Shown in pieces: positions 1 through 64,000 of a DNA stretch of 64,000 bases. Numbering within the stretch: the stretch's first letter is position 1; every line of letters starts with the position of its first letter. Both the position numbers and the translations under genes were made by a program. The stretch lies in sequence record NC_070962.1; one strand, given 5' to 3'. The notes under the pieces were generated by a model. It was not told the DNA's origin and ran no database searches. It saw only the letters and a program-made list of their open reading frames with translations.

Positions 1-1
1 T

Positions 2-1204
2 ATCATCAAGGATCAACTTAGGAAGCATCGGGAAGATATTAAAGTATTGAATCTTAAAAAGGAATCAGTATCTGACAAAGTTTTGATGCAAGAAAACTTT
101 ATTAAAGAACTTGATACCCGAGGAAAGAATACTCTGCAAAAATACGAAGATAAGATTAGTGAGTTGAATATTGATATTGATGTCTTCAATCAGAATAACA
201 AGATTGAGGAGAAAGAAATTCTGAGATATCGAAAAGAACTTGAAAGTGTTCAAGATGCTAAAACTAAAATTCGTACACTTGGTAATCTGAAAGGAAAGAT
301 CTCGCAGAAGATGGATTCCATCAAACGTGAGCAAAATTTCTTTTCAGATAATCTCACTTGTCCTACTTGTGAGCAAACAATCGAAGAGTCATTTCGTACA
401 CAACGATTGAAAAATTCAAATACAAAACTAAAAGAACTGGAGGATGGTTTTGAACAACTTATCGATACTATCAAGTCTGAAGAATTTCGTGAGTCAGTTT
501 ATGACAACATTACGAAATCTATTATGGAGTCCCAAAGTAAAATTAGCACCAATAGTGCTAAGATCTCATCACTACAGGCACAGATAACTGGACTCAATCA
601 TGAGATTAAAACTCTCAATGATCAGTCAACCAATAAGAATGAAGAGAAAGAAAAATTAAATGCTTATAAAGAAAGTCTTGAAAAAGTCTTTGATGATTTG
701 ACGGAGAAGAGAATTAAAGTCTCTAATCACGATTTTCTCCATGAACTTCTGAAGGATAGTGGAGTAAAGTCAAAGATTATTGAAAAGTATCTTCCACTCA
801 TCAATCAACAAGTATCAAAGTATCTTCAGATGATGGAGTTCTACATCAACTTCAAACTTGATGAAGAGTTTAATGAAACTGTTGAGTCACCAATTCATGA
901 AGACTTTTCTTATTCTTCATTCTCTGAGGGTGAAAAACAACGCATTGACCTAGCACTATTGTTTACTTGGAGAGAAGTTGCTAAGATTAAAAACTCTACT
1001 AGCACCAATCTTTTGATTATGGATGAGATCTTTGATTCTTCACTCGATGGATTTGGTACAGATGACTTCCTGAAGATTATTCGTTTTGTTGTTAAGGATG
1101 CAAACGTATTTGTTATTTCTCACAAAGAATCTCTTCATGACAAATTTGATAGAGTTATTAAATTTGAAAAACGTAAAAACTTCTCCCAGATTGTAGAGTC
1201 ATGA
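2..1204 (+). CDS. 46: Recombination endonuclease subunit gp46 (SbcC/Rad50-like ATPase), 5'-partial
   Basis: Frame is open from base 2. Contains a CPTC zinc hook, coiled coil, the ABC signature SFSEGEKQRIDLALLF and Walker B LLIMDEIFDSSLD. Confidence 0.95.
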   Translation: MIKDQLRKHREDIKVLNLKKESVSDKVLMQENFIKELDTRGKNTLQKYEDKISELNIDIDVFNQNNKIEEKEILRYRKELESVQDAKTKIRTLGNLKGKISQKMDSIKREQNFFSDNLTCPTCEQTIEESFRTQRLKNSNTKLKELEDGFEQLIDTIKSEEFRESVYDNITKSIMESQSKISTNSAKISSLQAQITGLNHEIKTLNDQSTNKNEEKEKLNAYKESLEKVFDDLTEKRIKVSNHDFLHELLKDSGVKSKIIEKYLPLINQQVSKYLQMMEFYINFKLDEEFNETVESPIHEDFSYSSFSEGEKQRIDLALLFTWREVAKIKNSTSTNLLIMDEIFDSSLDGFGTDDFLKIIRFVVKDANVFVISHKESLHDKFDRVIKFEKRKNFSQIVES

Positions 1205-2046
1205 AATTTGTAACTTTAGCAGGATTACCTAGAAGTGGATCAACTCTTCTAGGTAATCTTTTACAGCAGCATCCAGATATGACTGTAGAGATGGATTCTG
1301 TTTTGTCCATGATACTTACAAACATGTCTCAACATGCTGAAAAAGTTTATAGTGAAACTCAGCATACAATGAATGAAATGAAAACATTGTATCAGTCTTT
1401 TATGAGAGCAGGAATATCTTCGTGGTTAGAAAATTTATGCAATACTAATGTTTATGTTGATAAGGATAGAAGTTGGGCAGTAGATTTTGATTTATTATTT
1501 AATCTTGTTCCCACAGCAAAGGTAATTTATGTTGTTAGGGACCTGAGAGGAGTTATATCTTCATTGGAAAAAATGGAAACACAAAATAGAGTTATGTCTC
1601 CATCAACTCCAGAACTATATCCATTTGAAACTAGAGAGGAATATCATGACGTTGATTTGATGGATAAAAGAATCGAGTCATATATGAATGGTGATATGCT
1701 TTATACTCCATTATTTGCATTGAAAGAAATTTTAGATTGCGAAAGAAAATATTTGAAGAACTTTAAGTTTGTTAGATATGAAGATTTAATTGAAGATCCA
1801 CAGAAAGTATTATCTAATATCTACAATTTTATTGGTGCTGATGATTATACGAATGATCTGAATAATGTAACGCAAAGATATCACCACGATTCAATATATG
1901 CACCTTGGGGTGATCATACGATACGTCCCAAGGTAGTTTCTAAAAAAGAAACATATGAGTTTCCGTTGATAAAACGGAAATCTCAACATAAAATACTAAG
2001 AGATTACTCTTGGTATTATCAATACTTCTATCCAAATTTAAAATAA
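1201..2046 (+). CDS. Sulfotransferase family protein
   Basis: PAPS-binding motifs GLPRSGSTLL (5'-PSB) and VRDLRGVISS (3'-PB), plus RYEDLIEDP. Confidence 0.85.
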   Translation: MKFVTLAGLPRSGSTLLGNLLQQHPDMTVEMDSVLSMILTNMSQHAEKVYSETQHTMNEMKTLYQSFMRAGISSWLENLCNTNVYVDKDRSWAVDFDLLFNLVPTAKVIYVVRDLRGVISSLEKMETQNRVMSPSTPELYPFETREEYHDVDLMDKRIESYMNGDMLYTPLFALKEILDCERKYLKNFKFVRYEDLIEDPQKVLSNIYNFIGADDYTNDLNNVTQRYHHDSIYAPWGDHTIRPKVVSKKETYEFPLIKRKSQHKILRDYSWYYQYFYPNLK

Positions 2047-2059
2047 TACGAATCCTAAA

Positions 2060-2380
2060 ATGCCAAAAAGAAACAGAAAAAAGAAAGTACTAGCCAGAAT
2101 GGAATGGTTGACTGAATATAAGACAGGAAAACCATGTGTTGATTGTGGTAAAGTTTATGATCCAATCTGTATGGATTTCCATCATGAAGATCCTAAACTT
2201 AAAAAGGATGAAGTCCGAATGTTACTTCGTGACGGTTATTCTATGTCAGTTGTTCAAGCAGAAATTGACAAATGCGTCTTGATCTGTTCCAACTGTCACA
2301 GACTTAGGCATAAAGACGATCCTGTGCCAGATTACAAACTGGACCAGGATCGAGGATCCAAGGCTGTGCTACCACTATAA
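2060..2380 (+). CDS. Small HNH endonuclease
   Basis: CxxC ... DFHH ... CxxCH zinc-finger HNH pattern. Confidence 0.8.
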   Translation: MPKRNRKKKVLARMEWLTEYKTGKPCVDCGKVYDPICMDFHHEDPKLKKDEVRMLLRDGYSMSVVQAEIDKCVLICSNCHRLRHKDDPVPDYKLDQDRGSKAVLPL

Positions 2381-2381
2381 T
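2324..2381 (+). promoter_or_regulatory. Promoter with upstream GTGCCA-N7-AACTG box and TATAAT -10, no consensus -35
   Basis: GTGCCA at 2324, AACTG at 2337, TATAAT at 2376. Spacing is identical to the copy at 5291-5348. Confidence 0.65.
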
Positions 2382-2404
2382 AGGTACATCTGAAACGGAA
2401 AAGC

Positions 2405-4540
2405 ATGTCCATCAACTTTGAGGTCAAAGGTCAACTTGCCAAACTCCTTGCTACTGAGGATCTGGTTGTTGAGCACCGTCATGTTGAGACTGCAATGTTC
2501 AACGTACACACTCGGGTTCTGACACTTCCCATGTGGAAGAAAGCATCTGAGTGTGTTTTTGATATGTTGGTTGCCCACGAAGTCGGACATGCTCTCTTTA
2601 CTCCCGATGAATGGGATTGGGATACTCCCAAACAGTTTGTCAATGTTGTAGAAGATGCTCGCATTGAGAAACTGATGAAACGTAAATATGCTGGTCTTTC
2701 TAAGACCTTCTATCGTGGTTACGATGAACTTGCTGATGAAGATTTCTTTGCACTGGAGAACGAAGATATTCCTTTGATGAATCTTGCCGATCGTGCAAAT
2801 CTTTACTTCAAGATTGGTAACTATGTAACTATTCCTTTCCACAATCCAGAAGAAAGTCGTCTGATCAAAGCAATTGCTGATTGTGAGACTTTTGCTGATG
2901 TTCTGATTGTTGCCGAAGAACTATACAATTACTGTAAGCAAAAGCAAGATGAAAATCTAAATGAGGTTTCACTTGCACCTACTCAAGGATCTTCTGGTTC
3001 TGCTGAAAATCAAAATACATCTGATTCTAGTGGTGGTGAACTAGAGACTGAATCAACTGAAACTTCCGAAGAGGGTGAATCTGGTGAAGATTCTATGCCT
3101 GAGATTGAATCTAGTTCTGGTGGTGGATCTAGTGATCTTGATGTGAAGACTGCTGAGAAACTTCAAGATGCTATCAGTGAACTGATTGATGATTATGGTG
3201 CAGATAATCCTTATAGTGAGGCAACTTATCTGTCTATTCCAAATCTCAATCTGAAGACTGTAGTTTCTTCTAATGAAGAGATCCACAAAATGTGCGATGA
3301 AAATTGGGAGTTGCAGCAAAAACATCCTAGTAGTGTTCGTCATTTAGAATGGGCAGATAGTGAATATGACAAATTCAAAAAATCCGCACAAAAAGAAGTC
3401 AACTACCTCGTCAAAGAATTCGAGTGTAGAAAGTCTGCTAGTGCTTACGCTCGTGCTGCTGTATCTCGGACTGGAGTTCTTGATACATCTAAACTTCATA
3501 CTTACAAATACAATGAAGACCTGTTCAAGAAAGTAACTATTCTTCCTGATGGTAAGAATCACGGTCTAATCTTTGTTCTTGATTGGTCTGGTTCTATGAG
3601 TAGTGTTATGCTCGACACTATGAAGCAACTATTCAACCTCATTTGGTTCTGCCGTAAGGTATCAATTCCATTTGATGTATTTGCATTTACCAATGAATAC
3701 AACTATATGACTTGGGATGAAAACAACAATCCTGTATATCCAGAACCTCATTATGAGAAGAAAGATGCAACTCTTGTAGTCAATGAACATTTCTCTATGA
3801 TGAACATTCTTACCAGCAATGTTAATAACCGAGTTCTTGAAAAGCAAATGAAGTCTTTGCATCGAATTGCATTCTCTTTCACCAAGTATGTTGAATATGG
3901 TGTTCCTGCTCGTATGGGTCTTTCTGGAACTCCTTTGAATGAAGCACTAATTTCTCTTCATAACATTATTCCTGCTTTTAAGAAGCAATACTCTCTCGAA
4001 AAAGTTCAGTGCATTGTTCTGACTGATGGTGAAGCAGCACCTTGCAATCGTCACTCTGAGGTGACATATCCTAATGGTGAACAACATCTTGGAACTCAAC
4101 GTCTACATGCTAACTGCTATGTTCGTGATCGTAAGATTGGTAATACTTACAAAGTGGTAAACTATCACGATTCTGCATATGTTTCTTTTACTAATCTTCT
4201 TCTTACTAACTTGAAAGATAATTTCCCCAATACAAACTTTGTTGGTATTCGTGTTCTTGAAGGTCGTGACTCTGGATCTTTCATCCGTCTTCATTCAGAA
4301 ACGTGGGAAGAAACTGAAGAACTCAAGTCTAAGTGGAAGAAAGATCGTTGTGTCATGATCAAAAACTCTGGATATGATACATATATTGGACTTTCTGGAT
4401 CTGATCTTTCCAACCAGGCAGACTTTGAAGTTGATGAGGGTGCAACAAAAGCAAAGATCAAATCTGCTTTTGTCAAATCTTTGAAGACTAAAAAGGCAAA
4501 CAAAAAAGTTCTAAATGAATTCGTCTCTATGATCGCATGA
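2405..4540 (+). CDS. HExxH metallopeptidase-like / vWA (CobT-like) protein, partner of the MoxR ATPase
   Basis: AHEVGH zincin motif, acidic S/E-rich linker, MIDAS DWSGSM, LTDGE. Confidence 0.8.
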   Translation: MSINFEVKGQLAKLLATEDLVVEHRHVETAMFNVHTRVLTLPMWKKASECVFDMLVAHEVGHALFTPDEWDWDTPKQFVNVVEDARIEKLMKRKYAGLSKTFYRGYDELADEDFFALENEDIPLMNLADRANLYFKIGNYVTIPFHNPEESRLIKAIADCETFADVLIVAEELYNYCKQKQDENLNEVSLAPTQGSSGSAENQNTSDSSGGELETESTETSEEGESGEDSMPEIESSSGGGSSDLDVKTAEKLQDAISELIDDYGADNPYSEATYLSIPNLNLKTVVSSNEEIHKMCDENWELQQKHPSSVRHLEWADSEYDKFKKSAQKEVNYLVKEFECRKSASAYARAAVSRTGVLDTSKLHTYKYNEDLFKKVTILPDGKNHGLIFVLDWSGSMSSVMLDTMKQLFNLIWFCRKVSIPFDVFAFTNEYNYMTWDENNNPVYPEPHYEKKDATLVVNEHFSMMNILTSNVNNRVLEKQMKSLHRIAFSFTKYVEYGVPARMGLSGTPLNEALISLHNIIPAFKKQYSLEKVQCIVLTDGEAAPCNRHSEVTYPNGEQHLGTQRLHANCYVRDRKIGNTYKVVNYHDSAYVSFTNLLLTNLKDNFPNTNFVGIRVLEGRDSGSFIRLHSETWEETEELKSKWKKDRCVMIKNSGYDTYIGLSGSDLSNQADFEVDEGATKAKIKSAFVKSLKTKKANKKVLNEFVSMIA

Positions 4541-5175
4541 ATTATAAAAATATTGTATTAGATAAGCAGACAATTGAAGATATTATTCAATGGGTCAATA
4601 AGGAAGCAAATTTTATAGATAAAAAATATGCTTCTTGTCAAAGTTTGTTTCCATTGATTAATATCTTTCAATGCGAAACCGTAGTTGAGTTAGGAACTAA
4701 TTGGGGATCTTCAACTTCATCTTTATTGGAAAATTGTCCAAGTATAAAAAAACTCTATACAATAGATAATTATCTTCCTTATAAGGATACTGTAAAACCT
4801 TTTGTTGAAGTGAATGCCGATGGTGCTAATTTTTTAAAACTTGCTGCAAGAAAAAATTTTAGTTTTCTTCCTGATTTTCTTCAAGAAAAACTCAATATAA
4901 TTTATGGTGATACTATAGAATCTGTGAAAAAATTTGAAGATAACTCAATTGATTTTATATGGTTTGATGCCCATTTATCTGAGGATCAACTTGCGAATGA
5001 GTTAGAATCATGGTATCCAAAAGTTTCTCATGGTGGAATTGTTGGAGTTCATGACTGTGGCAATAATGGATCACATATGGATAAAGTTGTTTATGATTTT
5101 ATGGAAGGAAAATCTACCGAAGGATGCATGTCATATTTTAATGATACACTCTCTTGGATAAAGGTCAATGACTGA
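4537..5175 (+). CDS. Class I SAM-dependent methyltransferase (Methyltransf_24-like)
   Basis: VVELGTNWGSS, IDFIWFDAH, GGIVGVHD. Confidence 0.8.
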   Translation: MNYKNIVLDKQTIEDIIQWVNKEANFIDKKYASCQSLFPLINIFQCETVVELGTNWGSSTSSLLENCPSIKKLYTIDNYLPYKDTVKPFVEVNADGANFLKLAARKNFSFLPDFLQEKLNIIYGDTIESVKKFEDNSIDFIWFDAHLSEDQLANELESWYPKVSHGGIVGVHDCGNNGSHMDKVVYDFMEGKSTEGCMSYFNDTLSWIKVND

Positions 5176-5347
5176 AAGATTTAGAACAACTGCATGTCCT
5201 TACTGCGGAAAAAATAATACATCTTGTGCTGAAATAGTCAGTTTATCTACAGCATGGATTAGGCAAGCATGTATGATTAAACATAAGGGTGTGCCACTTC
5301 GTGAACTGTCCTCAGACCGTGCCGACGACCCAAGTTCTGGACTATAA
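5168..5347 (+). CDS. Small Cys-rich hypothetical protein (59 aa)
   Basis: Hand-translated MTERFRTTACPYCGKNNTSC...; below the ORF-track cutoff; overlaps the upstream stop. Confidence 0.45.
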   Translation: MTERFRTTACPYCGKNNTSCAEIVSLSTAWIRQACMIKHKGVPLRELSSDRADDPSSGL

Positions 5348-5348
5348 T
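5291..5348 (+). promoter_or_regulatory. Promoter with upstream GTGCCA-N7-AACTG box and TATAAT -10
   Basis: GTGCCA at 5291, AACTG at 5304, TATAAT at 5343; lies directly upstream of the MoxR ATPase. Confidence 0.65.
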
Positions 5349-5370
5349 AACTTCAGTTCAAACAAAGCAA

Positions 5371-6486
5371 ATGACCGTCTCTTCTGAGTACATCCGCACT
5401 TCTCTTCAGGCATTGTATGGCAATCAAGTCACTGCATCTGATATTCGTGCATGGTGTGCTATGAATGGAACTAACTATCAAACCATCACCAATAAAATGG
5501 TTGACTTCAAAGTTGGTCGTGGTAAGTGGAACCTAGAAGTTACAAAGGAGACAGTAAAGGATCTTGAAGTGACTTACAATGCACCTGCAGCAATGCCTGC
5601 AATCGAACAAAACCTTATTCCTAAAAAAGATGATACCTTCGTCAGCTTTGGTAACTTCAGTGATATTAAAAAAATTATCAAGTCCAATCTGTTTTATCCG
5701 ACGTTCATTACGGGTCTTTCTGGTAACGGCAAAACGTTCGGTGTGGAGCAAGCGTGTGCTCAACTTGGTCGGGAACTTATCCGTGTAAACATTACTATCG
5801 AAACTGATGAAGACGATCTTATTGGTGGTTTCCGTCTTGTTGATGGGAACACCGTCTGGCACAATGGCCCAGTCGTGGAGGCACTCGAACGAGGAGCTAT
5901 TCTGCTCCTTGACGAAATCGACCTTGCCAGTAATAAAATTCTCTGTCTCCAATCTATCCTTGAAGGAAAAGGAGTATTCCTTAAGAAAATCGGACGACGG
6001 GTTGATCCTGCAAGTGGATTCAACGTCATTGCCACAGCCAACACTAAAGGTAAAGGTTCAGACGACGGACGATTCATTGGAACTAACGTACTCAACGAAG
6101 CCTTCCTAGAACGTTTCCCAGTCACCTTTGAGCAAGCATATCCTTCACCAACTACTGAAACCAAGATTCTTTATAACGTTGGATGCGAACTTGGTCTCGC
6201 TGAAGTAGATTTCTACAAACGTCTTGCTGATTGGGCAGACATCATCCGCAAGACCTTCTATGATGGTGGTGTTGATGAGATCATTTCAACTCGTCGTCTA
6301 GTTCACATTGTTCGTGCTTTCGGTATCTTTGGAAATAAAATGAAGGCAATTGACGTTTGCACTGCACGTTTTGATGATGAAACCAAGCAATCTTTCATTG
6401 AACTTTACGACAAGATTGATGCTGAGTTCCAGATGCCTTCTGAGGAACAGCAAAAACAAGCTCTTGACTCACACAACTTTTCCTGA
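5371..6486 (+). CDS. cobS: MoxR-type AAA+ ATPase (cyanophage CobS-like)
   Basis: Walker A GLSGNGKT, Walker B LLLDEID, ATANTKGKG, NEAFLERF. Confidence 0.9.
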   Translation: MTVSSEYIRTSLQALYGNQVTASDIRAWCAMNGTNYQTITNKMVDFKVGRGKWNLEVTKETVKDLEVTYNAPAAMPAIEQNLIPKKDDTFVSFGNFSDIKKIIKSNLFYPTFITGLSGNGKTFGVEQACAQLGRELIRVNITIETDEDDLIGGFRLVDGNTVWHNGPVVEALERGAILLLDEIDLASNKILCLQSILEGKGVFLKKIGRRVDPASGFNVIATANTKGKGSDDGRFIGTNVLNEAFLERFPVTFEQAYPSPTTETKILYNVGCELGLAEVDFYKRLADWADIIRKTFYDGGVDEIISTRRLVHIVRAFGIFGNKMKAIDVCTARFDDETKQSFIELYDKIDAEFQMPSEEQQKQALDSHNFS

Positions 6487-6492
6487 TATAAT
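6464..6492 (+). promoter_or_regulatory. Sigma70-type promoter
   Basis: TTGACT-N17-TATAAT. Confidence 0.7.
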
Positions 6493-6506
6493 TTGAAAGG
6501 ATTATT

Positions 6507-7013
6507 ATGACTTCTTGGAGTTTTTTATACGACGAAATGTACGGATCTAGTGACGAAGAAATGTATTTCTTTAACAATGATGGTCGTCCTCTAGCAGACG
6601 ACCGACCTATCTCTGATGACTATATTAACTTCAGTGATACTCTTAACATCAATATGCCTATTTCATCCATGAGTGAAGACCGAATTGACCTAAATCTTGA
6701 TCAACTTGCAAACAATGGTTTTTGGAAGTATGAGGAAGATCTAACTATGAAGGAGGTTCGTGATTACCTTTCTTCAACTTATCAAGCACATTACACATCC
6801 AAAGATAGTAAGACTCAGACACTTGATCTGATTGAGAGTATTGGTGATGCAGAACCATTCTGCCGTTCTAATGCAATCAAGTATCTTTCTCGTTTTGGTA
6901 AGAAGGGTGGAAAGTCTAAGCAAGACATCCTGAAAGCAATTCACTATTGCATCCTCCTTTACCACTTCTCTGGTCTACACAAACAACCCAAAGGTGATTA
7001 TGAAACTTTCTGA
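6507..7013 (+). CDS. DUF3310/SaV-like protein
   Basis: HY...TLDLIESIG...FCRSNAIKYLSRFGKK...DILKAIHY pattern. Confidence 0.7.
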   Translation: MTSWSFLYDEMYGSSDEEMYFFNNDGRPLADDRPISDDYINFSDTLNINMPISSMSEDRIDLNLDQLANNGFWKYEEDLTMKEVRDYLSSTYQAHYTSKDSKTQTLDLIESIGDAEPFCRSNAIKYLSRFGKKGGKSKQDILKAIHYCILLYHFSGLHKQPKGDYETF

Positions 7014-7668
7014 TTCAACTGTTAATATTCTCAAAAACTTTTCTAACATTAACCAGTCTCTTCTATTCAAAGAAGGTAAGAAACTTCGCACCATTAGTGT
7101 GATGAAGAATATTCTTGCTGAAGTTGAGGTAACAGAAGAGTTTCCTAAAGACTTTGGTATCTACGATCTTAACCAGTTTCTAAATGGTCTAAGTCTGCAC
7201 CAGAGTCCTGAACTTGATATTGAGAACGATTCCTACATGGTCATCCGTGAAGGTAAGATGCGTTCTAAGTATTTCTTTGCTGATCCTAATGTGATTATCA
7301 GTCCTCCTGAGAAAGATATTGTTCTGACTTCTGAGGAAATTTCTTTCGATCTCAATACTCAGCAACTAGACAAACTTCTCAAAGCATCTGCTGTTTATCA
7401 ACTTCCAGATCTATCTGTTGTTGGTGAGAATGGTGTTGTCAAACTAGTAGTATCTGATCGCAAGAATGATACTTCCAATGATTTCTCAATCATTGTTGGT
7501 GAGACAGAGCATAAGTTTAGTTTTAACTTCAAGGTAGAAAACATCAAGATTCTTCCTGGTAGTTATCAAGTCTCTATCTCTAAGAAACTTCTTTCTAAGT
7601 TTGTTAATTCTGACAAGAACCTAACTTATTGGATTGCTCTTGAACCTGATTCATCTTATGAGGACTAA
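7000..7668 (+). CDS. 45: Sliding clamp gp45
   Basis: MKLSDSTVNILKNFSNINQS, FGIYDLNQFL; synteny with 44/62. Confidence 0.95.
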   Translation: MKLSDSTVNILKNFSNINQSLLFKEGKKLRTISVMKNILAEVEVTEEFPKDFGIYDLNQFLNGLSLHQSPELDIENDSYMVIREGKMRSKYFFADPNVIISPPEKDIVLTSEEISFDLNTQQLDKLLKASAVYQLPDLSVVGENGVVKLVVSDRKNDTSNDFSIIVGETEHKFSFNFKVENIKILPGSYQVSISKKLLSKFVNSDKNLTYWIALEPDSSYED

Positions 7669-8263
7669 TTTTGTAGAAGTTATTGATGATTTTCTTTCTC
7701 CGTCATATTTTAAACATTTGTCGGAGAATGTTTTTGGTGACGATAATTTTCCATGGTATTATAGTGATGATGCCTCATATCCTGATAGAAATCGATATTC
7801 TATAAATGGATTAGAAAAAAATAATTCATTTGGATTTAATGTATCAATATTTTATGATGGAAAATTTAACAATAACTGCTCAAAAGAAGTAATTAGTTCA
7901 GTTTATCCTTTTGCATTGATGGTAAAAGATAAACTTCGTGCTAGTTCTATTCTGCGTATTAGGGCAGACTTAACTGTGTGGAATCCCACTAATCTAATGC
8001 ATGGTCCTCATGTAGACTATGAAGGTTTCCATTATTCTTCAGTGTTTTATTTGAACGAAACTGATGGAAACACTGTAATCTTTAATGAAAAAGTTCCTAA
8101 CAGAAAGGGAATTTCTCATGTTGATGACTTTTCATTAACAATTAAAGAATCTATTGAACCAAAACCAAATCGTCTGATATTATTTGATGGTACATACATC
8201 CACACTGGTCATTCACCATCAAAACACCAGTGTAGAAAACTTTTAAACTCAAATTACAAATGA
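7658..8263 (+). CDS. 2OG-Fe(II) oxygenase
   Basis: HVD ... YLNETDGNT ... H ... R facial-triad pattern. Confidence 0.75.
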   Translation: MRTNFVEVIDDFLSPSYFKHLSENVFGDDNFPWYYSDDASYPDRNRYSINGLEKNNSFGFNVSIFYDGKFNNNCSKEVISSVYPFALMVKDKLRASSILRIRADLTVWNPTNLMHGPHVDYEGFHYSSVFYLNETDGNTVIFNEKVPNRKGISHVDDFSLTIKESIEPKPNRLILFDGTYIHTGHSPSKHQCRKLLNSNYK

Positions 8264-8787
8264 ACATCTTTGTCACTGACCCTGACCCTTGGAAGTCTGC
8301 AAGGGTTCTTCCTGACAAGCATATCGTCAAGATGCCTCTAGAGACTTGTCAGATGCTTGCTATTGTATGTTCGGAAAAATGGGGTCATGGATTTGGCACT
8401 CTTCCCAGAGCAGACGGAACTCCCTATGCTACTGAGAAGGGTGCTTTTCGTAATCATCCTTGTACTATTTGGGCAAACGATTATGTAATGAACTGGCAGT
8501 GGTTACTTGCTCATGGATTTGCTCTTTGTTCGGAGTATGCTGCTCGTTATGGTAAGGTCCATACCTGCTTTACAACTCTGAATGCTGCAAAGGAAATTCT
8601 TCCTACTGGAGATCCCACAGGACGTAGTGGAAAGGGTCCTAAAGATTTTGTGTTTGCAGGACCAGATGAGTTTAAGTTGGATACTTCAATATCTATCTAC
8701 GACAAATATAAGATGTATATTGCTTCTAAACCTTGGGTAAAAGATAATTATCTTCGGTTGCCCCATCGTAAACCAGAGTGGGTATGA
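8260..8787 (+). CDS. Pyrimidine-dimer DNA glycosylase-like (DenV-related) protein
   Basis: MNIF...DKHIVKMPLETCQML, NHPCTIW, EYAARYGKVH. Confidence 0.75.
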   Translation: MNIFVTDPDPWKSARVLPDKHIVKMPLETCQMLAIVCSEKWGHGFGTLPRADGTPYATEKGAFRNHPCTIWANDYVMNWQWLLAHGFALCSEYAARYGKVHTCFTTLNAAKEILPTGDPTGRSGKGPKDFVFAGPDEFKLDTSISIYDKYKMYIASKPWVKDNYLRLPHRKPEWV

Positions 8788-8788
8788 T

Positions 8789-9295
8789 ATGCAGGTATGT
8801 ACTAATGTTTTGTCTAGTGAATTGCTAGAACATTGTCAAAAAGAAATAATTAAATTATCTGCAGAACAGGTTTGGGGATCTAGTCATCTTCGTTGGAATG
8901 AAAATATAAAAGATGGTATTGTGGGATCTTGTCTGCAATCTTATGTTCCTGAAAAAACCCATGAGATGTTAGTTCATGATTTACATGATGAATATTTTTC
9001 TAATAAGTCTGAGTATCTAATTCAATATTATATTTGGCAACCTAATTCTGGAATTTCATTTCATAATGATAGTTATGATGGTAGAATAGGTGCTACAATA
9101 TATTTGAATGAAACTTGGAATCAAAATCATGGAGGACTTTTTTTATGGTATGATGATCATCCAATTGTTATGAGAGCAATTTCTCCACAACAAAATATGA
9201 TGATTATTAGTGATGCAGAACAAAAACATGCTGTAACTCAAATTTCACCTTTATGTGATGAACCTCGATACACTATTCAAATGTGGATAACTTAA
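8789..9295 (+). CDS. 2OG-Fe(II) oxygenase (prolyl 4-hydroxylase-like)
   Basis: FHND, TIYLNETW...GGLF, HAV, RYTIQMW. Confidence 0.8.
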   Translation: MQVCTNVLSSELLEHCQKEIIKLSAEQVWGSSHLRWNENIKDGIVGSCLQSYVPEKTHEMLVHDLHDEYFSNKSEYLIQYYIWQPNSGISFHNDSYDGRIGATIYLNETWNQNHGGLFLWYDDHPIVMRAISPQQNMMIISDAEQKHAVTQISPLCDEPRYTIQMWIT

Positions 9296-9296
9296 A

Positions 9297-9857
9297 ATGT
9301 TTATACCAGAAGAAGAATACCAAAGGATAATGAAGTCCATGCCAATTTTTTGCGTGGACTTTGCGTTTAGATATAAGAATAAATTTCTTCTAATTAAACG
9401 AACACAAGAACCTGTAAAGGGTGTGTTCTGGGTTATTGGAGGAAGACTTAGGTTTAAGGAAACTATTCAAGAACTTGCTGAAAGAGTTCATACTAGAGAG
9501 GTTGGAAGATACTATCCAAACTTCAAACTTGTAGGATTCTCAAACTATATGTTCCCTGATGTTGAGGAAGCAAGAGCAACTCATACACCAACTCTTCTTT
9601 ACCTAGTTGAGGTTGATGAAATGTTTGAACCAACTCTTGATGAAACAAGTTCTGAGTTCACATGGTCTGAGGAACTGCCTGATGAGATGAAGGACCAGAC
9701 CCACTTCATCACTGAGATTGCTCGGAGGGAATTCCCCAAAGGAATTATCCCATTTGCTTTGACTATTTGCTCAACTCTTGCTATTATAGTAGCAGGATAC
9801 TTCCATGGTCACATGAGCATCGGTGCTGTCTGGCACAATCTGCACAACTTTAATTAA
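9297..9857 (+). CDS. Nudix hydrolase, GDP-mannose mannosyl hydrolase-like, with C-terminal hydrophobic tail
   Basis: CVDF...FLLIKR...PVKGVFWVIGGRL and a variant Nudix box ETIQELAERVHTREVG; THT downstream; TM-like IIPFALTICSTLAIIVAGYF. Confidence 0.7.
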   Translation: MFIPEEEYQRIMKSMPIFCVDFAFRYKNKFLLIKRTQEPVKGVFWVIGGRLRFKETIQELAERVHTREVGRYYPNFKLVGFSNYMFPDVEEARATHTPTLLYLVEVDEMFEPTLDETSSEFTWSEELPDEMKDQTHFITEIARREFPKGIIPFALTICSTLAIIVAGYFHGHMSIGAVWHNLHNFN

Positions 9858-9859
9858 TT

Positions 9860-10810
9860 ATGAACAAGACTGACTTTCTTTGGGTTGAAAAGTATCGACC
9901 CAAAACCATTGATGATTGTATTCTTCCTGAGCATACAAAGAGTATGTTCAAGGACTTTCTAAATAAGCAAGAAATCCCTAACTTGCTACTTGCGGGACCT
10001 GCTGGTTGTGGTAAAACTACAGTGGCAAAGGCACTCTGTGAGCAACTGGGGGTAGATTACTACGTTATTAACGGATCTGATGAAGGACGATTTCTTGACA
10101 CGGTGCGGAATCAAGCAAAGAACTTTGCTTCGACCGTCTCTCTTTCTGCAACTGAAGCAAAGCACAAAGTCATCATTATTGACGAGGCTGACAACACGAC
10201 CCACGATGTACAGCTCCTCCTACGGGCAAATATTGAGACATTTTATAACAACTGCAGATTTATCTTCACCTGCAATTTCAAAAACAAAATTATCGAACCT
10301 CTCCACTCCCGATGTGCGGTGGTCGAATTCGGAATTAAAGGGAAAGACAAACCACAACTCGCAGCAAAGTTCTTCAAACGCATCCAACAAATCTTGGATG
10401 CAGAGGGTGTTGAATATGATAACAAGGTCCTGGTAGAACTTATCAATAAGCATTTCCCTGACTGGAGACGTGTTCTTAATGAGTGTCAACGATACTCAGT
10501 GTCGGGTAAGATTGATAGTGCTATTCTTGCTCAGTTCTCTGATGTAAGTGTTGAGGATCTAATCAAGAATCTCAAGCAGAAAGACTTTGGTTATGTCCGC
10601 AAGTGGGTCACATCTAATCTAGATAATGATCCCAATCTAATCCTTCGTAGGGTTTATGATGGTCTTGTAGATGCTGTTGATGGACCTTCTCTTGCCGCAG
10701 CAGTTTTGATCATCGCAAAGTATCAGTATCAAATTGCTTTTGTTGCTGATCAGGAAATTAATGTTCTAGCCGCACTAACTGAAATTATGGTGGAGTGTAA
10801 ATTCAAATGA
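9860..10810 (+). CDS. 44: Clamp loader large subunit gp44
   Basis: LWVEKYRPKT, GPAGCGKTT, IIDEAD, SRC motif. Confidence 0.95.
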   Translation: MNKTDFLWVEKYRPKTIDDCILPEHTKSMFKDFLNKQEIPNLLLAGPAGCGKTTVAKALCEQLGVDYYVINGSDEGRFLDTVRNQAKNFASTVSLSATEAKHKVIIIDEADNTTHDVQLLLRANIETFYNNCRFIFTCNFKNKIIEPLHSRCAVVEFGIKGKDKPQLAAKFFKRIQQILDAEGVEYDNKVLVELINKHFPDWRRVLNECQRYSVSGKIDSAILAQFSDVSVEDLIKNLKQKDFGYVRKWVTSNLDNDPNLILRRVYDGLVDAVDGPSLAAAVLIIAKYQYQIAFVADQEINVLAALTEIMVECKFK

Positions 10811-11004
10811 CTAAAACAAAACTAAGAGCACAAGTCAAGTCCCGTTTCTATTATGTTTTCTGGGGAACTGCGACACTCGCAGTTGTTCTTGGTCAACTAT
10901 ATGTTGGAACTGGATATCGTGTTCTTGCTGGAAGAATGGATCAACTTCTACAAAAAGTTGATGGAGTTCTTCTTTATAAATCTAATAAACCTGGACTTTT
11001 TTAA
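10807..11004 (+). CDS. Small membrane hypothetical protein
   Basis: 65 aa with one TM-like segment; ATGA overlap with the 44 stop. Confidence 0.6.
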   Translation: MTKTKLRAQVKSRFYYVFWGTATLAVVLGQLYVGTGYRVLAGRMDQLLQKVDGVLLYKSNKPGLF

Positions 11005-11005
11005 A

Positions 11006-11299
11006 ATGATTGACGTAAAACTACTCCGTATTGTTACGGGTGAGGAAGTGATTGCAGAACTAGTCACTGAAGATGAGAACACTATTACTGTCAAGAACGG
11101 TCTAGTGGTTCTACCTGGTGCTCAGAATGTCGGATTCGCACCATGGGCAACTGTCATTGACAAAGAAGATCCTGACATTCAGTTGTCTCGGGACTTTATT
11201 GTGTACATGGTAAACGTTGACTCTGCGGTGAAGAAGAAGTATAATGAGATCTTTGGGAGCAAACTGATTACTCCCGACGAAAAGAAACTGATCGTTTGA
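11006..11299 (+). CDS. Conserved T4-like hypothetical protein (Sm-like fold possible)
   Basis: MIDVKLLRIVTGEEVIAEL; start moved to the ATG at 11006. Confidence 0.65.
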   Translation: MIDVKLLRIVTGEEVIAELVTEDENTITVKNGLVVLPGAQNVGFAPWATVIDKEDPDIQLSRDFIVYMVNVDSAVKKKYNEIFGSKLITPDEKKLIV

Positions 11300-11314
11300 T
11301 TTTTCCTTTTTATT

Positions 11315-12190
11315 ATGAAAGCATTGAAGACACCTTTAAGGTATCCTGGAGGTAAGTCCAAAGCAATCAAGACTCTTTCTCAATGGTATCCTAAAGTCAT
11401 CACTGAATATCGTGAACCGTTTATTGGTGGTGGTTCTATTGCCATTGATGTGACCAAAGCAAATCCAGACATCCCTGTCTGGGTGAATGACCTGTACGTG
11501 CCCCTATACAACTTCTGGGTGCAACTGCGGGATCGTGGTCAAGACCTCTCTGAGAGTGTCAGAGAGCAGAAAGAGAAGATGCTTGAGAGTGGCACCCAAG
11601 AGGAGAAGGACAAGTTTGCCAGGACACTATTTGATCGGTATGCTGCTGAGATTGATACCTATGATGATTTCCAGAAGGCAGTTGCTTTCTTCATCATGAA
11701 CAAGTGCAGTTATTCTGGTCTGACAGAAAACAGTTCTTTCTCTCGCACTGCTGCTAATTCCAACTTCTCTTTAGTTGGTGCAGACAAACTTGCTCAGTTC
11801 TCTCAACTAATTAAGAACTGGAAGATCACTAACATTGATTACTCTGAAGTAATGAATGCTGATGGTCCTGAGAATACTTTTGTATTCCTTGATCCTCCTT
11901 ATGATATCAAAGACTTTCTGTATGGAAAGAATCGTGAGATGCACAAGTCATTTGACCATGAGGTATTTGCTGAGAACGTATACAAGTGTCCTCATAAGTT
12001 CATGATCACTTACAATGTGAATGATCGTCTCCTTGAGTTGTATAAGGACTATCACCTTGAGTATTGGAAACTACGTTACTCTATGGTTCACCGTGGTGAT
12101 AAGAATACTCAGGACAATGTAAAGACTGAACTTTTGGTTACAAACTACTCTCTTACTCCACTCACACCACTAGAGGAACAATGGAACTGA
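11315..12190 (+). CDS. dam: DNA adenine methyltransferase
   Basis: LRYPGGKS, EPFIGGGS, DPPY. Confidence 0.9.
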   Translation: MKALKTPLRYPGGKSKAIKTLSQWYPKVITEYREPFIGGGSIAIDVTKANPDIPVWVNDLYVPLYNFWVQLRDRGQDLSESVREQKEKMLESGTQEEKDKFARTLFDRYAAEIDTYDDFQKAVAFFIMNKCSYSGLTENSSFSRTAANSNFSLVGADKLAQFSQLIKNWKITNIDYSEVMNADGPENTFVFLDPPYDIKDFLYGKNREMHKSFDHEVFAENVYKCPHKFMITYNVNDRLLELYKDYHLEYWKLRYSMVHRGDKNTQDNVKTELLVTNYSLTPLTPLEEQWN

Positions 12191-12561
12191 AAGATTGGAT
12201 GAACTCAATAAATTTAAATAAGGAAAACCTTATTAAAGAAAACCCCGATATCGTTAAACAATACCCACCTTTTATCGTAAACAAGTGTCTATCTGGACAC
12301 CTTGATGCGATTATGTTTGCTAATGAAATGAATAAGCATCATCACCTAGACAAAGATATGCAATATTCATTTTTACTAAATAGTCTCAGGAAAAAGAAAA
12401 GATTTTCTCCTTGGATTCGTAAAGAGAAGATTGATGATCTGGATGCCATTAAACAATACTATGGTTATTCCAATGAGAAATCAAAAGAGGCTTTAAGAAT
12501 TCTTTCCAAAGAACAAATTAATTTTATCAAATTTAAGATTGAAAAGGGTGGAAAACGATGA
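12181..12561 (+). CDS. 62: Clamp loader small subunit gp62
   Basis: YPPFIVNKCLS, FANEMN, YYGYSNEKSKEALRIL. Confidence 0.9.
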   Translation: MELKDWMNSINLNKENLIKENPDIVKQYPPFIVNKCLSGHLDAIMFANEMNKHHHLDKDMQYSFLLNSLRKKKRFSPWIRKEKIDDLDAIKQYYGYSNEKSKEALRILSKEQINFIKFKIEKGGKR

Positions 12562-12992
12562 CAAAAATTGCTGAACCTCAGGTTACTTGGTCTCCTTCTA
12601 TGATGGTAGAGATCAATCTTCGTGAACCAGATGACTTCCTGAAGGTTCGTGAGACTCTAACCCGAATTGGTGTTGCTTCACGCAAAGAAAAGAAATTGTA
12701 CCAATCCTGCCATATTCTACATAAGCAGGGTAAATACTATATTGTTCATTTCAAAGAGTTATTTGCTCTTGATGGTAAGTATGCAAATATTACTGTAAAT
12801 GATGTTCAACGTAGAAATAGAATTGTTAAACTTCTAGTCGATTGGGGTCTTGTAGATCTCTTAGAAGAAGAGAAAATTCTTGATATTGCACCACTCAATC
12901 AGATTAAAGTTATTGCTTATAAGGAGAAGAGTGAGTGGACTCTAGAGCAGAAGTATAATATTGGTTCTAAGAAGAAAAAGGAAGAATCATGA
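12558..12992 (+). CDS. regA: Translational repressor RegA
   Basis: DDFLKVRETLTRIGVAS, LYQSCHILHKQGKYYIVHFKELF. Confidence 0.95.
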   Translation: MTKIAEPQVTWSPSMMVEINLREPDDFLKVRETLTRIGVASRKEKKLYQSCHILHKQGKYYIVHFKELFALDGKYANITVNDVQRRNRIVKLLVDWGLVDLLEEEKILDIAPLNQIKVIAYKEKSEWTLEQKYNIGSKKKKEES

Positions 12993-13564
12993 AGAAAATT
13001 CTCCTCAAGGATTTCATTTTCCAGGGGAGAGTAAAAGATCATGAATTGATCAGAGATGAACTTCTCTCCGAAATTGAAAAAACAAATTTTACAACAATAG
13101 AGAGAAATCCAGGTTCTATCGATAGTATTTCAAAGCTCGATTGGGATTGGGCAATGGATACTGATAGAACCTGGACTTCTTTGTTTGAAAAACATTTTTG
13201 GAATGCTATAGATGATTTTCTTTCTGTCACACCATATTTGTCTATTGAACTAAAAGAGATGTGGTTTCAGCAGTATGTAAAATGCGATATGCATAATTGG
13301 CATACTCATGGTGAACAGTATACTGGAGTTTATTATCTTGAATTTCCGAAAGGGAGTTCTAAGACAGAATTAGTTTTTCCTTATGATCACAGTAAACATC
13401 AAATATCAGTTGAGGAAGGAGATATAATTTTCTTTCCTGCACATGTTGCACATAGAGGAACGACTAATTTTACTGATAGAAAAACTATTATTTCATTTAA
13501 TTTTTCTATCGGAAACGATTATGATGATATTCTTGATTTCAAGGTACTGAATTCCGTACAATAA
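12989..13564 (+). CDS. 2OG-Fe(II) oxygenase-like (HxH type)
   Basis: WHTH, GVYYL, FFPAHVAHRG, RKTIISFN. Confidence 0.75.
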   Translation: MKKILLKDFIFQGRVKDHELIRDELLSEIEKTNFTTIERNPGSIDSISKLDWDWAMDTDRTWTSLFEKHFWNAIDDFLSVTPYLSIELKEMWFQQYVKCDMHNWHTHGEQYTGVYYLEFPKGSSKTELVFPYDHSKHQISVEEGDIIFFPAHVAHRGTTNFTDRKTIISFNFSIGNDYDDILDFKVLNSVQ

Positions 13565-13612
13565 ATTACGGTTCTCCACTTGTATATTTTTTTCTTTAAT
13601 GGTTAAATAGTA

Positions 13613-13667
13613 GTGGATGCCGAAAGGGTCCACACAATCAAATCTCGCTTACTAAGGAGAAGTACAG
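13613..13667 (+). promoter_or_regulatory. Structured 5' leader of hsp20, ROSE-like RNA thermometer candidate
   Basis: GNRA-capped hairpin at 13613-13633. A second hairpin pairs TCTC-G-CTT (13643-13650) with the SD AAGGAGA (13654-13660), leaving a bulged G. Confidence 0.55.
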
Positions 13668-14102
13668 ATGACTGACTTAATGAAGTATAATGCCGCCAAC
13701 ATGAATCAGTTGTTGGAACGCATTACTAGAAACAGTATTGGTATGGAAGATTACTTTGACAGGATCTTCACTCTACATGAAACTACATCAAATTACCCAC
13801 CTTATAATCTTGTTTCGGTAAATAATGTTACATCTCGATTAGAGATTGCTCTTGCAGGATTTAAGAAGAAGGAGGTTTATGTCTACACGCAAGATGGTAA
13901 ACTCTTTGTTGAAGGCCAGAAGGAAGACAAAGAGACGGAAACTAACTATGTCCACAAGGGTGTGGCTCAACGGTCATTTACACGTTCCTGGACACTCAGT
14001 GAGGACACGGAAGTTAGATCAGTTACTTTTGAAGATGGGCTTTTGAGTGTTGAACTTGGTAAGGTTGTTCCTGATGCACATAAACGAAAAGATTATCTAT
14101 AA
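13668..14102 (+). CDS. hsp20: Small heat shock protein Hsp20
   Basis: YPPYNL, LEIALAGF, HKGVAQRSFTRSWTL, FEDGLL (alpha-crystallin domain). Confidence 0.95.
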   Translation: MTDLMKYNAANMNQLLERITRNSIGMEDYFDRIFTLHETTSNYPPYNLVSVNNVTSRLEIALAGFKKKEVYVYTQDGKLFVEGQKEDKETETNYVHKGVAQRSFTRSWTLSEDTEVRSVTFEDGLLSVELGKVVPDAHKRKDYL

Positions 14103-14105
14103 ATA
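14098..14105 (+). promoter_or_regulatory. T4-type late promoter
   Basis: TATAAATA overlapping the hsp20 stop. Confidence 0.6.
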
Positions 14106-14128
14106 AAAACGTATCGTCGCCGCAGACG

Positions 14129-14169
14129 GAGAGGTAACTGGCACAAACCAGTTGACACCTCTCTTTTTT
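14129..14169 (+). terminator. Rho-independent terminator overlapping a sigma70 promoter
   Basis: GAGAGG/CCTCTC outer stem and AACTGG/CCAGTT inner stem followed by a T tract; TTGACA(14152)-N17-TAAAAT(14175). Confidence 0.7.
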
Positions 14170-14201
14170 ATTGGTAAAATGAATTGGAGTAAACTAGGAT
14201 T

Positions 14202-14576
14202 ATGACTGTAAAACTTGCTGTACTAAAATCTGGTGAAGAAGTTATCACTGATGTAAAGGAAATGCATCATGGTGAAGGAGAAAACCAAAAGGTAGTTGGT
14301 TATTTCTTTAAGAAACCATGTGTAGTTCGTATGAAAAATATTGAAGGTGTTGATGATAAACCTCAAGTAACTTTTGATATTTCATTGCAACCTTGGGTTC
14401 CACTTGGAAAAGGACCAGTATATCCAGTAGCAATGGATTGGATTGTAACTTTTGTTGATCCAATTGACAAACTACGAAACGCATATCAAGAACAAATTTT
14501 GGACCAAGAGGATAGTGAATATGGAGAAATTAGTGATCAAGATTTTGGTTTTGACGGACCAAATGCGACTGATTAG
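14202..14576 (+). CDS. Conserved cyanophage hypothetical protein
   Basis: MTVKLAVLKSGEEVITDVKE; typical position upstream of 43. Confidence 0.75.
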   Translation: MTVKLAVLKSGEEVITDVKEMHHGEGENQKVVGYFFKKPCVVRMKNIEGVDDKPQVTFDISLQPWVPLGKGPVYPVAMDWIVTFVDPIDKLRNAYQEQILDQEDSEYGEISDQDFGFDGPNATD

Positions 14577-14781
14577 TCAAATTGAAGAGGTAGGTGCTGA
14601 TATTGGAGAACCTGATTGCAAATTGACAGAACCATTTGTAATCAACTCTGATGGAACTTTATCTCCTTGGTTGATTGAAATCACAAACGATAATCAATTT
14701 ATGATGTCGTCAGATAAAATTCTGACGTTGGTAGATCCAAAACCTACCCTATTGGAAAAATATCAAGACCTATTGAAATGA
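14521..14781 (+). CDS. Conserved cyanophage hypothetical protein
   Basis: IEEVGADIGEPDCKL; start set to the ATG at 14521. Confidence 0.7.
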   Translation: MEKLVIKILVLTDQMRLISQIEEVGADIGEPDCKLTEPFVINSDGTLSPWLIEITNDNQFMMSSDKILTLVDPKPTLLEKYQDLLK

Positions 14782-17273
14782 ATTTTTACACCAATGTCCA
14801 AATGATCGGGAACAAATTTCTGTTCCGTGGTTATGAGGATGGTAAATCTGTGATGTACAAAGAAGAGTTCTCACCAACTCTCTTTGTACCTTCTAAAGGT
14901 AAGACGAAATATAAAACCCTAGAAGGAGAATATGTTGAACCTATCAAACCTGGTGGTGTTCGTGATTGTAGAGATTTTTACAAAAAGTACGAAGATGTTC
15001 AGGGATTTACCATCTACGGTAATGACCGTTATATCTGTCAATATATTTCTGACAAGTATCCAGAGGAAGAACTGAAGTTTGATATCAGCAAGATCAAACT
15101 AGTCACTTTGGATATTGAGGTTTCTTCCGAGTATGGATTTCCAGATCCACTTTCTTGCTCGGAAGAAATTTTGTGTATTACGGTTCAGGACTATTCTACT
15201 AAGCAGATTATGACTTGGGGTGTCAAACCTTTTGAAGTCAAGCAGGACAATGTAAAGTATTTCCACTGCAGCACAGAACGAGGAGTTTTGCAAACCTTCT
15301 TGGATTGGTGGGATGCAAACCCTCCTGAGGTTATCACTGGATGGAATGTTCAGTTGTATGATATTCCATACATCTGCGGACGATTAGATCGTGTCCTGGG
15401 TGAGAAGCAGATGAAACGTTTTTCACCTTGGGGTCTTGTAACTCGTAATGAGTTGAAGATTATGGGACGTGATCAAATCTCTTATGATGTTGGTGGTATT
15501 TCTCAACTTGACTATCTTGATCTTTATAAGAAGTTTACTTACAAGGCACAGGAGTCTTATCGTCTAGATCATATTGCAAATGTTGAACTTGGACAGAAGA
15601 AACTCGATCACTCCGAATTCGACACATTTAAAGATTTCTATACTGGAAACTGGCAAAAGTTTGTAGAATACAATATCATTGACGTTGAACTTGTTGACCG
15701 ACTGGAAAGCAAGATGAAACTCATCGAACTTGCAATCACTATGGCATATGAAGCCAAGGTGAATTATAACGATGTGTTTTATCAAGTACGAACTTGGGAT
15801 GCTATCATTTATAACTATCTTAAGAGAAGGAATATTGTTATTCCTCCAAAGGTTGGTGGCAGTAAAAACGAAAAGTACGCAGGTGCTTATGTCAAAGAAC
15901 CGATTCCTGGAAAGTATGATTGGGTGGTCAGTTTTGACCTTAATAGTCTGTACCCTCACCTTATTATGCAATACAATATTTCCCCAGAGACACTCTTGGA
16001 GGAAAAACACCCAACGGTTACAGTTGATCGAATTCTTAATGAAGAGATAACATTTGAACTATATAAAGATAACGCGGTCTGTGCGAATGGTGCGATGTAC
16101 CGCAAAGACGTTCGTGGGTTCTTGCCAGAACTCATGGAAAAGATGTATGGCGACCGTGTGATCTTTAAGAAAAAGATGCTTAAGGCAAAACAGGAATATG
16201 AAAAGACTCCAACTAAAGCACTTGAAAAAGAGATTGCCAGGTGCAACAACATTCAAATGGCTAAGAAGATCTCTCTTAATTCTGCTTATGGTGCTATCGG
16301 CAATCAGTATTTCCGATATTACAAGCTCGCAAACGCAGAAGCCATCACTCTGTCGGGACAAGTAAGTATCCGATGGATTGAGAATAAGATGAACGAATAC
16401 CTAAATAATCTCTTGTCAACTCAGGATGAGGATTATGTCATCGCATCTGACACCGACTCAATCTATCTTAATCTTGGACCTCTTGTTGATAAATTTTTTG
16501 CTGCTAAGTCTGGCAATAAAACAGCGATTGTTTCCATACTTGACAAGATCTGCCAAGAAAAACTGGAACCATATATCGATTCCTGTTACAAGAAACTTGC
16601 GAACTATGTCTCGGCATATGACCAGAAGATGCAGATGAAACGGGAGAATATTGCGGATCGTGGCATTTGGACTGCTAAGAAACGTTATATTCTCAACGTC
16701 TGGGACAGTGAGGGTGTTCGTTATGAAGAACCCAAACTCAAGATTATGGGCATTGAAGCAGTTAAGTCATCAACTCCAGCACCTTGTCGTAAGATGATTA
16801 AGGACGGTCTTAAGTTGATGATGAGTGGCACTGAAGAAGATGTTATCGACTTTATTGATAAGAGTCGTGAGGAGTTTAAGAAACTTCCACCAGAGGAAAT
16901 TGCTTTCCCTAGATCAGTGTCTGATGTTGAGAAGTATAAATCTCACTCCGATATCTATTCAAAAGGAACACCTATTCATGTAAGAGGTTCTCTTCTTTTC
17001 AATCACCACATTAAAAAGAATAAACTTGATCACAAGTATTCTTTGATCAATAATGGTGAGAAGATTAAGTTCCTATATCTAAAAAAACCAAACTCAATTC
17101 ATGAGAATGTGATCTCTTTTATTCAAGATTTTCCGCATGAACTTGGAATTGACAAATACATAGACTATGACCTACAATTCGAGAAGGCGTTCTTAGAACC
17201 TTTGAAGACTGTTCTCGATTCTATTGGATGGTCTATCGAAAAGACTGTAAACTTGGAGCTATTTTTCGTATGA
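14778..17273 (+). CDS. 43: Family B DNA polymerase gp43
   Basis: Exonuclease DIE motif, SFDLNSLYPH, KISLNSAYG, ASDTDS, KKRY. Confidence 0.98.
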   Translation: MNFYTNVQMIGNKFLFRGYEDGKSVMYKEEFSPTLFVPSKGKTKYKTLEGEYVEPIKPGGVRDCRDFYKKYEDVQGFTIYGNDRYICQYISDKYPEEELKFDISKIKLVTLDIEVSSEYGFPDPLSCSEEILCITVQDYSTKQIMTWGVKPFEVKQDNVKYFHCSTERGVLQTFLDWWDANPPEVITGWNVQLYDIPYICGRLDRVLGEKQMKRFSPWGLVTRNELKIMGRDQISYDVGGISQLDYLDLYKKFTYKAQESYRLDHIANVELGQKKLDHSEFDTFKDFYTGNWQKFVEYNIIDVELVDRLESKMKLIELAITMAYEAKVNYNDVFYQVRTWDAIIYNYLKRRNIVIPPKVGGSKNEKYAGAYVKEPIPGKYDWVVSFDLNSLYPHLIMQYNISPETLLEEKHPTVTVDRILNEEITFELYKDNAVCANGAMYRKDVRGFLPELMEKMYGDRVIFKKKMLKAKQEYEKTPTKALEKEIARCNNIQMAKKISLNSAYGAIGNQYFRYYKLANAEAITLSGQVSIRWIENKMNEYLNNLLSTQDEDYVIASDTDSIYLNLGPLVDKFFAAKSGNKTAIVSILDKICQEKLEPYIDSCYKKLANYVSAYDQKMQMKRENIADRGIWTAKKRYILNVWDSEGVRYEEPKLKIMGIEAVKSSTPAPCRKMIKDGLKLMMSGTEEDVIDFIDKSREEFKKLPPEEIAFPRSVSDVEKYKSHSDIYSKGTPIHVRGSLLFNHHIKKNKLDHKYSLINNGEKIKFLYLKKPNSIHENVISFIQDFPHELGIDKYIDYDLQFEKAFLEPLKTVLDSIGWSIEKTVNLELFFV

Positions 17274-17467
17274 AAGATCAGTATGTTATTGATGATGGAG
17301 AATCTAAACAAGACAAATGGAATCGAGGATTAGATTTGTTTGTAGAATCTGTTCTTAAACCAGATCCTGCATTGAGGCAATGTGCTCATAATCAGAAGTG
17401 CTATCATGAACTTATGGATGTGCGAGCAGATGTTCTTGAATATTTGAAAACAAAACGTTGGCAATGA
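17270..17467 (+). CDS. Hypothetical protein
   Basis: 65-aa ORF, ATGA-coupled to the 43 stop. Confidence 0.65.
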   Translation: MKDQYVIDDGESKQDKWNRGLDLFVESVLKPDPALRQCAHNQKCYHELMDVRADVLEYLKTKRWQ

Positions 17468-18204
17468 AGTTACCTGTAAAAATGCATCAACCATTTGGAC
17501 CTTATGTTTTGGAGACAAGATGTCCAGATAATATACTTGATGCACTGAATGCAAAAGTAGAAGAAGTTTGTTCTAACCGTGAAGAAGTTGCAAAGTATTG
17601 CTCTTCAAGTGGAAATGTTCCAAATCTTCTACTTAGAGATATTGAAGTAGTTTATTTCACTCAAGACTTTTTGGAAGAAATTGGTTTTGTAGAATTTGTT
17701 GAAACTCTTGGAAATTATTATATCCAAAATGTAAATTGTCCAACCGATTATGATAATGTAAAACTATCCGTCATTACTCCAGAAGAAGATGGAACATTTA
17801 AATTGTCAGATAAAATTTTGTATGCCGATGTTTGGGTAAACAGATACTATAAGGGTGATTATACTCCTTACCATGATCATGGATCTGATCTTGCTGGTAT
17901 TGTTGTTATGAAAATTCCTAAAGGATTGGATGATGTTAACTTAAGGAATAGGGAAAGTGAAGGAGTTGATAATCATGGTAGAATGGGTGGAAGAGTTCAA
18001 TTTTTAAATGGTGGGAATAATACCTTTACTCACGATGAATACATACCTGATCAAGATGAAGGAACTGTACTTATTTTCCCATCTTGGTTATCTCACATGA
18101 CGTATCCACTTCCTGTTGAAGAAGAGAGGAGAACATTAAGTTTTAATCTTGTATCAGAATCTGGATATTATGATAGACTATATGGAAAAGAACGACAAGG
18201 ATGA
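17464..18204 (+). CDS. 2OG-Fe(II) oxygenase-like (HxH type)
   Basis: DVWVN, YHDH, IFPSWLSH, RRTLSFN. Confidence 0.75.
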   Translation: MKLPVKMHQPFGPYVLETRCPDNILDALNAKVEEVCSNREEVAKYCSSSGNVPNLLLRDIEVVYFTQDFLEEIGFVEFVETLGNYYIQNVNCPTDYDNVKLSVITPEEDGTFKLSDKILYADVWVNRYYKGDYTPYHDHGSDLAGIVVMKIPKGLDDVNLRNRESEGVDNHGRMGGRVQFLNGGNNTFTHDEYIPDQDEGTVLIFPSWLSHMTYPLPVEEERRTLSFNLVSESGYYDRLYGKERQG

Positions 18205-18210
18205 ATTATT

Positions 18211-19227
18211 ATGGATTTTTTAAAAGACGTTGTAAAAGAAATTGGGAATGAGTATGCCCAAATTGCATCAGACATTGATGAACATGAAGAATTTGTTGAC
18301 ACTGGTTCGTACATTTTTAATGGACTTGTTTCAGGGTCTATATTTGGTGGTGTATCTGGGAATAAGATTACTGCCATTGCTGGTGAGTCTAGTACTGGAA
18401 AAACTTTTTTCTCTCTTGCTGTCGTCAAGAATTTCCTTGATAGTAACCCTGACGGTATGTGCATATATTTTGACACTGAAGCCGCTGTTAACAAGTCTCT
18501 TCTCGCAAGTCGTGGGGTAGATCTGCAACGTACAGTAGTCATGAACGTTGTGACTGTTGAAGAGTTTCGTAGTAAGGCACTCAAGACAGTTGACCGATAC
18601 CTAAAAGATCCTGTAGAAGACCGCAAACCTTTGATGTTTGTGTTAGACTCTCTTGGTATGCTATCAACTGAGAAGGAGATCACTGACGCACTTAACGATA
18701 AGCAGGTTCGTGATATGACGAAATCTCAACTTATCAAAGGTGCGTTCCGTATGCTCACTCTTAAGTTGGGTCAAGCAAACATCCCCATGATTGTTACTAA
18801 CCACACCTATGATGTCATCGGTTCTTATGTTCCTACTAAAGAGATGGGCGGTGGTTCTGGTCTTAAGTATGCTGCCAGTACCATCATTTATCTCAGCAAA
18901 AAGAAGGAGAAGGATGGAACATCAGTCGTCGGAAACATTATCAAAGCTAAGACTGCTAAGTCGCGTTTAAGCAAGGAGAATAAAGATGTGGAGATACGTT
19001 TGTATTATGATGAGCGTGGTCTTGATCGATATTATGGTCTTCTTGAACTCGGTGAGATTGGAGGACTTTGGAAAAACGTTGCTGGTCGATATGAGATGAC
19101 TGTTGATGGTGAGACTAAGAAAGTCTATGCTAAAGCAATTCTTAAAGATCCAGAGATTTATTTCACTGAAGAAGTGATGCAAAAACTGGATGAAATTGCT
19201 AGAGAGGAGTTTAGTTACGGTGCTTGA
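18211..19227 (+). CDS. uvsX: RecA-like recombinase UvsX
   Basis: AGESSTGKT, FDTE, LDSLG, NHTY, MGGGSG. Confidence 0.95.
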   Translation: MDFLKDVVKEIGNEYAQIASDIDEHEEFVDTGSYIFNGLVSGSIFGGVSGNKITAIAGESSTGKTFFSLAVVKNFLDSNPDGMCIYFDTEAAVNKSLLASRGVDLQRTVVMNVVTVEEFRSKALKTVDRYLKDPVEDRKPLMFVLDSLGMLSTEKEITDALNDKQVRDMTKSQLIKGAFRMLTLKLGQANIPMIVTNHTYDVIGSYVPTKEMGGGSGLKYAASTIIYLSKKKEKDGTSVVGNIIKAKTAKSRLSKENKDVEIRLYYDERGLDRYYGLLELGEIGGLWKNVAGRYEMTVDGETKKVYAKAILKDPEIYFTEEVMQKLDEIAREEFSYGA

Positions 19228-19876
19228 TACCTCGTTTCCCTGTTTTCCAATACCAATTTCGATTTATAATTTCAATAAAGATTCTCATGAAATGAATCTA
19301 AAATTATTGAATGATATCTTTACTGAAAAAGAAGATAACGATGGTGTAATTAATAGTAACTTTGGTGGTTGGCATAGTAAAGATATGTCAAAGTACCAAA
19401 GTTTTCAAGAATTGAAAACCATTATAGAATCTTCCATAGACGATTATTGTGTCAAACATGGATACTATACTGGAATTAAAATTAACACTCTTTGGTCAAA
19501 TATAAATTCCAAAGGTGACTATAATAAAAACCATCATCATGCTGAGAGTGCTCTTGCTGGTGTTTACTATCCAGTAAAAATAGTTACGGATAATAGTTAC
19601 CAATTTAACTATATTGATGAGGTCTCACTTCAACCAGGAATGTGGAATGGATCACATGGTGGTTGCTTATCCATTCAAGATCCTAGTTATGGTATGAAGA
19701 CTGGGTTGAGAAAGATTAGAGATAGTATGTCTCCATACAATTTTGATCATTATCATCTTTATCCAGTTTCTGGAGTTCTAGTTTTATTTCCTTCATATAT
19801 TCTCCATGATGTATCACCTTTCCAAAAAGATGTTCAAAGGGTGAGTATATCTTTTTCATGTTGTTATAGTAATTGA
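19220..19876 (+). CDS. 2OG-Fe(II) oxygenase-like (TIGR02466-like, HxH type)
   Basis: SNFGGWHS, LWSNIN, NHHH, LFPSYILHDV, RVSISF. Start is probably the GTG at 19220 behind a GAGGAG SD. Confidence 0.75.
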   Translation: MLDTSFPCFPIPISIYNFNKDSHEMNLKLLNDIFTEKEDNDGVINSNFGGWHSKDMSKYQSFQELKTIIESSIDDYCVKHGYYTGIKINTLWSNINSKGDYNKNHHHAESALAGVYYPVKIVTDNSYQFNYIDEVSLQPGMWNGSHGGCLSIQDPSYGMKTGLRKIRDSMSPYNFDHYHLYPVSGVLVLFPSYILHDVSPFQKDVQRVSISFSCCYSN

Positions 19877-20595
19877 TTATGCAAGCAGTACAAATACAAG
19901 CAGTAAGTCAAGGGTTATTTGCTGTTCCAATCAAAACATTTAATTTTGGTGATAGTATTCATGAATTAAATCAAAAACTTGTTGATGATATTATTAAAGA
20001 ACTTTCTGAAGATCCAAAAGGAGTTGTTAAAAGTAACTTTGGTGGTTGGCATAGTCAATTGGGACTAGAAAAAAAGTATGAAAGTTTTAAGTCTTTGCGT
20101 GGAATCATTGAAAATTGTGGTAATATATACTGCGAAGACTTTGGATATGAGAGAGACATTGAATGTCATGACTTGTGGGCAAATGTAAACGGGTGTGGTG
20201 ATCATAATACACCACATCAACATAATCTTTCTGCTTTAACTGGTGTATATTATCCTTTGGGTTTTCTTGATGAAGAGCAGAAAGTATTCAATTATGTTGA
20301 AGGTAATGTTTATCTGCAACCTCATAGCACTAATGGAGTTGATGGAGGATCATTGACATTATTTGATCCAGATCAAGGAAAGAAAATTCATTTGAATCCA
20401 ATTTCAGAAGAATGGCATAATGTGAGTTACATGCACATTTATCCTACTGCTGGTGTGCTAGTATTGTTTCCAACTTACTTAGTTCATTCGGTAAATCCTT
20501 TTAAAGAGGAAAAACATAAAAGACTTAGTGTATCATTTGAATTTAGTTATGGACAAGGTGGAAATTCTGATTCTAAAGAATCTACTGAACAATGA
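19873..20595 (+). CDS. 2OG-Fe(II) oxygenase-like, tandem paralog
   Basis: SNFGGWHS, LWANVN, HQH, LFPTYLVHSV, RLSVSF. Confidence 0.75.
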   Translation: MIMQAVQIQAVSQGLFAVPIKTFNFGDSIHELNQKLVDDIIKELSEDPKGVVKSNFGGWHSQLGLEKKYESFKSLRGIIENCGNIYCEDFGYERDIECHDLWANVNGCGDHNTPHQHNLSALTGVYYPLGFLDEEQKVFNYVEGNVYLQPHSTNGVDGGSLTLFDPDQGKKIHLNPISEEWHNVSYMHIYPTAGVLVLFPTYLVHSVNPFKEEKHKRLSVSFEFSYGQGGNSDSKESTEQ

Positions 20596-21925
20596 AGAAT
20601 ATGCTAGAAAGGTTCTTCCTTTTCTAAAGAAAGATTATTTTGAAGAACCTTCAGAACAAATTGTATATGAAGAGATCTCAAAGTTTGTTAGTGAGTATAA
20701 TAAACTAGCAAGTAAAGAAATTCTTTGCATTGAAATTGAAAATAGGAAAGATGTTACTGACTCTTCCTTCAGAGATGTTATTGGATTAGTTCAATCACTG
20801 GAAGATTCTCCTAGTGAATTTGAATGGTTAGTTAATACTACAGAGAAATGGTGCCGTGATCGTGCCATTTATTTGGCACTCATGGAATCTATTCAGATTG
20901 CTGATGGTAACGATGAAAAAAAGAATCGTGATGCAATTCCTTCCATTTTATCTGAAGCACTTGGTGTTAGTTTTGATAATCATGTAGGTCATGATTATTT
21001 GAATGACTATGAGGAACGTTATGAATCGTATAATAGAAAGGAGAACAAACTTCCGTTCGATCTTGAATACTTTAATAAGATTACGAAAGGTGGTTTACCA
21101 AATAAAACGCTCAACATTGCTCTTGCTGGTACTGGTGTTGGTAAGTCTTTGTTTATGTGCCACGTCGCAAGTAGTGTTTTATTACAGGGAAAAAGTGTGC
21201 TATACATCACGCTTGAAATGGCTGAAGAAAAGATTGCAGAAAGAATTGATGCTAACCTTTTGAATGTTCCGATTCAAGAGATTAGTAGTCTTCCTAAGAT
21301 AATGTTTGAAAATAAGGTAACAAATCTTGCAAAGAAAACGAAAGGTTCTCTTATAATTAAAGAGTATCCAACTGCTTCTGCACATGCTGGACACTTTAGG
21401 GCACTTCTTAATGAACTTGCACTTAAGAAGTCATTTAGACCTGATATTATTTTCATTGATTACCTTAATATATGTGCTTCCTCACGATATCGCGGAAATC
21501 TTTCTGTCAATTCATATAGCTATATTAAGGCTATTGCAGAAGAGCTTAGAGGGTTGGCTGTTGAAGCAAACGTCCCTATCGTATCTGCCACGCAGACCAC
21601 TCGTTCTGGTTATGGTAGCTCTGATGTTGAGCTTACTGATACAAGTGAGTCCTTTGGTCTCCCTGCTACTGCTGATCTTATGTTTGCCCTTATATCTTCT
21701 GAGGAGCTTGAAAATCTAGGTCAGATTATGGTCAAGCAGTTGAAGAACCGATACAATGATCCTACGATGAACAAACGGTTTGTTGTTGGTATTGATCGTG
21801 CCAAGATGCGTTTGTATGATTGCGAGCAGTCAGCACAGAACGATATTCTTGACAGTGGGCAGGATGAGGAGTATAATGATGAGGAACATAATGTTAAGAA
21901 ATCATTTGAAGGATTTAAGTTCTAA
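20549..21925 (+). CDS. 41: Replicative helicase gp41
   Basis: AGTGVGKSL, YITLEM, IFIDYLN, SATQTTR, ESFGLPATAD. Confidence 0.95.
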   Translation: MDKVEILILKNLLNNEEYARKVLPFLKKDYFEEPSEQIVYEEISKFVSEYNKLASKEILCIEIENRKDVTDSSFRDVIGLVQSLEDSPSEFEWLVNTTEKWCRDRAIYLALMESIQIADGNDEKKNRDAIPSILSEALGVSFDNHVGHDYLNDYEERYESYNRKENKLPFDLEYFNKITKGGLPNKTLNIALAGTGVGKSLFMCHVASSVLLQGKSVLYITLEMAEEKIAERIDANLLNVPIQEISSLPKIMFENKVTNLAKKTKGSLIIKEYPTASAHAGHFRALLNELALKKSFRPDIIFIDYLNICASSRYRGNLSVNSYSYIKAIAEELRGLAVEANVPIVSATQTTRSGYGSSDVELTDTSESFGLPATADLMFALISSEELENLGQIMVKQLKNRYNDPTMNKRFVVGIDRAKMRLYDCEQSAQNDILDSGQDEEYNDEEHNVKKSFEGFKF

Positions 21926-22173
21926 TGTATTCTGTATTCAACCCACGTGGTGAAAAAATTGCTGACTGCGGTATCCTTCGTGATGCTGTAAATCTTGTCG
22001 GCATGAGAAATGCTAGATGGGATGGACATTACTATCAGTTCAAACCAGACTATCAAACGATTGATTTGGAACCATTTCCACAAAATCAACTTCCAACTAT
22101 TACAATTGCGGGACAAGAAATTCCCATTCAACAAGAACTACCAAACACACAAGAGGAACCACTAGACTTATGA
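21925..22173 (+). CDS. Hypothetical protein
   Basis: 82-aa ORF coupled to the 41 stop. Confidence 0.6.
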   Translation: MYSVFNPRGEKIADCGILRDAVNLVGMRNARWDGHYYQFKPDYQTIDLEPFPQNQLPTITIAGQEIPIQQELPNTQEEPLDL

Positions 22174-22634
22174 CTATTTCTATTAGTAAGGAAGAAACAC
22201 CAGAAGGAACTAAATTTACTATGTCACAAGATAAAGTAGATACTCAAAAATACTTGGAGTTCGTCGATGCCGTCACGTCAAATGAAAGTAAAAACTATTA
22301 CGATTTTGCACAAAGGATTGCGATTCTTCAAGATCAAGACTTTCCTACCGAGCGATTGCTTACTGCTGCTGTAGGAATGTCTGCAGAAGCAGGTGAGTTT
22401 ACTGAGATCATCAAAAAAATTATCTTCCAAGGCAAACCTGTTAATGAAGAAAACCTATTCCACCTGAAACGTGAACTGGGTGACATCATGTGGTATGTTG
22501 CTCAGGCATGTATTGGTCTTGATATTTCTCTTGATGAAGTCATGGAGATGAATGTTGAGAAACTAGTTGCACGTTATCCTGGTGGTGAGTTTGATGTCCA
22601 CTATTCTGAAAATCGTAAGGATGGTGATTTGTGA
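22170..22634 (+). CDS. mazG: MazG-like NTP pyrophosphohydrolase
   Basis: GMSAEAGEFTEIIKK, KRELGDIMWY, NVEKL. Confidence 0.9.
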   Translation: MTISISKEETPEGTKFTMSQDKVDTQKYLEFVDAVTSNESKNYYDFAQRIAILQDQDFPTERLLTAAVGMSAEAGEFTEIIKKIIFQGKPVNEENLFHLKRELGDIMWYVAQACIGLDISLDEVMEMNVEKLVARYPGGEFDVHYSENRKDGDL

Positions 22635-23167
22635 TTGAGGTTATCGATAATTTTTTAGATAGTGAAGATTATCTAAACATCGATAAAATTCTCAATAGTT
22701 CTGAATTTCCATGGTATTTTCAACCAACAATCACAAACGATTCTGAAGAAAAAACAACAGGACAATTCACTCATATCCTATATCAGGAAAATGTAGGAGC
22801 AACTAGTGAATGGTATAATACATTTCTTGTACCTATTGTCAATAAACTATTTGGCAAAATGAAATCTAGAAGTGTAATTCTCCTAAGTGCAAAAATGAAC
22901 CTTAATCCTATGCGTGAATCTAATACACGCATAGGTTCATATCACACAGATTGGAAAATACCTGGAAAAAATTTTAAAACTGCAATATACTATTGTAATA
23001 CTAACAATGGTTATACAAAGATAACCAATCAAAAAATTGATTGTGTGTCAAATAGACTAATTATCTTTGATGGAAATGAAAAGCATGTTGGATATGCTTG
23101 CACTGATGAACAAACTAGAATGATCATCAACATAAATTATCTTTTATTACCTGAAACATATGACTAA
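22631..23167 (+). CDS. 2OG-Fe(II) oxygenase
   Basis: YHTD, TAIYYCNTNNGYT, NRLIIFDG..H, R. Confidence 0.75.
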   Translation: MIEVIDNFLDSEDYLNIDKILNSSEFPWYFQPTITNDSEEKTTGQFTHILYQENVGATSEWYNTFLVPIVNKLFGKMKSRSVILLSAKMNLNPMRESNTRIGSYHTDWKIPGKNFKTAIYYCNTNNGYTKITNQKIDCVSNRLIIFDGNEKHVGYACTDEQTRMIININYLLLPETYD

Positions 23168-23303
23168 ACGAGAATTTGTAACCAAGTCTGGAGACACCTT
23201 TGAGTGGGAAGAGACTGAAGAAGTTCGGAAGGCAGTTGAACGACTACATCAAACTATCCGAGATCTTGAAAAGAAAGCACCTGATTATGGAGTAGGAAAA
23301 TGA
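23160..23303 (+). CDS. Small hypothetical protein (47 aa)
   Basis: Hand-translated MTKREFVTKSGDTFEWEET...; fills the gap and overlaps both neighbours. Confidence 0.5.
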   Translation: MTKREFVTKSGDTFEWEETEEVRKAVERLHQTIRDLEKKAPDYGVGK

Positions 23304-23524
23304 AAACTCTTACAGTAGAAGATTACAAAGCAGCAGGTGATGAGTTTTTCCCCAAGTATTGGTATATTGCTAAGGAACTTGGAGAGGATGCAAAACCCGA
23401 AGACATTCTAAAAGTTATGGAAGCAGTCGGTGGAGTTGCTCTTAAGAAAGCACTTGAAGACAAACTTTCCAATCCATTTGGTTTTAATAAGAAAACGGGA
23501 GAAAATGATGATGGGCAATCTTGA
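23300..23524 (+). CDS. Hypothetical protein
   Basis: 74-aa ORF in an operon-like arrangement. Confidence 0.65.
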   Translation: MKTLTVEDYKAAGDEFFPKYWYIAKELGEDAKPEDILKVMEAVGGVALKKALEDKLSNPFGFNKKTGENDDGQS

Positions 23525-23747
23525 ACCAGAAGAACGAGTTTTATCTGAACTAAGTGTTCTTGAAAAAATTAATCATTACATGTATGAACTTGGATGGGAA
23601 GGTAATGATAAAATTTCTGTAGAAGTTGGTGGAAGTTCTGTTTATGAAATTGATGGTGCAGGCACAAAGTGGGCACCACTCAAAGGCACCCGCAAGTATA
23701 ATAAAGATGCGTTTATTGTAATTAAAAATTTAGATCGCAATCAATGA
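23505..23747 (+). CDS. Hypothetical protein
   Basis: ORF from the ATG at 23505. Confidence 0.6.
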   Translation: MMMGNLEPEERVLSELSVLEKINHYMYELGWEGNDKISVEVGGSSVYEIDGAGTKWAPLKGTRKYNKDAFIVIKNLDRNQ

Positions 23748-24328
23748 ATTTTATTCTAGAGACATATCTTAAAGACATATCAATCTGCGATAATTTGATA
23801 GATTATTATAATAGTAGAGATGACAAATATCCAGGTGAAAGTTATCGAGGTATTGATTTAGAAGTAAAAGAATCTACTGATCTTAGTATTCCAGTTAATC
23901 AACAACTCACCGTAGACGTAATATTTAATTATATCCAACAGTTGACAGATTGTGTTGTTGATTATATTGGTAACTTTCCTTTATGTAATGAATATGGTAG
24001 TTGGGGACTCACTGAACCTTTAAATATTCAATATTATAAACCTGGTGAGGCATTTCATGCATATCATTGTGAACGATGTAATCATGAAGAACCACTTTCA
24101 ACCAGGCACTTGGTATGGATGACTTATCTTAATGATGTTACCGATGAGGGTGGAACTGAATTTTATCATCAAGAACTTATTGTTACTCCTAAAAAAGGTA
24201 AAACTTTAATATGGCCAGCAGATTGGACTTATACACATAGAGGAATTCCATCTCCTACACAAGAGAAATATATCATTACTGGTTGGTTTAACTATATGAG
24301 TGATGATTCTGTTCAACTTATTAAATAA
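23744..24328 (+). CDS. 2OG-Fe(II) oxygenase
   Basis: YHCE, WMTYLNDV..EGGTEF, WPADWTYTHRG, KYIITGW. Confidence 0.85.
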   Translation: MNFILETYLKDISICDNLIDYYNSRDDKYPGESYRGIDLEVKESTDLSIPVNQQLTVDVIFNYIQQLTDCVVDYIGNFPLCNEYGSWGLTEPLNIQYYKPGEAFHAYHCERCNHEEPLSTRHLVWMTYLNDVTDEGGTEFYHQELIVTPKKGKTLIWPADWTYTHRGIPSPTQEKYIITGWFNYMSDDSVQLIK

Positions 24329-24331
24329 ATA
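24324..24331 (+). promoter_or_regulatory. T4-type late promoter
   Basis: AATAAATA upstream of the 24357 ORF. Confidence 0.55.
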
Positions 24332-24356
24332 AATAAAGAAAAGTGTTTACATAAAG

Positions 24357-25328
24357 ATGGACAGCAAGACTTTTAACTCTCTTTCTGAAGCATATGCCGC
24401 AGTATATTCTAATACTGTAGAAGAAACATATACAGTTACTGCTGCTGATAAGAAAGGAAATACTCCTGCATATCAAGCATATAAAGCAGGTAAGAAAAAG
24501 AAGGATGGTAGTCCAATGTATAAGGCTGCTGACCATATGAAGGAAGGTGTTCGTGATTTAGATCCTGAGAAAGGAACTGCAGAACGTAAGGCAAAGTTGG
24601 AGAAAAAACGTGGGATGAAACTTGATGATCATCCCCAATATAAAAAAGAAGAAGTTGAGAACGTAGACGAACGTTACAAGGGTAAGCATGGTCAGTCCTC
24701 TGCTGAGTATAAGGATGACCGTTCCCAAGGTGGTAAGATGGTATCTGGTGACTCCAAGATGAGTGGTGCTGAGTACACCCATGGTCGCAGAGTTAAGGCA
24801 GCAAACCCTGGTTCTCAACCTGACGAGGGTGGTAAGACCAAACCTAAGTCTCAGGGTAAGATGGATGCTGGCACCCGTGCTGACCTTCAGTATCGTAAGG
24901 CAAATCTGAAGAAAGAAGAACTTGATCTTTTTGATACAGTCCTTGAATATCTTCAATCTGAAGGCATTGCGGAAAGTGTAGAAGATGCTGAGTGGATGAT
25001 GGTTAATGTTCTTGAGGGAGAGGACATTAATTCTATTCTTGATGAAGCACGTAGAGCTGATAAGGAAGGATATGCAAGAGGATCCAAAGAAAATCCAAAG
25101 AGAAATGATATTCCGCATGGAGACGTTTCTCAGAGATCAATGCTCCACTCTAAGTTGAAGAGACGTGCTGACGAGATGGGAAGAGCTAGAAGATCTTCTG
25201 CAAGAAATAAAGCAGGTGGAAGAACTCCAGTAGGTAAGAAAGAGAAAGCATTCTTACAGGCAGTAACTAGAACTGCTGGCCAGGTTCGTCAACCAAACGT
25301 TCCTGATACTGGAAGACATAAGAAGTGA
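24357..25328 (+). CDS. K/E-rich late hypothetical protein (possible internal head protein)
   Basis: 323 aa, highly charged, late promoter upstream. Confidence 0.7.
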   Translation: MDSKTFNSLSEAYAAVYSNTVEETYTVTAADKKGNTPAYQAYKAGKKKKDGSPMYKAADHMKEGVRDLDPEKGTAERKAKLEKKRGMKLDDHPQYKKEEVENVDERYKGKHGQSSAEYKDDRSQGGKMVSGDSKMSGAEYTHGRRVKAANPGSQPDEGGKTKPKSQGKMDAGTRADLQYRKANLKKEELDLFDTVLEYLQSEGIAESVEDAEWMMVNVLEGEDINSILDEARRADKEGYARGSKENPKRNDIPHGDVSQRSMLHSKLKRRADEMGRARRSSARNKAGGRTPVGKKEKAFLQAVTRTAGQVRQPNVPDTGRHKK

Positions 25329-25331
25329 TCC

Positions 25332-25360
25332 TTGACATCTGAATTGAATTTCTATATAAT
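25332..25360 (+). promoter_or_regulatory. Sigma70 promoter for tRNA-Ala
   Basis: TTGACA-N17-TATAAT, perfect consensus. Confidence 0.8.
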
Positions 25361-25369
25361 GGTTTCATC

Positions 25370-25442
25370 GGGGAATTAGCTCAGTTGGTAGAGCACCTGC
25401 TTTGCAAGCAGGGAGTCAGGAGTTCGAGTCTCCTATTCTCCA
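25370..25442 (+). tRNA. tRNA-Ala(UGC)
   Basis: Cloverleaf, G3:U70 identity pair, anticodon TGC, TTCGA T-loop; no encoded CCA. Confidence 0.95.
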
Positions 25443-25457
25443 TAAATAAAAATAAAA

Positions 25458-26792
25458 ATGGCAACTGTAGCAGAAACATTACTTGCCCTAAATGAAATAC
25501 TTGATGGATATGACACTGAGGTCAAGAATGCTGGACCTAGAGTGACGACTCTTCTTGTTCGTACAAAAGAGAGATCTCAAGCAAGAGAAGATATTAAGCA
25601 AGAATTTAAGAAGAAAGGTATAAAGGCAGATCAAATTAAAGTTCCTGGATCTACCTTTGAAGGTTTGAGGATATCTGAGAGTGCATCATCTTATTTGAAT
25701 ATTGTATTCAAACCAACCAAGGGTGGAGGATCTGGTGCTGGTGCTGCTGTTACTAAGATGGCAGAATCTGCACAAGCAGTTTATGCTGCTGTGGCATTTG
25801 GTCTTGGTAGAAAGATAACTCACTCAGATATTACTCCTGATAATGTTAATGCAAATAAAGACAAGTTTGATGTCGATGAAAATATTGATAAGATTTTGAA
25901 TGAACTTCCTGATGATTGGATTGAGTCCTCAGTTCTTGGTGCTAATGAGTTATGGGAGAAATTTTCAAAAATTAAATCTGGAATAAAATTTCATAGAGGA
26001 TCAAAGACTGTAGATCACATTGAAAATCAATTCAAGAGAATTAAAAAAATTGAAGGTGTCAGAGTTGATATTAATAAGTGGTCTCCTGCAGACATCTATG
26101 TAACAACACCAAAGTATGATCCTAAGTGTTTAGAGGATGAGAAATCAATCAAAGGATTGAATCAATGTATGAATGAGAGAATAGATCCAAAAGATCCAAA
26201 GATGTTTGGAGTATCTCTTAAGAAGATGTCCAGAACTTCTAATCTGAAGATTCTAAATTTTGATAAAAAGGATTCTTTGGAAAAAGAGTTTTCTGGATTT
26301 ACTATGAACTCTAATAGCATTGATACCTATCTAAATTTTAGTGATGGAACTAAAATTCAGTTTAGATCTTTTGGTGGTGCTACTGCATTAACTGGGTGGC
26401 AAGGAGAAGTAAAGGGAACCAAAGCAAATCAAGGAAAGATATCTTTGGGTCCAGTCAATATACTTTTTAAAATGCATGGTGTTCCTCAGATTGATTCTAC
26501 ATATGCTAGACAGATAAAATCTGATCCACAAAAAGTTATAAATTATGTGAAGAAAGGATTGGAAGATTATGCAAATGATTATTCTGATGAAAAGTTTGCT
26601 AAACTGCAACTAGAGAAGAGTAAGAAAAAGCATTTTGATTCTTGGTTATATTCAAAAGTTCATTGTATTGCAATTATGAATGCTATTAACGGCATAAAAA
26701 ATTCTGAAAAACAAAAGCAAGTTTGTGAAGATCTTTATCTCTATGCAAATTCTAGATCATCATTGTCAGCCCCGTACTGGAAACTGGAATAA
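25458..26792 (+). CDS. Hypothetical protein, possible PD-(D/E)xK-like nuclease
   Basis: 444 aa; KWSPADIY ... GVSLKK; late promoter CATAAATA at 25441. Confidence 0.55.
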   Translation: MATVAETLLALNEILDGYDTEVKNAGPRVTTLLVRTKERSQAREDIKQEFKKKGIKADQIKVPGSTFEGLRISESASSYLNIVFKPTKGGGSGAGAAVTKMAESAQAVYAAVAFGLGRKITHSDITPDNVNANKDKFDVDENIDKILNELPDDWIESSVLGANELWEKFSKIKSGIKFHRGSKTVDHIENQFKRIKKIEGVRVDINKWSPADIYVTTPKYDPKCLEDEKSIKGLNQCMNERIDPKDPKMFGVSLKKMSRTSNLKILNFDKKDSLEKEFSGFTMNSNSIDTYLNFSDGTKIQFRSFGGATALTGWQGEVKGTKANQGKISLGPVNILFKMHGVPQIDSTYARQIKSDPQKVINYVKKGLEDYANDYSDEKFAKLQLEKSKKKHFDSWLYSKVHCIAIMNAINGIKNSEKQKQVCEDLYLYANSRSSLSAPYWKLE

Positions 26793-26818
26793 ATAATACA
26801 TAAGGACTAATAATATAA

Positions 26819-28048
26819 ATGAAAAGTTTTCTACAGTTCCTAAAAGAAGCAGCAGAATCTGGAGCATCAGTTCAGGCAAAGAAACTGAATCTCAAGAGTG
26901 ATGGTCACGGTGGTTGGTATGACTCCCGTGGAGAATTTGTTGCGAAAACTGAAGGTGGTAAACTAAAGTTTTATGATAAGAACCAAAAGATTGGTGAGAG
27001 AGACGGCAATCAGAATACCAATCAGGTTGCACAGAAGCAAGACGAAACTAAGCAGAAGCAAAAGAAGGAAGAACCTAAAGATAGTTCTAAGAAAGAAGCA
27101 CCACCAGAAGAAGGTCAAGAGCAGCAGTCTGATACACTAACTGTGGTGTTTGGTAGATTTAATCCACCAACAGTGGGACATGAAAAACTTCTAAGTATGG
27201 CAAAGAAGGCATCTTCTGGTGGAGACTTCAAAGTCTATCCTTCACGTTCACAGGATGCTAAGAAGAATCCTCTTGATCCTGATATGAAGATTTCATTTAT
27301 GAAGAAGATGTTCTCCGATTATGAAGAGAATATTATCAATGATCCAGATATGAAAAACATCTTTGATGTTCTTACTACAGCAAATGAAGATGGATATGGG
27401 AATGTAAACATTGTTGTTGGATCAGATCGTCAAGCAGAGTTTGAAAATCTTGCTCAGAAGTATAATGGTCAACTCTATGAGTTTGATTTGATCCGTGTTA
27501 TTTCTGCTGGTGTTCGTGATGCTGATGCAGAAGGTGTAGAAGGAATGTCCGCATCTAAGATGCGTAAGGCAGTTATGGATGATGACTTTGAATCATTCCG
27601 TAGAGGAACACCAAAGAAACTTGATGATGGTGATACTCAAGCACTCTTCAATGCAGTTCGTCAAGGGATGAAGTTGAAGAAGAAAGCAAAAGTCACTGCA
27701 GAGATGTGGCAAGTTGCACCTAAACTTGATCCTAAAGGTTTACGTGAGCAGTATGTTAGTGAGAGGATATTCAGAATTGGTGATATTGTAGAGAACCTAA
27801 ACACTGGAATGATTGGTGAGATCATCCGTAGAGGAACAAATCATCTTATCTGTGTAACCAAAGAAAACTTTATGTTTAAGTCTTGGGTTAAGGATGTAAT
27901 GGAAGCAGTTGTAAACTATCCTGGTCCTTCTGGTGTATCTGGTCCAGAAAGAGAAGTTGGAACTGATTCACTCAGAAAGTATACTGAGAGAATGACTGGC
28001 ACTAGTGCTATCAAGAATTTCATAAATAAGTATAAGGCTAAAAAGTAA
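26819..28048 (+). CDS. Cytidylyltransferase-like (HIGH-family) nucleotidyltransferase
   Basis: FGRFNPPTVGHEKL, VVGSDR, MSASKMR; late promoter AATAAATA at 26788. Confidence 0.8.
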   Translation: MKSFLQFLKEAAESGASVQAKKLNLKSDGHGGWYDSRGEFVAKTEGGKLKFYDKNQKIGERDGNQNTNQVAQKQDETKQKQKKEEPKDSSKKEAPPEEGQEQQSDTLTVVFGRFNPPTVGHEKLLSMAKKASSGGDFKVYPSRSQDAKKNPLDPDMKISFMKKMFSDYEENIINDPDMKNIFDVLTTANEDGYGNVNIVVGSDRQAEFENLAQKYNGQLYEFDLIRVISAGVRDADAEGVEGMSASKMRKAVMDDDFESFRRGTPKKLDDGDTQALFNAVRQGMKLKKKAKVTAEMWQVAPKLDPKGLREQYVSERIFRIGDIVENLNTGMIGEIIRRGTNHLICVTKENFMFKSWVKDVMEAVVNYPGPSGVSGPEREVGTDSLRKYTERMTGTSAIKNFINKYKAKK

Positions 28049-28060
28049 GATCTTATACTC

Positions 28061-29623
28061 ATGACTCATCTCAACGATATCTCCAAGGTATACATGGAGA
28101 AGGTTGCTAAACCTGACTTTCTTGACTTAGACAAGGATGGTAATAAGAAAGAGCCTATGAAAAAGGCAGCAGTCGAAGCACCTAAAGAAAGGTTGAAGAC
28201 TGATCGTGATGGATATCGTGTCCCTAAAAAAGATGCTGATGCTGCTAGAGAAAGACTACTAGCAAAAGCAAGAGCAAAACGTGCAAAGATGTCTGAGGCA
28301 CTTGATCCTGTAGGTAAGGAAGATGCTGATGTTGATAATGATGGTAAGAAGAATACTAAGTCTGATAAGTATCTTCTAAATCGTCGTAAGGCAATCGGCA
28401 AAGCAATGAAGGAAGCAAAGAATGTTCATGGTGAGATTGAGAACCCTTCTACTGACCTAAAAGGAAATGTTAAAAAAGCAGTGAAAAGAATTGACACTAA
28501 TGTAAGTGGTGATGTCAATAAAAAGGATAAGTCAATGGGTGATTATGGTGAATTTGTTCCTACTCCAGATGGTAAGAAAGTAACCAAGATCGCAAAAGAA
28601 GGTTTCTCTAACTGGAGAAATGATCTTCGTGAGGTTATGGGTGAAGATGGTGAAGAGAAGAAGCAGGTAAAAGAAAAGAACGTAAAGAATACTATTAAGA
28701 TCAATCCTAAAATTTCTGAGGAAGTTACTATTCTAGAAAGCACTGAGATGGATGAAGTAGATCTTGATATCTACATTGTATATGATGAACTTGTACAAGA
28801 AGGATATGATGTATATGATATTGAAGATGCAATTGAGTATGCACTTGTTGAAGTAAGTGATAGATATTATGATTCTGCAGTCAAAGCATCTAAGCAAGCA
28901 GCTGCTAAGAAAAATAGAGAAGAATTGAAGAAAAAAGCAGTTGGTCGTCTTAGATATATGAAGAGAAAAGCAGGAGAAGCAGTATCTTCTGCTAAGAAAA
29001 AAGTAGGAATGGCATCTGCTAAGGCACAAGTTGCTGCTTACAATAAAGGTAGAGAGGTAGCACAAACTGCTGGTGATAAAGTAAGACGTGCAAAGAAAGC
29101 AGTATCTGATGCTCCTCAGAAAGCAAAGTCTGGTATTAAATCAAAGATTAAAAAAGCAGCACAGAAAGTTGTTGATCGTATGAGTGAAGAAAATAATATG
29201 CAAATGACTCCTCAAGAAGTAGCTCTTCAGAAGAGGAAGACTATGATTGATCTAGCAATTTCTCAAAAAAGAAGACAATCATTAAATAAAGTTAATAAAG
29301 AAGAAGTTGAATTAGATGAACGCACTCGTTATGCTAAGGAAACTGGTAAGGATTACACTACTGGTAAACCTTCAGTGAAAGGTGGAGAAGAACCACCATC
29401 AGCAATGAAGCATCTTCAGAAAAAATTTAGATCCAGTGGTGGAATGATGTCTTCTAGAAAGAAACCTATTCCAATTCCTGGTAAGAAAAAGGAGAAAGGT
29501 GCTAAACCCAAGTTTAAGACTGCACCTACTCCAGTCGATAAGATCAAGGCAAAACTTGCTAAGAAGAGAGCACCTAAAAAAGACCCATACGGTTACGGTC
29601 AGGGTCGTTATCAAGGAGACTGA
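28061..29623 (+). CDS. Large K-rich late hypothetical protein with DxDxDG motifs
   Basis: DLDKDG and DVDNDG; late promoter CATAAATA at 28021. Confidence 0.7.
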   Translation: MTHLNDISKVYMEKVAKPDFLDLDKDGNKKEPMKKAAVEAPKERLKTDRDGYRVPKKDADAARERLLAKARAKRAKMSEALDPVGKEDADVDNDGKKNTKSDKYLLNRRKAIGKAMKEAKNVHGEIENPSTDLKGNVKKAVKRIDTNVSGDVNKKDKSMGDYGEFVPTPDGKKVTKIAKEGFSNWRNDLREVMGEDGEEKKQVKEKNVKNTIKINPKISEEVTILESTEMDEVDLDIYIVYDELVQEGYDVYDIEDAIEYALVEVSDRYYDSAVKASKQAAAKKNREELKKKAVGRLRYMKRKAGEAVSSAKKKVGMASAKAQVAAYNKGREVAQTAGDKVRRAKKAVSDAPQKAKSGIKSKIKKAAQKVVDRMSEENNMQMTPQEVALQKRKTMIDLAISQKRRQSLNKVNKEEVELDERTRYAKETGKDYTTGKPSVKGGEEPPSAMKHLQKKFRSSGGMMSSRKKPIPIPGKKKEKGAKPKFKTAPTPVDKIKAKLAKKRAPKKDPYGYGQGRYQGD

Positions 29624-29625
29624 TT

Positions 29626-29835
29626 ATGCCAGCAGTATCTAAAGCACAGCAACGGTTCATGGGTATGGTCCATGCCGTAAAGAAGGGAGATATGGCAGCA
29701 CCTTCTCCCGAAGTTGCTCAAGCAGCAGCATCAATGAAGAAGAAAGATGCGAAAGATTTTGCATCAACAAAGCATAAAGGTTTGCCTGAGAAGAAAAAAA
29801 GAACTTTTAAAGAGTTTTTGGAATATATAGAATAG
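29626..29835 (+). CDS. Small conserved phage protein
   Basis: MPAVSKAQQRFMGMVHAVKKG. Confidence 0.7.
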   Translation: MPAVSKAQQRFMGMVHAVKKGDMAAPSPEVAQAAASMKKKDAKDFASTKHKGLPEKKKRTFKEFLEYIE

Positions 29836-29851
29836 TCCTCTTGAGGTTATC

Positions 29852-30064
29852 ATGCTCGCATTTTTACTTCCACTCGCATCAAAGGTAATTTCCGATGCTG
29901 TATCAAAGATTCCAGAAAACGAAGAACTCGGTGAGAAACTCATTGAGATCTGTCTTGTTATCCTTGCTAAAGCGGTTAAGTTGACTAAGACTGATATGGA
30001 TGACCAACTACTAGAAGTAGTTGCAAAGGCAATTAGAAATCGTGAAGAAGCACCTGCTGAGTGA
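29852..30064 (+). CDS. Hypothetical protein
   Basis: 70-aa amphipathic ORF with a GAGG SD. Confidence 0.65.
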   Translation: MLAFLLPLASKVISDAVSKIPENEELGEKLIEICLVILAKAVKLTKTDMDDQLLEVVAKAIRNREEAPAE

Positions 30065-30088
30065 ATATAAATAAAAAAATAAATGATG

Positions 30089-30117
30089 TGGAGATCATTT
30101 TGTGGTCTCCATTTTTT
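30089..30117 (+). terminator. Rho-independent terminator flanked by late promoters
   Basis: TGGAGATCA/TGGTCTCCA stem plus T6; TATAAATA at 30066 and 30117. Confidence 0.7.
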
Positions 30118-30157
30118 ATAAATATCTAATAGCAAATGTATTCAAAGGAAAAGAAAC

Positions 30158-30691
30158 ATGGCACTTTGGGGAAATAGTGACAATGTAACCTCTGCTGGCA
30201 TCGTAACCGTAAATTACTCCACCCGCGTTGTTGATGGACACGGAACTGCATTCGGTAATGCAGGGTCTATCCAAGCAGGTGATGTCATCAGATTCGGTGA
30301 TGATCCAACAACTGGTGTATATTTTGGTGATGCTGTTGTAGCATCTATTACAAGCACTTCACAACTAACTATTGCTTCTACTGCTGGACTCAGTGGTGCT
30401 GCAATCGCAGGAACTAACTTCTATGCAAGTCAGTGTCCTTCATATACTGTTGGAGATGTCAAGTATAGTGAGTCTTCCAGTGGTACTACTGATGCTTATG
30501 TCTACGGTGTGGCAAAGCAAGGTGTTCAAAATGCAAATGCAACAGTGTATGAAACTGGTGCAGGTTGGGTTGGAGTTACCACCTACAACGATCAGCACGG
30601 CAACCTAAGAGTTAAGAAAGAGATTCTAGTTGCAATGTCTGGAATCACCACAGGCAACACCCCAATTTATGACGCAGATCCACTAAGCTGA
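30158..30691 (+). CDS. Putative virion structural protein
   Basis: MALWGN start, G/S/T-rich beta-type composition, late promoter upstream. Confidence 0.6.
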   Translation: MALWGNSDNVTSAGIVTVNYSTRVVDGHGTAFGNAGSIQAGDVIRFGDDPTTGVYFGDAVVASITSTSQLTIASTAGLSGAAIAGTNFYASQCPSYTVGDVKYSESSSGTTDAYVYGVAKQGVQNANATVYETGAGWVGVTTYNDQHGNLRVKKEILVAMSGITTGNTPIYDADPLS

Positions 30692-30702
30692 TAACTTAAG
30701 AT

Positions 30703-31095
30703 ATGTTATTTGATGAATTGAATGAGGAAAATTTTTTATTATTTGCTATAAAAAATTATGAGAATCCTCAAGCCATTACTAAAGATGATTTCCATCGTGA
30801 CTTGAATCATTTCAAGTACATTAAAAGGCTTTTGAGGAAGTATAAGAGCACTGGTGAACTCAAGGTACATTTGCTTCTTAATCACTTCATCATTTTGTAC
30901 AACATATTTGATGATGCAACAACACCAATGCTCTTCTACAAACTTGAAGAGGACCTTTGGTCAACTACAAAAACATTTGTGCATTTCTTGAATAGATTGC
31001 CAGAGTATCCCAGATGTTATATTCATGATATTGTTAGTGATGACGTTGCTCTAGAAAAACTACAAATTTTGTATAACGATAATGGACAAGACTGA
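30703..31095 (+). CDS. Conserved T4-like hypothetical protein
   Basis: FDELNEENFLLFAIKNYENP, HLLLNHFIILYN. Confidence 0.75.
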   Translation: MLFDELNEENFLLFAIKNYENPQAITKDDFHRDLNHFKYIKRLLRKYKSTGELKVHLLLNHFIILYNIFDDATTPMLFYKLEEDLWSTTKTFVHFLNRLPEYPRCYIHDIVSDDVALEKLQILYNDNGQD

Positions 31096-31306
31096 TCGGG
31101 TCATACAACTTATACGTGAAATGATCGCAGTCGGTGCTGGTGGATTTACAGGTTCTTCTGCAGCAGAAGGACCAACTGCTGGGTATGATCCTCTGATGAA
31201 ATTTCAGAGACGTGGGAAAACTGATTATAGAAAAGTCCCCAAGACTTACAAACAGTGGGTAAAATCATTGGACTCAAAAAATGTTCGGAAGACTAACGGT
31301 TCTTGA
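31082..31306 (+). CDS. Hypothetical protein
   Basis: 74-aa ORF containing AGYDPLM. Confidence 0.65.
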   Translation: MDKTDRVIQLIREMIAVGAGGFTGSSAAEGPTAGYDPLMKFQRRGKTDYRKVPKTYKQWVKSLDSKNVRKTNGS

Positions 31307-31712
31307 ATCAAAGTTAGATATCTATGAGGATCTCTCAAAAGAGATGCTCGATAAACTTGAACGTGCAGTCACGACTATCTCTGACAATAGCAACAAAATT
31401 GCTATTGTTTTGGAACGGCATGAAAATCGTCTTGATGAAGTAGACAGAGCAGATCAACTCATTCTCAAAATGATTGAAGAGATGAAGAGTCAACATGATA
31501 AAGATACTAAAACCTTACACGATAGACTTTCTAATCTTCAAAAAAAGGTAGATCACAATGCCAAATTTGTTGTTGGTGCTGGTGCTGTCCTTGCTACTCT
31601 TGTAGCAGTATTACAGGTTGTTCCTCCAGTTATCAAGTTCTTGACACCCACGGCAAATGCGAGTATGATGCCAATAGCAGAAGTCGTGTCTTTCGTAAAT
31701 GGATCAAATTGA
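31281..31712 (+). CDS. Coiled-coil protein with C-terminal TM segment
   Basis: Heptad-rich body followed by FVVGAGAVLATLVAVLQVV. Confidence 0.65.
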   Translation: MFGRLTVLESKLDIYEDLSKEMLDKLERAVTTISDNSNKIAIVLERHENRLDEVDRADQLILKMIEEMKSQHDKDTKTLHDRLSNLQKKVDHNAKFVVGAGAVLATLVAVLQVVPPVIKFLTPTANASMMPIAEVVSFVNGSN

Positions 31713-32667
31713 TGCAAAATATATTAGTCTAGTTTCTGCCAGGTTACAAAAATTCAAACGAGTAAAAGCAGACCTCTATAATTTTAGATGTCCTATCTGC
31801 GGAGATTCGCAGAAGAACAAGAGTAAAGCAAGAGGTTATCTGTACTCTGCAAAAACCTCTGTCAATTATAAGTGCCACAACTGTGGTGCAAGTTTGTCAT
31901 TAAATAATTTCCTTAAGAAGATCGATGTAACTCTGCATAAGAGTTATTGTCTAGAAAAGTTTAAGGAAGGAAAAACTGGTCGGGCATTTACTACCAATGA
32001 ACCTAAATTCGTTTTTGAAAAACCTAAGTTTGCACAGAGGATCGTTCTTCCTCTTTGTAGTGAGGTGGAAGTTGGTAGAACATATCTTCAAAATCGTAAG
32101 ATCGATCCCACCAAATTTTATTATGCAGAAAACTTTGATGAGTTTGTGCGAACGTTTGAGGGTTTGGATTACGGGTATATGGGTAAAGAGCCTAGAATCA
32201 TCATCCCGTTATATTGCGACAAAGATCTCATCGGGTTCCAAGGAAGAAGTCTAAATTCCAAATCTATTAAATATATTACTGTAATGCTTAAGGAGGACGC
32301 ACCGAAAATATATGGACTTGATAACATCGAAAAAGACTCTAGAGTCTACATTACTGAAGGACCATTCGATAGCACGTTCATTCGCAATTCGATTGCTATG
32401 TGCGGAGCTGATCTTGATATCAGCAATTGGGGGATTAGCAATCCTGTTTGGGTCTATGACAATGAACCTAGAAACAGGGAAATCCTCAACCGAGTCAGTA
32501 AAACAATTGATAGTGGAGACTCCATAGTCATTTGGCCATCACATATTAAAGAGAAGGACATAAATGATATGGTCCTTGCTGGACATAATGTTCAAGAAGT
32601 GATAGAATCAAATACTTATTCTGGTTTAGAAGCAAAACTTAAATTCACCACCTGGAAGAAAATATGA
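31699..32667 (+). CDS. 61: DNA primase gp61
   Basis: CPICGDS...CHNC zinc finger; TOPRIM ITEGPFDS, YDNE, DIND. Confidence 0.95.
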   Translation: MDQIDAKYISLVSARLQKFKRVKADLYNFRCPICGDSQKNKSKARGYLYSAKTSVNYKCHNCGASLSLNNFLKKIDVTLHKSYCLEKFKEGKTGRAFTTNEPKFVFEKPKFAQRIVLPLCSEVEVGRTYLQNRKIDPTKFYYAENFDEFVRTFEGLDYGYMGKEPRIIIPLYCDKDLIGFQGRSLNSKSIKYITVMLKEDAPKIYGLDNIEKDSRVYITEGPFDSTFIRNSIAMCGADLDISNWGISNPVWVYDNEPRNREILNRVSKTIDSGDSIVIWPSHIKEKDINDMVLAGHNVQEVIESNTYSGLEAKLKFTTWKKI

Positions 32668-34961
32668 GCAACGGTATCAAGGTTAAAAAACGTAATGGAT
32701 CTATTGAGGTATTAGACCTAGAAAAGATGCACAAGATGGTTGAGGCTGCTTGTGAGGGTCTCTCTGGTGTGTCTGCGAGTCAAGTTGAGATTCAATCTGG
32801 AATCCAGTTTTATGATGGTGTCACCACTGATGAGATTCAGGAAATCCTGATTCGTTCTGCTTCGGATCTAATTGATCTTGAGCATCCTAACTATCAGTAT
32901 GCAGCAGCAAGATTGCTACTATTCTCTATTCGTAAGCAACTTGCTGTGAAGTTTAAAAGGGATCCTAATCTTCTAGAGCAGATCAAGTATGGCATTGAGA
33001 ATAATGTCTATGATGAAGAAATACTACAAAAGTATACAGAAGAAGAACTAGATAAGGTAAACTCCTTTATCTACCATGATAGAGATTATCTCTTCACATA
33101 TGCTGGATTACGGCAGGTGGTGGATAAATACTTAGTGCAGGATAGAAGTAATGGTGAGGTATTTGAAACACCTCAGTTCATGTATATTCTGATTGCACTA
33201 ACTATCTTCGCAGAGTATCCTAAGGAGACACGTTTATCTTATGTCAAACGATACTACGACGCAATCAGCAAGCACAAAATCAACATTCCTACACCTATCA
33301 TGGCGGGAGTGCGAACTCCACTTCGACAATTTGCTAGCTGTGTTCTTGTTGATGTTGATGACACCCTCGATAGCATCTTTAGTTCTGATATGGCTATCGG
33401 CAGATATGTTGCACAAAGGGCGGGTATCGGCATCAATGCAGGCAGAATCCGTGGCATCAACAGTAAGATCCGAGGTGGAGAAGTTCAACACACAGGTGTT
33501 GTCCCATTCCTCAAAAAGTTTGAAGCAACTGTCCGATGCTGCACTCAAAATGGCATCCGAGGTGGATCAGCGACTGTCCACTTCCCAATCTGGCACCAAG
33601 AAATAGAGGACATCCTTGTACTTAAAAACAATAAAGGGACGGAAGATAACCGTGTCCGAAAATTGGACTACAGCATCCAGATCTCTAAACTTTTCTACGA
33701 ACGTTTCATTAAGGACGAGGAGATTTCTCTCTTTAGTCCTCATGATGTTCCAGGTCTCTATGATGCTTTTGGGACTGATTCTTTTGACGAACTATATGTG
33801 GGTTACGAGCAGGATCAGTCTATTCCTAGAAAAACGATTGGGGGTCAAAGTCTGATCCTTGATCTTCTGAAGGAACGTGCTGAGACTGGTCGTATCTACA
33901 TCATGAACATCGACCACTGTAACTCTCACTCTTCTTTCAAAGACAAGGTTTATATGAGTAACCTATGTCAGGAGATCACCCTACCTACAGATCCTCTACA
34001 GCACATTGATGGGCAAGGTGAGATTGCTCTCTGCATTCTTTCTGCTATCAATGTTGGTAAGGTCAAGTCTGATATTGAACTAGAGAATCTTTGTGATCTT
34101 TCTGTTCGTGGTCTAGAAGAACTCATTGACTATCAGAAGTATCCTATCCTTGCTGCAGAACTTGCTACAAAGGCACGTAGGTCTCTTGGAATTGGTTTTA
34201 TTGGTCTAGCACATTATCTTGCCAAACTTGGTTTCAACTATGGTGATCAAGAGGCATGGGATGCTGTCCATGGACTGTCTGAGTCTTTCCAATACTTCCT
34301 TCTCAAGTCATCAAATCAACTTGCAAAAGAGAAGGGTGCTTGTGAAGGTTTCCCACGAACAAAATACTCTGATGGAATTCTCCCAATTGATACATACAAG
34401 AAGGATCTAGACGAAGTTACTTCTATTCCGTTGCAGCATGATTGGGAATCTCTTAGGGCATCTATCACAGAGTACGGTCTACGGCACTCAACATTGTCCG
34501 CACAGATGCCATCAGAGAGCAGTTCCGTTGTGTCAAACGCAACAAATGGAATCGAACCACCTAGAGGATACCTGTCCGTTAAAAAATCAAAGAAAGGACC
34601 TCTTAAGCAAATTGTTCCGCAGTACAATACACTGAAAAACAACTACACACTATTGTGGGAAATGCCTGACAATAGAGGTTACATAAATGTGGTGTCTGTC
34701 ATGCAGAAATTCTTCGATCAAGCCATATCTGGTAATTGGTCCTATAATCCTGAGAACTATCCTGATAATGAAGTTCCAGTTTCTGTGATGGCAAATGATT
34801 TTCTAACTACATACAAGTATGGTTGGAAAACTTCTTATTATCAAAATACCTACGATAACAAGACCGATGAGGTTCAGGAGGATAAAAGAGAACAACTAAA
34901 TGCAATCTTAGAAGAATTAAGTCAATCAGAGGAGGGAGAGTGTGAATCCTGTGCAGTTTAA
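32664..34961 (+). CDS. nrdA: Ribonucleotide reductase class Ia alpha subunit
   Basis: N-terminal ATP cone, PTPIMAG, SCVL, SNLCQEI, MPSESSS. Confidence 0.97.
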   Translation: MSNGIKVKKRNGSIEVLDLEKMHKMVEAACEGLSGVSASQVEIQSGIQFYDGVTTDEIQEILIRSASDLIDLEHPNYQYAAARLLLFSIRKQLAVKFKRDPNLLEQIKYGIENNVYDEEILQKYTEEELDKVNSFIYHDRDYLFTYAGLRQVVDKYLVQDRSNGEVFETPQFMYILIALTIFAEYPKETRLSYVKRYYDAISKHKINIPTPIMAGVRTPLRQFASCVLVDVDDTLDSIFSSDMAIGRYVAQRAGIGINAGRIRGINSKIRGGEVQHTGVVPFLKKFEATVRCCTQNGIRGGSATVHFPIWHQEIEDILVLKNNKGTEDNRVRKLDYSIQISKLFYERFIKDEEISLFSPHDVPGLYDAFGTDSFDELYVGYEQDQSIPRKTIGGQSLILDLLKERAETGRIYIMNIDHCNSHSSFKDKVYMSNLCQEITLPTDPLQHIDGQGEIALCILSAINVGKVKSDIELENLCDLSVRGLEELIDYQKYPILAAELATKARRSLGIGFIGLAHYLAKLGFNYGDQEAWDAVHGLSESFQYFLLKSSNQLAKEKGACEGFPRTKYSDGILPIDTYKKDLDEVTSIPLQHDWESLRASITEYGLRHSTLSAQMPSESSSVVSNATNGIEPPRGYLSVKKSKKGPLKQIVPQYNTLKNNYTLLWEMPDNRGYINVVSVMQKFFDQAISGNWSYNPENYPDNEVPVSVMANDFLTTYKYGWKTSYYQNTYDNKTDEVQEDKREQLNAILEELSQSEEGECESCAV

Positions 34962-36132
34962 GATGTCATCCGTAGAGGAACCTAAAACTAAAGTTGAAGG
35001 CATGACAGTCTTCAATACCGAACAAGTTAATACTAAAAAGCAACCGATGTTTTTCGGTAAACCTCTGGGAGTACAGAGGTACGACTCTTATAAGTATCCA
35101 ATCTTTGATAAACTAACAACTCAACAACTTGGATATTTCTGGAGACCAGAAGAAGTTTCACTGCAGAAAGACCGTGGGGATTATCAAACACTTCGTCCAG
35201 AACAAAAGCATATCTATACCTCTAACCTCAAGTACCAGATTATGCTTGACTCCATACAAGGGCGTGGTCCTGGGATGGCTTTTATACCTTATTGCAGTCT
35301 ACCCGAACTAGAGGCATGTATGGAGGTCTGGGGGTTCATGGAAATGATCCACAGTCGTTCCTACACCTACATCATCAAGAACGTCTATTCAGATCCTTCT
35401 GAGGTATTTGATAAGATCGTCACTGATGAACGCATTCTAGAACGTGCTGCGAGTGTCACAGGTGCCTATGATGACTTCATCAATAGTGCTCAGACTTGGG
35501 GCAATGGCAACATGTGGCAAGAGGACTTTAGAGATTCACCTTCATCCAAATGGGAAATTAAAGATGTCAAAAGAAAACTCTACAGAGCAGTCGCAAACGT
35601 TAATGTTCTTGAGGGTATTAGGTTCTACGTTAGTTTTGCTTGTAGTTTCGCCTTTGGTGAACTCAAGCTCATGGAAGGATCAGCAAAAATTATTTCACTC
35701 ATTGCAAGAGACGAAAATCAACATCTAGCAATTACTCAGAATATTCTGAATAAGTGGAAGTCTGGTGATGATCCTGAAATGGCACAGATTGCCAAAGAGG
35801 AAGAAGAGTGGACTTATCAGTTATTTGATAATGCTGTCAATGAAGAGAAGAAGTGGGCAGAGTATCTGTTCAAAGATGGATCAATGATTGGTCTGAATGA
35901 CAAACTACTCAAGAACTATGTTGAGTGGGTTGCAAATCGTCGCATGAAGTCTATTGGTCTCAAACCAGTATATGATATTTCTGCTAAGGCAAATCCTCTG
36001 CCTTGGACTGAGCATTGGATTTCTTCTAAGGGTCTTCAGGTGGCACCACAAGAGACGGAAGTCGAGTCCTATGTGGTAGGTGGCATCAAGCAAGATGTCA
36101 AGGCAGATACGTTCTCAGGATTTAAACTATGA
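34942..36132 (+). CDS. nrdB: Ribonucleotide reductase class Ia beta subunit
   Basis: FWRPEEV, EMIHSRSY, LEGIRFYVSF, RDENQH. Confidence 0.97.
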   Translation: MNPVQFKMSSVEEPKTKVEGMTVFNTEQVNTKKQPMFFGKPLGVQRYDSYKYPIFDKLTTQQLGYFWRPEEVSLQKDRGDYQTLRPEQKHIYTSNLKYQIMLDSIQGRGPGMAFIPYCSLPELEACMEVWGFMEMIHSRSYTYIIKNVYSDPSEVFDKIVTDERILERAASVTGAYDDFINSAQTWGNGNMWQEDFRDSPSSKWEIKDVKRKLYRAVANVNVLEGIRFYVSFACSFAFGELKLMEGSAKIISLIARDENQHLAITQNILNKWKSGDDPEMAQIAKEEEEWTYQLFDNAVNEEKKWAEYLFKDGSMIGLNDKLLKNYVEWVANRRMKSIGLKPVYDISAKANPLPWTEHWISSKGLQVAPQETEVESYVVGGIKQDVKADTFSGFKL

Positions 36133-36281
36133 CAGAACAGTGGGCAATTCAATTGATGGCAGATACAAGAGTTGAGTTATCTGAATTTGATCTCAGGATA
36201 CTTCGATTTGGACCTCAACCTTGGTTGCCCCATGAAGTTATTAGATATAACTTTCTGAAGATGAAGTATAAGGAGGACTAA
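36129..36281 (+). CDS. Small hypothetical protein (50 aa)
   Basis: Hand-translated; ATGA overlap with the nrdB stop. Confidence 0.5.
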   Translation: MTEQWAIQLMADTRVELSEFDLRILRFGPQPWLPHEVIRYNFLKMKYKED

Positions 36282-36297
36282 GGTCCTCTTTTTTTTG
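36273..36297 (+). terminator. Rho-independent terminator
   Basis: GAGGAC-TAAG-GTCCTC plus T tract. Confidence 0.75.
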
Positions 36298-36327
36298 TCT
36301 AAATATTCCAGACAATGGAATATATGA

Positions 36328-36756
36328 ATGGTGGATTATGAAAATCCTTGGACTTACATGGAACGAACTTTTGATAGCAGTGATGTTCGGGACTACTTTG
36401 GCTTTGTTTATCTCATTACCAATCTCACAAACCAACGACAGTACATTGGGAGAAAGTATTTTTGGTCGTTCAGAACACCAAAAGGAAAGAAACGAAAAGT
36501 CAAACAGGAGAGTGATTGGAAGCGGTATTACGGATCTTGTCCAGAACTGAAAGAGGATATAGAAAAGTTGGGTAAGGATAAGTTTAAGAGAGAAATATTA
36601 TCACTACATAAAACAAAAGGAAGAACAAACTTTGAAGAGACACGTCAGTTGTTTTTAAATAATGTTCTTACAGAATCTCTTAACGGAGAACCAGCATACT
36701 ATAACAGTAATATTTTAAGTCGTTATTTTAGGAAGGATTATTATGGAGACGATTGA
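36328..36756 (+). CDS. GIY-YIG-like nuclease-domain protein
   Basis: GFVYLITNLTNQRQYIGRK, YYGS, YYNSNI. Confidence 0.7.
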   Translation: MVDYENPWTYMERTFDSSDVRDYFGFVYLITNLTNQRQYIGRKYFWSFRTPKGKKRKVKQESDWKRYYGSCPELKEDIEKLGKDKFKREILSLHKTKGRTNFEETRQLFLNNVLTESLNGEPAYYNSNILSRYFRKDYYGDD

Positions 36757-37462
36757 TTCTTATTTCAGATATTGTTGTGAGATAAGTGAAGATAGTGAAG
36801 AAACGCAATATAACGATGATGTGCTACATGTAAAGAATGTTTTTAAAGATCCATATCGGATGCTTAAGTTCCAATCTTTATTATCAAAATGGGAATCCTG
36901 TCATAATGCAAAACCAGGCATTATGTCTTTAAAACTTCCTTATTGGACTGCTGAACTTATTGCGGATGATCTTATTGGTTTACCTGATCATGATGATTTT
37001 TTAAACGAATCTGAGTTTTATTATTTTTATTATAATAATACTGGTATGGATGCTGGTGGTATAGATAATCTTAGGAGTAATAACTGTATGCTTCCTCATA
37101 CAGATCCTGGTAAAAGAAGTCAGACAAATATCATAGGATTAATTAACTTGAATCAGAGAGAAGTGTCTACTGGATTTTGGAAGTTTAAAGGAAATCTCTT
37201 GGAAGAAACTGAAGAAATTGCTGATGAATATAATGTGTATTCATCTCAAATAACTCATAGTAACTATCATCAAAAAATTAATAACGGTATATTAGATAAA
37301 GTTTTTGATGTTAAGTATGGATTTAATGAAGCAATTTTTTATGATTCTAAATGTTTTCATCAACCAAACATTGATAAATATTACACAAGAGAGAACCCGA
37401 GAATCATGATGAGATTGTCATATGTTCTTGACGAAGAGGAGGAAGAGTGTTATGATGACTGA
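36743..37462 (+). CDS. 2OG-Fe(II) oxygenase-like
   Basis: PHTD, STGFW, FNEAIFYDSKCFH, R. Confidence 0.6.
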   Translation: METIDSYFRYCCEISEDSEETQYNDDVLHVKNVFKDPYRMLKFQSLLSKWESCHNAKPGIMSLKLPYWTAELIADDLIGLPDHDDFLNESEFYYFYYNNTGMDAGGIDNLRSNNCMLPHTDPGKRSQTNIIGLINLNQREVSTGFWKFKGNLLEETEEIADEYNVYSSQITHSNYHQKINNGILDKVFDVKYGFNEAIFYDSKCFHQPNIDKYYTRENPRIMMRLSYVLDEEEEECYDD

Positions 37463-37476
37463 GTTGCAAAGGTACT

Positions 37477-37644
37477 ATGGAAGAGCAAGTTATCGATTGC
37501 GTTTCTGGGATTATTGATTGGGCAAGAGAACGAGTTATGGATGAAGACCTTGATTGGGTTGATGCAAGATCGATTGCAATGGAGTTTAAGGAATGGTTAG
37601 ATGAAGATGAAATCGACCTTCTTTACCTTGACAAACTAGACTAA
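37477..37644 (+). CDS. Small acidic hypothetical protein (55 aa)
   Basis: Hand-translated MEEQVIDCVSGIIDWARER... Confidence 0.5.
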   Translation: MEEQVIDCVSGIIDWARERVMDEDLDWVDARSIAMEFKEWLDEDEIDLLYLDKLD

Positions 37645-37656
37645 ACAGTCTATAAT
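37628..37656 (+). promoter_or_regulatory. Sigma70 promoter for tRNA-Arg
   Basis: TTGACA-N17-TATAAT. Confidence 0.8.
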
Positions 37657-37665
37657 TCTTTTATT

Positions 37666-37737
37666 GGGTCCATAGTTAAACGGATATAACTACCGCCTTC
37701 TAAGCGGTTATTCTAGGTTCGATTCCTAGTGGACCTG
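37666..37737 (+). tRNA. tRNA-Arg(UCU)
   Basis: Cloverleaf; ACCGC-CT-TCT-AA-GCGGT anticodon arm. Confidence 0.93.
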
Positions 37738-37751
37738 TTGCCCTTCTTCTT

Positions 37752-37916
37752 ATGAAACCAGTAGACATCTTACTTCTAATATCTGAATTGGAAGGGTGCC
37801 ATACGCACACTAAGAGATTTGGTTTTGAAGAAGACATGGCAATCTTCGATCAAATGAGAAAGAAGTATTATAAACTATACTTCAAACTCAAGAGAGAAGA
37901 AGACAATCCTCTATAG
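37752..37916 (+). CDS. Small hypothetical protein (54 aa), stop overlaps tRNA-Asn
   Basis: Hand-translated MKPVDILLLISELEG...KREEDNPL. Confidence 0.5.
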   Translation: MKPVDILLLISELEGCHTHTKRFGFEEDMAIFDQMRKKYYKLYFKLKREEDNPL

Positions 37917-37979
37917 CTCAGTTGGTAGAGCAGGTGACTGTTAATCACCCTGTCCCTGGTTCGAGTCCAGGTGGAGGAG
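37907..37979 (+). tRNA. tRNA-Asn(GUU)
   Basis: Cloverleaf, anticodon GTT. Confidence 0.95.
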
Positions 37980-37982
37980 TAA

Positions 37983-38108
37983 ACGGACTGGAATACATCC
38001 GTGCTCACATCTCCGAGAGAAAAAAGAATCGGAAAACCAACCCATGTGAGAGAGAAGTGGGATCCTTCTTGGTGCCCGTCAGTTCTATTCTGCAGGATAG
38101 AATTGACG
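37983..38108 (+). ncRNA. Candidate structured ncRNA between tRNA-Asn and tRNA-Thr
   Basis: Five stems found by eye, including a 14-bp terminal hairpin; no credible ORF. Confidence 0.5.
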
Positions 38109-38112
38109 TATT

Positions 38113-38185
38113 GCCTCCGTAGCTCAGCTGGTAGAGCAGGTCTTTTGTAAAGATCAGGTCGCAGGTTCAAGTCCTGTCAGAGGCT
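38113..38185 (+). tRNA. tRNA-Thr(UGU)
   Basis: Cloverleaf, anticodon TGT; one C-A mismatch in the acceptor stem. Confidence 0.92.
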
Positions 38186-38203
38186 TACTAAATCATTATA
38201 TCT

Positions 38204-38881
38204 ATGCCTATTGAAACTTGGTTTCCGACATCAATCTATTATGAAGATCTTCTTCCCGATGAAGAAGTTCGTAATGGTATGATATCTTATGTGGATTCTT
38301 TTTATGAAAAAAATAAACATAAGATAAACACATCAGATCATGTTGGCAATATGACTGGAGATGTTAATAATGATTTTTTAATTCATAATGATCCAAATTT
38401 TTATTGGTTGAATCAAAAGATAGCAAATGCTTGTAAAGTATATCTTGATTCTTTGGGTATTAATAGCAGTAATTTTTCTCTTTATGTTCAAAAATCTTGG
38501 CCAGTAATTTGTTTAAGTGGTGGAGGAAGTGTCTCGCAACATAAACATAAAAATTCTATTTTAAGTGCTGTATTTTATTTGCAATCTGAAAATAATGGGA
38601 CAGGTAAGATAGTCTTTTATACTCCAAACAATATCTTAGACTGTATAGTACCAAAAAGTTCAACTGCCAATAATCTTAGTTTTGAAAGTTGTTCTTATTC
38701 ACCAGTAGAAAATCGATTATTAGTTTTCCCATCAAATCTTGAGCACAGTGTTGAAAATTACAAATCAACATATAATCGATATTCATTATCTTATGATATA
38801 ATGTTAACAGCAAATGAAGATTTTGAAGAAGACATTGAATCTCTTATTGTAAATCCATCTCTTTGGAAAAAAATAACTTGA
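38204..38881 (+). CDS. 2OG-Fe(II) oxygenase-like (TIGR02466-like, HxH type)
   Basis: IETWFPTSIY, HKHKNSILSAVFY, VFPSNLEHSV, RYSLSYD. Confidence 0.8.
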   Translation: MPIETWFPTSIYYEDLLPDEEVRNGMISYVDSFYEKNKHKINTSDHVGNMTGDVNNDFLIHNDPNFYWLNQKIANACKVYLDSLGINSSNFSLYVQKSWPVICLSGGGSVSQHKHKNSILSAVFYLQSENNGTGKIVFYTPNNILDCIVPKSSTANNLSFESCSYSPVENRLLVFPSNLEHSVENYKSTYNRYSLSYDIMLTANEDFEEDIESLIVNPSLWKKIT

Positions 38882-38906
38882 CAATTATTTTTAAATGTAA
38901 TATAAT
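38878..38906 (+). promoter_or_regulatory. Sigma70 promoter for tRNA-Gly
   Basis: TTGACA-N17-TATAAT. Confidence 0.8.
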
Positions 38907-38914
38907 TGTCTCAT

Positions 38915-38985
38915 GCGGGCATGGTGTAGAGGTAACATCTGAGCCTTCCAAGCTCCAGTCACGGGTTCGACTCCCGTTGCCCGCT
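38915..38985 (+). tRNA. tRNA-Gly(UCC)
   Basis: Cloverleaf, anticodon TCC, U73. Confidence 0.93.
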
Positions 38986-39045
38986 TCTTAATAAAGATTT
39001 TATAGTTACTTTTCCTAAATAGGAAATTGTTAATAAAATCTGATT

Positions 39046-39294
39046 ATGATATCCGTACAATGTAAACTTTGTAAGACTGAACTCACAAGCACATCAAAGG
39101 TGCAGTGTTGTGGTTGTTCAAATCAAATGATCTTACATGAAGATAAAATTACTGCACTTAATCTTGGTGACGTTTTGATAATAAAAAATAATAAAAGTAT
39201 TAACAATAACACCACTTTATCAAAGTCAGACCTAGAGTATCAGGAGAACCGTAGACGTAGAAAGGTTCGTAAACTTGATTTTGAGGTTAGATAG
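39046..39294 (+). CDS. Zn-ribbon-like hypothetical protein
   Basis: CKLC ... CCGCSN. Confidence 0.65.
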   Translation: MISVQCKLCKTELTSTSKVQCCGCSNQMILHEDKITALNLGDVLIIKNNKSINNNTTLSKSDLEYQENRRRRKVRKLDFEVR

Positions 39295-39527
39295 TGGTAA
39301 ATTCGATTTTCTACACAACTTATCTTGTCCTGTTAATTTTTCTTGCACTTGTTGCAATTGGTGGATACGAGTCTACAATGCGGTTAGTTCAATACGTTGA
39401 AATTCAAATCAGATATCTGTATGTTCAGATTCGGATGTGGTTTATGAGACGTAGACTTGAACGAGAACTGAGATCTTTCCACAAAAAATTCGGAGACACA
39501 AATGTCAGAGACAAAAACTTGCCCTAA
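39294..39527 (+). CDS. Membrane hypothetical protein
   Basis: N-terminal TM segment; start codon uncertain. Confidence 0.6.
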   Translation: MVNSIFYTTYLVLLIFLALVAIGGYESTMRLVQYVEIQIRYLYVQIRMWFMRRRLERELRSFHKKFGDTNVRDKNLP

Positions 39528-39729
39528 GTGCGGTGCTACTTGGGTCGATGGTCAACACTATTGGAGCGGCACTGGAGCATTAGGAAACGAAGATGATCTT
39601 GCGGGATTAGTGTGTAATAAGTTAGGAAATGATGACTGTATTAACCCAAAACGTGGTTCTGAAGAAGGAACTACCTGGGCAAAGAGACTTGACAGTCTAA
39701 ATAAAAAGCAAAACGAGTTGGATATGTAA
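39502..39729 (+). CDS. Cys-containing hypothetical protein
   Basis: CPKCGATW...DLAGLVCN...CIN. Confidence 0.65.
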   Translation: MSETKTCPKCGATWVDGQHYWSGTGALGNEDDLAGLVCNKLGNDDCINPKRGSEEGTTWAKRLDSLNKKQNELDM

Positions 39730-39893
39730 TGCCTAGAAGCAGAATGACTAAGATTGATATTGAGGCAAGAATATACAAACTAAAGAATGAAATCTATGAT
39801 GGGGTATATGATGGTGCTAGTGAAGAATGGTTAAACGGTGCCCACTACACTTTAAATAAAGTTCTAGACATTCTACAAGAATTCAGTAATTGA
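39729..39893 (+). CDS. Small hypothetical protein (54 aa)
   Basis: Hand-translated MPRSRMTKIDIEARIYKLK... Confidence 0.5.
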   Translation: MPRSRMTKIDIEARIYKLKNEIYDGVYDGASEEWLNGAHYTLNKVLDILQEFSN

Positions 39894-40069
39894 TGAATCC
39901 AGACGAGAAGAGAGAGTTTTACAAATCTCTTAGAGAAAGAATCTATCAACTTCGGATGGGTCATCTCTTTGAGGAACCTTGCCCACTCTATGAACCAGAG
40001 TGGGACGAAGATTTATGGGACTGCCGTCTCAGTTATGATCTAAACGATGATGATTTGACAGACGATTAA
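39893..40069 (+). CDS. Small hypothetical protein (58 aa)
   Basis: Hand-translated MNPDEKREFYKSLRERI... Confidence 0.5.
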   Translation: MNPDEKREFYKSLRERIYQLRMGHLFEEPCPLYEPEWDEDLWDCRLSYDLNDDDLTDD

Positions 40070-40083
40070 ATAAGTCTTATAAT
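40055..40083 (+). promoter_or_regulatory. Sigma70 promoter for tRNA-Pro
   Basis: TTGACA-N17-TATAAT. Confidence 0.8.
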
Positions 40084-40093
40084 TAGTATATTA

Positions 40094-40167
40094 CGGGATG
40101 TAGCTCAGTTTGGTAGAGCACTCGCTTTGGGAGCGAGTGGCCGTAGGTTCAAATCCTATCATCCCGA
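40094..40167 (+). tRNA. tRNA-Pro(UGG)
   Basis: Cloverleaf, C1-G72, anticodon TGG. Confidence 0.95.
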
Positions 40168-40202
40168 TTGCCGTAAGGCACAAACAATACTTATTGATAA
40201 GA

Positions 40203-40787
40203 ATGGAACCGTCTAATACACATATTATTGCTCAAGATCCCTTTGTTTTTTATGAGCAAATTATTCCTGAAAAATTAATAGATTTGATGGTAGAAGAATT
40301 GGCTCGATACGATAGATCATACGTTGAGGGACAGATTGGTGATCGTACCAATGGTGCTACTTTTGAAAATAAGAGAAGTTCAAAAGTTTCCTGGATGTAT
40401 GAAGATGATTGGGTTTGTTCAATTTTTGCACACTACTTCCATATTGCTAATAAAGAGCAGTGGGAATATGAATTGAATGGACTAGATGGAATCCAGATCA
40501 CTCGTTATGATGTAAACGATCATTATACTTGGCATTCTGATTATGGAACTGCAGAGGATGAAAGATACACTCGTAAGTTGAGTGCTACTATTTTAGTTAC
40601 TGATCCATCTGAGTATGAAGGTGGTGACTTGGAATTCATTGACTATCATAATAATTTGGTAGTTGCTCCTCGTCAAAAGGGAACAATGGTTGTATTTGAT
40701 TCAAGAGTTCCTCATAGAGTTACACCTGTAACTAAAGGTCAGAGAATTTCATTAGTCACGTGGATGCTTGGTCCTAAACTACGATAA
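40203..40787 (+). CDS. 2OG-Fe(II) oxygenase (PKHD/prolyl hydroxylase-like)
   Basis: WHSD, RKLSATI, YEGGDL, FDSRVPHRVTPVTKGQRISLVTW; start reset to the ATG at 40203. Confidence 0.85.
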   Translation: MEPSNTHIIAQDPFVFYEQIIPEKLIDLMVEELARYDRSYVEGQIGDRTNGATFENKRSSKVSWMYEDDWVCSIFAHYFHIANKEQWEYELNGLDGIQITRYDVNDHYTWHSDYGTAEDERYTRKLSATILVTDPSEYEGGDLEFIDYHNNLVVAPRQKGTMVVFDSRVPHRVTPVTKGQRISLVTWMLGPKLR

Positions 40788-40788
40788 G

Positions 40789-41928
40789 ATGGTTAGGTAT
40801 ATTTCGTTTAGTCCTTACTTTTCTGGACTTGTGAACATTATCATGTCATATGAAATGTTCTTAGCAATAGCAGCAATTACTAAGAGGAAGGTTATTCTTC
40901 CTCCAGATTGTTGGATGCTTTTTTTGTCCAAGAGTCAAAGTAAAAAAGATTGGATTGACTTTTGGAAGATTTTTGATAAGGAAGTTCTTCTAGAAGAATT
41001 TGATTGTATTGAACATAGGGATGTTCCTGAGTTTACGGGAAAATTTAGTAAGATGCAAGGTAAAAAATCTTATACAAGAGGTATTGGTAATTGTGATCTA
41101 GATCTTTCAGAAATAAATTTTGATTCTCATACCTGTTCTGATAGTCATACTGTATTTGTTGATAGGTCTATAGAAAGTCAAGACTTTAAAGACTTCTGTA
41201 ATGGAAGATCAGTAATGGAACTTGATTGTGATGAGCAGTTTCTGCACTTTGAAAATAATCTTTTTGGACATTATTGGTATCATGTTTACCCTGGTGGTGA
41301 AATGCTAAGAAACAAATTAAAAGATAAGATTAATAGAGTCCTTAAGTATCATGATAAATTTTATTTTTATGCAGATGCTGTTCGTCGAGATCTTGGACCA
41401 TTCAATGCGGTTCATGTAAGGAGAAATGATTTTTTGGAAGCACGTGAGGAAGAACTTGAGTGCGTAAATGCTCCAGAAAAAATCTTGGAAATGTTTGATA
41501 AACTTCCTTTTTATGATAAGACTCTTCCAATATACATTGCAACAGATGAGCAAGATAGATCATTCTTTGATCTCTTAGGTGAGAAATATGATATTTATTT
41601 TTATGAGGATTTTGATTATGAGTTTGGTGAAGACTTTTTAGATGATGATCTTCATATTGCTGTTTTAGAGCAAGTGATTTGTTCTCAGTCTGAAAATTTC
41701 TTTGGAACTTATCTATCAACATTCTCAAAGAGAATTAATATTATGCGTGGACTTGAAGGAAGACAAGCAGATGATCATTTGGGAATAAATCATTTGCCAG
41801 AAGTTCCTGATGAAAATCTTGATGATGTTTTTCCTTGGAGAAAGATGAGTGATGATAGGTGGCAATGGAATTCATCATCTCATTTGCAATGGATGCACGA
41901 AGAAAATGGTAAGTTGGTAATTCCATGA
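40789..41928 (+). CDS. O-fucosyltransferase-like GT-B protein (POFUT/GT68-type motifs)
   Basis: AVHVRRNDF, IYIATDE, EQVICSQS..FFGT..STFS. Confidence 0.7.
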   Translation: MVRYISFSPYFSGLVNIIMSYEMFLAIAAITKRKVILPPDCWMLFLSKSQSKKDWIDFWKIFDKEVLLEEFDCIEHRDVPEFTGKFSKMQGKKSYTRGIGNCDLDLSEINFDSHTCSDSHTVFVDRSIESQDFKDFCNGRSVMELDCDEQFLHFENNLFGHYWYHVYPGGEMLRNKLKDKINRVLKYHDKFYFYADAVRRDLGPFNAVHVRRNDFLEAREEELECVNAPEKILEMFDKLPFYDKTLPIYIATDEQDRSFFDLLGEKYDIYFYEDFDYEFGEDFLDDDLHIAVLEQVICSQSENFFGTYLSTFSKRINIMRGLEGRQADDHLGINHLPEVPDENLDDVFPWRKMSDDRWQWNSSSHLQWMHEENGKLVIP

Positions 41929-42620
41929 GAGATGTTCTTCAACCAATATTCAATGATGTTCCTTTCAAGAAAGTAAAGGTTCCTGATAATCTTTATTCAT
42001 TCATGATGGATGAATACAAGACTCTAGTCTTTGATATTAAAGATCAAGAGATTACTTATGATAGAAATTATAAAACTTATACGAGTGGTGGAATTTCAAT
42101 CAAAGGTTCTCGAACACCTTTCTGTATGAAGACTGAGATATCTCAGGAACTTTATAATATGTGTTATGAGGAGATCACTCCTTTGATTGAAGACTGGTCT
42201 GGTCAAGAACTTGAAATGACTTGGGCATATGGAATTAGAAACTACGTTCGGGACTCCATATTACATCTCCACAGAGACCGAATTGAAACTCATATAATTA
42301 GTTGCATAATTTATGTTGACCAACAATCTGAAGAGAATTGGGCATTAGATTTTTTTGATCACGAACATAATCACCATAAAGTTCTTTTTGAACCTGGTGA
42401 GATGCTCTTCTACGAAAGTCTATGTTTGCATGGAAGAATTGATCCTTTCCAAGGAGACTATTACAGAAATATGTACTTCCACTGGAAGCCAGTTGATTGG
42501 TGGTATGATGACTTATACGATCTCAGGACAGACTTTAGAGATGCAACAGAATTCAGAAATTATTACGGGCAAGAATATCTCCACAACAGAGAAGACAGAA
42601 TCATCCCAAGAACTCTATGA
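41925..42620 (+). CDS. 2OG-Fe(II) oxygenase-like
   Basis: GIRNY, LHRD, HIISCIIYV, FYESLCLHGR. Confidence 0.65.
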   Translation: MRDVLQPIFNDVPFKKVKVPDNLYSFMMDEYKTLVFDIKDQEITYDRNYKTYTSGGISIKGSRTPFCMKTEISQELYNMCYEEITPLIEDWSGQELEMTWAYGIRNYVRDSILHLHRDRIETHIISCIIYVDQQSEENWALDFFDHEHNHHKVLFEPGEMLFYESLCLHGRIDPFQGDYYRNMYFHWKPVDWWYDDLYDLRTDFRDATEFRNYYGQEYLHNREDRIIPRTL

Positions 42621-42678
42621 ACCACCTGACGAACTGGCACAGTCAGAAGACGATGAAGAGTACATTCGGTGGTATACT
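42619..42678 (+). promoter_or_regulatory. CCA-N7-AACTG box promoter upstream of tRNA(CAU)
   Basis: CCA at 42622, AACTGGCAC at 42632, TATACT at 42673. Confidence 0.5.
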
Positions 42679-42706
42679 AATCATGATCACGCATCGTGAT
42701 GCCACT

Positions 42707-42779
42707 GCTCCTTTAGCAATCTGGTGAATGCACCGAACTCATAATTCGGCTAAGGTGAGTTCGATCCTCACAAGGAGCA
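42707..42779 (+). tRNA. tRNA with CAU anticodon (probably Ile2, alternatively elongator Met)
   Basis: Cloverleaf GCTCCTT/AAGGAGC, CCGAA-CT-CAT-AA-TTCGG; has C4-G69 and C5-G68, and lacks the initiator C1:A72 and 3 G-C pairs. Confidence 0.85.
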
Positions 42780-42785
42780 TTGGGA

Positions 42786-42814
42786 TTGACTTTCGATCCC
42801 AAATCTGATAAACT
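42786..42814 (+). promoter_or_regulatory. Sigma70-type promoter within a small hairpin
   Basis: TTGACT-N17-TAAACT; TGGGAT/ATCCCA stem. Confidence 0.55.
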
Positions 42815-42837
42815 ACTGGAGTAATCTACACAAGACA

Positions 42838-43053
42838 ATGACTATCACTGCTAAGTTCAAGAAGGACATCAATACCCTTCGTTCTGCTGCAAACGGTGAA
42901 ATTCTTCTAGACGTGAAGAATCCTAAACTTTTCAAAAAAGTGCGTCGTTATTATGAGAACAACGGTGTTGTGTTCTCTGGTGATCCTCTTGATGATTATG
43001 ATATTCTGATGGAATGGATTGCTAGTGATCTTGAAACTGTTGAGGTTGCTTGA
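42838..43053 (+). CDS. Conserved cyanophage hypothetical protein
   Basis: 71 aa; LDVKNPKLFKKVRRYYE. Confidence 0.7.
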   Translation: MTITAKFKKDINTLRSAANGEILLDVKNPKLFKKVRRYYENNGVVFSGDPLDDYDILMEWIASDLETVEVA

Positions 43054-43286
43054 TGAAAGTTCTTTTAGAACGTTTCCCATATCGTTATGTTGAATGTGGA
43101 ACCCTAGAAAATGGGTTTCCAGATTACCGCATTCAAAAAGCACATCATTATACTAAGAGGTACAGTGACATGTATCTCCTTGATAATCAGATGCAACTAT
43201 TGACTGCGATTGATGACTTTGAATACACTAAATGGTTAGATCCAGAACGTGTTCCTTGTTATATCAAAGACTCGGTAAGTCGTTAA
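43053..43286 (+). CDS. Conserved cyanophage hypothetical protein
   Basis: MKVLLERFPYRYVECG...DYRIQK. Confidence 0.7.
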   Translation: MKVLLERFPYRYVECGTLENGFPDYRIQKAHHYTKRYSDMYLLDNQMQLLTAIDDFEYTKWLDPERVPCYIKDSVSR

Positions 43287-43321
43287 ACTAGCCCTGGTCG
43301 GAGTGTTATTTCAAATCAAAT

Positions 43322-44872
43322 ATGTTTAATCTTGGTATTCATGGATCTCATAATTCAACCTTAGTCTTGTCTTTTCAGGATGAAGTTTTGGAAGCAGTAG
43401 AAGTTGAGAGACTTATCTCTCATAAAAATGCTGCTTTATATTATTATGAGAATCCACTTCATGCTGTTAACATCGTGAGGGAAATTAATGAATACTTTAA
43501 GAAGAAATATAATTTTGAAAAATATGATGTAATTGTAATTAACTCTATGCCTGAGGATAAATTTCCTTGGGATGACGTTTTTGAATATGAAGAACTAGAG
43601 TATTGTGATCATCATGTTGCTCATGCATGTTGTGGATTTTATCAGTCACCATTTCAAGAAGCACTTGTTGTTTCTTTTGATGGTGGTTCTGATGAAGGAT
43701 TTTTTAATGCATATACGATTAAAAGGGGTGAAGATCCAGTAAAAATTTATTCTGGAGAAAAAGACTACGCAGTATCGTATATGTCTGCGGGTCATTTTAT
43801 ACGTGCTATTAAAACTGAGCAAGATATTTACAAGGGTAATCTAGTTTATCCTGGTAAATTGATGGGATATGTTGGGTATGGTGAATACAATGAGAAGTAT
43901 GCTAGGAAACTGACTGAATTTTATAAGTCTAATACCTATGATGATGTTCCAGATGCTGTCTGCAGATTCGTAAAAGAATTTAATTTTGTAGATTGGCAAG
44001 AATATTTTACTAACAGGGATGGTAAGGACATTGCTACTACAAATCAAATTGTTTTTGAGCAATTATTCCAAGAAGAAATTCAACCATTATTAGATAAGTA
44101 TCCTAATCTACCTCTAGTTCTTTCTGGTGGATGTGCATTGAATATTATTAATAATACAAAACTTGCGAGAGATCGTGAGTTGTTTGTACCACCAAATCCA
44201 AGTGATGTTGGAATTGCTTTAGGTTGTCTTCTTTATATCATTAGACCAAATCATCAAGTTGATACTACTTATATTGGTTCTCCAGTATGGGATCGTATGG
44301 ATCTTAGTAGACATTTGGTTGAGAATGTACAATCAAGAGAAACTACACCAAAAGAAGTTGCCGAAATTATTCTTTCGGGTGGAATCGTTGGTGTTGTTCG
44401 TGGGGGATCTGAGCATGGTCCTAGAGCACTTGGGAATAGAAGTCTTCTATGTGATGCAACTAATCCCAATATGAAAGATATTATGAATCTTGATGTGAAG
44501 CATAGAGAACCTTGGAGACCCTTTTCTCCAATCGTAAGACTTGAAGATGTGAGCAAGTATTTTGATTGGAGAAAGGAGTCTAGGCATATGACATTTTCTC
44601 CAGAGGTTAGACCTGAGTATCGTGAACTTTTATCATCTGTTACCCACATAGATGGAACTGCGAGAGTTCAAACAGTTACTCTAGAACAAAACGAATTTAT
44701 CTACCAGATTTTATGTCAGCTAGATAGTATGTCTGGTCATGGAGTTCTACTTAATACTTCTTTCAACGTGGCAGGTAAACCAATCTTGAACACATATAAG
44801 GAGGCATTTGAAGTCCTTGCCAAGAAACCCATATCTGGGTTGGTTCTAGAAAATTACTATTTTCCAAAATGA
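43322..44872 (+). CDS. O-carbamoyltransferase (NodU/CmcH/TobZ family)
   Basis: EVER, HHVAHA, DGG, SGGCALN, GPRALGNRS, REPWRPFSP, HIDGTARVQTV, LNTSFN. Confidence 0.9.
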   Translation: MFNLGIHGSHNSTLVLSFQDEVLEAVEVERLISHKNAALYYYENPLHAVNIVREINEYFKKKYNFEKYDVIVINSMPEDKFPWDDVFEYEELEYCDHHVAHACCGFYQSPFQEALVVSFDGGSDEGFFNAYTIKRGEDPVKIYSGEKDYAVSYMSAGHFIRAIKTEQDIYKGNLVYPGKLMGYVGYGEYNEKYARKLTEFYKSNTYDDVPDAVCRFVKEFNFVDWQEYFTNRDGKDIATTNQIVFEQLFQEEIQPLLDKYPNLPLVLSGGCALNIINNTKLARDRELFVPPNPSDVGIALGCLLYIIRPNHQVDTTYIGSPVWDRMDLSRHLVENVQSRETTPKEVAEIILSGGIVGVVRGGSEHGPRALGNRSLLCDATNPNMKDIMNLDVKHREPWRPFSPIVRLEDVSKYFDWRKESRHMTFSPEVRPEYRELLSSVTHIDGTARVQTVTLEQNEFIYQILCQLDSMSGHGVLLNTSFNVAGKPILNTYKEAFEVLAKKPISGLVLENYYFPK

Positions 44873-45216
44873 CTCACGTACAAAAACCATGGGGTTGGTA
44901 CAAAGATCTTGAAAGACATCATAATATGGTGATCAAAAAGATTTATGTTAAACCTTTTCAAAAAATCTCTCTACAAAAACATGCTCATAGAGATGAATTT
45001 TGGTATGTTCTTTCTGGTATTGGAAGTGTGCAAATTGGTAACGAACATCGATTAGCACATCAAGGAGAAACCTTTAGTATCGGTAGAGGTGAAATTCATA
45101 GGATTACCGCACATGCTGATGGTGTTACTTTCTTGGAAGTTCAGGAAGGTGAATGTAACGAAGATGATATTATCCGTTTAGAGGATGATTACAATAGAGT
45201 CACGGATGGACTGTAA
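44869..45216 (+). CDS. Mannose-6-phosphate isomerase type II C-terminal cupin
   Basis: KPWG, ISLQKHAHRDEFW, H, FLEVQEG...EDDIIRLEDDY. Confidence 0.8.
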   Translation: MTHVQKPWGWYKDLERHHNMVIKKIYVKPFQKISLQKHAHRDEFWYVLSGIGSVQIGNEHRLAHQGETFSIGRGEIHRITAHADGVTFLEVQEGECNEDDIIRLEDDYNRVTDGL

Positions 45217-45217
45217 C

Positions 45218-45290
45218 AGTACTGGTGGAGTCAATTGACCCTATTAGGTTTCTTGTTTCCTCAAAAAACAAGTGGCGAGCCTGCAAGACC
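45218..45290 (+). ncRNA. manA-RNA-like structured element (3' portion)
   Basis: CTTGTTT/AAACAAG hairpin inside an AGGTTT/GAGCCT stem, plus a GTCAATTGAC palindrome. Resemblance to the cyanophage manA motif is from memory only. Confidence 0.4.
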
Positions 45291-45292
45291 CA

Positions 45293-45315
45293 GAGGGAAT
45301 CTTTCCCTCTTTTTT
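45293..45315 (+). terminator. Rho-independent terminator
   Basis: GAGGGAA/TTCCCTC stem plus T6. Confidence 0.75.
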
Positions 45316-45350
45316 ATTCTAAATATTACATGACGTTCAATTAATCAATT

Positions 45351-45665
45351 ATGGCAACGAGAGGAACCGCAGCAAAGTCTGCAAGTGGTGCATCTATGTC
45401 AAAGTATGACGTAGAAGTTGAAGCAAGACTTCAAAAACTTGAAGCAGGAGCACATCAACATGCTGATGATGCTGTAGCAAAGGTTGAAGAAAGACTATCT
45501 GCTTTGGAAGCAAAAGCACACACACCTTGCGGTGGTGGTGGTAAAGGTGCTAAAGTAGATGCAGCAGCACTTCCAGCACTAGCACCTAGAAAGACGACTC
45601 CTCCACAAGGAAGAATCGACGCACTAGAAGCAAGAATTGAGGCACTGATTGCACAACTTTCCTGA
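45351..45665 (+). CDS. Hypothetical coiled-coil protein
   Basis: 104 aa; repeated EARL/ERL heptads. Confidence 0.65.
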   Translation: MATRGTAAKSASGASMSKYDVEVEARLQKLEAGAHQHADDAVAKVEERLSALEAKAHTPCGGGGKGAKVDAAALPALAPRKTTPPQGRIDALEARIEALIAQLS

Positions 45666-45671
45666 TGACTT

Positions 45672-46286
45672 ATGTCAATTGAATTGATTCCTTTATTTTC
45701 TGTCCCTGTTATTAAGTTTAAGTTCAGTAAGCATAATAATTACAAGTTCCCAACCATCGAGAAGCAAGAACGTATTCCCGATGGTTGGGAATTATCGCTT
45801 AATAGTTCTTATCCTTGCATCGAAGATAATGATCCATACATCTTCCCAGAAACTAGGGATTGTATAGAACGTGATCTTTTCGCAGATGTTCAGGCAGTTT
45901 TAAAACGACTGGGAGTATCTTATAAAGGTGCTTACTTTACAGACATTTGGTATAATGTTTATCATGAAGATCAAGGACAAGAACCTCATGATCATTTGCT
46001 AAATGCTGGAGAACCTAATTCTTATTGGTCTGGTATTTACTATAATTGTGGAGCATCTCCTACAAAGTTTCATAACGCACATAGATACATGAAACTTTGT
46101 ATGCCACCTGACATACATCCAGATTCACCCATTGGTGAAATGTATAATGATATGCACGATCAGGAAGTTGAAGATGGTGATGTGATTTTATTCCCACCTT
46201 GGCTAGTTCATGAAGTGGTTCCAGATAAAACTAGGACTGATATGAGATTGACATTTACATTCAACGTGGGATATAATCATGAGTGA
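45672..46286 (+). CDS. 2OG-Fe(II) oxygenase-like (HxH type)
   Basis: [34 protein letters not shown]. Confidence 0.8.
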
Positions 46287-47307
46287 TACAAAGAAAAAGA
46301 TGAAGACAGCATTAATTACTGGTATTACTGGACAAGATGGTTCATATCTTGCCGAGTTACTCCTTGAGAAAGGATATATGGTTCATGGTATTGTTCGGAG
46401 AGCATCTTTAATTAACACTGCTCGTATCGATCATATCTTTGACCATAAACGAGTTAAGTTGCATTATGGTGATCTAACTGATTCTGCCAATATTGTTCAT
46501 ATCCTTCAGCAATGTCAACCTGATGAGATTTACAATCTTGCTGCACAGAGTCATGTGAAGGTGTCTTTTGAGATGCCTGAGTACACTGGTAACGTTGATG
46601 GTCTTGGTACACTTCGTATCCTTGAGGCAGTTCGTATTCTAGGTATGGAGAAAAAGTGCCGTATCTATCAGGCATCAACATCTGAGATGTATGGTCTTGT
46701 TCAGGAGACACCTCAGACAGAAACTACACCTTTCTATCCACGTTCTCCCTATGGTTGTGCAAAGGTATACTCCTATTGGATCACAAAGAATTATCGTGAG
46801 TCCTATGGAATGTATGCTTGCACTGGTATTCTATTCAATCATGAGTCACCTCGTCGTGGTGAGACTTTTGTAACTCGTAAGATTTGTCGTGGTCTATCAC
46901 GTATTTCTGTAGGAGAGCAGAAGGTTTTGTACCTTGGAAACCTAGATGCAAAACGAGATTGGGGACATGCAAAAGACTATGTTCGTGCTATGTGGTTGAT
47001 GCTACAACAGGATGAACCTGATGATTTTGTAATTGCTACGGGTGAACAGTATTCAGTTCGTGAATTTGTAGAGAAGGTTGCTCCTTACTTCGGAATCACA
47101 ATTGAATGGCATGGTGAAGGTGATGATGAAATTGGTATGGATAAGCATACTAAGAAAACAATTATTGCCGTACATCCTAAATATTACCGACCTGCTGAAG
47201 TTGAAACTCTACTTGGTGATGCCACCAAGGCAAAAGAGAAACTTGGTTGGGAACCTGAAATTTCTTTCGATGAACTAATTGAGGACATGTGCATCTATGG
47301 ACAGTGA
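46279..47307 (+). CDS. gmd: GDP-mannose 4,6-dehydratase
   Basis: [52 protein letters not shown]. Confidence 0.97.
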
Positions 47308-48301
47308 TTCTAAAATTTACGTTGCAGGTCATAATGGACTTGTAGGATCTGCAATTGTACGAAAATTAAAAGCAGACGGGTATACTAATATCCTTAATCC
47401 CGTACATAAAGTTCCAAATCTTCTATATTATCAAGAAGTTTTTGATTTTTTTGAAGCAGAGAGACCAGACTATGTGTTCTGTGCAGCTGCTAAAGTTGGT
47501 GGAATTCTTGGAAATAAGAACTATAAGGCAGATATCATCTGGGAAAACTTGATGATTCAGACTAATCTTATTGAATGTTCTTGGGATTGGAATGTTAAAA
47601 AACTTGTATTTTTAGGATCATCTTGCATTTATCCAAAACATGCACAGATTCCTATTAAAGAAGATGCGTTAATGACTGGTCCACTTGAACCAACTAATGA
47701 TGCATATGCTGTCGCAAAGATTGCTGGTATCAAGATGTGTCAGTCCTATCATGAACAACATGGGTTTAATGGTATTAGTCTGATGCCATGCAATTTATAT
47801 GGTCCAGGTGATAATTTTCATCCAGAAAAGTCACATGTTCTTCCTGGATTGATTCATAGATTTCATGAAGCAAAAGAGCAAAATCTACCTACAGTAACAT
47901 GCTGGGGTGATGGTTCACCACTTCGTGAGTTTCTTCACGTAGATGATCTTGCTGATGCTTGTGTTTATTTGATGAATAATTATGATGATCCGCAACAAAT
48001 TATTAATGTTGGATCTGGAACCGAAGTATCGATTAGAGAGTTGGCAGAGACTATTGCAGATGTTGTTGGATATAAGGGTCTTATTATGTGGGATACTGAA
48101 AAACCAAATGGCACTATGCGTAAAGTTATGGATGTTTCCAGAATCAAAGCAACTGGATGGGAACCAAAGATTGGTCTTCGTGAAGGAATTCAAATGACCT
48201 ATGATTGGTATATTGAAAAGCAAGGTGTAATTCGAGGCATCGATGATATTGAAGATGAGGTGAATGAGATTCTTAAAAAGAGTAATTGTAGTGGGTGTTG
48301 A
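47297..48301 (+). CDS. fcl: GDP-L-fucose synthase
   Basis: [56 protein letters not shown]. Confidence 0.95.
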
Positions 48302-48304
48302 TAA

Positions 48305-49294
48305 ATGAAAACAGCATTAGTATGTGGAGCAGGTGGATTCATTGGAAGTCACATGGTTCGTCGTCTCAAGAAAGAAGGGTATTGGGTTCGTGGTGTTGAT
48401 CTAAAGTATCCAGAGTTTTCGGAAACAGAAGCAGATGAGTTTATCATTGGTGATTTAACTGATGATGCGTTGGCATTGAATGTTTGTAATCGTTCTTTTG
48501 ATGAGATCTATCAGTTTGCTGCCGACATGGGTGGTGCAGGATATCTCTTTACAGGTGAGAACGATGCAAACATTATGCATAATTCTGTTCAGATTAATCT
48601 GAATGTTCTAAGAGCAGCATCAATTACTTCAATCGACACTACGAAAATTTTCTATTCATCTTCTGCCTGTGTTTATTCAGAACTCAACCAGGAGGATGTA
48701 GATCATATTGATACTTCAGAGGCAAGTGTATATCCTGCACTTCCAGATTCTGAGTATGGTTGGGAGAAACTATTCAGTGAGAGACTTTATTTTGCATTTG
48801 CAAAGCAGTATGGTCTAGACGTAAAGGTTGCTCGTTATCACAATGTATTCGGTCCTGAGGGAACTTGGACTGGTGGTAAGGAGAAAGTACCTGCTGCTAT
48901 GTGCCGCAAGGTTGCAGAGGTTTCTGATGTTGGTGGTCATGTAGAAGTCTGGGGTGATGGTGAACAAACTAGATCTTTCCTATTCATTGATGAATGTATT
49001 GAAGCAACCTATCGTTTGATGCAATCAGATTGGAGTGGTCCAGTGAATATTGGATCTGAGGAAATGGTATCTATTAATGAACTAGTAGACATTGTTGCTG
49101 AAGTTGCTGGCAAACCTGTGCGTCGAGTTCATAAGATTGATGCCAACTGTATTGGTGTAAAGGCACGTAACTCTAATAATGATTTGATCCGTAAGATGCT
49201 AGAATGGGACTATACAATGTCCTTGAAAGAAGGTATTGAAATTACCTATAATTGGATTAATCAGCAAGTTAAGGAGAGTGTTTCATGTTCCTAG
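48305..49294 (+). CDS. NAD-dependent epimerase, GDP-mannose 3,5-epimerase-like
   Basis: GAGGFIGSH, FAADMGG, YSSSACVY, YGWEKL, RYHNVFGP..TW.GGKEK.PAA.CRK, WGDG.QTRSF. Confidence 0.8.
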   Translation: MKTALVCGAGGFIGSHMVRRLKKEGYWVRGVDLKYPEFSETEADEFIIGDLTDDALALNVCNRSFDEIYQFAADMGGAGYLFTGENDANIMHNSVQINLNVLRAASITSIDTTKIFYSSSACVYSELNQEDVDHIDTSEASVYPALPDSEYGWEKLFSERLYFAFAKQYGLDVKVARYHNVFGPEGTWTGGKEKVPAAMCRKVAEVSDVGGHVEVWGDGEQTRSFLFIDECIEATYRLMQSDWSGPVNIGSEEMVSINELVDIVAEVAGKPVRRVHKIDANCIGVKARNSNNDLIRKMLEWDYTMSLKEGIEITYNWINQQVKESVSCS

Positions 49295-50136
49295 TAGCAA
49301 CTACAAGATCAGTCTTATATGTACGTGAAGACAATGTAATCACTCCTGTGGATCGTGGTAAAGGTCTTTACTATGGTCTAGCAAAAAGTTTCGGTAAGTA
49401 TTATGTTGCTTGTCGCAATAGTGATCCAACTCATACGAATAAATTTATTCCTCCCGAAGAAGAGTCTGGGGATATTATTGTATTAGATAATAAACTACGA
49501 GCAGAAACTATTCTGCAACCAGAAGATTTTAAACTGCAAGATCTTCATGGCATTGGATTCTGGTCTGGTAAACTTCTTTGCACATCAAGTTATGGTGATT
49601 ACATTGCAATCTATGATGGTGAGAAGTGGGATCGTTGGCAACCAATTCCACCAAGACGTAACTGCAGTTACCGAGATAGTCATCACCTAAACACTGTTTA
49701 CGGAACTGATAATCGTTTATATATCCTTGCACATAATTGGGATAACGGTAGTTATATTCTTGAGTTTGATGGTATTGGTCAACCACCAAGACAGATTCAT
49801 AGTAATATGGGTATCCAGTGCCATGATCTTTGGTCACATAAAGGTGATATCTACACTCTGAGTTCTAAGGAAGGATGCGTAAGGTCTACTGGTGGTTTTG
49901 TAAAAGATCTTGGTGGATGGGTACGTGGTTTTGCTCACGTAGACAATCACTTCTGGGTTGGTGTTTCACCCACGGCAAAGAGAAGTGATCGTGCATTTGG
50001 TGATGGCATCATCCGTAAGTACGATGAGGACTGGAATCAAGTTGGTGAACTTATTCTAGAAGACGAAGGACAAGTCCTAGCAATTCTTGACATTGGACGC
50101 AAAGCATCAAATCCACAACTCTCAATGTTATCATGA
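49285..50136 (+). CDS. Hypothetical protein, probable beta-propeller
   Basis: Repeated short beta-hairpin blades (HLNTV, HDLW, RGF). Confidence 0.55.
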   Translation: MFLVATTRSVLYVREDNVITPVDRGKGLYYGLAKSFGKYYVACRNSDPTHTNKFIPPEEESGDIIVLDNKLRAETILQPEDFKLQDLHGIGFWSGKLLCTSSYGDYIAIYDGEKWDRWQPIPPRRNCSYRDSHHLNTVYGTDNRLYILAHNWDNGSYILEFDGIGQPPRQIHSNMGIQCHDLWSHKGDIYTLSSKEGCVRSTGGFVKDLGGWVRGFAHVDNHFWVGVSPTAKRSDRAFGDGIIRKYDEDWNQVGELILEDEGQVLAILDIGRKASNPQLSMLS

Positions 50137-51002
50137 AGATTTATATTTGGGGTCACAAACTCCACGAACATACTCATAGTTACATTCATGCCTCATATTA
50201 CAAGGCATTTGAATATCTAGGACACGAAGTTTATTGGATTGACTCAAGAGATGATTTGAGTCAATATGACTTTAGTGATTCTGTATTCTTTACAGAAAAC
50301 TTTGTAAAGGGTGGAATGCCTCTTCGTAAGGATTGTAAGTACATTACTCACCACATTGATACTAAGTATCTAACTGATGCTGGTGTTCCTTACGAAAATG
50401 TTTTGAAGTTGGGGAACTATCTACCAAGTCTAGAGGTTCATGAGAAGGTAGATCATCTAGCATATTGGGATCAATCTACTCGTACTCTTTATCAAACTTG
50501 GGGAACAGATCTACTACCTCATGAAATTGATGAGGATAATCCTGCTAAGTTCAGTCACAGTAATAAGTTTCTGAATTATATTGGGATGATGTATGAGCAA
50601 GGACCCTGGTGGGCACAATCATTTGCAGATATCCTTTGGGAAAAGAAAAATGTTGTGTTTAAAGTCTTCACACAGAATGCATCATTTGAAGAAAACCTAG
50701 AACTGATCAGGTCATCTTATCTTTGCCCTGATTTTAGAAGTGATTGGCACTTGCAATGTGGATACATTCCGTGTAGAATATTTAAGAATATCAGTTATGG
50801 TAGAGTAACTGGAACTAATTCACCATTTGTAAAACGTGCATTCGGTGATTATGTTGCATACGGTGGAACACCAGACACCCTGCTTTCAAATCTATTAGAA
50901 GCAGATGCTGGTGGAGATATTGATATTAGAGAGGCAATGCTTTTCGTCAAAGAAAATCATACATTCATTAACAGAGTAAATACTATCCTGAAGTTCTTAT
51001 GA
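50133..51002 (+). CDS. Putative glycosyltransferase (GT-B-like)
   Basis: YIPCRIFKNISYG, HTFINRVN at the C-terminus; cluster context. Confidence 0.55.
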   Translation: MKIYIWGHKLHEHTHSYIHASYYKAFEYLGHEVYWIDSRDDLSQYDFSDSVFFTENFVKGGMPLRKDCKYITHHIDTKYLTDAGVPYENVLKLGNYLPSLEVHEKVDHLAYWDQSTRTLYQTWGTDLLPHEIDEDNPAKFSHSNKFLNYIGMMYEQGPWWAQSFADILWEKKNVVFKVFTQNASFEENLELIRSSYLCPDFRSDWHLQCGYIPCRIFKNISYGRVTGTNSPFVKRAFGDYVAYGGTPDTLLSNLLEADAGGDIDIREAMLFVKENHTFINRVNTILKFL

Positions 51003-51787
51003 TCGGTTTTAATCATCTAGGTCAACATGGAAGACTTGGTAATCAAATGTTTCAATATGCTGCATTACGTGGTATTGCTGCAGCACGTGGATATGACTTC
51101 GCAATTCCTCAATCTAATTTTGAAGATGAGTGGAAAGATCATCAACTTTTTGAAACTTTTAAACTACCACATAATAAAAATCGTGGGTATCAACTACAAC
51201 CACAATACTATCAAGAGAAGCAATTTCACTATGATCAGACATATGTAGATAATTGTCCAGATCAAGTATGTCTATTTGGTTATTTTCAAACAGAACGGTA
51301 CTTTGAGCACATTGCTGATAGTATTCGTGAAGACTTTACTTTTAAAGATCATATTGTAGAAACTTGCCAAGGTTTTATTGATCAAGTAAACAATCCTATC
51401 GCACTCCATGTTCGTAGGACTGATTATGTTACTAAATCAAAGGATCATCCACCTTGCAGTCTTGAGTATTATCAAGAAGCACTATCTAAGTTTGATGAAG
51501 ACCGTGATGTAATTGTATTCTCGGATGATCCTGAGTGGTGTAAGCAGCAAGAATTATTTGAATCTGATCGATTTATGGTTGCTGAAGGTAATGATAATCG
51601 TTATGATATGTGTCTGATCTCAATGTGTGATGACTTTATTATTGCAAACTCATCTTTTTCATGGTGGGGTGCCTGGTTGGCAAATCGTGGAACTGTGATT
51701 GCACCTTCTCAATGGTTTGGTGATGATGGGTACACTTCTAAGAATGATACCCGTGATATAGTACCTGATAGGTGGACAAGACTATGA
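50999..51787 (+). CDS. Alpha-1,2-fucosyltransferase (GT11)
   Basis: GRLGNQMFQYA, GYFQ, HVRRTDY, FSDD, IIANSSFSWWGAWL. Confidence 0.9.
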   Translation: MIGFNHLGQHGRLGNQMFQYAALRGIAAARGYDFAIPQSNFEDEWKDHQLFETFKLPHNKNRGYQLQPQYYQEKQFHYDQTYVDNCPDQVCLFGYFQTERYFEHIADSIREDFTFKDHIVETCQGFIDQVNNPIALHVRRTDYVTKSKDHPPCSLEYYQEALSKFDEDRDVIVFSDDPEWCKQQELFESDRFMVAEGNDNRYDMCLISMCDDFIIANSSFSWWGAWLANRGTVIAPSQWFGDDGYTSKNDTRDIVPDRWTRL

Positions 51788-52536
51788 TTGACTTATCAAT
51801 TGCTATTCCTACATATGAAATGGGAGGAGTTGGTCCTGACTATCTTAGGGAACTCTTTGCCAGTATTGAGAAGCAAACTTTTAAGAACTTTGAGGTTTGC
51901 ATCTCAGACCATTCTAAAGATGATTCTACTCTAGAAGTATGTGAAGAGTATTCTCAAGATTTTACTATTCAATATTTCAAGAATGTAGAGGATCGTGGTA
52001 ATGGACCAGCTAACACAAACTCAGCAGTTGAGATGTGTTCTGGTCAATATACTAAACTAATTTTCTCTGATGATTTATTCATCAATGATAATGCTTTTGA
52101 ATTAATTGTTAGGACCTTTGATGCTACTGATTGTGATTGGTTGTTCAATGGTTTCAAACATACTTCTGATGGGAGAAACTTTGTAAGACCAATGGTTCCT
52201 CGTTGGACTGATATGATGTTGGAGGGTAGAAACCTCCTTGGTTCTCCTTCTTGTGTTGCCTTTAAGACTGATAAATTTGTGGGATTTGATTCTAAACTAA
52301 AACTACTGATGGATACCGATTTCTATCATCGGATGCGTTGTGAGAATGGTGCTCCTGGATTGATTGAAGATTATCTTATTGCTAATCGTGAGCATCCGAA
52401 TAGAATTAGTTCTGCCAACGTTGATTACAACTATAGGTTTGATCATCCAGAAGGATCTTGGATTGTAAATAAGGAAGAACTTGATTACGTTCTAGAGAAA
52501 AACAAAAACAATACATACCAAAATGAGAAAGATTGA
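51784..52536 (+). CDS. GT2-family glycosyltransferase
   Basis: SIAIPTY, VCISDHS, N.GPAANTN, FSDD, DTDF. Confidence 0.85.
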   Translation: MIDLSIAIPTYEMGGVGPDYLRELFASIEKQTFKNFEVCISDHSKDDSTLEVCEEYSQDFTIQYFKNVEDRGNGPANTNSAVEMCSGQYTKLIFSDDLFINDNAFELIVRTFDATDCDWLFNGFKHTSDGRNFVRPMVPRWTDMMLEGRNLLGSPSCVAFKTDKFVGFDSKLKLLMDTDFYHRMRCENGAPGLIEDYLIANREHPNRISSANVDYNYRFDHPEGSWIVNKEELDYVLEKNKNNTYQNEKD

Positions 52537-53362
52537 TCTATCTAATGCAACTTTTATCGTCCCTATCAGATTAGAATCTGCGGATCGATTGCGAAATGTA
52601 ATTACAAGTTTGTGTTATATTCTTGCAAACTTCAAAACAAACGTAATAGTTCATGAAGTTGATTCCGAGTCTGTGTTTGCAGAAAGTGCTCTGCCACAGA
52701 TTACGGAATTTCTTGATGGAGATGTAGAAGGTCTTAAGCATATTTTTGAAGAATCTGATTCACCATCGTTTCATAGACAGAGAGTTCTCAATGATATGGT
52801 TATGATGTCAACTACTAAAGTAGTTGTTAATTATGATTGTGATATTATTCTTCCTAAGGAGACATATCAACATGCATATGAGATTATTAATAATGATCAT
52901 GCAGATGTAATCTATCCATATGGTGATGGTAATTGGCAGTATCAAGTCTTTGCTGATGATGAATTAGTTACGGAATTCCTCACTAATGAGTTTGATATTA
53001 AAATTCTAAATAAGAAGTCGAAAGTCTACATGTCCAAATATGGATTTTGTCAGTTCTTCAATAGAGATATCTACATTGAAGGTGGACTAGAGAATGAAAA
53101 CTTCGTAGCATATGCTCCAGAAGATGTAGAAAGATATCATAGGTTTACAACTCTTGGTTATAGAGTTGGCAGAGTTCCTGATTGGGTGTATCATTTGGAA
53201 CATGCCAGAACTCCAAATTCATGGGTCAACAATCCACATATGCAAAAGAATACTGCAGAGTGGGAAAAGATACAGAAAATGCAACCTAATGAATTGAGAG
53301 AGTATATCGATAGTCAAGAGTATTATCAAAAAAGGTTATGTCAAACACAACAATCGCAGTAG
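52523..53362 (+). CDS. GT-A glycosyltransferase (GT2/GT7-like)
   Basis: NYDCD (DxD), GGLENENFVAYAPEDVE, YHLEH. Confidence 0.75.
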   Translation: MRKIDLSNATFIVPIRLESADRLRNVITSLCYILANFKTNVIVHEVDSESVFAESALPQITEFLDGDVEGLKHIFEESDSPSFHRQRVLNDMVMMSTTKVVVNYDCDIILPKETYQHAYEIINNDHADVIYPYGDGNWQYQVFADDELVTEFLTNEFDIKILNKKSKVYMSKYGFCQFFNRDIYIEGGLENENFVAYAPEDVERYHRFTTLGYRVGRVPDWVYHLEHARTPNSWVNNPHMQKNTAEWEKIQKMQPNELREYIDSQEYYQKRLCQTQQSQ

Positions 53363-54030
53363 TTACTTCGTCTATTGGAACGAATGATTTAATTGCACCA
53401 GAGAAATGGTTGGATAAAGTTGACTATCATGCTTTTGTAGAACCACACAAAATATCAATTAGTGATATGTGGCATCGACATGAGTATGTTAGTTTTTCAC
53501 TAGATCCAAAATATAAGAATAGAAGGGACGCAAAAATCTATAAAGTCTGTCCACATTTATTTCTTCCTGGATATGACTATTATATTTGGATGGACTCTAC
53601 ACATATTTTAGAAGCAGATCCAGAAGAAATGATTGAAGAACATTTGAAAGGATCTGATATTGCAGTCTTCAAACATCCAGAGAGAGATTGTATCTATGAG
53701 GAAGGAAATCTAGTAAAACAAATTGGATTTGATCATGCTAACTTAGTAGAAGATCAACTTGACTTCTATCGGGAGATGGAGTATCCTGAACATAATGGTT
53801 TATATGAACTTCCTGTAAGAATTCAAAAGAATAATGGTCGAACACAGCAACTTGGTTTGATGTGGTGGGAACAGATTTGTATGTTCTCATCTAGAGACCA
53901 GATTAGTTTTCCTTTTGTTTGTAGTCATTTGGGAATTAAACCAAACATTATTCCTGGGAGAGCAAATACCATCCGAGGAAACAAATATATACCACAAGTT
54001 GTAAGTTCTCATCACAGTCGAGTTGGATAA
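53338..54030 (+). CDS. DUF616/MUCI70-like glycosyltransferase
   Basis: KIYKVCPH, IWMDS, HPERDCIYEE, RDQISFPF. Confidence 0.75.
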   Translation: MSNTTIAVVTSSIGTNDLIAPEKWLDKVDYHAFVEPHKISISDMWHRHEYVSFSLDPKYKNRRDAKIYKVCPHLFLPGYDYYIWMDSTHILEADPEEMIEEHLKGSDIAVFKHPERDCIYEEGNLVKQIGFDHANLVEDQLDFYREMEYPEHNGLYELPVRIQKNNGRTQQLGLMWWEQICMFSSRDQISFPFVCSHLGIKPNIIPGRANTIRGNKYIPQVVSSHHSRVG

Positions 54031-55352
54031 TGTGTAGTTTTCTTTTCACAGATTTGGATGTAAATGATTTTGAATATACAAATCATTACATGAGGTTTCG
54101 TGGTCCTGATGCCACAAATAGTATTCAGGTCAATGAGTATACAATTGCTCATAACATTCTCTCCATTACTGGAGACTTTACACCACAACCATTTGTAGAT
54201 CATGAAGATGAAATCGTTTGCGTATATAATGGACAAATCTATAATTATTCTGATTTTGGTGAGTACAAGTCTGATGGTGAGTGTATAATTCCAACTTATA
54301 AAAAATTTGGTGAACGTGCATTTATTACATTGGATGGTGAGTTTGCTATTGTACTAGCAGATTTTAAGAATAACCTTTTACATCTAGTTACAGACCCTTT
54401 TGCAACAAAACCATTATGGTATGGTATCAATGGTGGTAAGATTGCTGTAGCAAGTTATGAATCTGCTGTTAAGTCTTTAGGAATTAAAGCAACTAAGTTA
54501 GAAGCAAATACTATTCTAACTCTTGAACTAGATTCAAAGGCACATGTGAATTCTATTAGAACATATGATTTTGTTCTACATCAATTCAGTGAGTCATTTG
54601 ATGGATGGATTAAAGCATTTGAAGAATCTGTTCGTAAGAGAACCCGTGGTATTCGTGAGAAAGTATTCATTGGATTGTCCAGTGGATATGACAGTGGTGG
54701 AATTGCTTGTGAACTGAATAAGCAGAACGTACCTTACAAAGCATATACGGTTGTTGGTAATGAACAACAGGATGTACTTCGTAAGAGGTATGAGATGTTT
54801 AATGAGAACTCCTGTGGTGTTTATCTACAGGACAATCGTTGGGCATATAAAGAGTATATCAATAAGAATGTAGAAGAGTTTAAGTATCGTATCTACTCTT
54901 CTAGTAGTGATTACAATGAGTTTAATACTAGACTGCAGGATGACAATGGATCTTGTGGTCTTTCTATGATTTGTGATAATGCTCGCAAAGAAGGACATAA
55001 GATCTATCTCTCAGGATCTGGGTCAGATGAAATCTTCTCTGACTATGGATTTAATGGTGAGAAGAAGTTTTTGCATAGTAATTTTGGTGGTCTGTTCCCT
55101 GAAGATCTGGAAACTATATTCCCTTGGGCTTCATTTTATGGCAGTACTATGGTATCATATCTTGCGAAGGAAGAGTATGTTGCTGGTTCCTATGGTATAG
55201 AAACACGTTATCCATACTTGGATAAATACGTCGTTCAAGAATTCTTGTCACTGACACATACACTAAAGAATTCAAAGTATAAGTCTGTGCTTGATGAGTA
55301 TCTGACTAGATCAAACTATCCATTTGAAAAAAATATTAAGAGAGGTTTTTGA
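54030..55352 (+). CDS. Asparagine synthetase-like glutamine amidotransferase
   Basis: N-terminal Cys2, RGPD, YNGQIYN, LDGEFAI, LSSGYDS, LSGSGSDEIF, ETRYPYLD. Confidence 0.8.
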   Translation: MCSFLFTDLDVNDFEYTNHYMRFRGPDATNSIQVNEYTIAHNILSITGDFTPQPFVDHEDEIVCVYNGQIYNYSDFGEYKSDGECIIPTYKKFGERAFITLDGEFAIVLADFKNNLLHLVTDPFATKPLWYGINGGKIAVASYESAVKSLGIKATKLEANTILTLELDSKAHVNSIRTYDFVLHQFSESFDGWIKAFEESVRKRTRGIREKVFIGLSSGYDSGGIACELNKQNVPYKAYTVVGNEQQDVLRKRYEMFNENSCGVYLQDNRWAYKEYINKNVEEFKYRIYSSSSDYNEFNTRLQDDNGSCGLSMICDNARKEGHKIYLSGSGSDEIFSDYGFNGEKKFLHSNFGGLFPEDLETIFPWASFYGSTMVSYLAKEEYVAGSYGIETRYPYLDKYVVQEFLSLTHTLKNSKYKSVLDEYLTRSNYPFEKNIKRGF

Positions 55353-55897
55353 TGTCGTCCACATTATCTAAAGAAGTTCTTCTAAAGCATAAGAAGAACA
55401 ATGTATTTGTAGAAACAGGAACACTTTGGGGTGATGGAGTCGCAGTTGCTCTAGAGTGTGGTTACGATAAGGTGATCAGTATTGAGATTGATCCTGATCG
55501 TGTCGCAGCAAACTCTGAAAGGTTTGCTGAGGAGATTGCAGAGGGTCGTGTGGAATTGGTTGAGGGTGACACCTTTGATGTCTTTGAGGGCATTGTAGAG
55601 GGTCTAGAGGAACCAGCAACGTTCTGGTTAGATGCTCACTGGGATAATGATGGAGCACCAATCGGTGAGTATAAGTGCCCACTTCCATTTGAACTTGATA
55701 CGATTGCAAAGAGTGACATCAGAACTCATACTTTGATGATTGATGATCGTAGACTATTTGGTGATCAAGGAAGCACTTGGGGTAATACTATTGATGAGAG
55801 TGCAATCTATGAGCAGGTGACTGCTATCAACAAGTCTTACTTCATTTCTTATGAAGATGGTCATGTAGAGAATGATGTTATTGTTGCCTCTTGCTAA
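55352..55897 (+). CDS. SAM-dependent methyltransferase-like protein
   Basis: FVETGT..G, SIEID, FWLDAHW, LMIDD. Confidence 0.65.
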   Translation: MSSTLSKEVLLKHKKNNVFVETGTLWGDGVAVALECGYDKVISIEIDPDRVAANSERFAEEIAEGRVELVEGDTFDVFEGIVEGLEEPATFWLDAHWDNDGAPIGEYKCPLPFELDTIAKSDIRTHTLMIDDRRLFGDQGSTWGNTIDESAIYEQVTAINKSYFISYEDGHVENDVIVASC

Positions 55898-55899
55898 TT

Positions 55900-56700
55900 A
55901 TGAATTACAATGTTTTTACTACGGCTAATAAGTCGTACTTTCCTTTTGTCGATGTGCTTGTAAATTCTCTAACCGAGAATTGTCCAAACCTCAATAGAAT
56001 TTATATTGCAGACTGTGGTCTAGGTGAATACCGTAAGTATCTTCAGGATAAAGACAATGTGTGTATTATGGACACAGATGTCACTGATGAATATGCTGGT
56101 GTTCATTCTGAAGGTTGGGTAAAGGCAACTCAACAGAAGACTAGAGTTCTGAGCAAACTTCTGACCATGATGGATTTTGAAGACCCACTCATTATGATTG
56201 ATAGTGATGTGTGCGTTCTAGAAGATCTGGCACAGGTCATTGATAAGGAGTTTGATATGCAAGTGACTACAATGAATACTGGTGGTCATACCCGTGCTGA
56301 TGGAATCTTTATCAGTGAGATTGCAAGTTTCTTGGTTATCAATAACAGTAGTCTCGGTAAGGTTTTTGTCCGCAATTGGATCAAGCAGATGGAAGAGTTT
56401 GCTGAGAATGGTACTCCATTCCCTCACGAAACTCCTGCACTAAATATGATTTTGCAGAATAACACCTTCCTTAATATTGGTTATCTGAAAGAATTGGAAG
56501 TTTGTGCAGATCAAGAATTAACATCAAGAACTTTATCAGTACACTTTAAGAGCAATGGTTCCACAAAGGACAATCCTGTGGTAAACTTTGAGAATAGAGT
56601 GATGTCTGTTGATAATAAAACAGAGACTGACCTTGATATTGACAAATACTTGAATGAAGAAATGTACGATCAATGGAGATCTGAATATGAAACTAACTGA
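55900..56700 (+). CDS. Nucleotide-diphospho-sugar transferase (GT-A, GT77-like)
   Basis: KT.VL..LL, IMIDSDV (DxD), ETPALN, VHFK. Confidence 0.65.
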   Translation: MNYNVFTTANKSYFPFVDVLVNSLTENCPNLNRIYIADCGLGEYRKYLQDKDNVCIMDTDVTDEYAGVHSEGWVKATQQKTRVLSKLLTMMDFEDPLIMIDSDVCVLEDLAQVIDKEFDMQVTTMNTGGHTRADGIFISEIASFLVINNSSLGKVFVRNWIKQMEEFAENGTPFPHETPALNMILQNNTFLNIGYLKELEVCADQELTSRTLSVHFKSNGSTKDNPVVNFENRVMSVDNKTETDLDIDKYLNEEMYDQWRSEYETN

Positions 56701-57274
56701 TATTCATACACAATTTAAGACTGATAAGGGAACTGCCCACGATTATATCGGTTGGTATGAGCAGACATTCTCTGATCGTAGAACTGATGAGATGAATGTT
56801 CTTGAGATTGGTGTTCTTTTTGGTGGTTCACTCAAGATGTGGGAGCACTACTTTGAGAACTCTAACATATATGGTGTAGAAGACTTTTCTCAAGAAGATG
56901 GTCAATGGCATTATCAGTATGAACCAGTAGATGGTGATGCTGTGATGGAAGATGTGAATAGTCATGAACGGATTACTCTGTTTAACTTTGATTGTGAAAA
57001 TCTAAATCACATTCAGGAGCACTTTGGTGATCTAACATTTGATATTATCCTTGACGATGCCAATCATAAGTTGTCTCAGCAAATGAAAAATGCTGAGAAT
57101 TATATGCCATATCTTCGTGATGGTGGTATTTACATTTGTGAGGATGTGCAAACTGCTCAGGGTGCAAAAGAACTCTGCGAATTTATTACTGAGTTGTATC
57201 CTGGAGCACAAACACATATCATTGAATGTGATCTAAACAAGAAATCAGACGATAGGTTAGTAGTAGTCGTATGA
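56687..57274 (+). CDS. Class I SAM-dependent methyltransferase
   Basis: TDKG, VLEIGVLFGGSLKMW, FDIILDD, GGIYICEDV. Confidence 0.8.
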   Translation: MKLTDIHTQFKTDKGTAHDYIGWYEQTFSDRRTDEMNVLEIGVLFGGSLKMWEHYFENSNIYGVEDFSQEDGQWHYQYEPVDGDAVMEDVNSHERITLFNFDCENLNHIQEHFGDLTFDIILDDANHKLSQQMKNAENYMPYLRDGGIYICEDVQTAQGAKELCEFITELYPGAQTHIIECDLNKKSDDRLVVVV

Positions 57275-58062
57275 GAACTTTAAACATCTATTGTGACGGT
57301 GGATTCGGAAACCGTTATGGAACTTTGCTTGGTGGACTTGCCGTAGCAAACTACCATAAGATGCGTCCAGTTGTTGTCTGGAGAGACACTTCTGCATGTC
57401 GTTTACCATTTCATGAAATCTTTACGTCTGATATAGATGTCGTTGATCAACCACTACAGGATTTTTCTGGTAGTGTTCTTTTGATGCATGAAGATTTTAT
57501 TCAAGGAGTTAAAAATTATAATATTAACTCCTTTGGATCTATCGATGACCTTCCAGTGTCTAACTGTGGATCATATGTTTATAATAACAATTGGATTCCT
57601 GAGTGGTTGGATGAGCATCTTGTGATTGAAGTAGGAAGGCAGTTGAAGTTTGTTGATAAAATTAAGAACTTCTGCGATCAATACTGTAAGAAACATTCCA
57701 TAACACCATTTGCTATTGGTATTCATTTGAGAGCAACAGATTTCAATACTTTTATTCCTAAGTTTGATAGGGAATATAAATGGATTGAAGGACAACCAGA
57801 AGAAAAGTTTTTTGTCCTATCTGATGATCCAAATGTAGAAAAGAAATTTAGCAAACTTAAAAATGTAATTGTTCGTATGAAAGAACATTACGTTGAAAAG
57901 GAAAATAAGGATGCTGGTTGGTGTGGAAATGTAGAAAGAAGTTCCGAAAGTGTTATGGATGCACTTATCGACTTGACAATTCTTTCTAAAACAAATATTA
58001 TGGTTAACTCACCCAGTTCATTTTTGAAAACTGCTCTGTTATTACGCAAGATTAATGGATAA
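57271..58062 (+). CDS. Fucosyltransferase-like GT-B (GT11/NodZ-type motifs)
   Basis: GGFGNR, GIHLRATD, FVLSDD, DL.ILSK, SSF. Confidence 0.65.
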   Translation: MRTLNIYCDGGFGNRYGTLLGGLAVANYHKMRPVVVWRDTSACRLPFHEIFTSDIDVVDQPLQDFSGSVLLMHEDFIQGVKNYNINSFGSIDDLPVSNCGSYVYNNNWIPEWLDEHLVIEVGRQLKFVDKIKNFCDQYCKKHSITPFAIGIHLRATDFNTFIPKFDREYKWIEGQPEEKFFVLSDDPNVEKKFSKLKNVIVRMKEHYVEKENKDAGWCGNVERSSESVMDALIDLTILSKTNIMVNSPSSFLKTALLLRKING

Positions 58063-58840
58063 AAATAAATCAACATTCAAACTTCAAGGTTTTGGTCCTA
58101 TCTATTATCTCAATCTCGATGGTCAACCAGAGAGACGAGAGTATATGGAGGACCAATTTAAGTATTGGGAGATTGAAAACTATGAAAGGATCTCTGCTTA
58201 TGATGGCAGAGACGATGATCTGAGTGACATCCTCAAGGGTCGTTATCCTGAGAGGATGACTCCTGGTGAGATTGGATGTGTTACGTCACACCTGAAAGCA
58301 ATCAGGCATTGGTTGGACACTTCCGATTCACCTTATGCAGTCTTCATGGAAGATGATTGTAGTCTTGATCTTGTAAGGTTCTGGCCATTTACTTGGAGAG
58401 ACTTTTATTCTCGTCTTCCTTATGATTGGGACTGTGTACAGATTTCTATTATCTGTACGGGTGATATTCATGTCAGACTTCACAAACGTTTTGTTAATGA
58501 TTTCTCGACAGCATGTTATATTATGAATCGTCGGTATGCTGAGAAACTCATGCATTTCCACGTCAAGGGTGCCGACAAATATAAACTTGACAATGGTGTG
58601 AAACCACGTCCAGTTGCGGACGATCTTCTGTATAATGCAGGGAATACTTATGCAATTCCTTTGCTTCTATACAGGACTGAGTTGGGTTCTTCTATTCATC
58701 CAGAACACGTGGATGTATTCCATAAGCAGAACTATCAATCTCAGTGGAACTTCTGGGAGACTTCTGGATCCAAGATGAGTCTTGCGGACATCGTGAACTA
58801 CGATCCATATCTGGGTCGAGTCACGGAACCAACACCTTAG
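58055..58840 (+). CDS. GT25-family glycosyltransferase
   Basis: YYLNLD...ERR, ISAYDG, GEIGCVTSHL, FMEDD, STACY. Confidence 0.85.
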   Translation: MDKNKSTFKLQGFGPIYYLNLDGQPERREYMEDQFKYWEIENYERISAYDGRDDDLSDILKGRYPERMTPGEIGCVTSHLKAIRHWLDTSDSPYAVFMEDDCSLDLVRFWPFTWRDFYSRLPYDWDCVQISIICTGDIHVRLHKRFVNDFSTACYIMNRRYAEKLMHFHVKGADKYKLDNGVKPRPVADDLLYNAGNTYAIPLLLYRTELGSSIHPEHVDVFHKQNYQSQWNFWETSGSKMSLADIVNYDPYLGRVTEPTP

Positions 58841-58842
58841 GG

Positions 58843-58871
58843 TTGACAGAACTTTACATTTCCTATATAAT
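58843..58871 (+). promoter_or_regulatory. Sigma70 promoter of hli, with possible HLR1-like repeat
   Basis: TTGACA-N17-TATAAT; TTGACAGA-AC-TTTACATT direct repeat. Confidence 0.75.
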
Positions 58872-58897
58872 TATGTTGTAAATCTTTACATAAGGAA

Positions 58898-59116
58898 ATG
58901 ACTGTTACTACAAACGAGCATGGCCAACAGAATATGTTTGCCAAAGAACCACAAATGTATGTTGACAAAACGACAGCAGAACGTTATGGTTATGAGACTT
59001 ATGCTGAGAAAGCAGAAAAACTCAATGGACGTACTGCTATGCTAGGATTTGTAGCAGCAGTTATTTCCTATGCTACTTCTGGTAGTCTCTTCTTCTTTGG
59101 TATCTTCGGATTCTGA
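58898..59116 (+). CDS. hli: High-light-inducible protein
   Basis: AEKLNGRTAMLGFV. Confidence 0.95.
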   Translation: MTVTTNEHGQQNMFAKEPQMYVDKTTAERYGYETYAEKAEKLNGRTAMLGFVAAVISYATSGSLFFFGIFGF

Positions 59117-59202
59117 TGACTGAGGTAATTTTCACACTTACGACAGTAACTTTTTTCTGTCTTCTTGCATATTCTGTAGAACAACTATCTGAAACTTACT
59201 AA
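59116..59202 (+). CDS. Small hydrophobic peptide (28 aa)
   Basis: Hand-translated [28 protein letters not shown]; coupled to the hli stop. Confidence 0.45.
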
Positions 59203-59207
59203 AACTA

Positions 59208-59501
59208 ATGGCTTTTAATATTACACTTCGTACTCCTGACGGCACTGAGCAAGTTATTCAGTGCGAAGATGATCAGTACATTCTTGATGCTGCTGAAGAA
59301 GCAGGTGTTGATATGAACTACTCCTGCCGTGCAGGTGCTTGTTCATCTTGTGCTGGTAAACTTGTCAGTGGTACAGTTGACCAATCAGATCAATCCTTCT
59401 TGGATGATGATCAAATTGATGCTGGTTTTATTTTGACTTGTGTGTCATATCCCACATCTGATTGTGTTGTTGAAACTGAAAAAGAAGAGGAATTGTATTG
59501 A
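59208..59501 (+). CDS. petF: Plant-type [2Fe-2S] ferredoxin
   Basis: [22 protein letters not shown]. Confidence 0.97.
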
Positions 59502-59662
59502 TGCCTGATCCAGATGCACTATGGAAGGATATTCAGAAACTTGACGACTTGTACGAAGAGTTACTGTGGCATCCTGATGATGAATTACAATTCAACATTG
59601 AATATCTAAAGGGCAATGGTAGGGTTGTTATCACAAACAAAACATTAGAGGAAAAACAATGA
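59501..59662 (+). CDS. Small hypothetical protein (53 aa)
   Basis: Hand-translated [29 protein letters not shown]... Confidence 0.55.
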   Translation: MPDPDALWKDIQKLDDLYEELLWHPDDELQFNIEYLKGNGRVVITNKTLEEKQ

Positions 59663-59766
59663 ACGAAAAAGCAGAACGTATTAACGGTTGGGCAGCAATG
59701 ATCGGTGTCATTGCAGCAATGGGTTCTTATGCCGCCACTGGACAAATTATTCCAGGTGTTTGGTGA
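59659..59766 (+). CDS. hli: High-light-inducible protein (35 aa)
   Basis: MNEKAERINGWAAMIGVIAAMGSYAATGQIIPGVW; missed by the ORF track. Confidence 0.92.
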   Translation: MNEKAERINGWAAMIGVIAAMGSYAATGQIIPGVW

Positions 59767-59808
59767 CATAAATACTCTTATGTTTAGGACTGTACGGTTT
59801 TAGAAATC

Positions 59809-60447
59809 ATGCCAACTTGGAGAGAACGAAAAGAATTCTTAGAGAATCATCCGAGTGTAGAACACTCTGTTGGTCTACCTCTAGCAAGATTCATTTTCCG
59901 AGAGGATGGTGAATTTGTTGAGAGGACTACAAGAGAGTTATTCCGAGGAAAGAGAGTTGCTATCTTTGGACTTCCTGGTGCATTTACACCCACCTGCAGC
60001 AATAGTCAAGTTCCTGACTTCGATGAAGCATATGATGAACTCATTGCTGCTGGTGTAGATGAGGTATATTGTATTAGTGTAAATGATGCATTTGTAATGA
60101 ATGCATGGAAAGAAAGTCTGGGTGTAGAAAAAGTAAAATTCATTCCTGATGGAAATGGATTCTTTACAAGACAACTTGGTAAGAATGTCTTTAAAGCAAA
60201 TCTAGGGTTTGGAGTCAGATCTTGGAGATATTCTGCAATTATCGATTCTGATCTCATTGAAGTTATGTTTAGTGAAGAAGGACAAAGGGATAATTGTGAA
60301 TCTGATCCATATGAAATGTCAAAACCTGAAAAACTACTTGCATATCTCAAAGAGGTTCCACGTAGAACGGAACTTGAGTCTGATGATGATGCAGATGTTA
60401 TGTCAGAACTAGATCGACTAGAAAGAGAAATTTTCCTTAATAAGTGA
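59809..60447 (+). CDS. Peroxiredoxin (Prx5/type II family)
   Basis: GKRVAIFGLPGAFTPTCS, YCISVNDAFVMNAW, FIPDGNG, RSWRYS; late promoter CATAAATA at 59767. Confidence 0.9.
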   Translation: MPTWRERKEFLENHPSVEHSVGLPLARFIFREDGEFVERTTRELFRGKRVAIFGLPGAFTPTCSNSQVPDFDEAYDELIAAGVDEVYCISVNDAFVMNAWKESLGVEKVKFIPDGNGFFTRQLGKNVFKANLGFGVRSWRYSAIIDSDLIEVMFSEEGQRDNCESDPYEMSKPEKLLAYLKEVPRRTELESDDDADVMSELDRLEREIFLNK

Positions 60448-60451
60448 TCTA

Positions 60452-60480
60452 TTGACAAAAACCAAATAATGTGTTATATT
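60452..60480 (+). promoter_or_regulatory. Sigma70-type promoter
   Basis: TTGACA-N17-TATATT, followed by the hairpin AAAGACCAC/GTGGTCTTT (60482-60507). Confidence 0.65.
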
Positions 60481-60560
60481 TAAAGACCACTGTCAAAGGT
60501 GGTCTTTGTGCCGTCTGAGGAGTTTAATTCCTGTAACGGATGATGAGTTCAATTAAATTA

Positions 60561-61166
60561 ATGTTTAATAAATTTCTATCACTTGCTTTGGCAACCTCTA
60601 TCCCTGCTGCTTGTGCTTATCCCACAATTAATCAGATTGGAAATCCTCCTGCCGTTGATGTAACTGTCAACGAAGAGAATGCAGTTCCAATTCAAGTGGT
60701 TGAAAAGTCTTGGAAGTGTACCGACTGTTCTCCTGAAGAACAGTATGTCTTGGAACAACTTCAAGAAAAAACTCGCATCTCAGATCGTAATGCCCTTGCA
60801 ACAATCATGGGTAATATTAAATCAGAGAGTAACTTTATCCCCAATATTTGTGAAGGTGGGGCTAGAGTAAAATATAACCAGTGTCATGTTGGTGGTTATG
60901 GACTGATTCAATGGACCTCTACAGGTCGTTATCTCGGTCTAGGTGCATTTTCTAAAAAGTATGGGTATGATCCTTCTACTCTTGAAGGTCAAGTTGCCTA
61001 TATGATCAATGAAGATGTATTTCAACGTTATCTTCCAGAATTCGAGGGCACTGGTAAAACAGTTTCTCAATACATGGTCCCTGCTTACTACTGGTTAGGT
61101 TGGGGAATTAAAGGATACCGTCAACAATACGCATACGATTACACAAAGAAACTTATTCTTGTATGA
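60561..61166 (+). CDS. Exported lysozyme-like (phage tail lysozyme-type) protein
   Basis: Signal-like N-terminus; ATIMGNIKSESNF, GGYGLIQWT, LEGQVAY. An alternative start is at 60540. Confidence 0.6.
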   Translation: MFNKFLSLALATSIPAACAYPTINQIGNPPAVDVTVNEENAVPIQVVEKSWKCTDCSPEEQYVLEQLQEKTRISDRNALATIMGNIKSESNFIPNICEGGARVKYNQCHVGGYGLIQWTSTGRYLGLGAFSKKYGYDPSTLEGQVAYMINEDVFQRYLPEFEGTGKTVSQYMVPAYYWLGWGIKGYRQQYAYDYTKKLILV

Positions 61167-61540
61167 TTAAAAAACTGTTAGATAAGATTATTAAACCTCT
61201 TCAGCAAGAGAAGGTTGAATGTGCAATTGATGATGAAACCATTGATTGCACTGAGTTAAATAAGGAACCCTATGTGGGAATTCCTGCCCCTGCTTTTTTA
61301 TCTGACGATCCATGGTTCGGTCCTGCAATCAAGAGTGAGAAACAAATTACTCACGAAGAAATGCTTGAAGAAGCAGAACGTAGGGAACAAGAGAACCGTC
61401 AAGAACAGACTAATGAACCTGATAATATTCATCAGGTAATGTATGAGATGGCAACTAAGAATTCTGCCACTACTCTTCAACTTAACCCTATTGGTGGATC
61501 TGAAAACTTCCAAGGTGGTTCAGAAAACATTCACCGATAA
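61163..61540 (+). CDS. Hypothetical protein
   Basis: 125-aa ORF; PWFGPA. Confidence 0.65.
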   Translation: MIKKLLDKIIKPLQQEKVECAIDDETIDCTELNKEPYVGIPAPAFLSDDPWFGPAIKSEKQITHEEMLEEAERREQENRQEQTNEPDNIHQVMYEMATKNSATTLQLNPIGGSENFQGGSENIHR

Positions 61541-61545
61541 AGGGC

Positions 61546-61686
61546 TTGACAGACTTCAAAAAGTCTGATATTATAAATAAAGTTTCATGAGGCACCTGCT
61601 TCACGAACTGTAACAAACAGAGACACGTCGAGTCTCTTTCCATCCGCAGGTAAATTACTCTGCGAGAAAATTACGAGGTATCTAAA
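61546..61686 (+). promoter_or_regulatory. Dual sigma70/late promoter plus structured ~105-nt leader
   Basis: TTGACA(61546)-N17-TATTAT, TATAAATA at 61572; hairpins at 61619-61637 and 61645-61664. Confidence 0.6.
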
Positions 61687-62058
61687 ATGATCAAATCTGT
61701 ATTCGCAGCAACTGCTGCTCTGTCTATGTCTGCTGGTGCTGCCCTTGCAGGTCCCTACGTGAACGTAGAAACCAATGCAGGTTGGACTGGTTCTGACTAC
61801 AATGGTGCTGCTACTGATCTTCACGTAGGTTACGAAGGTGCTATCGGTGAGACTGGTGCTTCCTTCTATGTGCAAGGTGGTCCAGCGATCCTAACTCCCG
61901 ATGGTGGTGACACCGAGACTGTCTTCACTGGTAAGGCAGGTGTTGGTGCTCCTATCACCGATCAACTAGGTCTCTATGGTGAGGTCTCCTTTGCTACTGC
62001 TCCTAATGATGGAGATACTGGTTATGGTGGTAAACTAGGTGTCAAGTACTCCTTCTGA
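61687..62058 (+). CDS. Small outer-membrane beta-barrel/porin-like protein
   Basis: Signal peptide ending ALA-GPY, alternating beta-strands, C-terminal KYSF. Confidence 0.7.
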   Translation: MIKSVFAATAALSMSAGAALAGPYVNVETNAGWTGSDYNGAATDLHVGYEGAIGETGASFYVQGGPAILTPDGGDTETVFTGKAGVGAPITDQLGLYGEVSFATAPNDGDTGYGGKLGVKYSF

Positions 62059-62075
62059 TCACTTAATGTGAATTT

Positions 62076-62105
62076 AAGGATCTCCTAACGGAGATCCTTT
62101 TTTTA
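62076..62105 (+). terminator. Rho-independent terminator
   Basis: AAGGATCTCC-TAAC-GGAGATCCTT plus T tract. Confidence 0.8.
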
Positions 62106-62108
62106 TGG

Positions 62109-62206
62109 TTAAATTTAAATTAACCTCTCATATATACCAAGGTTTGTCTACTGTTAAATCAATTTAACTTGATCTTAACGACAAAATCTGAAGACACTGT
62201 TATAAT
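62109..62206 (+). promoter_or_regulatory. Pho-box-like promoter upstream of the porin-pstS operon
   Basis: TTAA-core repeats at 62154/62164/62175 (10-11 nt period) and at 62109/62120; TATAAT at 62201 with no consensus -35. Confidence 0.6.
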
Positions 62207-62255
62207 ATCTAAGTCTTCAAATGACAAACCCGAAAACATTACAAAGGAATTTCAA

Positions 62256-62615
62256 ATGAAAGCAATCGCACTTGCCGCACTGGCAGCATCTGCACTGGCG
62301 ACACCTGCCCTTGCAGGACCCTATGTAGAGTCCAAGCACGAATTTAAAGGAACTGATGAGGATTATTCTAAAGCAGTTCACCAGGCACGTATCGGATATG
62401 AAACTAAAGTTGGAGCATTGACTCCTTATATCGAAGGTGGTGTTGGTGCAGTTTATCCTGATGGTTCTACTGATAGCACTACTTTCACTGCACTAGAAGT
62501 CGGCAGCAAAGTTAAATTTACCGATAAGTTTAGTGGTTATGGTAAGTTTGAAACAATCATGTATTCTGAAAAAGATGATTGGAAAGTCGAACTCGGCACC
62601 AAGTACAAGTTCTGA
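62256..62615 (+). CDS. Second small outer-membrane beta-barrel/porin-like protein
   Basis: MKAIALAALAASALATPALA-GPY signal, C-terminal KYKF; paralog of 61687. Confidence 0.7.
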   Translation: MKAIALAALAASALATPALAGPYVESKHEFKGTDEDYSKAVHQARIGYETKVGALTPYIEGGVGAVYPDGSTDSTTFTALEVGSKVKFTDKFSGYGKFETIMYSEKDDWKVELGTKYKF

Positions 62616-62624
62616 TAACTGATA

Positions 62625-63599
62625 ATGAAACTTAAAGCACTCGCAGCAGTCGTTGCTGCTACTCCTCTAATGGTTGCCTGTGGTTCTAATCAAACTGCAG
62701 AGGTTAAAGAACCATTCAAACTGAATGGTGCAGGTGCTACATTCCCTGCTCCTCTTTACAACTCTTGGTTGGCAGCATTCCAGAAAGAAACTGGTAATCA
62801 AGTTAACTACCAAGCAGTTGGTAGTGGTGCTGGTGTTCGTCAGTTTACTGCTAAGACTGTTGACTTCGGTGCCTCTGATGGTGCTGTAAGTGATGCAAAG
62901 CAGAAACTGCCCATGGTTCATGTTCCTATGACTGGTGGTGCTATTGTTCCTGCTTATAACTATCCTGGTTGTGAAGCAAAGATGACTCAGACTCAACTTG
63001 CTGATGTCTTCCTTGGCAAGATCACTAACTGGTCTGAGTTTGGTTGTGCTGACAAACAGATCCTCACTGTCTATCGTTCCGATGGTTCTGGTACTACCAA
63101 AGGTTTCACCAACTCTCTGTCTGCATTCTCTCCTGAGTGGAAGGCAACTGTTGGCACTGGTAAAGCAGTGAAGTGGCCTGTTGGTGTTGGTGGTAAAGGT
63201 AACTCTGGTGTTGCTGCTACTATCAAGAATCAACCTGGTGCTATCGGTTATCTGAACTATGGTTATGTTGTAAACAGTGACTTCCAACAGGTTGCTCTAC
63301 AGAACAAGGCAGGTAATTATGTCACCGCAAATGCTGAAACATCTGCAGCAGGTCTATCAAAGATCGTCCTGGACGATCAGCTTCGTGGTGCTGATGCTAA
63401 CCCTGCTGGTGCCAATGCATACCCTATTGTCTCCCTTACTTGGATCCTAGCGTATCCTGAATCTAGGGAAGGTGTGAAAGAGACTCTCCGTTATATGCTT
63501 GCACCTGAGCAACAGGCAAAGTCTGATGCTTTGGGATATGTACCTCTCCCAGAGGATCTTCGACAAAAGGCTCTTGCTGCTGTTGACAGTATCAACTGA
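62625..63599 (+). CDS. pstS: Phosphate ABC transporter periplasmic binding protein
   Basis: Lipobox MVAC; GAGATFPAPLY, YQAVGSGAG, DFGASD, RSDGSGTT, YPIVSLTW. Confidence 0.97.
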   Translation: MKLKALAAVVAATPLMVACGSNQTAEVKEPFKLNGAGATFPAPLYNSWLAAFQKETGNQVNYQAVGSGAGVRQFTAKTVDFGASDGAVSDAKQKLPMVHVPMTGGAIVPAYNYPGCEAKMTQTQLADVFLGKITNWSEFGCADKQILTVYRSDGSGTTKGFTNSLSAFSPEWKATVGTGKAVKWPVGVGGKGNSGVAATIKNQPGAIGYLNYGYVVNSDFQQVALQNKAGNYVTANAETSAAGLSKIVLDDQLRGADANPAGANAYPIVSLTWILAYPESREGVKETLRYMLAPEQQAKSDALGYVPLPEDLRQKALAAVDSIN

Positions 63600-63611
63600 A
63601 TATGATATAAT
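63583..63611 (+). promoter_or_regulatory. Sigma70 promoter
   Basis: TTGACA-N17-TATAAT at the end of pstS. Confidence 0.75.
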
Positions 63612-63636
63612 GGGAGACTTAAGTCTCCCTTTTTTT
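63612..63636 (+). terminator. Rho-independent terminator
   Basis: GGGAGAC-TTAA-GTCTCCC plus T7. Confidence 0.8.
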
Positions 63637-63876
63637 ATGAAAAAGAAAGCAAAGAAATTACTTCATTGGTTCTTCGATAATACAGATCGGGGTGAAGAAA
63701 ATGTATCCACGTGCCAAAATTTATATGAATTGGTAGAGAAACTTCAATTTCGATTGGAGGGACTAGAAAATGAGCATATGCAGATGATGGGTCGGTATGC
63801 CAAAATTGAAAACGAAATTGAATTGTTAAAACAAGACAAGAATTATCAATACACCAACGATGGTGATATATACTAG
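63637..63876 (+). CDS. Hypothetical coiled-coil protein
   Basis: Start reset to the ATG at 63637. Confidence 0.6.
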   Translation: MKKKAKKLLHWFFDNTDRGEENVSTCQNLYELVEKLQFRLEGLENEHMQMMGRYAKIENEIELLKQDKNYQYTNDGDIY

Positions 63877-63895
63877 TAAAGGATGATTCTTTATT

Positions 63896-64000
63896 ATGTC
63901 TGAGTTTCCAAAAGACTGGAGATATGCTGATGACCGTATGCAATTACGTGCTGCGGTCTTCCGTGCTCTTAGTCACCACCTGAATGACCACTGTCGTGCA
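63896..64000 (+). CDS. Hypothetical protein, 3'-partial
   Basis: MSEFPKDWRYADDRMQLRAAVFRAL... runs off the end of the window. Confidence 0.5.
   Translation, partial: MSEFPKDWRYADDRMQLRAAVFRALSHHLNDHCRA

Follow-up and report, generated by a model that had tools for sequence, protein, structure and literature searches.

The leader of the hsp20 gene of Synechococcus phage S-SCSM1 raises the question of whether a virus can set the translation of its small heat-shock protein (sHSP) by temperature, through a structure in its own mRNA. T4-like cyanophages are among the most abundant viruses on Earth. The hsp20 gene belongs to the approximately 25 genes common to all of them (PMC3037559). An earlier note, made from the DNA letters, had read the leader as a ROSE-type RNA thermometer, and the analysis presented here followed up that claim in the window, a stretch of 64,000 nucleotides that is 100% identical to the S-SCSM1 record MK867354.2 (record position minus 62000 gives the window position used throughout). 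The explanation that best accounts for the locus as a whole is a ROSE-like thermometer leader on the cyanophage hsp20 mRNA, to which we assign a probability of roughly 0.6.

The hsp20 gene and its transcription unit

The hsp20 gene (13668-14102, + strand) encodes a 144-amino-acid, IbpA-like (class A) sHSP (Pfam HSP20, 5.9e-15; PHROG 432). Among the NCBIfam models the protein matches IbpA best, at 90.5 bits, a score short of the equivalog cut-off; it shares 36% identity with E. coli IbpA (E 2e-29). Phylogeny places the cyanophage sHSPs closer to the bacterial class A than to the sHSPs of their hosts; the phage gene and leader are of the proteobacterial class-A type and not of the host type (PMC3827213). 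The most economical reading is a joint acquisition of the gene with its leader.

The 5′ neighbour of leader and hsp20 is a 2OG-Fe(II) oxygenase gene (12989-13564), and two small open reading frames and the DNA polymerase gene lie a few hundred bases downstream of the leader stretch. A putative σ70-type promoter for hsp20 can be read at 13580-13609 (+ strand), formed by TTGTAT (13580-13585), a 17-nt spacer and TTAAAT (13603-13608), with a TG preceding the −10 box; the promoter consensus scan did not list it (13580-13608). The predicted start of the hsp20 mRNA would lie at about 13614-13617, that is, at the foot or the first conserved pair of the 5′ hairpin described below (hairpin I), a position in keeping with the finding that the two outer pairs of that hairpin are not conserved. 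Among 64 related loci, 59 carry a run of at least five T residues, of the kind found in the tail of a terminator, ending at a median of 24 nt 5′ of the hairpin core, and in 26 loci the best −10-like hexamer 2-12 nt 5′ of the core is TATAAT-like. The terminator upstream of hsp20 is degenerate in S-SCSM1.

Contigs from four RNA-seq libraries of one study span the region from 13626 or 13637 onward through hsp20; contig ends at 13623-13627 fall on the variable loop of hairpin I, may be breaks of the assembly graph and are unusable as a 5′ end. Since these contigs include the leader from 13626 on, a transcription start downstream of 13650, which the earlier note had named as evidence against a thermometer, is unlikely. 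The same libraries contain exact matches at 13000-13077 and no contig coverage between about 13122 and 13609 (about 490 nt), a pattern that argues against read-through from upstream. RNA-library contigs of several hsp20 variants have one common leader. The word depth of the contigs for leader and gene (13610-14100) was far above that of the neighbouring genes, contig depth being unable to rank expression.

Downstream of the gene, a terminator-like stem (14129-14169, + strand; GAGAGGU...ACCUCUC followed by U6) with a ΔG of −24.1 kcal/mol (z = −3.9) would close a transcription unit made up of hsp20 alone. A near-consensus σ70 promoter at 14152-14180 precedes the gene that follows (14202-14576; PHROG 431, weak DUF6561 match); it consists of TTGACA (14152-14157), 17 nt and TAAAAT with a TG and agrees with the consensus at 11 of 12 positions. 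Its −35 box is located within the loop and the 3′ arm of the hsp20 terminator stem; hence, the sites at which hsp20 terminates and the following gene is initiated would overlap.

Structure of the leader

Hairpin I (13613-13633, + strand) is a stable 5′-terminal stem-loop of the form GUGGAU-G-CC, GAAA loop, GG-GUCCAC, in which G13619 is bulged and the GAAA loop occupies 13622-13625. Its ΔG is −9.1 kcal/mol (z = −3.8), and none of 200 shuffled sequences was as stable. The GAAA-capped hairpin that had been claimed at 13613-13633 is thus present, and its core, 13615-13631, is conserved; the two outer pairs are not, 13613/13633 being paired in 23% and 13614/13632 in 78% of the sequences of a 65-leader alignment. 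The core is made of six inner pairs, 13615-13618 and 13620-13621 with 13626-13631.

A single-stranded, A/C-rich linker, ACAAUCAAA (13634-13642, + strand), joins the two hairpins and corresponds to the unpaired linker of the Pseudomonas ibpA element (PMC3669281). It has a few conserved A positions in the alignments A2 and A3; over 13632-13642, several nearly invariant A residues follow the pattern ACA..AA...AA. The linker may be a ribosome standby site or a translation enhancer.

Hairpin II (13643-13660, + strand) holds the Shine-Dalgarno (SD) sequence. In the minimum free energy (MFE) fold, 13643-13646 and 13648-13650 pair with 13654-13660 and G13647 is bulged. The anti-SD strand, UCUCGCUU (13643-13650, + strand), contains the ROSE motif U(C)GCU, as UCGCU at 13645-13649, and is separated by the loop ACU (13651-13653, + strand) from the SD strand AAGGAGA (13654-13660, + strand), while the start codon at 13668 is unpaired. 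The pairing of TCTC-G-CTT with the SD around a bulged G and the presence of UCGCU opposite it, both pointed out in the earlier note, were confirmed in this fold. With a ΔG of −3.8 kcal/mol, hairpin II is not significant by itself (z = −1.55 for the 24-nt hairpin and −0.55 in a 35-nt context). The 64-kb window has a single occurrence of the pattern CTCGCT-N2-9-AGGAG, where 0.05 would be expected. The argument that hairpin II is more than a chance fold comes from its conservation.

Conservation and covariation among cyanophages

Leaders were collected from three sets of 80 IMG/VR loci, nearest to the Hsp20 of S-SCSM1, P-HM2 and P-SSM2, respectively, and from the hsp20 regions of the isolates P-SSM2, P-HM2, P-TIM68, S-PRM1, P-RSM6, S-CAM9 and Syn9. 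The leader is kept in every T4-like cyanophage examined, with all seven isolates and more than 160 distinct metagenomic leaders included, apart from a few degenerate metagenomic contigs, and the element is found once per phage genome, always at hsp20. A MAFFT alignment (A1) was not used for counts, the SD of one subclade being misaligned in it; all counts come from the model-based alignments A2 and A3, with 65 and 99 distinct leaders, both of which lean towards the structure of the model.

The element CUCGCU, its gap to AGGAG and the bulged G are retained in nearly all of about 165 distinct leaders. CUCGCU has a mean pairwise identity of 0.995 and the SD one of 0.93, against 0.58-0.61 for the two loops (0.61 for that of hairpin II, which varies among phages in sequence and length) and 0.54 for the spacer between SD and AUG. 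In the hsp20 codons, for comparison, identity is 0.56 at position 3 and 0.91 at position 2, so that CUCGCU lies above both and loops and spacers change at the rate of synonymous sites. One natural variant of the motif is CUUGCU, which ROSE elements also allow. Conservation of the anti-SD pairing, the lack of which had been set beforehand as a ground for giving up the thermometer, was observed. Degenerate variants amount to about 4 of about 300 loci. In three IMG/VR contigs (L348-L350, with about 73% Hsp20 identity to P-HM2), GACGCU replaces CUCGCU, leaving no room for the upper pairs, and the SD is the stronger AAGGAGGU; a further contig (L400) is missing the 5′ arm of hairpin I. These four could serve as natural controls of the function of the leader.

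The bulged G of hairpin I has a mean pairwise identity of 1.0 and its stems of 0.91, and the six core pairs were formed in 100% of the 65 leaders and in the further 99, in alignments that favour this structure. Double compensatory changes are numerous at three of the pairs: one is G-C in 55 leaders, U-A in 37 and A-U in 2, another is A-U in 73 and U-A in 25, and the third exchanges U-G with C-G or U-A. The alignment of T4-like cyanophage leaders, which had been suggested as a check, yielded a covariation score of 0.189 for the hairpin I core, against 0.069 for column shuffles (0 of 500 reach the observed value) and at most 0.056 for slid partners. The loop exchanges among the stable tetraloops GAAA, UUCG and GUAA. 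In hairpin II little covariation is possible because one arm is the ribosome-binding site; nevertheless, its top pair covaries, being U-A in 87 leaders, A-U in 6 (the P-HM2 clade) and C-G in 1.

Kinship with ROSE_3 and the proteobacterial ibpA leaders

Out of 4227 Rfam families, ROSE_3 (RF02523) was the sole match to the element. Positions 1-69 of the model align with 13611-13673, AUG included, at 24.8 bits (E 0.0043 in a 401-nt search), with its two helices in register with those of the phage and at the start of an ibpA-like gene. The same family was found at the same spot in seven other cyanophage leaders (20-27 bits) and gave a single match in the whole genomes of Syn9 (17.6 bits) and P-SSM2 (16.7 bits). 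The gathering score of ROSE_3, 43 bits, was not reached in the window (24.8) or in the other phages (16.7-27.1), and the Rfam families ROSE and ROSE_2 had no match in the window at E values up to 10.

The reciprocal search was done with a covariance model, R1, built exclusively from phage leaders and run on bacterial loci fished with a pattern for hairpin I and CTCGCT. Since this pattern produced many chance matches in GC-rich genomes, a locus was kept only when the covariance model confirmed it and an sHSP open reading frame came after it; as hairpin I and CTCGCT were required by the pattern, independent confirmation is given by SD, AUG and sHSP gene only. SD and AUG, which lie outside the pattern, were present in the bacterial loci. 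With R1, the ibpA leaders of Stutzerimonas reached 31-32 bits (E about 1e-7), and one of them scores 62.1 bits with ROSE_3; R1 found others in Pseudomonas, Azotobacter, Acetobacteraceae, Rhodospirillaceae, Ferrovibrio and further groups. An sHSP-like open reading frame follows 18 of the 23 R1 leaders checked, its product being 25-38% identical to the phage Hsp20; 16 of them are full-length, with 147-166 amino acids. In the ibpA-ibpB intergenic region of E. coli K-12 (L209:1399-1479, minus strand), the phage model matches the ibpB leader with 18.8 bits; this leader has a hairpin of the hairpin I design (stem, bulged G, CC/GG and a 4-nt loop), and the ibpA leader is without such a module.

The Pseudomonas ibpA elements are the closest relatives studied by experiment. 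The two-hairpin leaders of P. putida and P. aeruginosa were identified as thermometers with reporter assays, structure probing and toeprinting (Krajewski et al. 2013, PMC3669281). Temperature is sensed by hairpin II, which is sufficient alone and frees the SD upon warming; the GC-rich hairpin I does not respond to temperature (PMC3669281). Phage and Pseudomonas elements share a leader of about 55-65 nt in front of an IbpA-type sHSP gene, two hairpins with a single-stranded linker, hairpin I arms GGAUGCC...GGGUCC with a bulged G, and a short hairpin II in which CUCGCU faces AGGAG around a bulged G, leaving the AUG free. They differ in that hairpin I of the phage has one pair fewer and ends in a tetraloop, that the phage hairpin II has U-A/U-A in place of the bacterial G-C clamp and is about 2 kcal/mol weaker, and that the phage element is carried by a cyanobacterial virus, under a promoter that looks like a phage early σ70 type and not like a σ32 one.

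The phage element thus has the sequence-level features of the ROSE-like class: it is located in the 5′ leader of an sHSP gene, its two hairpins include the SD in the 3′-proximal one, and U(U/C)GCU with a bulged G is placed opposite the SD. These features are under purifying selection and the matches between ROSE_3, the ibpA leaders and the phage leaders are reciprocal, which supports the ROSE reading at the level of sequence, structure and ancestry. We regard the phage leader as a divergent ROSE-like element, probably shifted to the cold, that entered the phages along with the IbpA-like gene. By homology with the bacterial elements, translation of the phage hsp20 would be under temperature control.

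A proposed thermometer with a weak sensing helix

In 63 phage leaders the ΔG of hairpin II at 37 °C averages −3.5 kcal/mol (range −4.4 to −1.4), whereas 12 of 14 bacterial leaders lie between −5.4 and −5.8 and the other two at −2.4 and −7.9; all are nearest-neighbour estimates, which ignore the non-canonical geometry known for ROSE. The phage hairpin II at 20 °C (−6.0) comes close in stability to its bacterial counterpart at 37 °C. The sequence in Pseudomonas, Stutzerimonas and E. coli is CUCGCUG...CAGGAG, which includes a G-C pair (UCUCGCUG...CAGGAG in the ibpA leader of E. coli). Opening the upper G-C pair of hairpin II in P. putida abolished regulation between 25 and 42 °C (PMC3669281). The weaker helix of the phages is consistent with retuning to a cooler habitat. 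The partition-function cost of opening the SD was dropped as a test of thermometers, as it depends strongly on the boundaries chosen; such estimates settle nothing because they do not separate known thermometers from other leaders and are low even for the proven ibpA leader of E. coli.

We propose the following model for the T4-like cyanophages, S-SCSM1 included. The leader would have come with a class-A (IbpA-like) sHSP gene from a proteobacterium-like donor. The hsp20 mRNA would start at or just before the stable 5′ hairpin, and at low temperature the invariant CUCGCU would pair with AGGAG around the bulged G, lowering binding of the 30S subunit. Warming would melt the weak hairpin II, allowing more Hsp20 to be translated in the absence of new transcription. 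Hairpin I would not sense temperature and probably aids the folding of hairpin II and protects the 5′ end. A sensing helix with two U-A pairs, about 2 kcal/mol weaker, would be appropriate for a host whose habitat is at roughly 10-30 °C. Several points weigh against this thermometer: hairpin II alone is no more stable than shuffled sequences, the upper G-C pair is missing, the Rfam scores stay below 43, and temperature changes in the ocean are small and slow, so that a lytic phage may gain little from a heat switch.

What else the leader could do

The trait that a pure thermometer does not need is the conservation of hairpin I at the level of sequence. GGAUGCC...GGGUCC and its invariant bulged G are kept from the phages to alpha- and gammaproteobacteria, which hints at a partner that reads the sequence. 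Such a partner could be the protein itself, free phage Hsp20 binding its own 5′ UTR and repressing its own translation, with temperature having at most a secondary role. During infection, aggregating proteins would titrate Hsp20 and translation would rise, a behaviour that can coexist with a thermometer. Gammaproteobacterial IbpA does repress its own translation through the ibpA 5′ UTR and needs R93 for this (PMC10474464). The phage protein is IbpA-like, its R102 aligns with R93, and the conserved hairpin I would fit a putative binding site. On the other hand, this arginine is common among sHSPs and does not discriminate, and the E. coli ibpA leader, for which self-repression was shown, is without a hairpin I of the GGAUGCC type. 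Taken as the main mode of control, a switch operated by Hsp20 seems unlikely to us.

Thermometer and self-repression might be combined in a dual sensor, in which a thermometer set about 15 °C colder than the Pseudomonas version would be joined to a hairpin I that acts as docking site of Hsp20 for its own shut-off. We put this forward tentatively, as a doubtful extension of the thermometer model. If it held, the virus would possess a self-contained proteostasis feedback loop responding to sea temperature as well as to the amount of misfolded protein during infection, and the stability of hairpin II among phage clades would track water temperature.

The weakness of hairpin II, about −3.5 kcal/mol at 37 °C without the G-C clamp, leaves room for a leader with no relevant sensing, a constitutive module inherited with the gene in which hairpin I stabilizes the 5′ end of the mRNA and hairpin II sets a fixed, moderate level of translation. 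Stem-loops at 5′ ends are known mRNA stabilizers (discussed in PMC3669281), and a few contigs lost one half of the element yet retain the gene, as occurs with the GACGCU loci and with the locus lacking the 5′ arm of hairpin I. If any weak occlusion served, however, it would be hard to account for an identity of 0.995 in CUCGCU, compared with 0.91 at second codon positions, across very divergent phages, and for the exact bulged-G geometry of ROSE being retained, with degenerate variants at about 4 of about 300 loci. These facts make a purely constitutive role rather improbable.

That the conserved sequence is a DNA operator, a Pho box bound by the host PhoB in place of any RNA element, was rejected as highly improbable: a Pho box overlapping CTCGCTT was indeed predicted 31 nt upstream of hsp20 (S-PM2d130) in S-PM2d, but the S-PM2d130 fragment did not bind PhoB in EMSA and the gene did not respond to phosphate limitation (PMC10976474), the site lies downstream of the likely −10 box, and the covariation of hairpin I points to selection on the RNA. 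A ROSE-like leader explains the conserved sequence that was misread as a Pho box. With the thermometer as the preferred reading, T4-like cyanophages probably tune Hsp20 by temperature or by protein stress, as judged by analogy with the bacterial systems.

Relation to other regulatory RNAs

The classical ROSE elements of rhizobia and the enterobacterial ibpA leaders (Rfam ROSE and ROSE_2) resemble the phage leader in the U(U/C)GCU anti-SD, the bulged G opposite the SD and the location upstream of sHSP genes. Unlike it, they are built of three or four hairpins, the sensing one being longer; the E. coli ibpA leader differs also by its lack of the hairpin I type found in phages. Self-repression by IbpA (PMC10474464) shares with the phage system an IbpA-like protein with the equivalent arginine, R102, and a ROSE-type leader, and has been shown for gammaproteobacterial IbpA only. 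In cyanobacteria, sHSP thermometers comprise the single hairpin of Synechocystis hsp17 and a ROSE-like element of Anabaena, as summarized in the citing account (PMC4166951). Compared by description, what they would share with the phage leader is that, inside a cyanobacterial cell, an sHSP is controlled at translation through occlusion of the SD or the AUG; by the same description, the Synechocystis element, a single hairpin without the UCGCU motif, is set apart from it. The mRNA of phage lambda cIII is a thermosensor that, following the outline of Altuvia et al. (1989) given in PMC4166951, is ON at low and OFF at high temperature through two alternative conformations. As in the model proposed here, structure in a phage mRNA makes translation dependent on temperature; sequence, structure and regulated gene are unrelated.

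Our search of the open-access full-text literature found no published description of a ROSE-like element at cyanophage hsp20, and in a review of 2024, phage RNAs that switch structure are still a matter of speculation (PMC10884466). If the thermometer model is right, the leader would be the first thermosensor of the ROSE type to be ascribed to a virus. A regulatory RNA of proteobacterial type would have travelled with its gene across a large host jump, into cyanobacterial phages, and have been retuned. The model predicts that the amount of phage Hsp20 is set post-transcriptionally by temperature, by protein-folding stress or by both. The leaders would make up a naturally occurring set of short and weak thermosensors, possibly active at 10-30 °C, of relevance for phage-host dynamics in a warming ocean and for low-temperature RNA parts.

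Two observations on other loci were made along with the analysis. In P-HM2 (GU075905.1 133301-133378; L082:515-592) the conserved leader, SD included, lies inside the annotated hsp20 open reading frame; the annotated start is hence about 72 nt too early, and the start that aligns with the other phages is L082:587. Upstream of purL in P-SSM2 (L081:1-132), the manA RNA motif (RF01745), which has already been described in cyanophages, was found with 113 bits in a match cut at the edge of the locus.

Follow-up and report, generated by a model that had tools for sequence, protein, structure and literature searches.

The glycan island of S-SCSM1

What do the long runs of glycan genes in T4-like cyanomyoviruses build, and on which acceptor is the product placed? 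T4-like cyanophage "LPS gene clusters" have been known since 2005 and on record since P-SSM2 (PMC3037559, PMC2984593), with equivalents beside hli in P-SSM2, S-SM2, and S-SSM7. The window analyzed here, 64,000 nucleotides of record NC_070962.1, is 100% identical to Synechococcus phage S-SCSM1 (MK867354.2). Its 40.2-58.8 kb portion holds 24 genes, all on one strand (the + strand, to which all coordinates below refer) and for the most part overlapping; over 45672-58840 the distances between genes are between -25 and +6 nt. T4-like cyanomyoviruses have a hypervariable glycan ("LPS") island at a constant position just upstream of the hli/petF genes, and this region is its S-SCSM1 allele, an expanded one. 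The island is found mainly in larger genomes. The S-SCSM1 cluster was described by Wang et al. 2022, and its genes have been published (PMC9602691). The cluster itself is not new; what is added here is its core gene set, its status as an expanded allele, the selection acting on it, its promoters, and the family context of its beta-propeller. An earlier note on this DNA had regarded product and target as uncharacterised, which holds for the product only; the genes were already on record (PMC9602691; as "LPS gene cluster" in PMC3037559 and PMC2984593).

From the 5' side, the order is ORF112, ORF113, ORF114, tRNA-Met, two small ORFs, ORF117, and ORF118, then a wcaG-like RNA with a terminator, ORF119, ORF120, Gmd, Fcl, GME, ORF124, ORF125, GT11, GT2, and ORF128. 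The 3' part consists of TOD1/MUCI70, an AsnB-like amidotransferase, ORF131, ORF132, Methyltransf_24, ORF134, and GT25, which ends at 58840. Profile and structure searches recovered in the window all the families listed in the earlier note, although the gene order differs from its listing and some labels had to be corrected (DUF616, for example, is TOD1/MUCI70). Three 2OG oxygenases, ORF119, the wcaG RNA with its terminator, and the promoters had been left out. The proposal of a coherent phage operon for building and decorating a glycan is borne out by the presence of GDP-L-fucose synthesis, several fucosyltransferase-superfamily glycosyltransferases (GTs), and methyl-, carbamoyl-, and amidotransferases.

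Promoters, leader RNA, and borders

The operon is predicted to be driven by perfect host-type (sigma-70) promoters ahead of its modules; eight perfect sites were observed in the window against 0.07 expected. One of them (40055..40083, 12/12 match) precedes tRNA-Pro and the ORF112-114 module. The consensus scan places another directly before Gmd (46248..46277), and the promoter of the downstream hli gene (58843..58871) forms the 3' boundary of the island. The 5' border is marked in many phages by ORF115 and ORF116 (42838..43286), two small conserved proteins with no Pfam match, whose homologues lie upstream of the wcaG RNA and GME in three related loci (L021, L023, L057).

The leader of the sugar-nucleotide genes contains a diverged wcaG RNA (RF01761, 45200..45286), a riboswitch candidate scoring 37.2 bits (E 4e-5) against a gathering score of 42; copies at the equivalent place in relatives reach 46-92 bits. 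Behind it, sequence inspection identifies an intrinsic terminator hairpin with a T-run and, after it, a late-promoter-like CTAAATA box (45292..45325). Terminator and box are also kept in L009, L011, and L021, and CTAAATA occurs upstream of seven structural genes as well. The next gene, ORF119 (45351..45665), encodes a small Ala/Glu/Lys-rich protein of a function-unknown group (phrog_35121, E 2.5e-22).

Sugar-nucleotide supply

Four genes act on mannose derivatives. ORF118 (44869..45216; PF01050, E 1.1e-23) is a monofunctional type II mannose-6-phosphate isomerase (MPI) cupin, described in PMC9602691, where it is treated as a carbon-metabolism gene. ORF121 (46279..47307; PF16363, E 6.8e-159) encodes GDP-mannose 4,6-dehydratase (Gmd), and ORF122 (47297..48301) encodes GDP-L-fucose synthase (Fcl/WcaG; NF047922, E 1.1e-136, 455 bits with a cutoff of 500). 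The following gene (48305..49294) is a GDP-mannose 3,5-epimerase (GME), matching the Arabidopsis enzyme (2c59) at E 6.3e-82 and the next family at 4e-22. MPI would convert fructose-6-P into mannose-6-P, Gmd and Fcl would lead from GDP-mannose to GDP-L-fucose, and GME is predicted to turn GDP-mannose into GDP-L-galactose or GDP-L-gulose. S-SCSM1 also encodes a Nudix protein annotated as GDP-mannose glycosyl hydrolase.

The earlier suggestion of a self-sufficient pathway does not stand. The mannose supply consists of the MPI cupin only, and neither ManB/ManC (phosphomannomutase and GDP-mannose pyrophosphorylase) nor a UDP-sugar enzyme, a priming transferase, or a membrane exporter is annotated in the four fifths of the S-SCSM1 genome that were read. 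The accompanying remark that no flippase, polymerase, or ligase is visible proved correct well beyond the window, since only PsbA and PsbD among the genes annotated over ~212 of 229 kb have several transmembrane-like segments.

Glycosyltransferases

Nine soluble GTs are predicted in the island: three of the fucosyltransferase superfamily, a GT2, a GT-A-like protein, a GT25, a GT77-like, a TOD1/MUCI70-like, and a compact GT-B enzyme. The island products are all acidic and without membrane segments. The fucosyltransferase-superfamily members are ORF113 (40789..41928; PF10250, E 1.2e-15; POFUT2 8ay1, E 7e-9), a GDP-fucose O-fucosyltransferase-family GT that occurs only in S-SCSM1-like phages, the GT11 of the alpha-1,2-fucosyltransferase family (ORF126, 50999..51787; PF01531, E 1.5e-31), and the small ORF134 (57271..58062; PF10250, E 1.4e-4). 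ORF134 is annotated as NodZ; its structure-profile matches are to POFUT1 (E 0.01) and NodZ 2hhc (E 0.54), and 16 of 24 family members match PF10250 (best E 1e-10). The specific NodZ assignment was rejected in favor of a generic PF10250-type member.

ORF127 (51784..52536; PF00535, E 4e-16) is a GT2, and ORF128 (52523..53362; phrog_15655, E 1.2e-120) is GT-A-like, with a weak GT2 match (PF00535, E 0.005). ORF129 (53338..54030; PF04765, E 6.1e-17) is a putative GT of the TOD1/MUCI70 type. ORF132 (55900..56700) has no direct Pfam match; its label as a GT77-like nucleotide-sugar transferase comes through relatives, many of which at 40-85% identity carry PF03407. The GT25, ORF135 (58055..58840; PF01755, E 4.1e-11), forms the 3' end of the island. 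ORF125 (50133..51002) belongs to no Pfam family; its AF2 model (pLDDT 84) matches GT-B folds at E 3e-5. It has 1389 relatives; among viral proteins, it is matched best by one domain of a multidomain GT25 protein from a giant virus (E 6e-11).

Tailoring enzymes, oxygenases, and beta-propeller

The predicted tailoring set comprises a carbamoyltransferase, an AsnB-like amidotransferase, and one or two methyltransferases. ORF117 (43322..44872; PF16861, E 1.8e-55; PF02543, E 2.1e-18) is an O-carbamoyltransferase of the NodU/CmcH type. ORF130 (54030..55352), an AsnB-like glutamine amidotransferase beginning with Met-Cys, matches GATase_7 (E 4.9e-17), Asn_synthase (E 9.4e-12), and AsnB structures (E 3e-10). 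ORF133 (56687..57274; PF13578, E 4.5e-6) is a Methyltransf_24 SAM methyltransferase, and ORF131 (55352..55897) is a probable but weak one (NCBIfam RsmA region, E 4.8e-4; 16% probability and E 0.0017 when aligned by hhalign to the Methyltransf_24 profile). The parallel once drawn with Nod-factor tailoring goes no further than these generic families: the S-SCSM1 island lacks a NodABC backbone, its "NodZ" is the generic protein above, and the sulfotransferase lies ~43 kb away.

Three genes bear on 2OG oxygenases. ORF112 (40203..40787, start as in GenBank; PF13640, E 2.6e-17) is a prolyl-4-hydroxylase-like 2OG-Fe(II) oxygenase; a Tet_JBP identity was rejected (15.6 bits, cutoff 34.9). ORF114 (41925..42620; no Pfam match; phrog_2954, E 1.6e-10) is 2OG oxygenase-like by its GenBank label and of uncertain family. 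ORF120 (45672..46286; PF13759, E 4.4e-11) is a 2OG-Fe(II) oxygenase overlapping the Gmd start by 8 nt.

ORF124 (49285..50136) is a six-bladed beta-propeller (AF2 pLDDT 92.9; YWTD/NHL-type propellers in Foldseek). In bacteria, members of its family carry fused Wzt, methyltransferase, or sulfotransferase domains. One arrangement is Wzt(ABC_tran+Wzt_C)+propeller adjoining Wzm; in another, propeller+methyltransferase is flanked by Wzt and a multi-GT4 polymerase, the slot taken in O9a-type loci of E. coli by the chain terminator WbdD. These contexts suggest a link of the family with the export of O-polysaccharide and the modification of its chain ends.

Conservation and selection

The S-SCSM1-specific genes recur in the same order in 12 loci from ~10 uncultured S-SCSM1-like contigs (L002-L012, L031), some without individual modules. 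All compared island genes are under purifying selection, with dN/dS of 0.04-0.29 wherever a full-length counterpart was available; this, with the shared gene order, places the cluster far beyond chance. GT11, ORF128, and GT25 form the island core, usually accompanied by GT2 and GME. ORF128 and GT25 are each present in 29/29 full-flank loci, the core recurs across the 80 GT11 loci examined, and it is kept also in loci that lack Gmd and Fcl. GT11 itself has matches in at least 600 viral contigs of IMG/VR and is present in 105 phage records.

To judge from sequence comparison, the phage GT11 clade does not derive from the host: no picocyanobacterium is among the 80 best cellular GT11 matches, and identity to cellular proteins is at most 53% versus 55-67% among phages. 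This fits a function of the phage's own and counts against a role in the host envelope. The cellular relatives lie in polysaccharide-type neighbourhoods, ~20 of 80 loci having true Gmd/Fcl orthologues (50-70% identity). Other alleles carry envelope-polysaccharide chemistry, namely Ugd together with an amidotransferase pair in Sf-FS3 and, as published, KdsA/KdsB and PgaA in S-SCSM2R.

Acceptor of the glycan

The preferred reading, held tentatively and with somewhat less than even confidence, is that the glycan is assembled in the cytoplasm on what we infer to be a host lipid-linked envelope glycan and exported by the host, a role also proposed in the literature (PMC2984593, PMC3037559, PMC9602691). 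Over the latent period of 15-18 h reported for S-SCSM1, which gives enough time for export, the enzymes would build at the cytoplasmic face an oligosaccharide containing L-fucose/L-galactose, methylated, carbamoylated, and probably bearing a uronamide. As the annotation read contains no phage priming enzyme, ManB/ManC, or exporter, the acceptor would be supplied by the host, most likely lipid A-core, extended in LOS fashion, or else an ABC-transporter-dependent polysaccharide carried on undecaprenyl. Export by host MsbA/Lpt or Wzm/Wzt would then give infected cells an altered surface. Adsorption to infected cells and debris, whether by other phages or by the progeny of the same phage, might thereby cease or, alternatively, these might escape recognition by grazers. 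This reading is supported by the association of the ORF124 family with Wzt/Wzm and methyltransferase, by GT25 being a LOS/LPS family in its Pfam description, by the neighbourhoods of cellular GT11 and the gene content of other alleles, and by soluble acidic products, purifying selection, and a sigma-70 site right before Gmd. Against it, the host range of S-SCSM1 covers many Synechococcus and Prochlorococcus clades with variable surface glycans, so that a host acceptor would need to be conserved across clades. A slow-growing host, moreover, can renew only part of its envelope per latent period, and the closest structural relatives of ORF125 among viruses are domains in multidomain GT25/methyltransferase proteins of giant viruses. 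Giant viruses of that kind probably glycosylate their own virions.

The soluble GTs might likewise act in the cytoplasm on phage proteins, such as those of capsid or fibre, giving the particle a variable glycan coat, as in chloroviruses, mimiviruses, and some mycobacteriophages; this is unlikely, yet it deserves serious weight. Soluble enzymes and absent export machinery would suit it, as would three GTs of the protein-O-fucosyltransferase superfamily and the fold of ORF125, which also resembles cytoplasmic GT-Bs extending protein glycans. The core genes form a phage-specific clade kept across phages of different hosts, and a phage-encoded acceptor would explain this host independence. The late-promoter-like box ahead of ORF119 and the 2OG oxygenase genes among baseplate and fibre genes point the same way. 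However, the island is surrounded by metabolic rather than structural genes, its module promoters are host-type, and the propeller family indicates lipid-linked polysaccharide systems; no glycosylated virion protein was found in the literature, no island protein is named among 45 virion proteins, and the ~212 of 229 kb covered yielded no collagen-like acceptor. A soluble or non-envelope product, either an oligosaccharide (free or linked to a small molecule) or a metabolic drain on GDP-mannose that leaves the host's own glycan synthesis short of substrate, is rather improbable. MPI, Gmd, Fcl, and GME all work on the mannose pool, and the Nudix protein and the published carbon-metabolism classification of MPI agree with it, but a metabolic sink would need far fewer enzymes than the nine GTs and four for tailoring that purifying selection maintains, and the GT core outlasts Gmd and Fcl. 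DNA, the unlikely one of the three targets proposed earlier, would be glycosylated on modified bases of the phage genome and so evade restriction. GenBank calls ORF125 a "DNA beta-glucosyltransferase", 2OG oxygenases are close by, and the idea was raised for a related phage (PMC12801897); it is nevertheless very improbable, as the ORF125 fold is closer to generic GT-Bs (T4 alpha-glucosyltransferase ranks 20th, E 0.01), ORF112 falls below the Tet_JBP cutoff, and no hydroxymethylase stands in the annotation read, which does list thymidylate synthase and dCMP deaminase. Nor is GDP-fucose chemistry employing nine GTs known for DNA. Least credible is the idea, considered by Sullivan et al. 2010 (PMC3037559), of non-functional "stuffer" DNA that fills the capsid. 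The occurrence of the island mainly in larger genomes would agree with it, but it is already contradicted by the selection measured in every gene compared, by the kept synteny and recurring core, and by the perfect promoters.

Identity and prior description

Positions 44000-59000 of the window correspond with 100% identity to positions 106000-121000 of MK867354.2 / NC_070962.1 (window position = record position minus 62000). The record is the 228,827-bp genome of Synechococcus phage S-SCSM1, a T4-like cyanomyovirus of the Kyanoviridae. Its genome and the gene set of the island, 24 same-strand genes (ORF112-ORF135) at 40.2-58.8 kb, have been described by Wang et al. 2022 (PMC9602691). In that study the MPI gene was classed under carbon metabolism and the wcaG ncRNA was annotated (PMC9602691). 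The island is therefore a known feature, this cluster having been published in 2022 and its kind since 2005, and it adds no new kind of system.

Its placement is that of the hli-proximal 'LPS' islands: the genome is that of a T4-like cyanophage, and hli and petF come after GT25, in a layout like that of P-SSM2. Sullivan et al. 2010 (PMC3037559) had reported LPS clusters close to hli03, in which the genes found together include members of the GT11, epimerase and GT25-like families. The clusters of P-SSM2, S-SM2 and S-SSM7 (Sullivan et al. 2005, 2010) occupy the same site as in S-SCSM1, adjoining hli/petF on the upstream side and with tRNAs nearby. They also share a core of GT11 (T4-GC 260), nucleotide-sugar epimerase (265) and GT25-like protein (266), and their other genes likewise encode GT2 enzymes, methyltransferases and 2OG oxygenases. 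The equivalent island of P-SSM2 occupies about 12 kb in the same place.

Enzymes encoded by the island

All the enzyme families named in an earlier note, made from the sequence alone, were recovered in the island by Pfam, NCBIfam and PHROG-type profile matches and structure models. That inventory had overlooked three 2OG oxygenases (ORF112, ORF114 and ORF120), ORF119, the wcaG RNA, a terminator and the promoters. Gmd matches PF16363 (E 7e-159) and Fcl matches NF047922 with 455 bits, slightly below the equivalog cutoff of 500, so that both enzymes expected of a de novo GDP-L-fucose pathway are encoded. A third SDR enzyme, ORF123, matches Arabidopsis GME (2c59) over residues 6-324 with an E value of 6e-82, the next family following at 4e-22. 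By these matches, which lie well above those to other SDR epimerases, ORF123 is a genuine GDP-mannose 3,5-epimerase.

ORF124 is modeled as a six-bladed beta-propeller (pLDDT 92.9), and ORF125, which has 1389 relatives and no Pfam family, as a compact GT-B. The GenBank names 'coatomer subunit alpha' and 'DNA beta-glucosyltransferase' (49285-51002) are thus over-specific; what is supported is a beta-propeller and a GT-B glycosyltransferase. The same holds for 'fucosyltransferase NodZ' (57271-58062), which corresponds to ORF134. The profile of this protein reaches NodZ (2hhc) only at E 0.54, and its family matches PF10250 and no NodZ model. Since 16 of its 24 relatives match the PF10250 fucosyltransferase superfamily (best E 1e-10), ORF134 is supported as a glycosyltransferase of that superfamily. 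ORF132 was judged GT77-like because its relatives carry PF03407, and ORF131 is a weakly supported candidate SAM methyltransferase. PDB sequence searches with ORF124, ORF125, ORF128, ORF131 and ORF134 gave no useful match. None of the 24 island products has a membrane-like segment (top 19-residue hydropathy 1.66), and all are acidic (pI 4.2-6.2) except ORF119 (pI 7.9). The 2OG oxygenases account for 3 of the 24 island genes; for the whole genome the published count is 24 in roughly 280 CDS, and the island thus shows no clear enrichment.

Three further genes lie 31-43 kb upstream and may belong to the same chemistry as the island. They encode a sulfotransferase (1201-2046; PF13469, E 7.5e-22), another Methyltransf_24 protein (4537-5175) and a Nudix protein (9339-9857) that carries the label GDP-mannose glycosyl hydrolase but matches PF00293 weakly (E 1.6e-4).

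Distribution, core genes and origin of GT11

Only ten relatives of ORF124, with 84-94% identity, are present in IMG/VR. In twelve uncultured loci from ORF124-bearing contigs (L002-L012 and L031), the genes specific to S-SCSM1 keep their order, and individual modules are missing from some of the loci. GT11 is far more widespread, with at least 600 matches in IMG/VR and 105 in isolated or assembled phage records, 91 of which are named cyanophages; the carriers include S-SM2, S-T4, Bellamy, P-TIM68, S-SSM7, P-SSM2, P-SSM5, ACG-2014f and S-CAM7/9. Co-occurrence was counted in 29 GT11 loci with full flanks, the S-SCSM1-like ones being left out. ORF128 and GT25 were found in all 29, GT2 in 22 and a GME-like gene in 20. 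An ORF133-like methyltransferase occurred in ten loci and a TOD1-like gene in three, and none carried true Gmd/Fcl, the AsnB-like, GT77-like or ORF134 genes, or the carbamoyltransferase. These counts point to an ancestral core of GT11, ORF128 and GT25, with or without GT2 and GME.

By gene content, S-SCSM1 is best described as an expanded allele of this island. The block ORF129-134, comprising the TOD1-like, AsnB-like, GT77-like, ORF134 and two methyltransferase genes, is inserted between ORF128 and GT25. Further additions are Gmd/Fcl, the beta-propeller ORF124, the carbamoyltransferase-MPI pair and the 2OG/O-FucT/2OG module, and all of these also set S-SCSM1 apart from the P-SSM2, S-SM2 and S-SSM7 clusters. 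The O-FucT gene ORF113 was seen only in S-SCSM1-like contigs. The sugar-nucleotide module varies even among close relatives, L011 having Gmd only and L009 having Gmd and Fcl without GME. Against three relatives, dN/dS is 0.04-0.29 for every gene with a full-length counterpart, which argues against the island being 'stuffer DNA'. One in-frame stop was seen in the aligned stretch of the ORF128 homologue of L005 and of the ORF127 homologue of L011, both on metagenomic contigs. The allele of Synechococcus phage Sf-FS3 (L177, 186730-203581) contains three GT11 paralogues, a UDP-glucose 6-dehydrogenase, a NadE-like synthetase with a CN-hydrolase, a sugar O-methyltransferase, a P4H-like oxygenase and GT25. 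In L014, an uncultured 258-kb relative, an array of about 25 tRNA genes (1-4800) lies upstream of the island, and a group I intron (19333-19535; 80.7 bits) adjoins a PhotoRC-II RNA, presumably in psbA.

The best cellular matches of GT11 have 53%, 51% and 45% identity, all in MAG or single-cell assemblies, and the others do not exceed 40%. No marine picocyanobacterium occurs among the 80 best cellular GT11 loci, and a recent host origin of the phage clade was rejected. Cellular relatives of GT11 usually lie near SDR sugar-nucleotide genes, and about 20 of the 80 loci contain true Gmd/Fcl orthologues (50-70% identity). In the MAG locus L095, GME (48%) is directly upstream of GT11 (53%), as in the phage pairing. 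L-fucose is 6-deoxy-L-galactose, and this relationship, together with the recurrent GME-GT11 pairing, hints that the core GT11 may use GDP-L-galactose as donor and that L-galactose rather than L-fucose may be ancestral. The L-fucose option would then be an addition of S-SCSM1.

Missing functions and comparison with known systems

The earlier note had described the pathway as self-sufficient, which the gene content contradicts. Supply is limited to a 115-aa MPI cupin. The annotation of four fifths of the record contains no phosphomannomutase (ManB), GDP-mannose pyrophosphorylase (ManC), UDP-sugar enzyme or priming transferase. The same note had seen no flippase, polymerase or ligase, and this observation stands; the annotation of four fifths of the record contains no ABC exporter as well. 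In a hydropathy scan of about 212 of the 229 kb, several transmembrane-like segments were predicted for just two annotated genes, PsbA and PsbD. The remaining flagged ORFs were one in antisense orientation that lacks an annotation and one for a large virion protein, whose three segments are scattered. The priming phosphoglycosyltransferase, flippase or ABC exporter, and polymerase or ligase of a complete O-antigen or exopolysaccharide cluster were thus not found in 212 kb. With supply, priming and export genes missing, GDP-mannose and other donors must come from the host, and the acceptor must pre-exist in the cytoplasm or at the inner membrane face.

The E. coli O9a-type ABC-dependent locus consists of Wzm/Wzt, the WbdD terminator and the WbdA polymerase. 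The island has in common with such loci and with GT25-dependent LOS extension the soluble or peripheral glycosyltransferases at the cytoplasmic face, the GDP-sugar supply and the methyl capping enzymes. Membership of the GT25 family is shared with the enzymes extending the LOS outer core. The propeller family of ORF124 includes bacterial proteins in which the domain is joined to Wzt, and others in which it is joined to a methyltransferase, one of them at the terminator position. S-SCSM1 differs from such loci in having no Wzm/Wzt, priming transferase or ligase in the 212 kb scanned. In the GDP-fucose block of E. coli colanic acid, the order is gmd, fcl/wcaG, gmm/wcaH, manC and manB. The order of gmd and fcl is the same in S-SCSM1, and the weakly matched Nudix gene lies elsewhere in the window; manB and manC are missing from the annotation of four fifths of the record, and an additional GME and a stand-alone MPI cupin are present.

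A parallel with Nod-factor tailoring had also been drawn. It holds for generic families, namely Gmd, Fcl, the NodU-type carbamoyltransferase, the methyltransferases and the distant sulfotransferase. It fails for the backbone, as no NodA, NodB or NodC Pfam match occurs in the island, whose sole GT2 is a 250-aa soluble protein, and ORF134 shows no particular tie to NodZ. What the two have in common is a set of tools; as systems they differ.

The glycan acceptor

It is tentatively proposed, with somewhat less than even confidence, that the island remodels a lipid-linked envelope glycan of the host. One clue is the propeller. A HMMER search with ORF124 retrieved 385 representative relatives; among ten long ones, two are Wzt proteins (ABC_tran and Wzt_C) with a C-terminal propeller, three combine the propeller with a SAM methyltransferase, one with a sulfotransferase, and four have no Pfam match. 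ORF124 itself is a stand-alone, unfused propeller. One Wzt-propeller fusion adjoins Wzm, a methyltransferase-GT1 protein and KpsS/C-like genes. One propeller-methyltransferase stands in the order Wzm, Wzt, propeller-methyltransferase and triple-GT4 polymerase, at a site which we take to be the chain-terminator position of E. coli O9a-type loci. The GT25 family is described in Pfam as one of LPS biosynthesis. Extension of the LOS type needs only soluble glycosyltransferases, the finished lipid A-core being flipped by the general MsbA/Lpt route, and such use of the host route would account for the lack of a dedicated exporter. A TOD1/MUCI70-like gene lies directly 5' of the AsnB-like amidotransferase gene, and plant members of the TOD1/MUCI70 family are uronosyl-transferases. 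Given this adjacency, the amidotransferase may plausibly amidate a uronic acid. Other alleles of the island contain a UDP-glucose dehydrogenase and an amidotransferase pair (Sf-FS3), or KdsA/KdsB and PgaA (S-SCSM2R, as published). The long latent period of S-SCSM1 (15-18 h) was also counted in favor of an envelope target.

Glycosylation of the virion or of other phage proteins is the less probable role of the island, and several observations speak for it. The core belongs to a phage-specific clade retained in phages of many hosts, and the host range of S-SCSM1 spans several Synechococcus and Prochlorococcus clades. Three of the glycosyltransferases come from the protein-O-fucosyltransferase superfamily. 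The best PDB matches of ORF125 include GT-B enzymes extending protein-linked glycans, and among viruses it matches best to domains found, alongside GT25 or methyltransferase domains, in proteins of giant viruses (Hokovirus, E 6e-11). Chlorovirus PBCV-1, mimiviruses and mycobacteriophages glycosylate their virions with their own GDP-sugar enzymes, soluble glycosyltransferases and methyltransferases. S-SCSM1 encodes the same three classes, and shares the ORF125 fold with the giant-virus multidomain GT25/methyltransferase proteins; its glycosyltransferase genes, however, do not adjoin the structural genes. To our knowledge, no glycosylated virion protein is known in any cyanophage. The virion proteome of S-SCSM1 (45 proteins) reports no glycosylation and names no island protein (PMC9602691). 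Slightly less probable again is the wider proposal that T4-like cyanophages possess an autonomous cytoplasmic glycosylation system, controlled by a sugar-nucleotide-sensing wcaG RNA, which would give the virion proteins of the phage a coat of methylated L-galactose/L-fucose glycan that is hypervariable, and which would be the counterpart of the chlorovirus and mycobacteriophage systems in a sizeable share of ocean cyanomyoviruses. DNA, another target considered in the earlier note, is poorly supported, the matches to Tet_JBP and T4 AGT being weak. ORF112 scores 15.6 bits against a Tet_JBP cutoff of 34.9, so that DNA oxidation of the TET/JBP type was rejected. T4 AGT ranks 20 (E 0.01) among the matches of ORF125, which gives no specific support to a T4-type DNA glucosyltransferase, and no hydroxymethylase for DNA glucosylation of the T4 type is annotated in the genome parts read. 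Readings beyond the envelope glycan and phage-protein glycosylation have a lower probability.

A collagen-like or hydroxylysine acceptor for GT25 was rejected, as no Gly-X-Y run of at least 8 triplets occurs in 212 kb. Elsewhere in the genome, 2OG-Fe(II) oxygenase genes are found amid genes for the baseplate wedge and immediately ahead of those for tail fibres (MK867354.2 20510-21061 and 210680-213294). Hydroxylation of structural proteins by these enzymes is conceivable.

Promoters, leader RNA and terminator

Eight perfect TTGACA-N16-18-TATAAT sites are present in the window against 0.07 expected, all on the + strand (21849, 25332, 37628, 38878, 40055, 46248, 58843 and 63583). Four of them are directly 5' of the tRNA-Ala, tRNA-Arg, tRNA-Gly and tRNA-Pro genes. 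The site at 40055 precedes tRNA-Pro and ORF112, and the one at 58843 precedes hli. In the promoter at 46248-46277 (+), the -10 box ends 2 nt 5' of the annotated Gmd ATG (46279), so that translation of any transcript made from it would need to begin at the Met eight codons downstream (46300).

The wcaG RNA (RF01761) between MPI and ORF119 is diverged, with 37.2 bits (E 4e-5) against an Rfam gathering score of 42. The element occurs at the equivalent site in five relatives with 46-92 bits, and in L021, L023 and L057 it lies 85-430 nt upstream of GME. This position marks it as the leader of the sugar-nucleotide genes. The wcaG RNA is a riboswitch candidate, orphan as to ligand (PMC2864571). In the window, L009, L011 and L021, the RNA has on its 3' side a GC hairpin ending in a T-run, beyond which lies a conserved CTAAATA box.

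The late promoter of cyanomyoviruses is NATAAATA (PMC2984593). Upstream of 45 S-SCSM1 structural genes, 24 [A/C]TAAATA boxes lie within 60 nt, 22 genes having at least one; CTAAATA overall is not enriched (10 found, 12.4 expected). The T4 late-promoter octamer TATAAATA does not occur in 30.2-61.5 kb, and what precedes ORF119 is a CTAAATA box only; a TATAAATA box is present at 61572. An early together with a late-like promoter is the pattern of 'middle' genes (PMC2984593). The island shows this pattern, and expression timing therefore does not separate the candidate targets.

Significance and neighboring loci

T4-like cyanophages infect and kill marine picocyanobacteria, to which much of the photosynthesis in the ocean is due. 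Remodeling of the surface of infected cells by the island would bear on superinfection, on grazing and on how progeny adsorb to debris; if virions are glycosylated, views of phage decay, host range and recognition at sea would change. S-SCSM1 is cultured, has WH7803 as standard host and carries the richest allele seen here, and is thus well suited to descriptive glycan chemistry. The value of the analysis lies in the definition of a conserved core (GT11, ORF128 and GT25, to which GT2 and GME may be added), in the pairing of GME with GT11 and in the tie between a propeller family and O-polysaccharide export systems.

Two cyanophage outer-membrane beta-barrel genes (61687-62615; PF24653 for the second, E 7e-38) and pstS follow hli/petF. 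A second sugar-related locus lies beside phoH (MK867354.2 148182-152801, or 22182-26801 of the record segment L178). It contains four CDS annotated as carbamoyl transferase, two short and two long, followed by a dTDP-glucose 4,6-dehydratase, and the four CDS look like two genes, each in two pieces.
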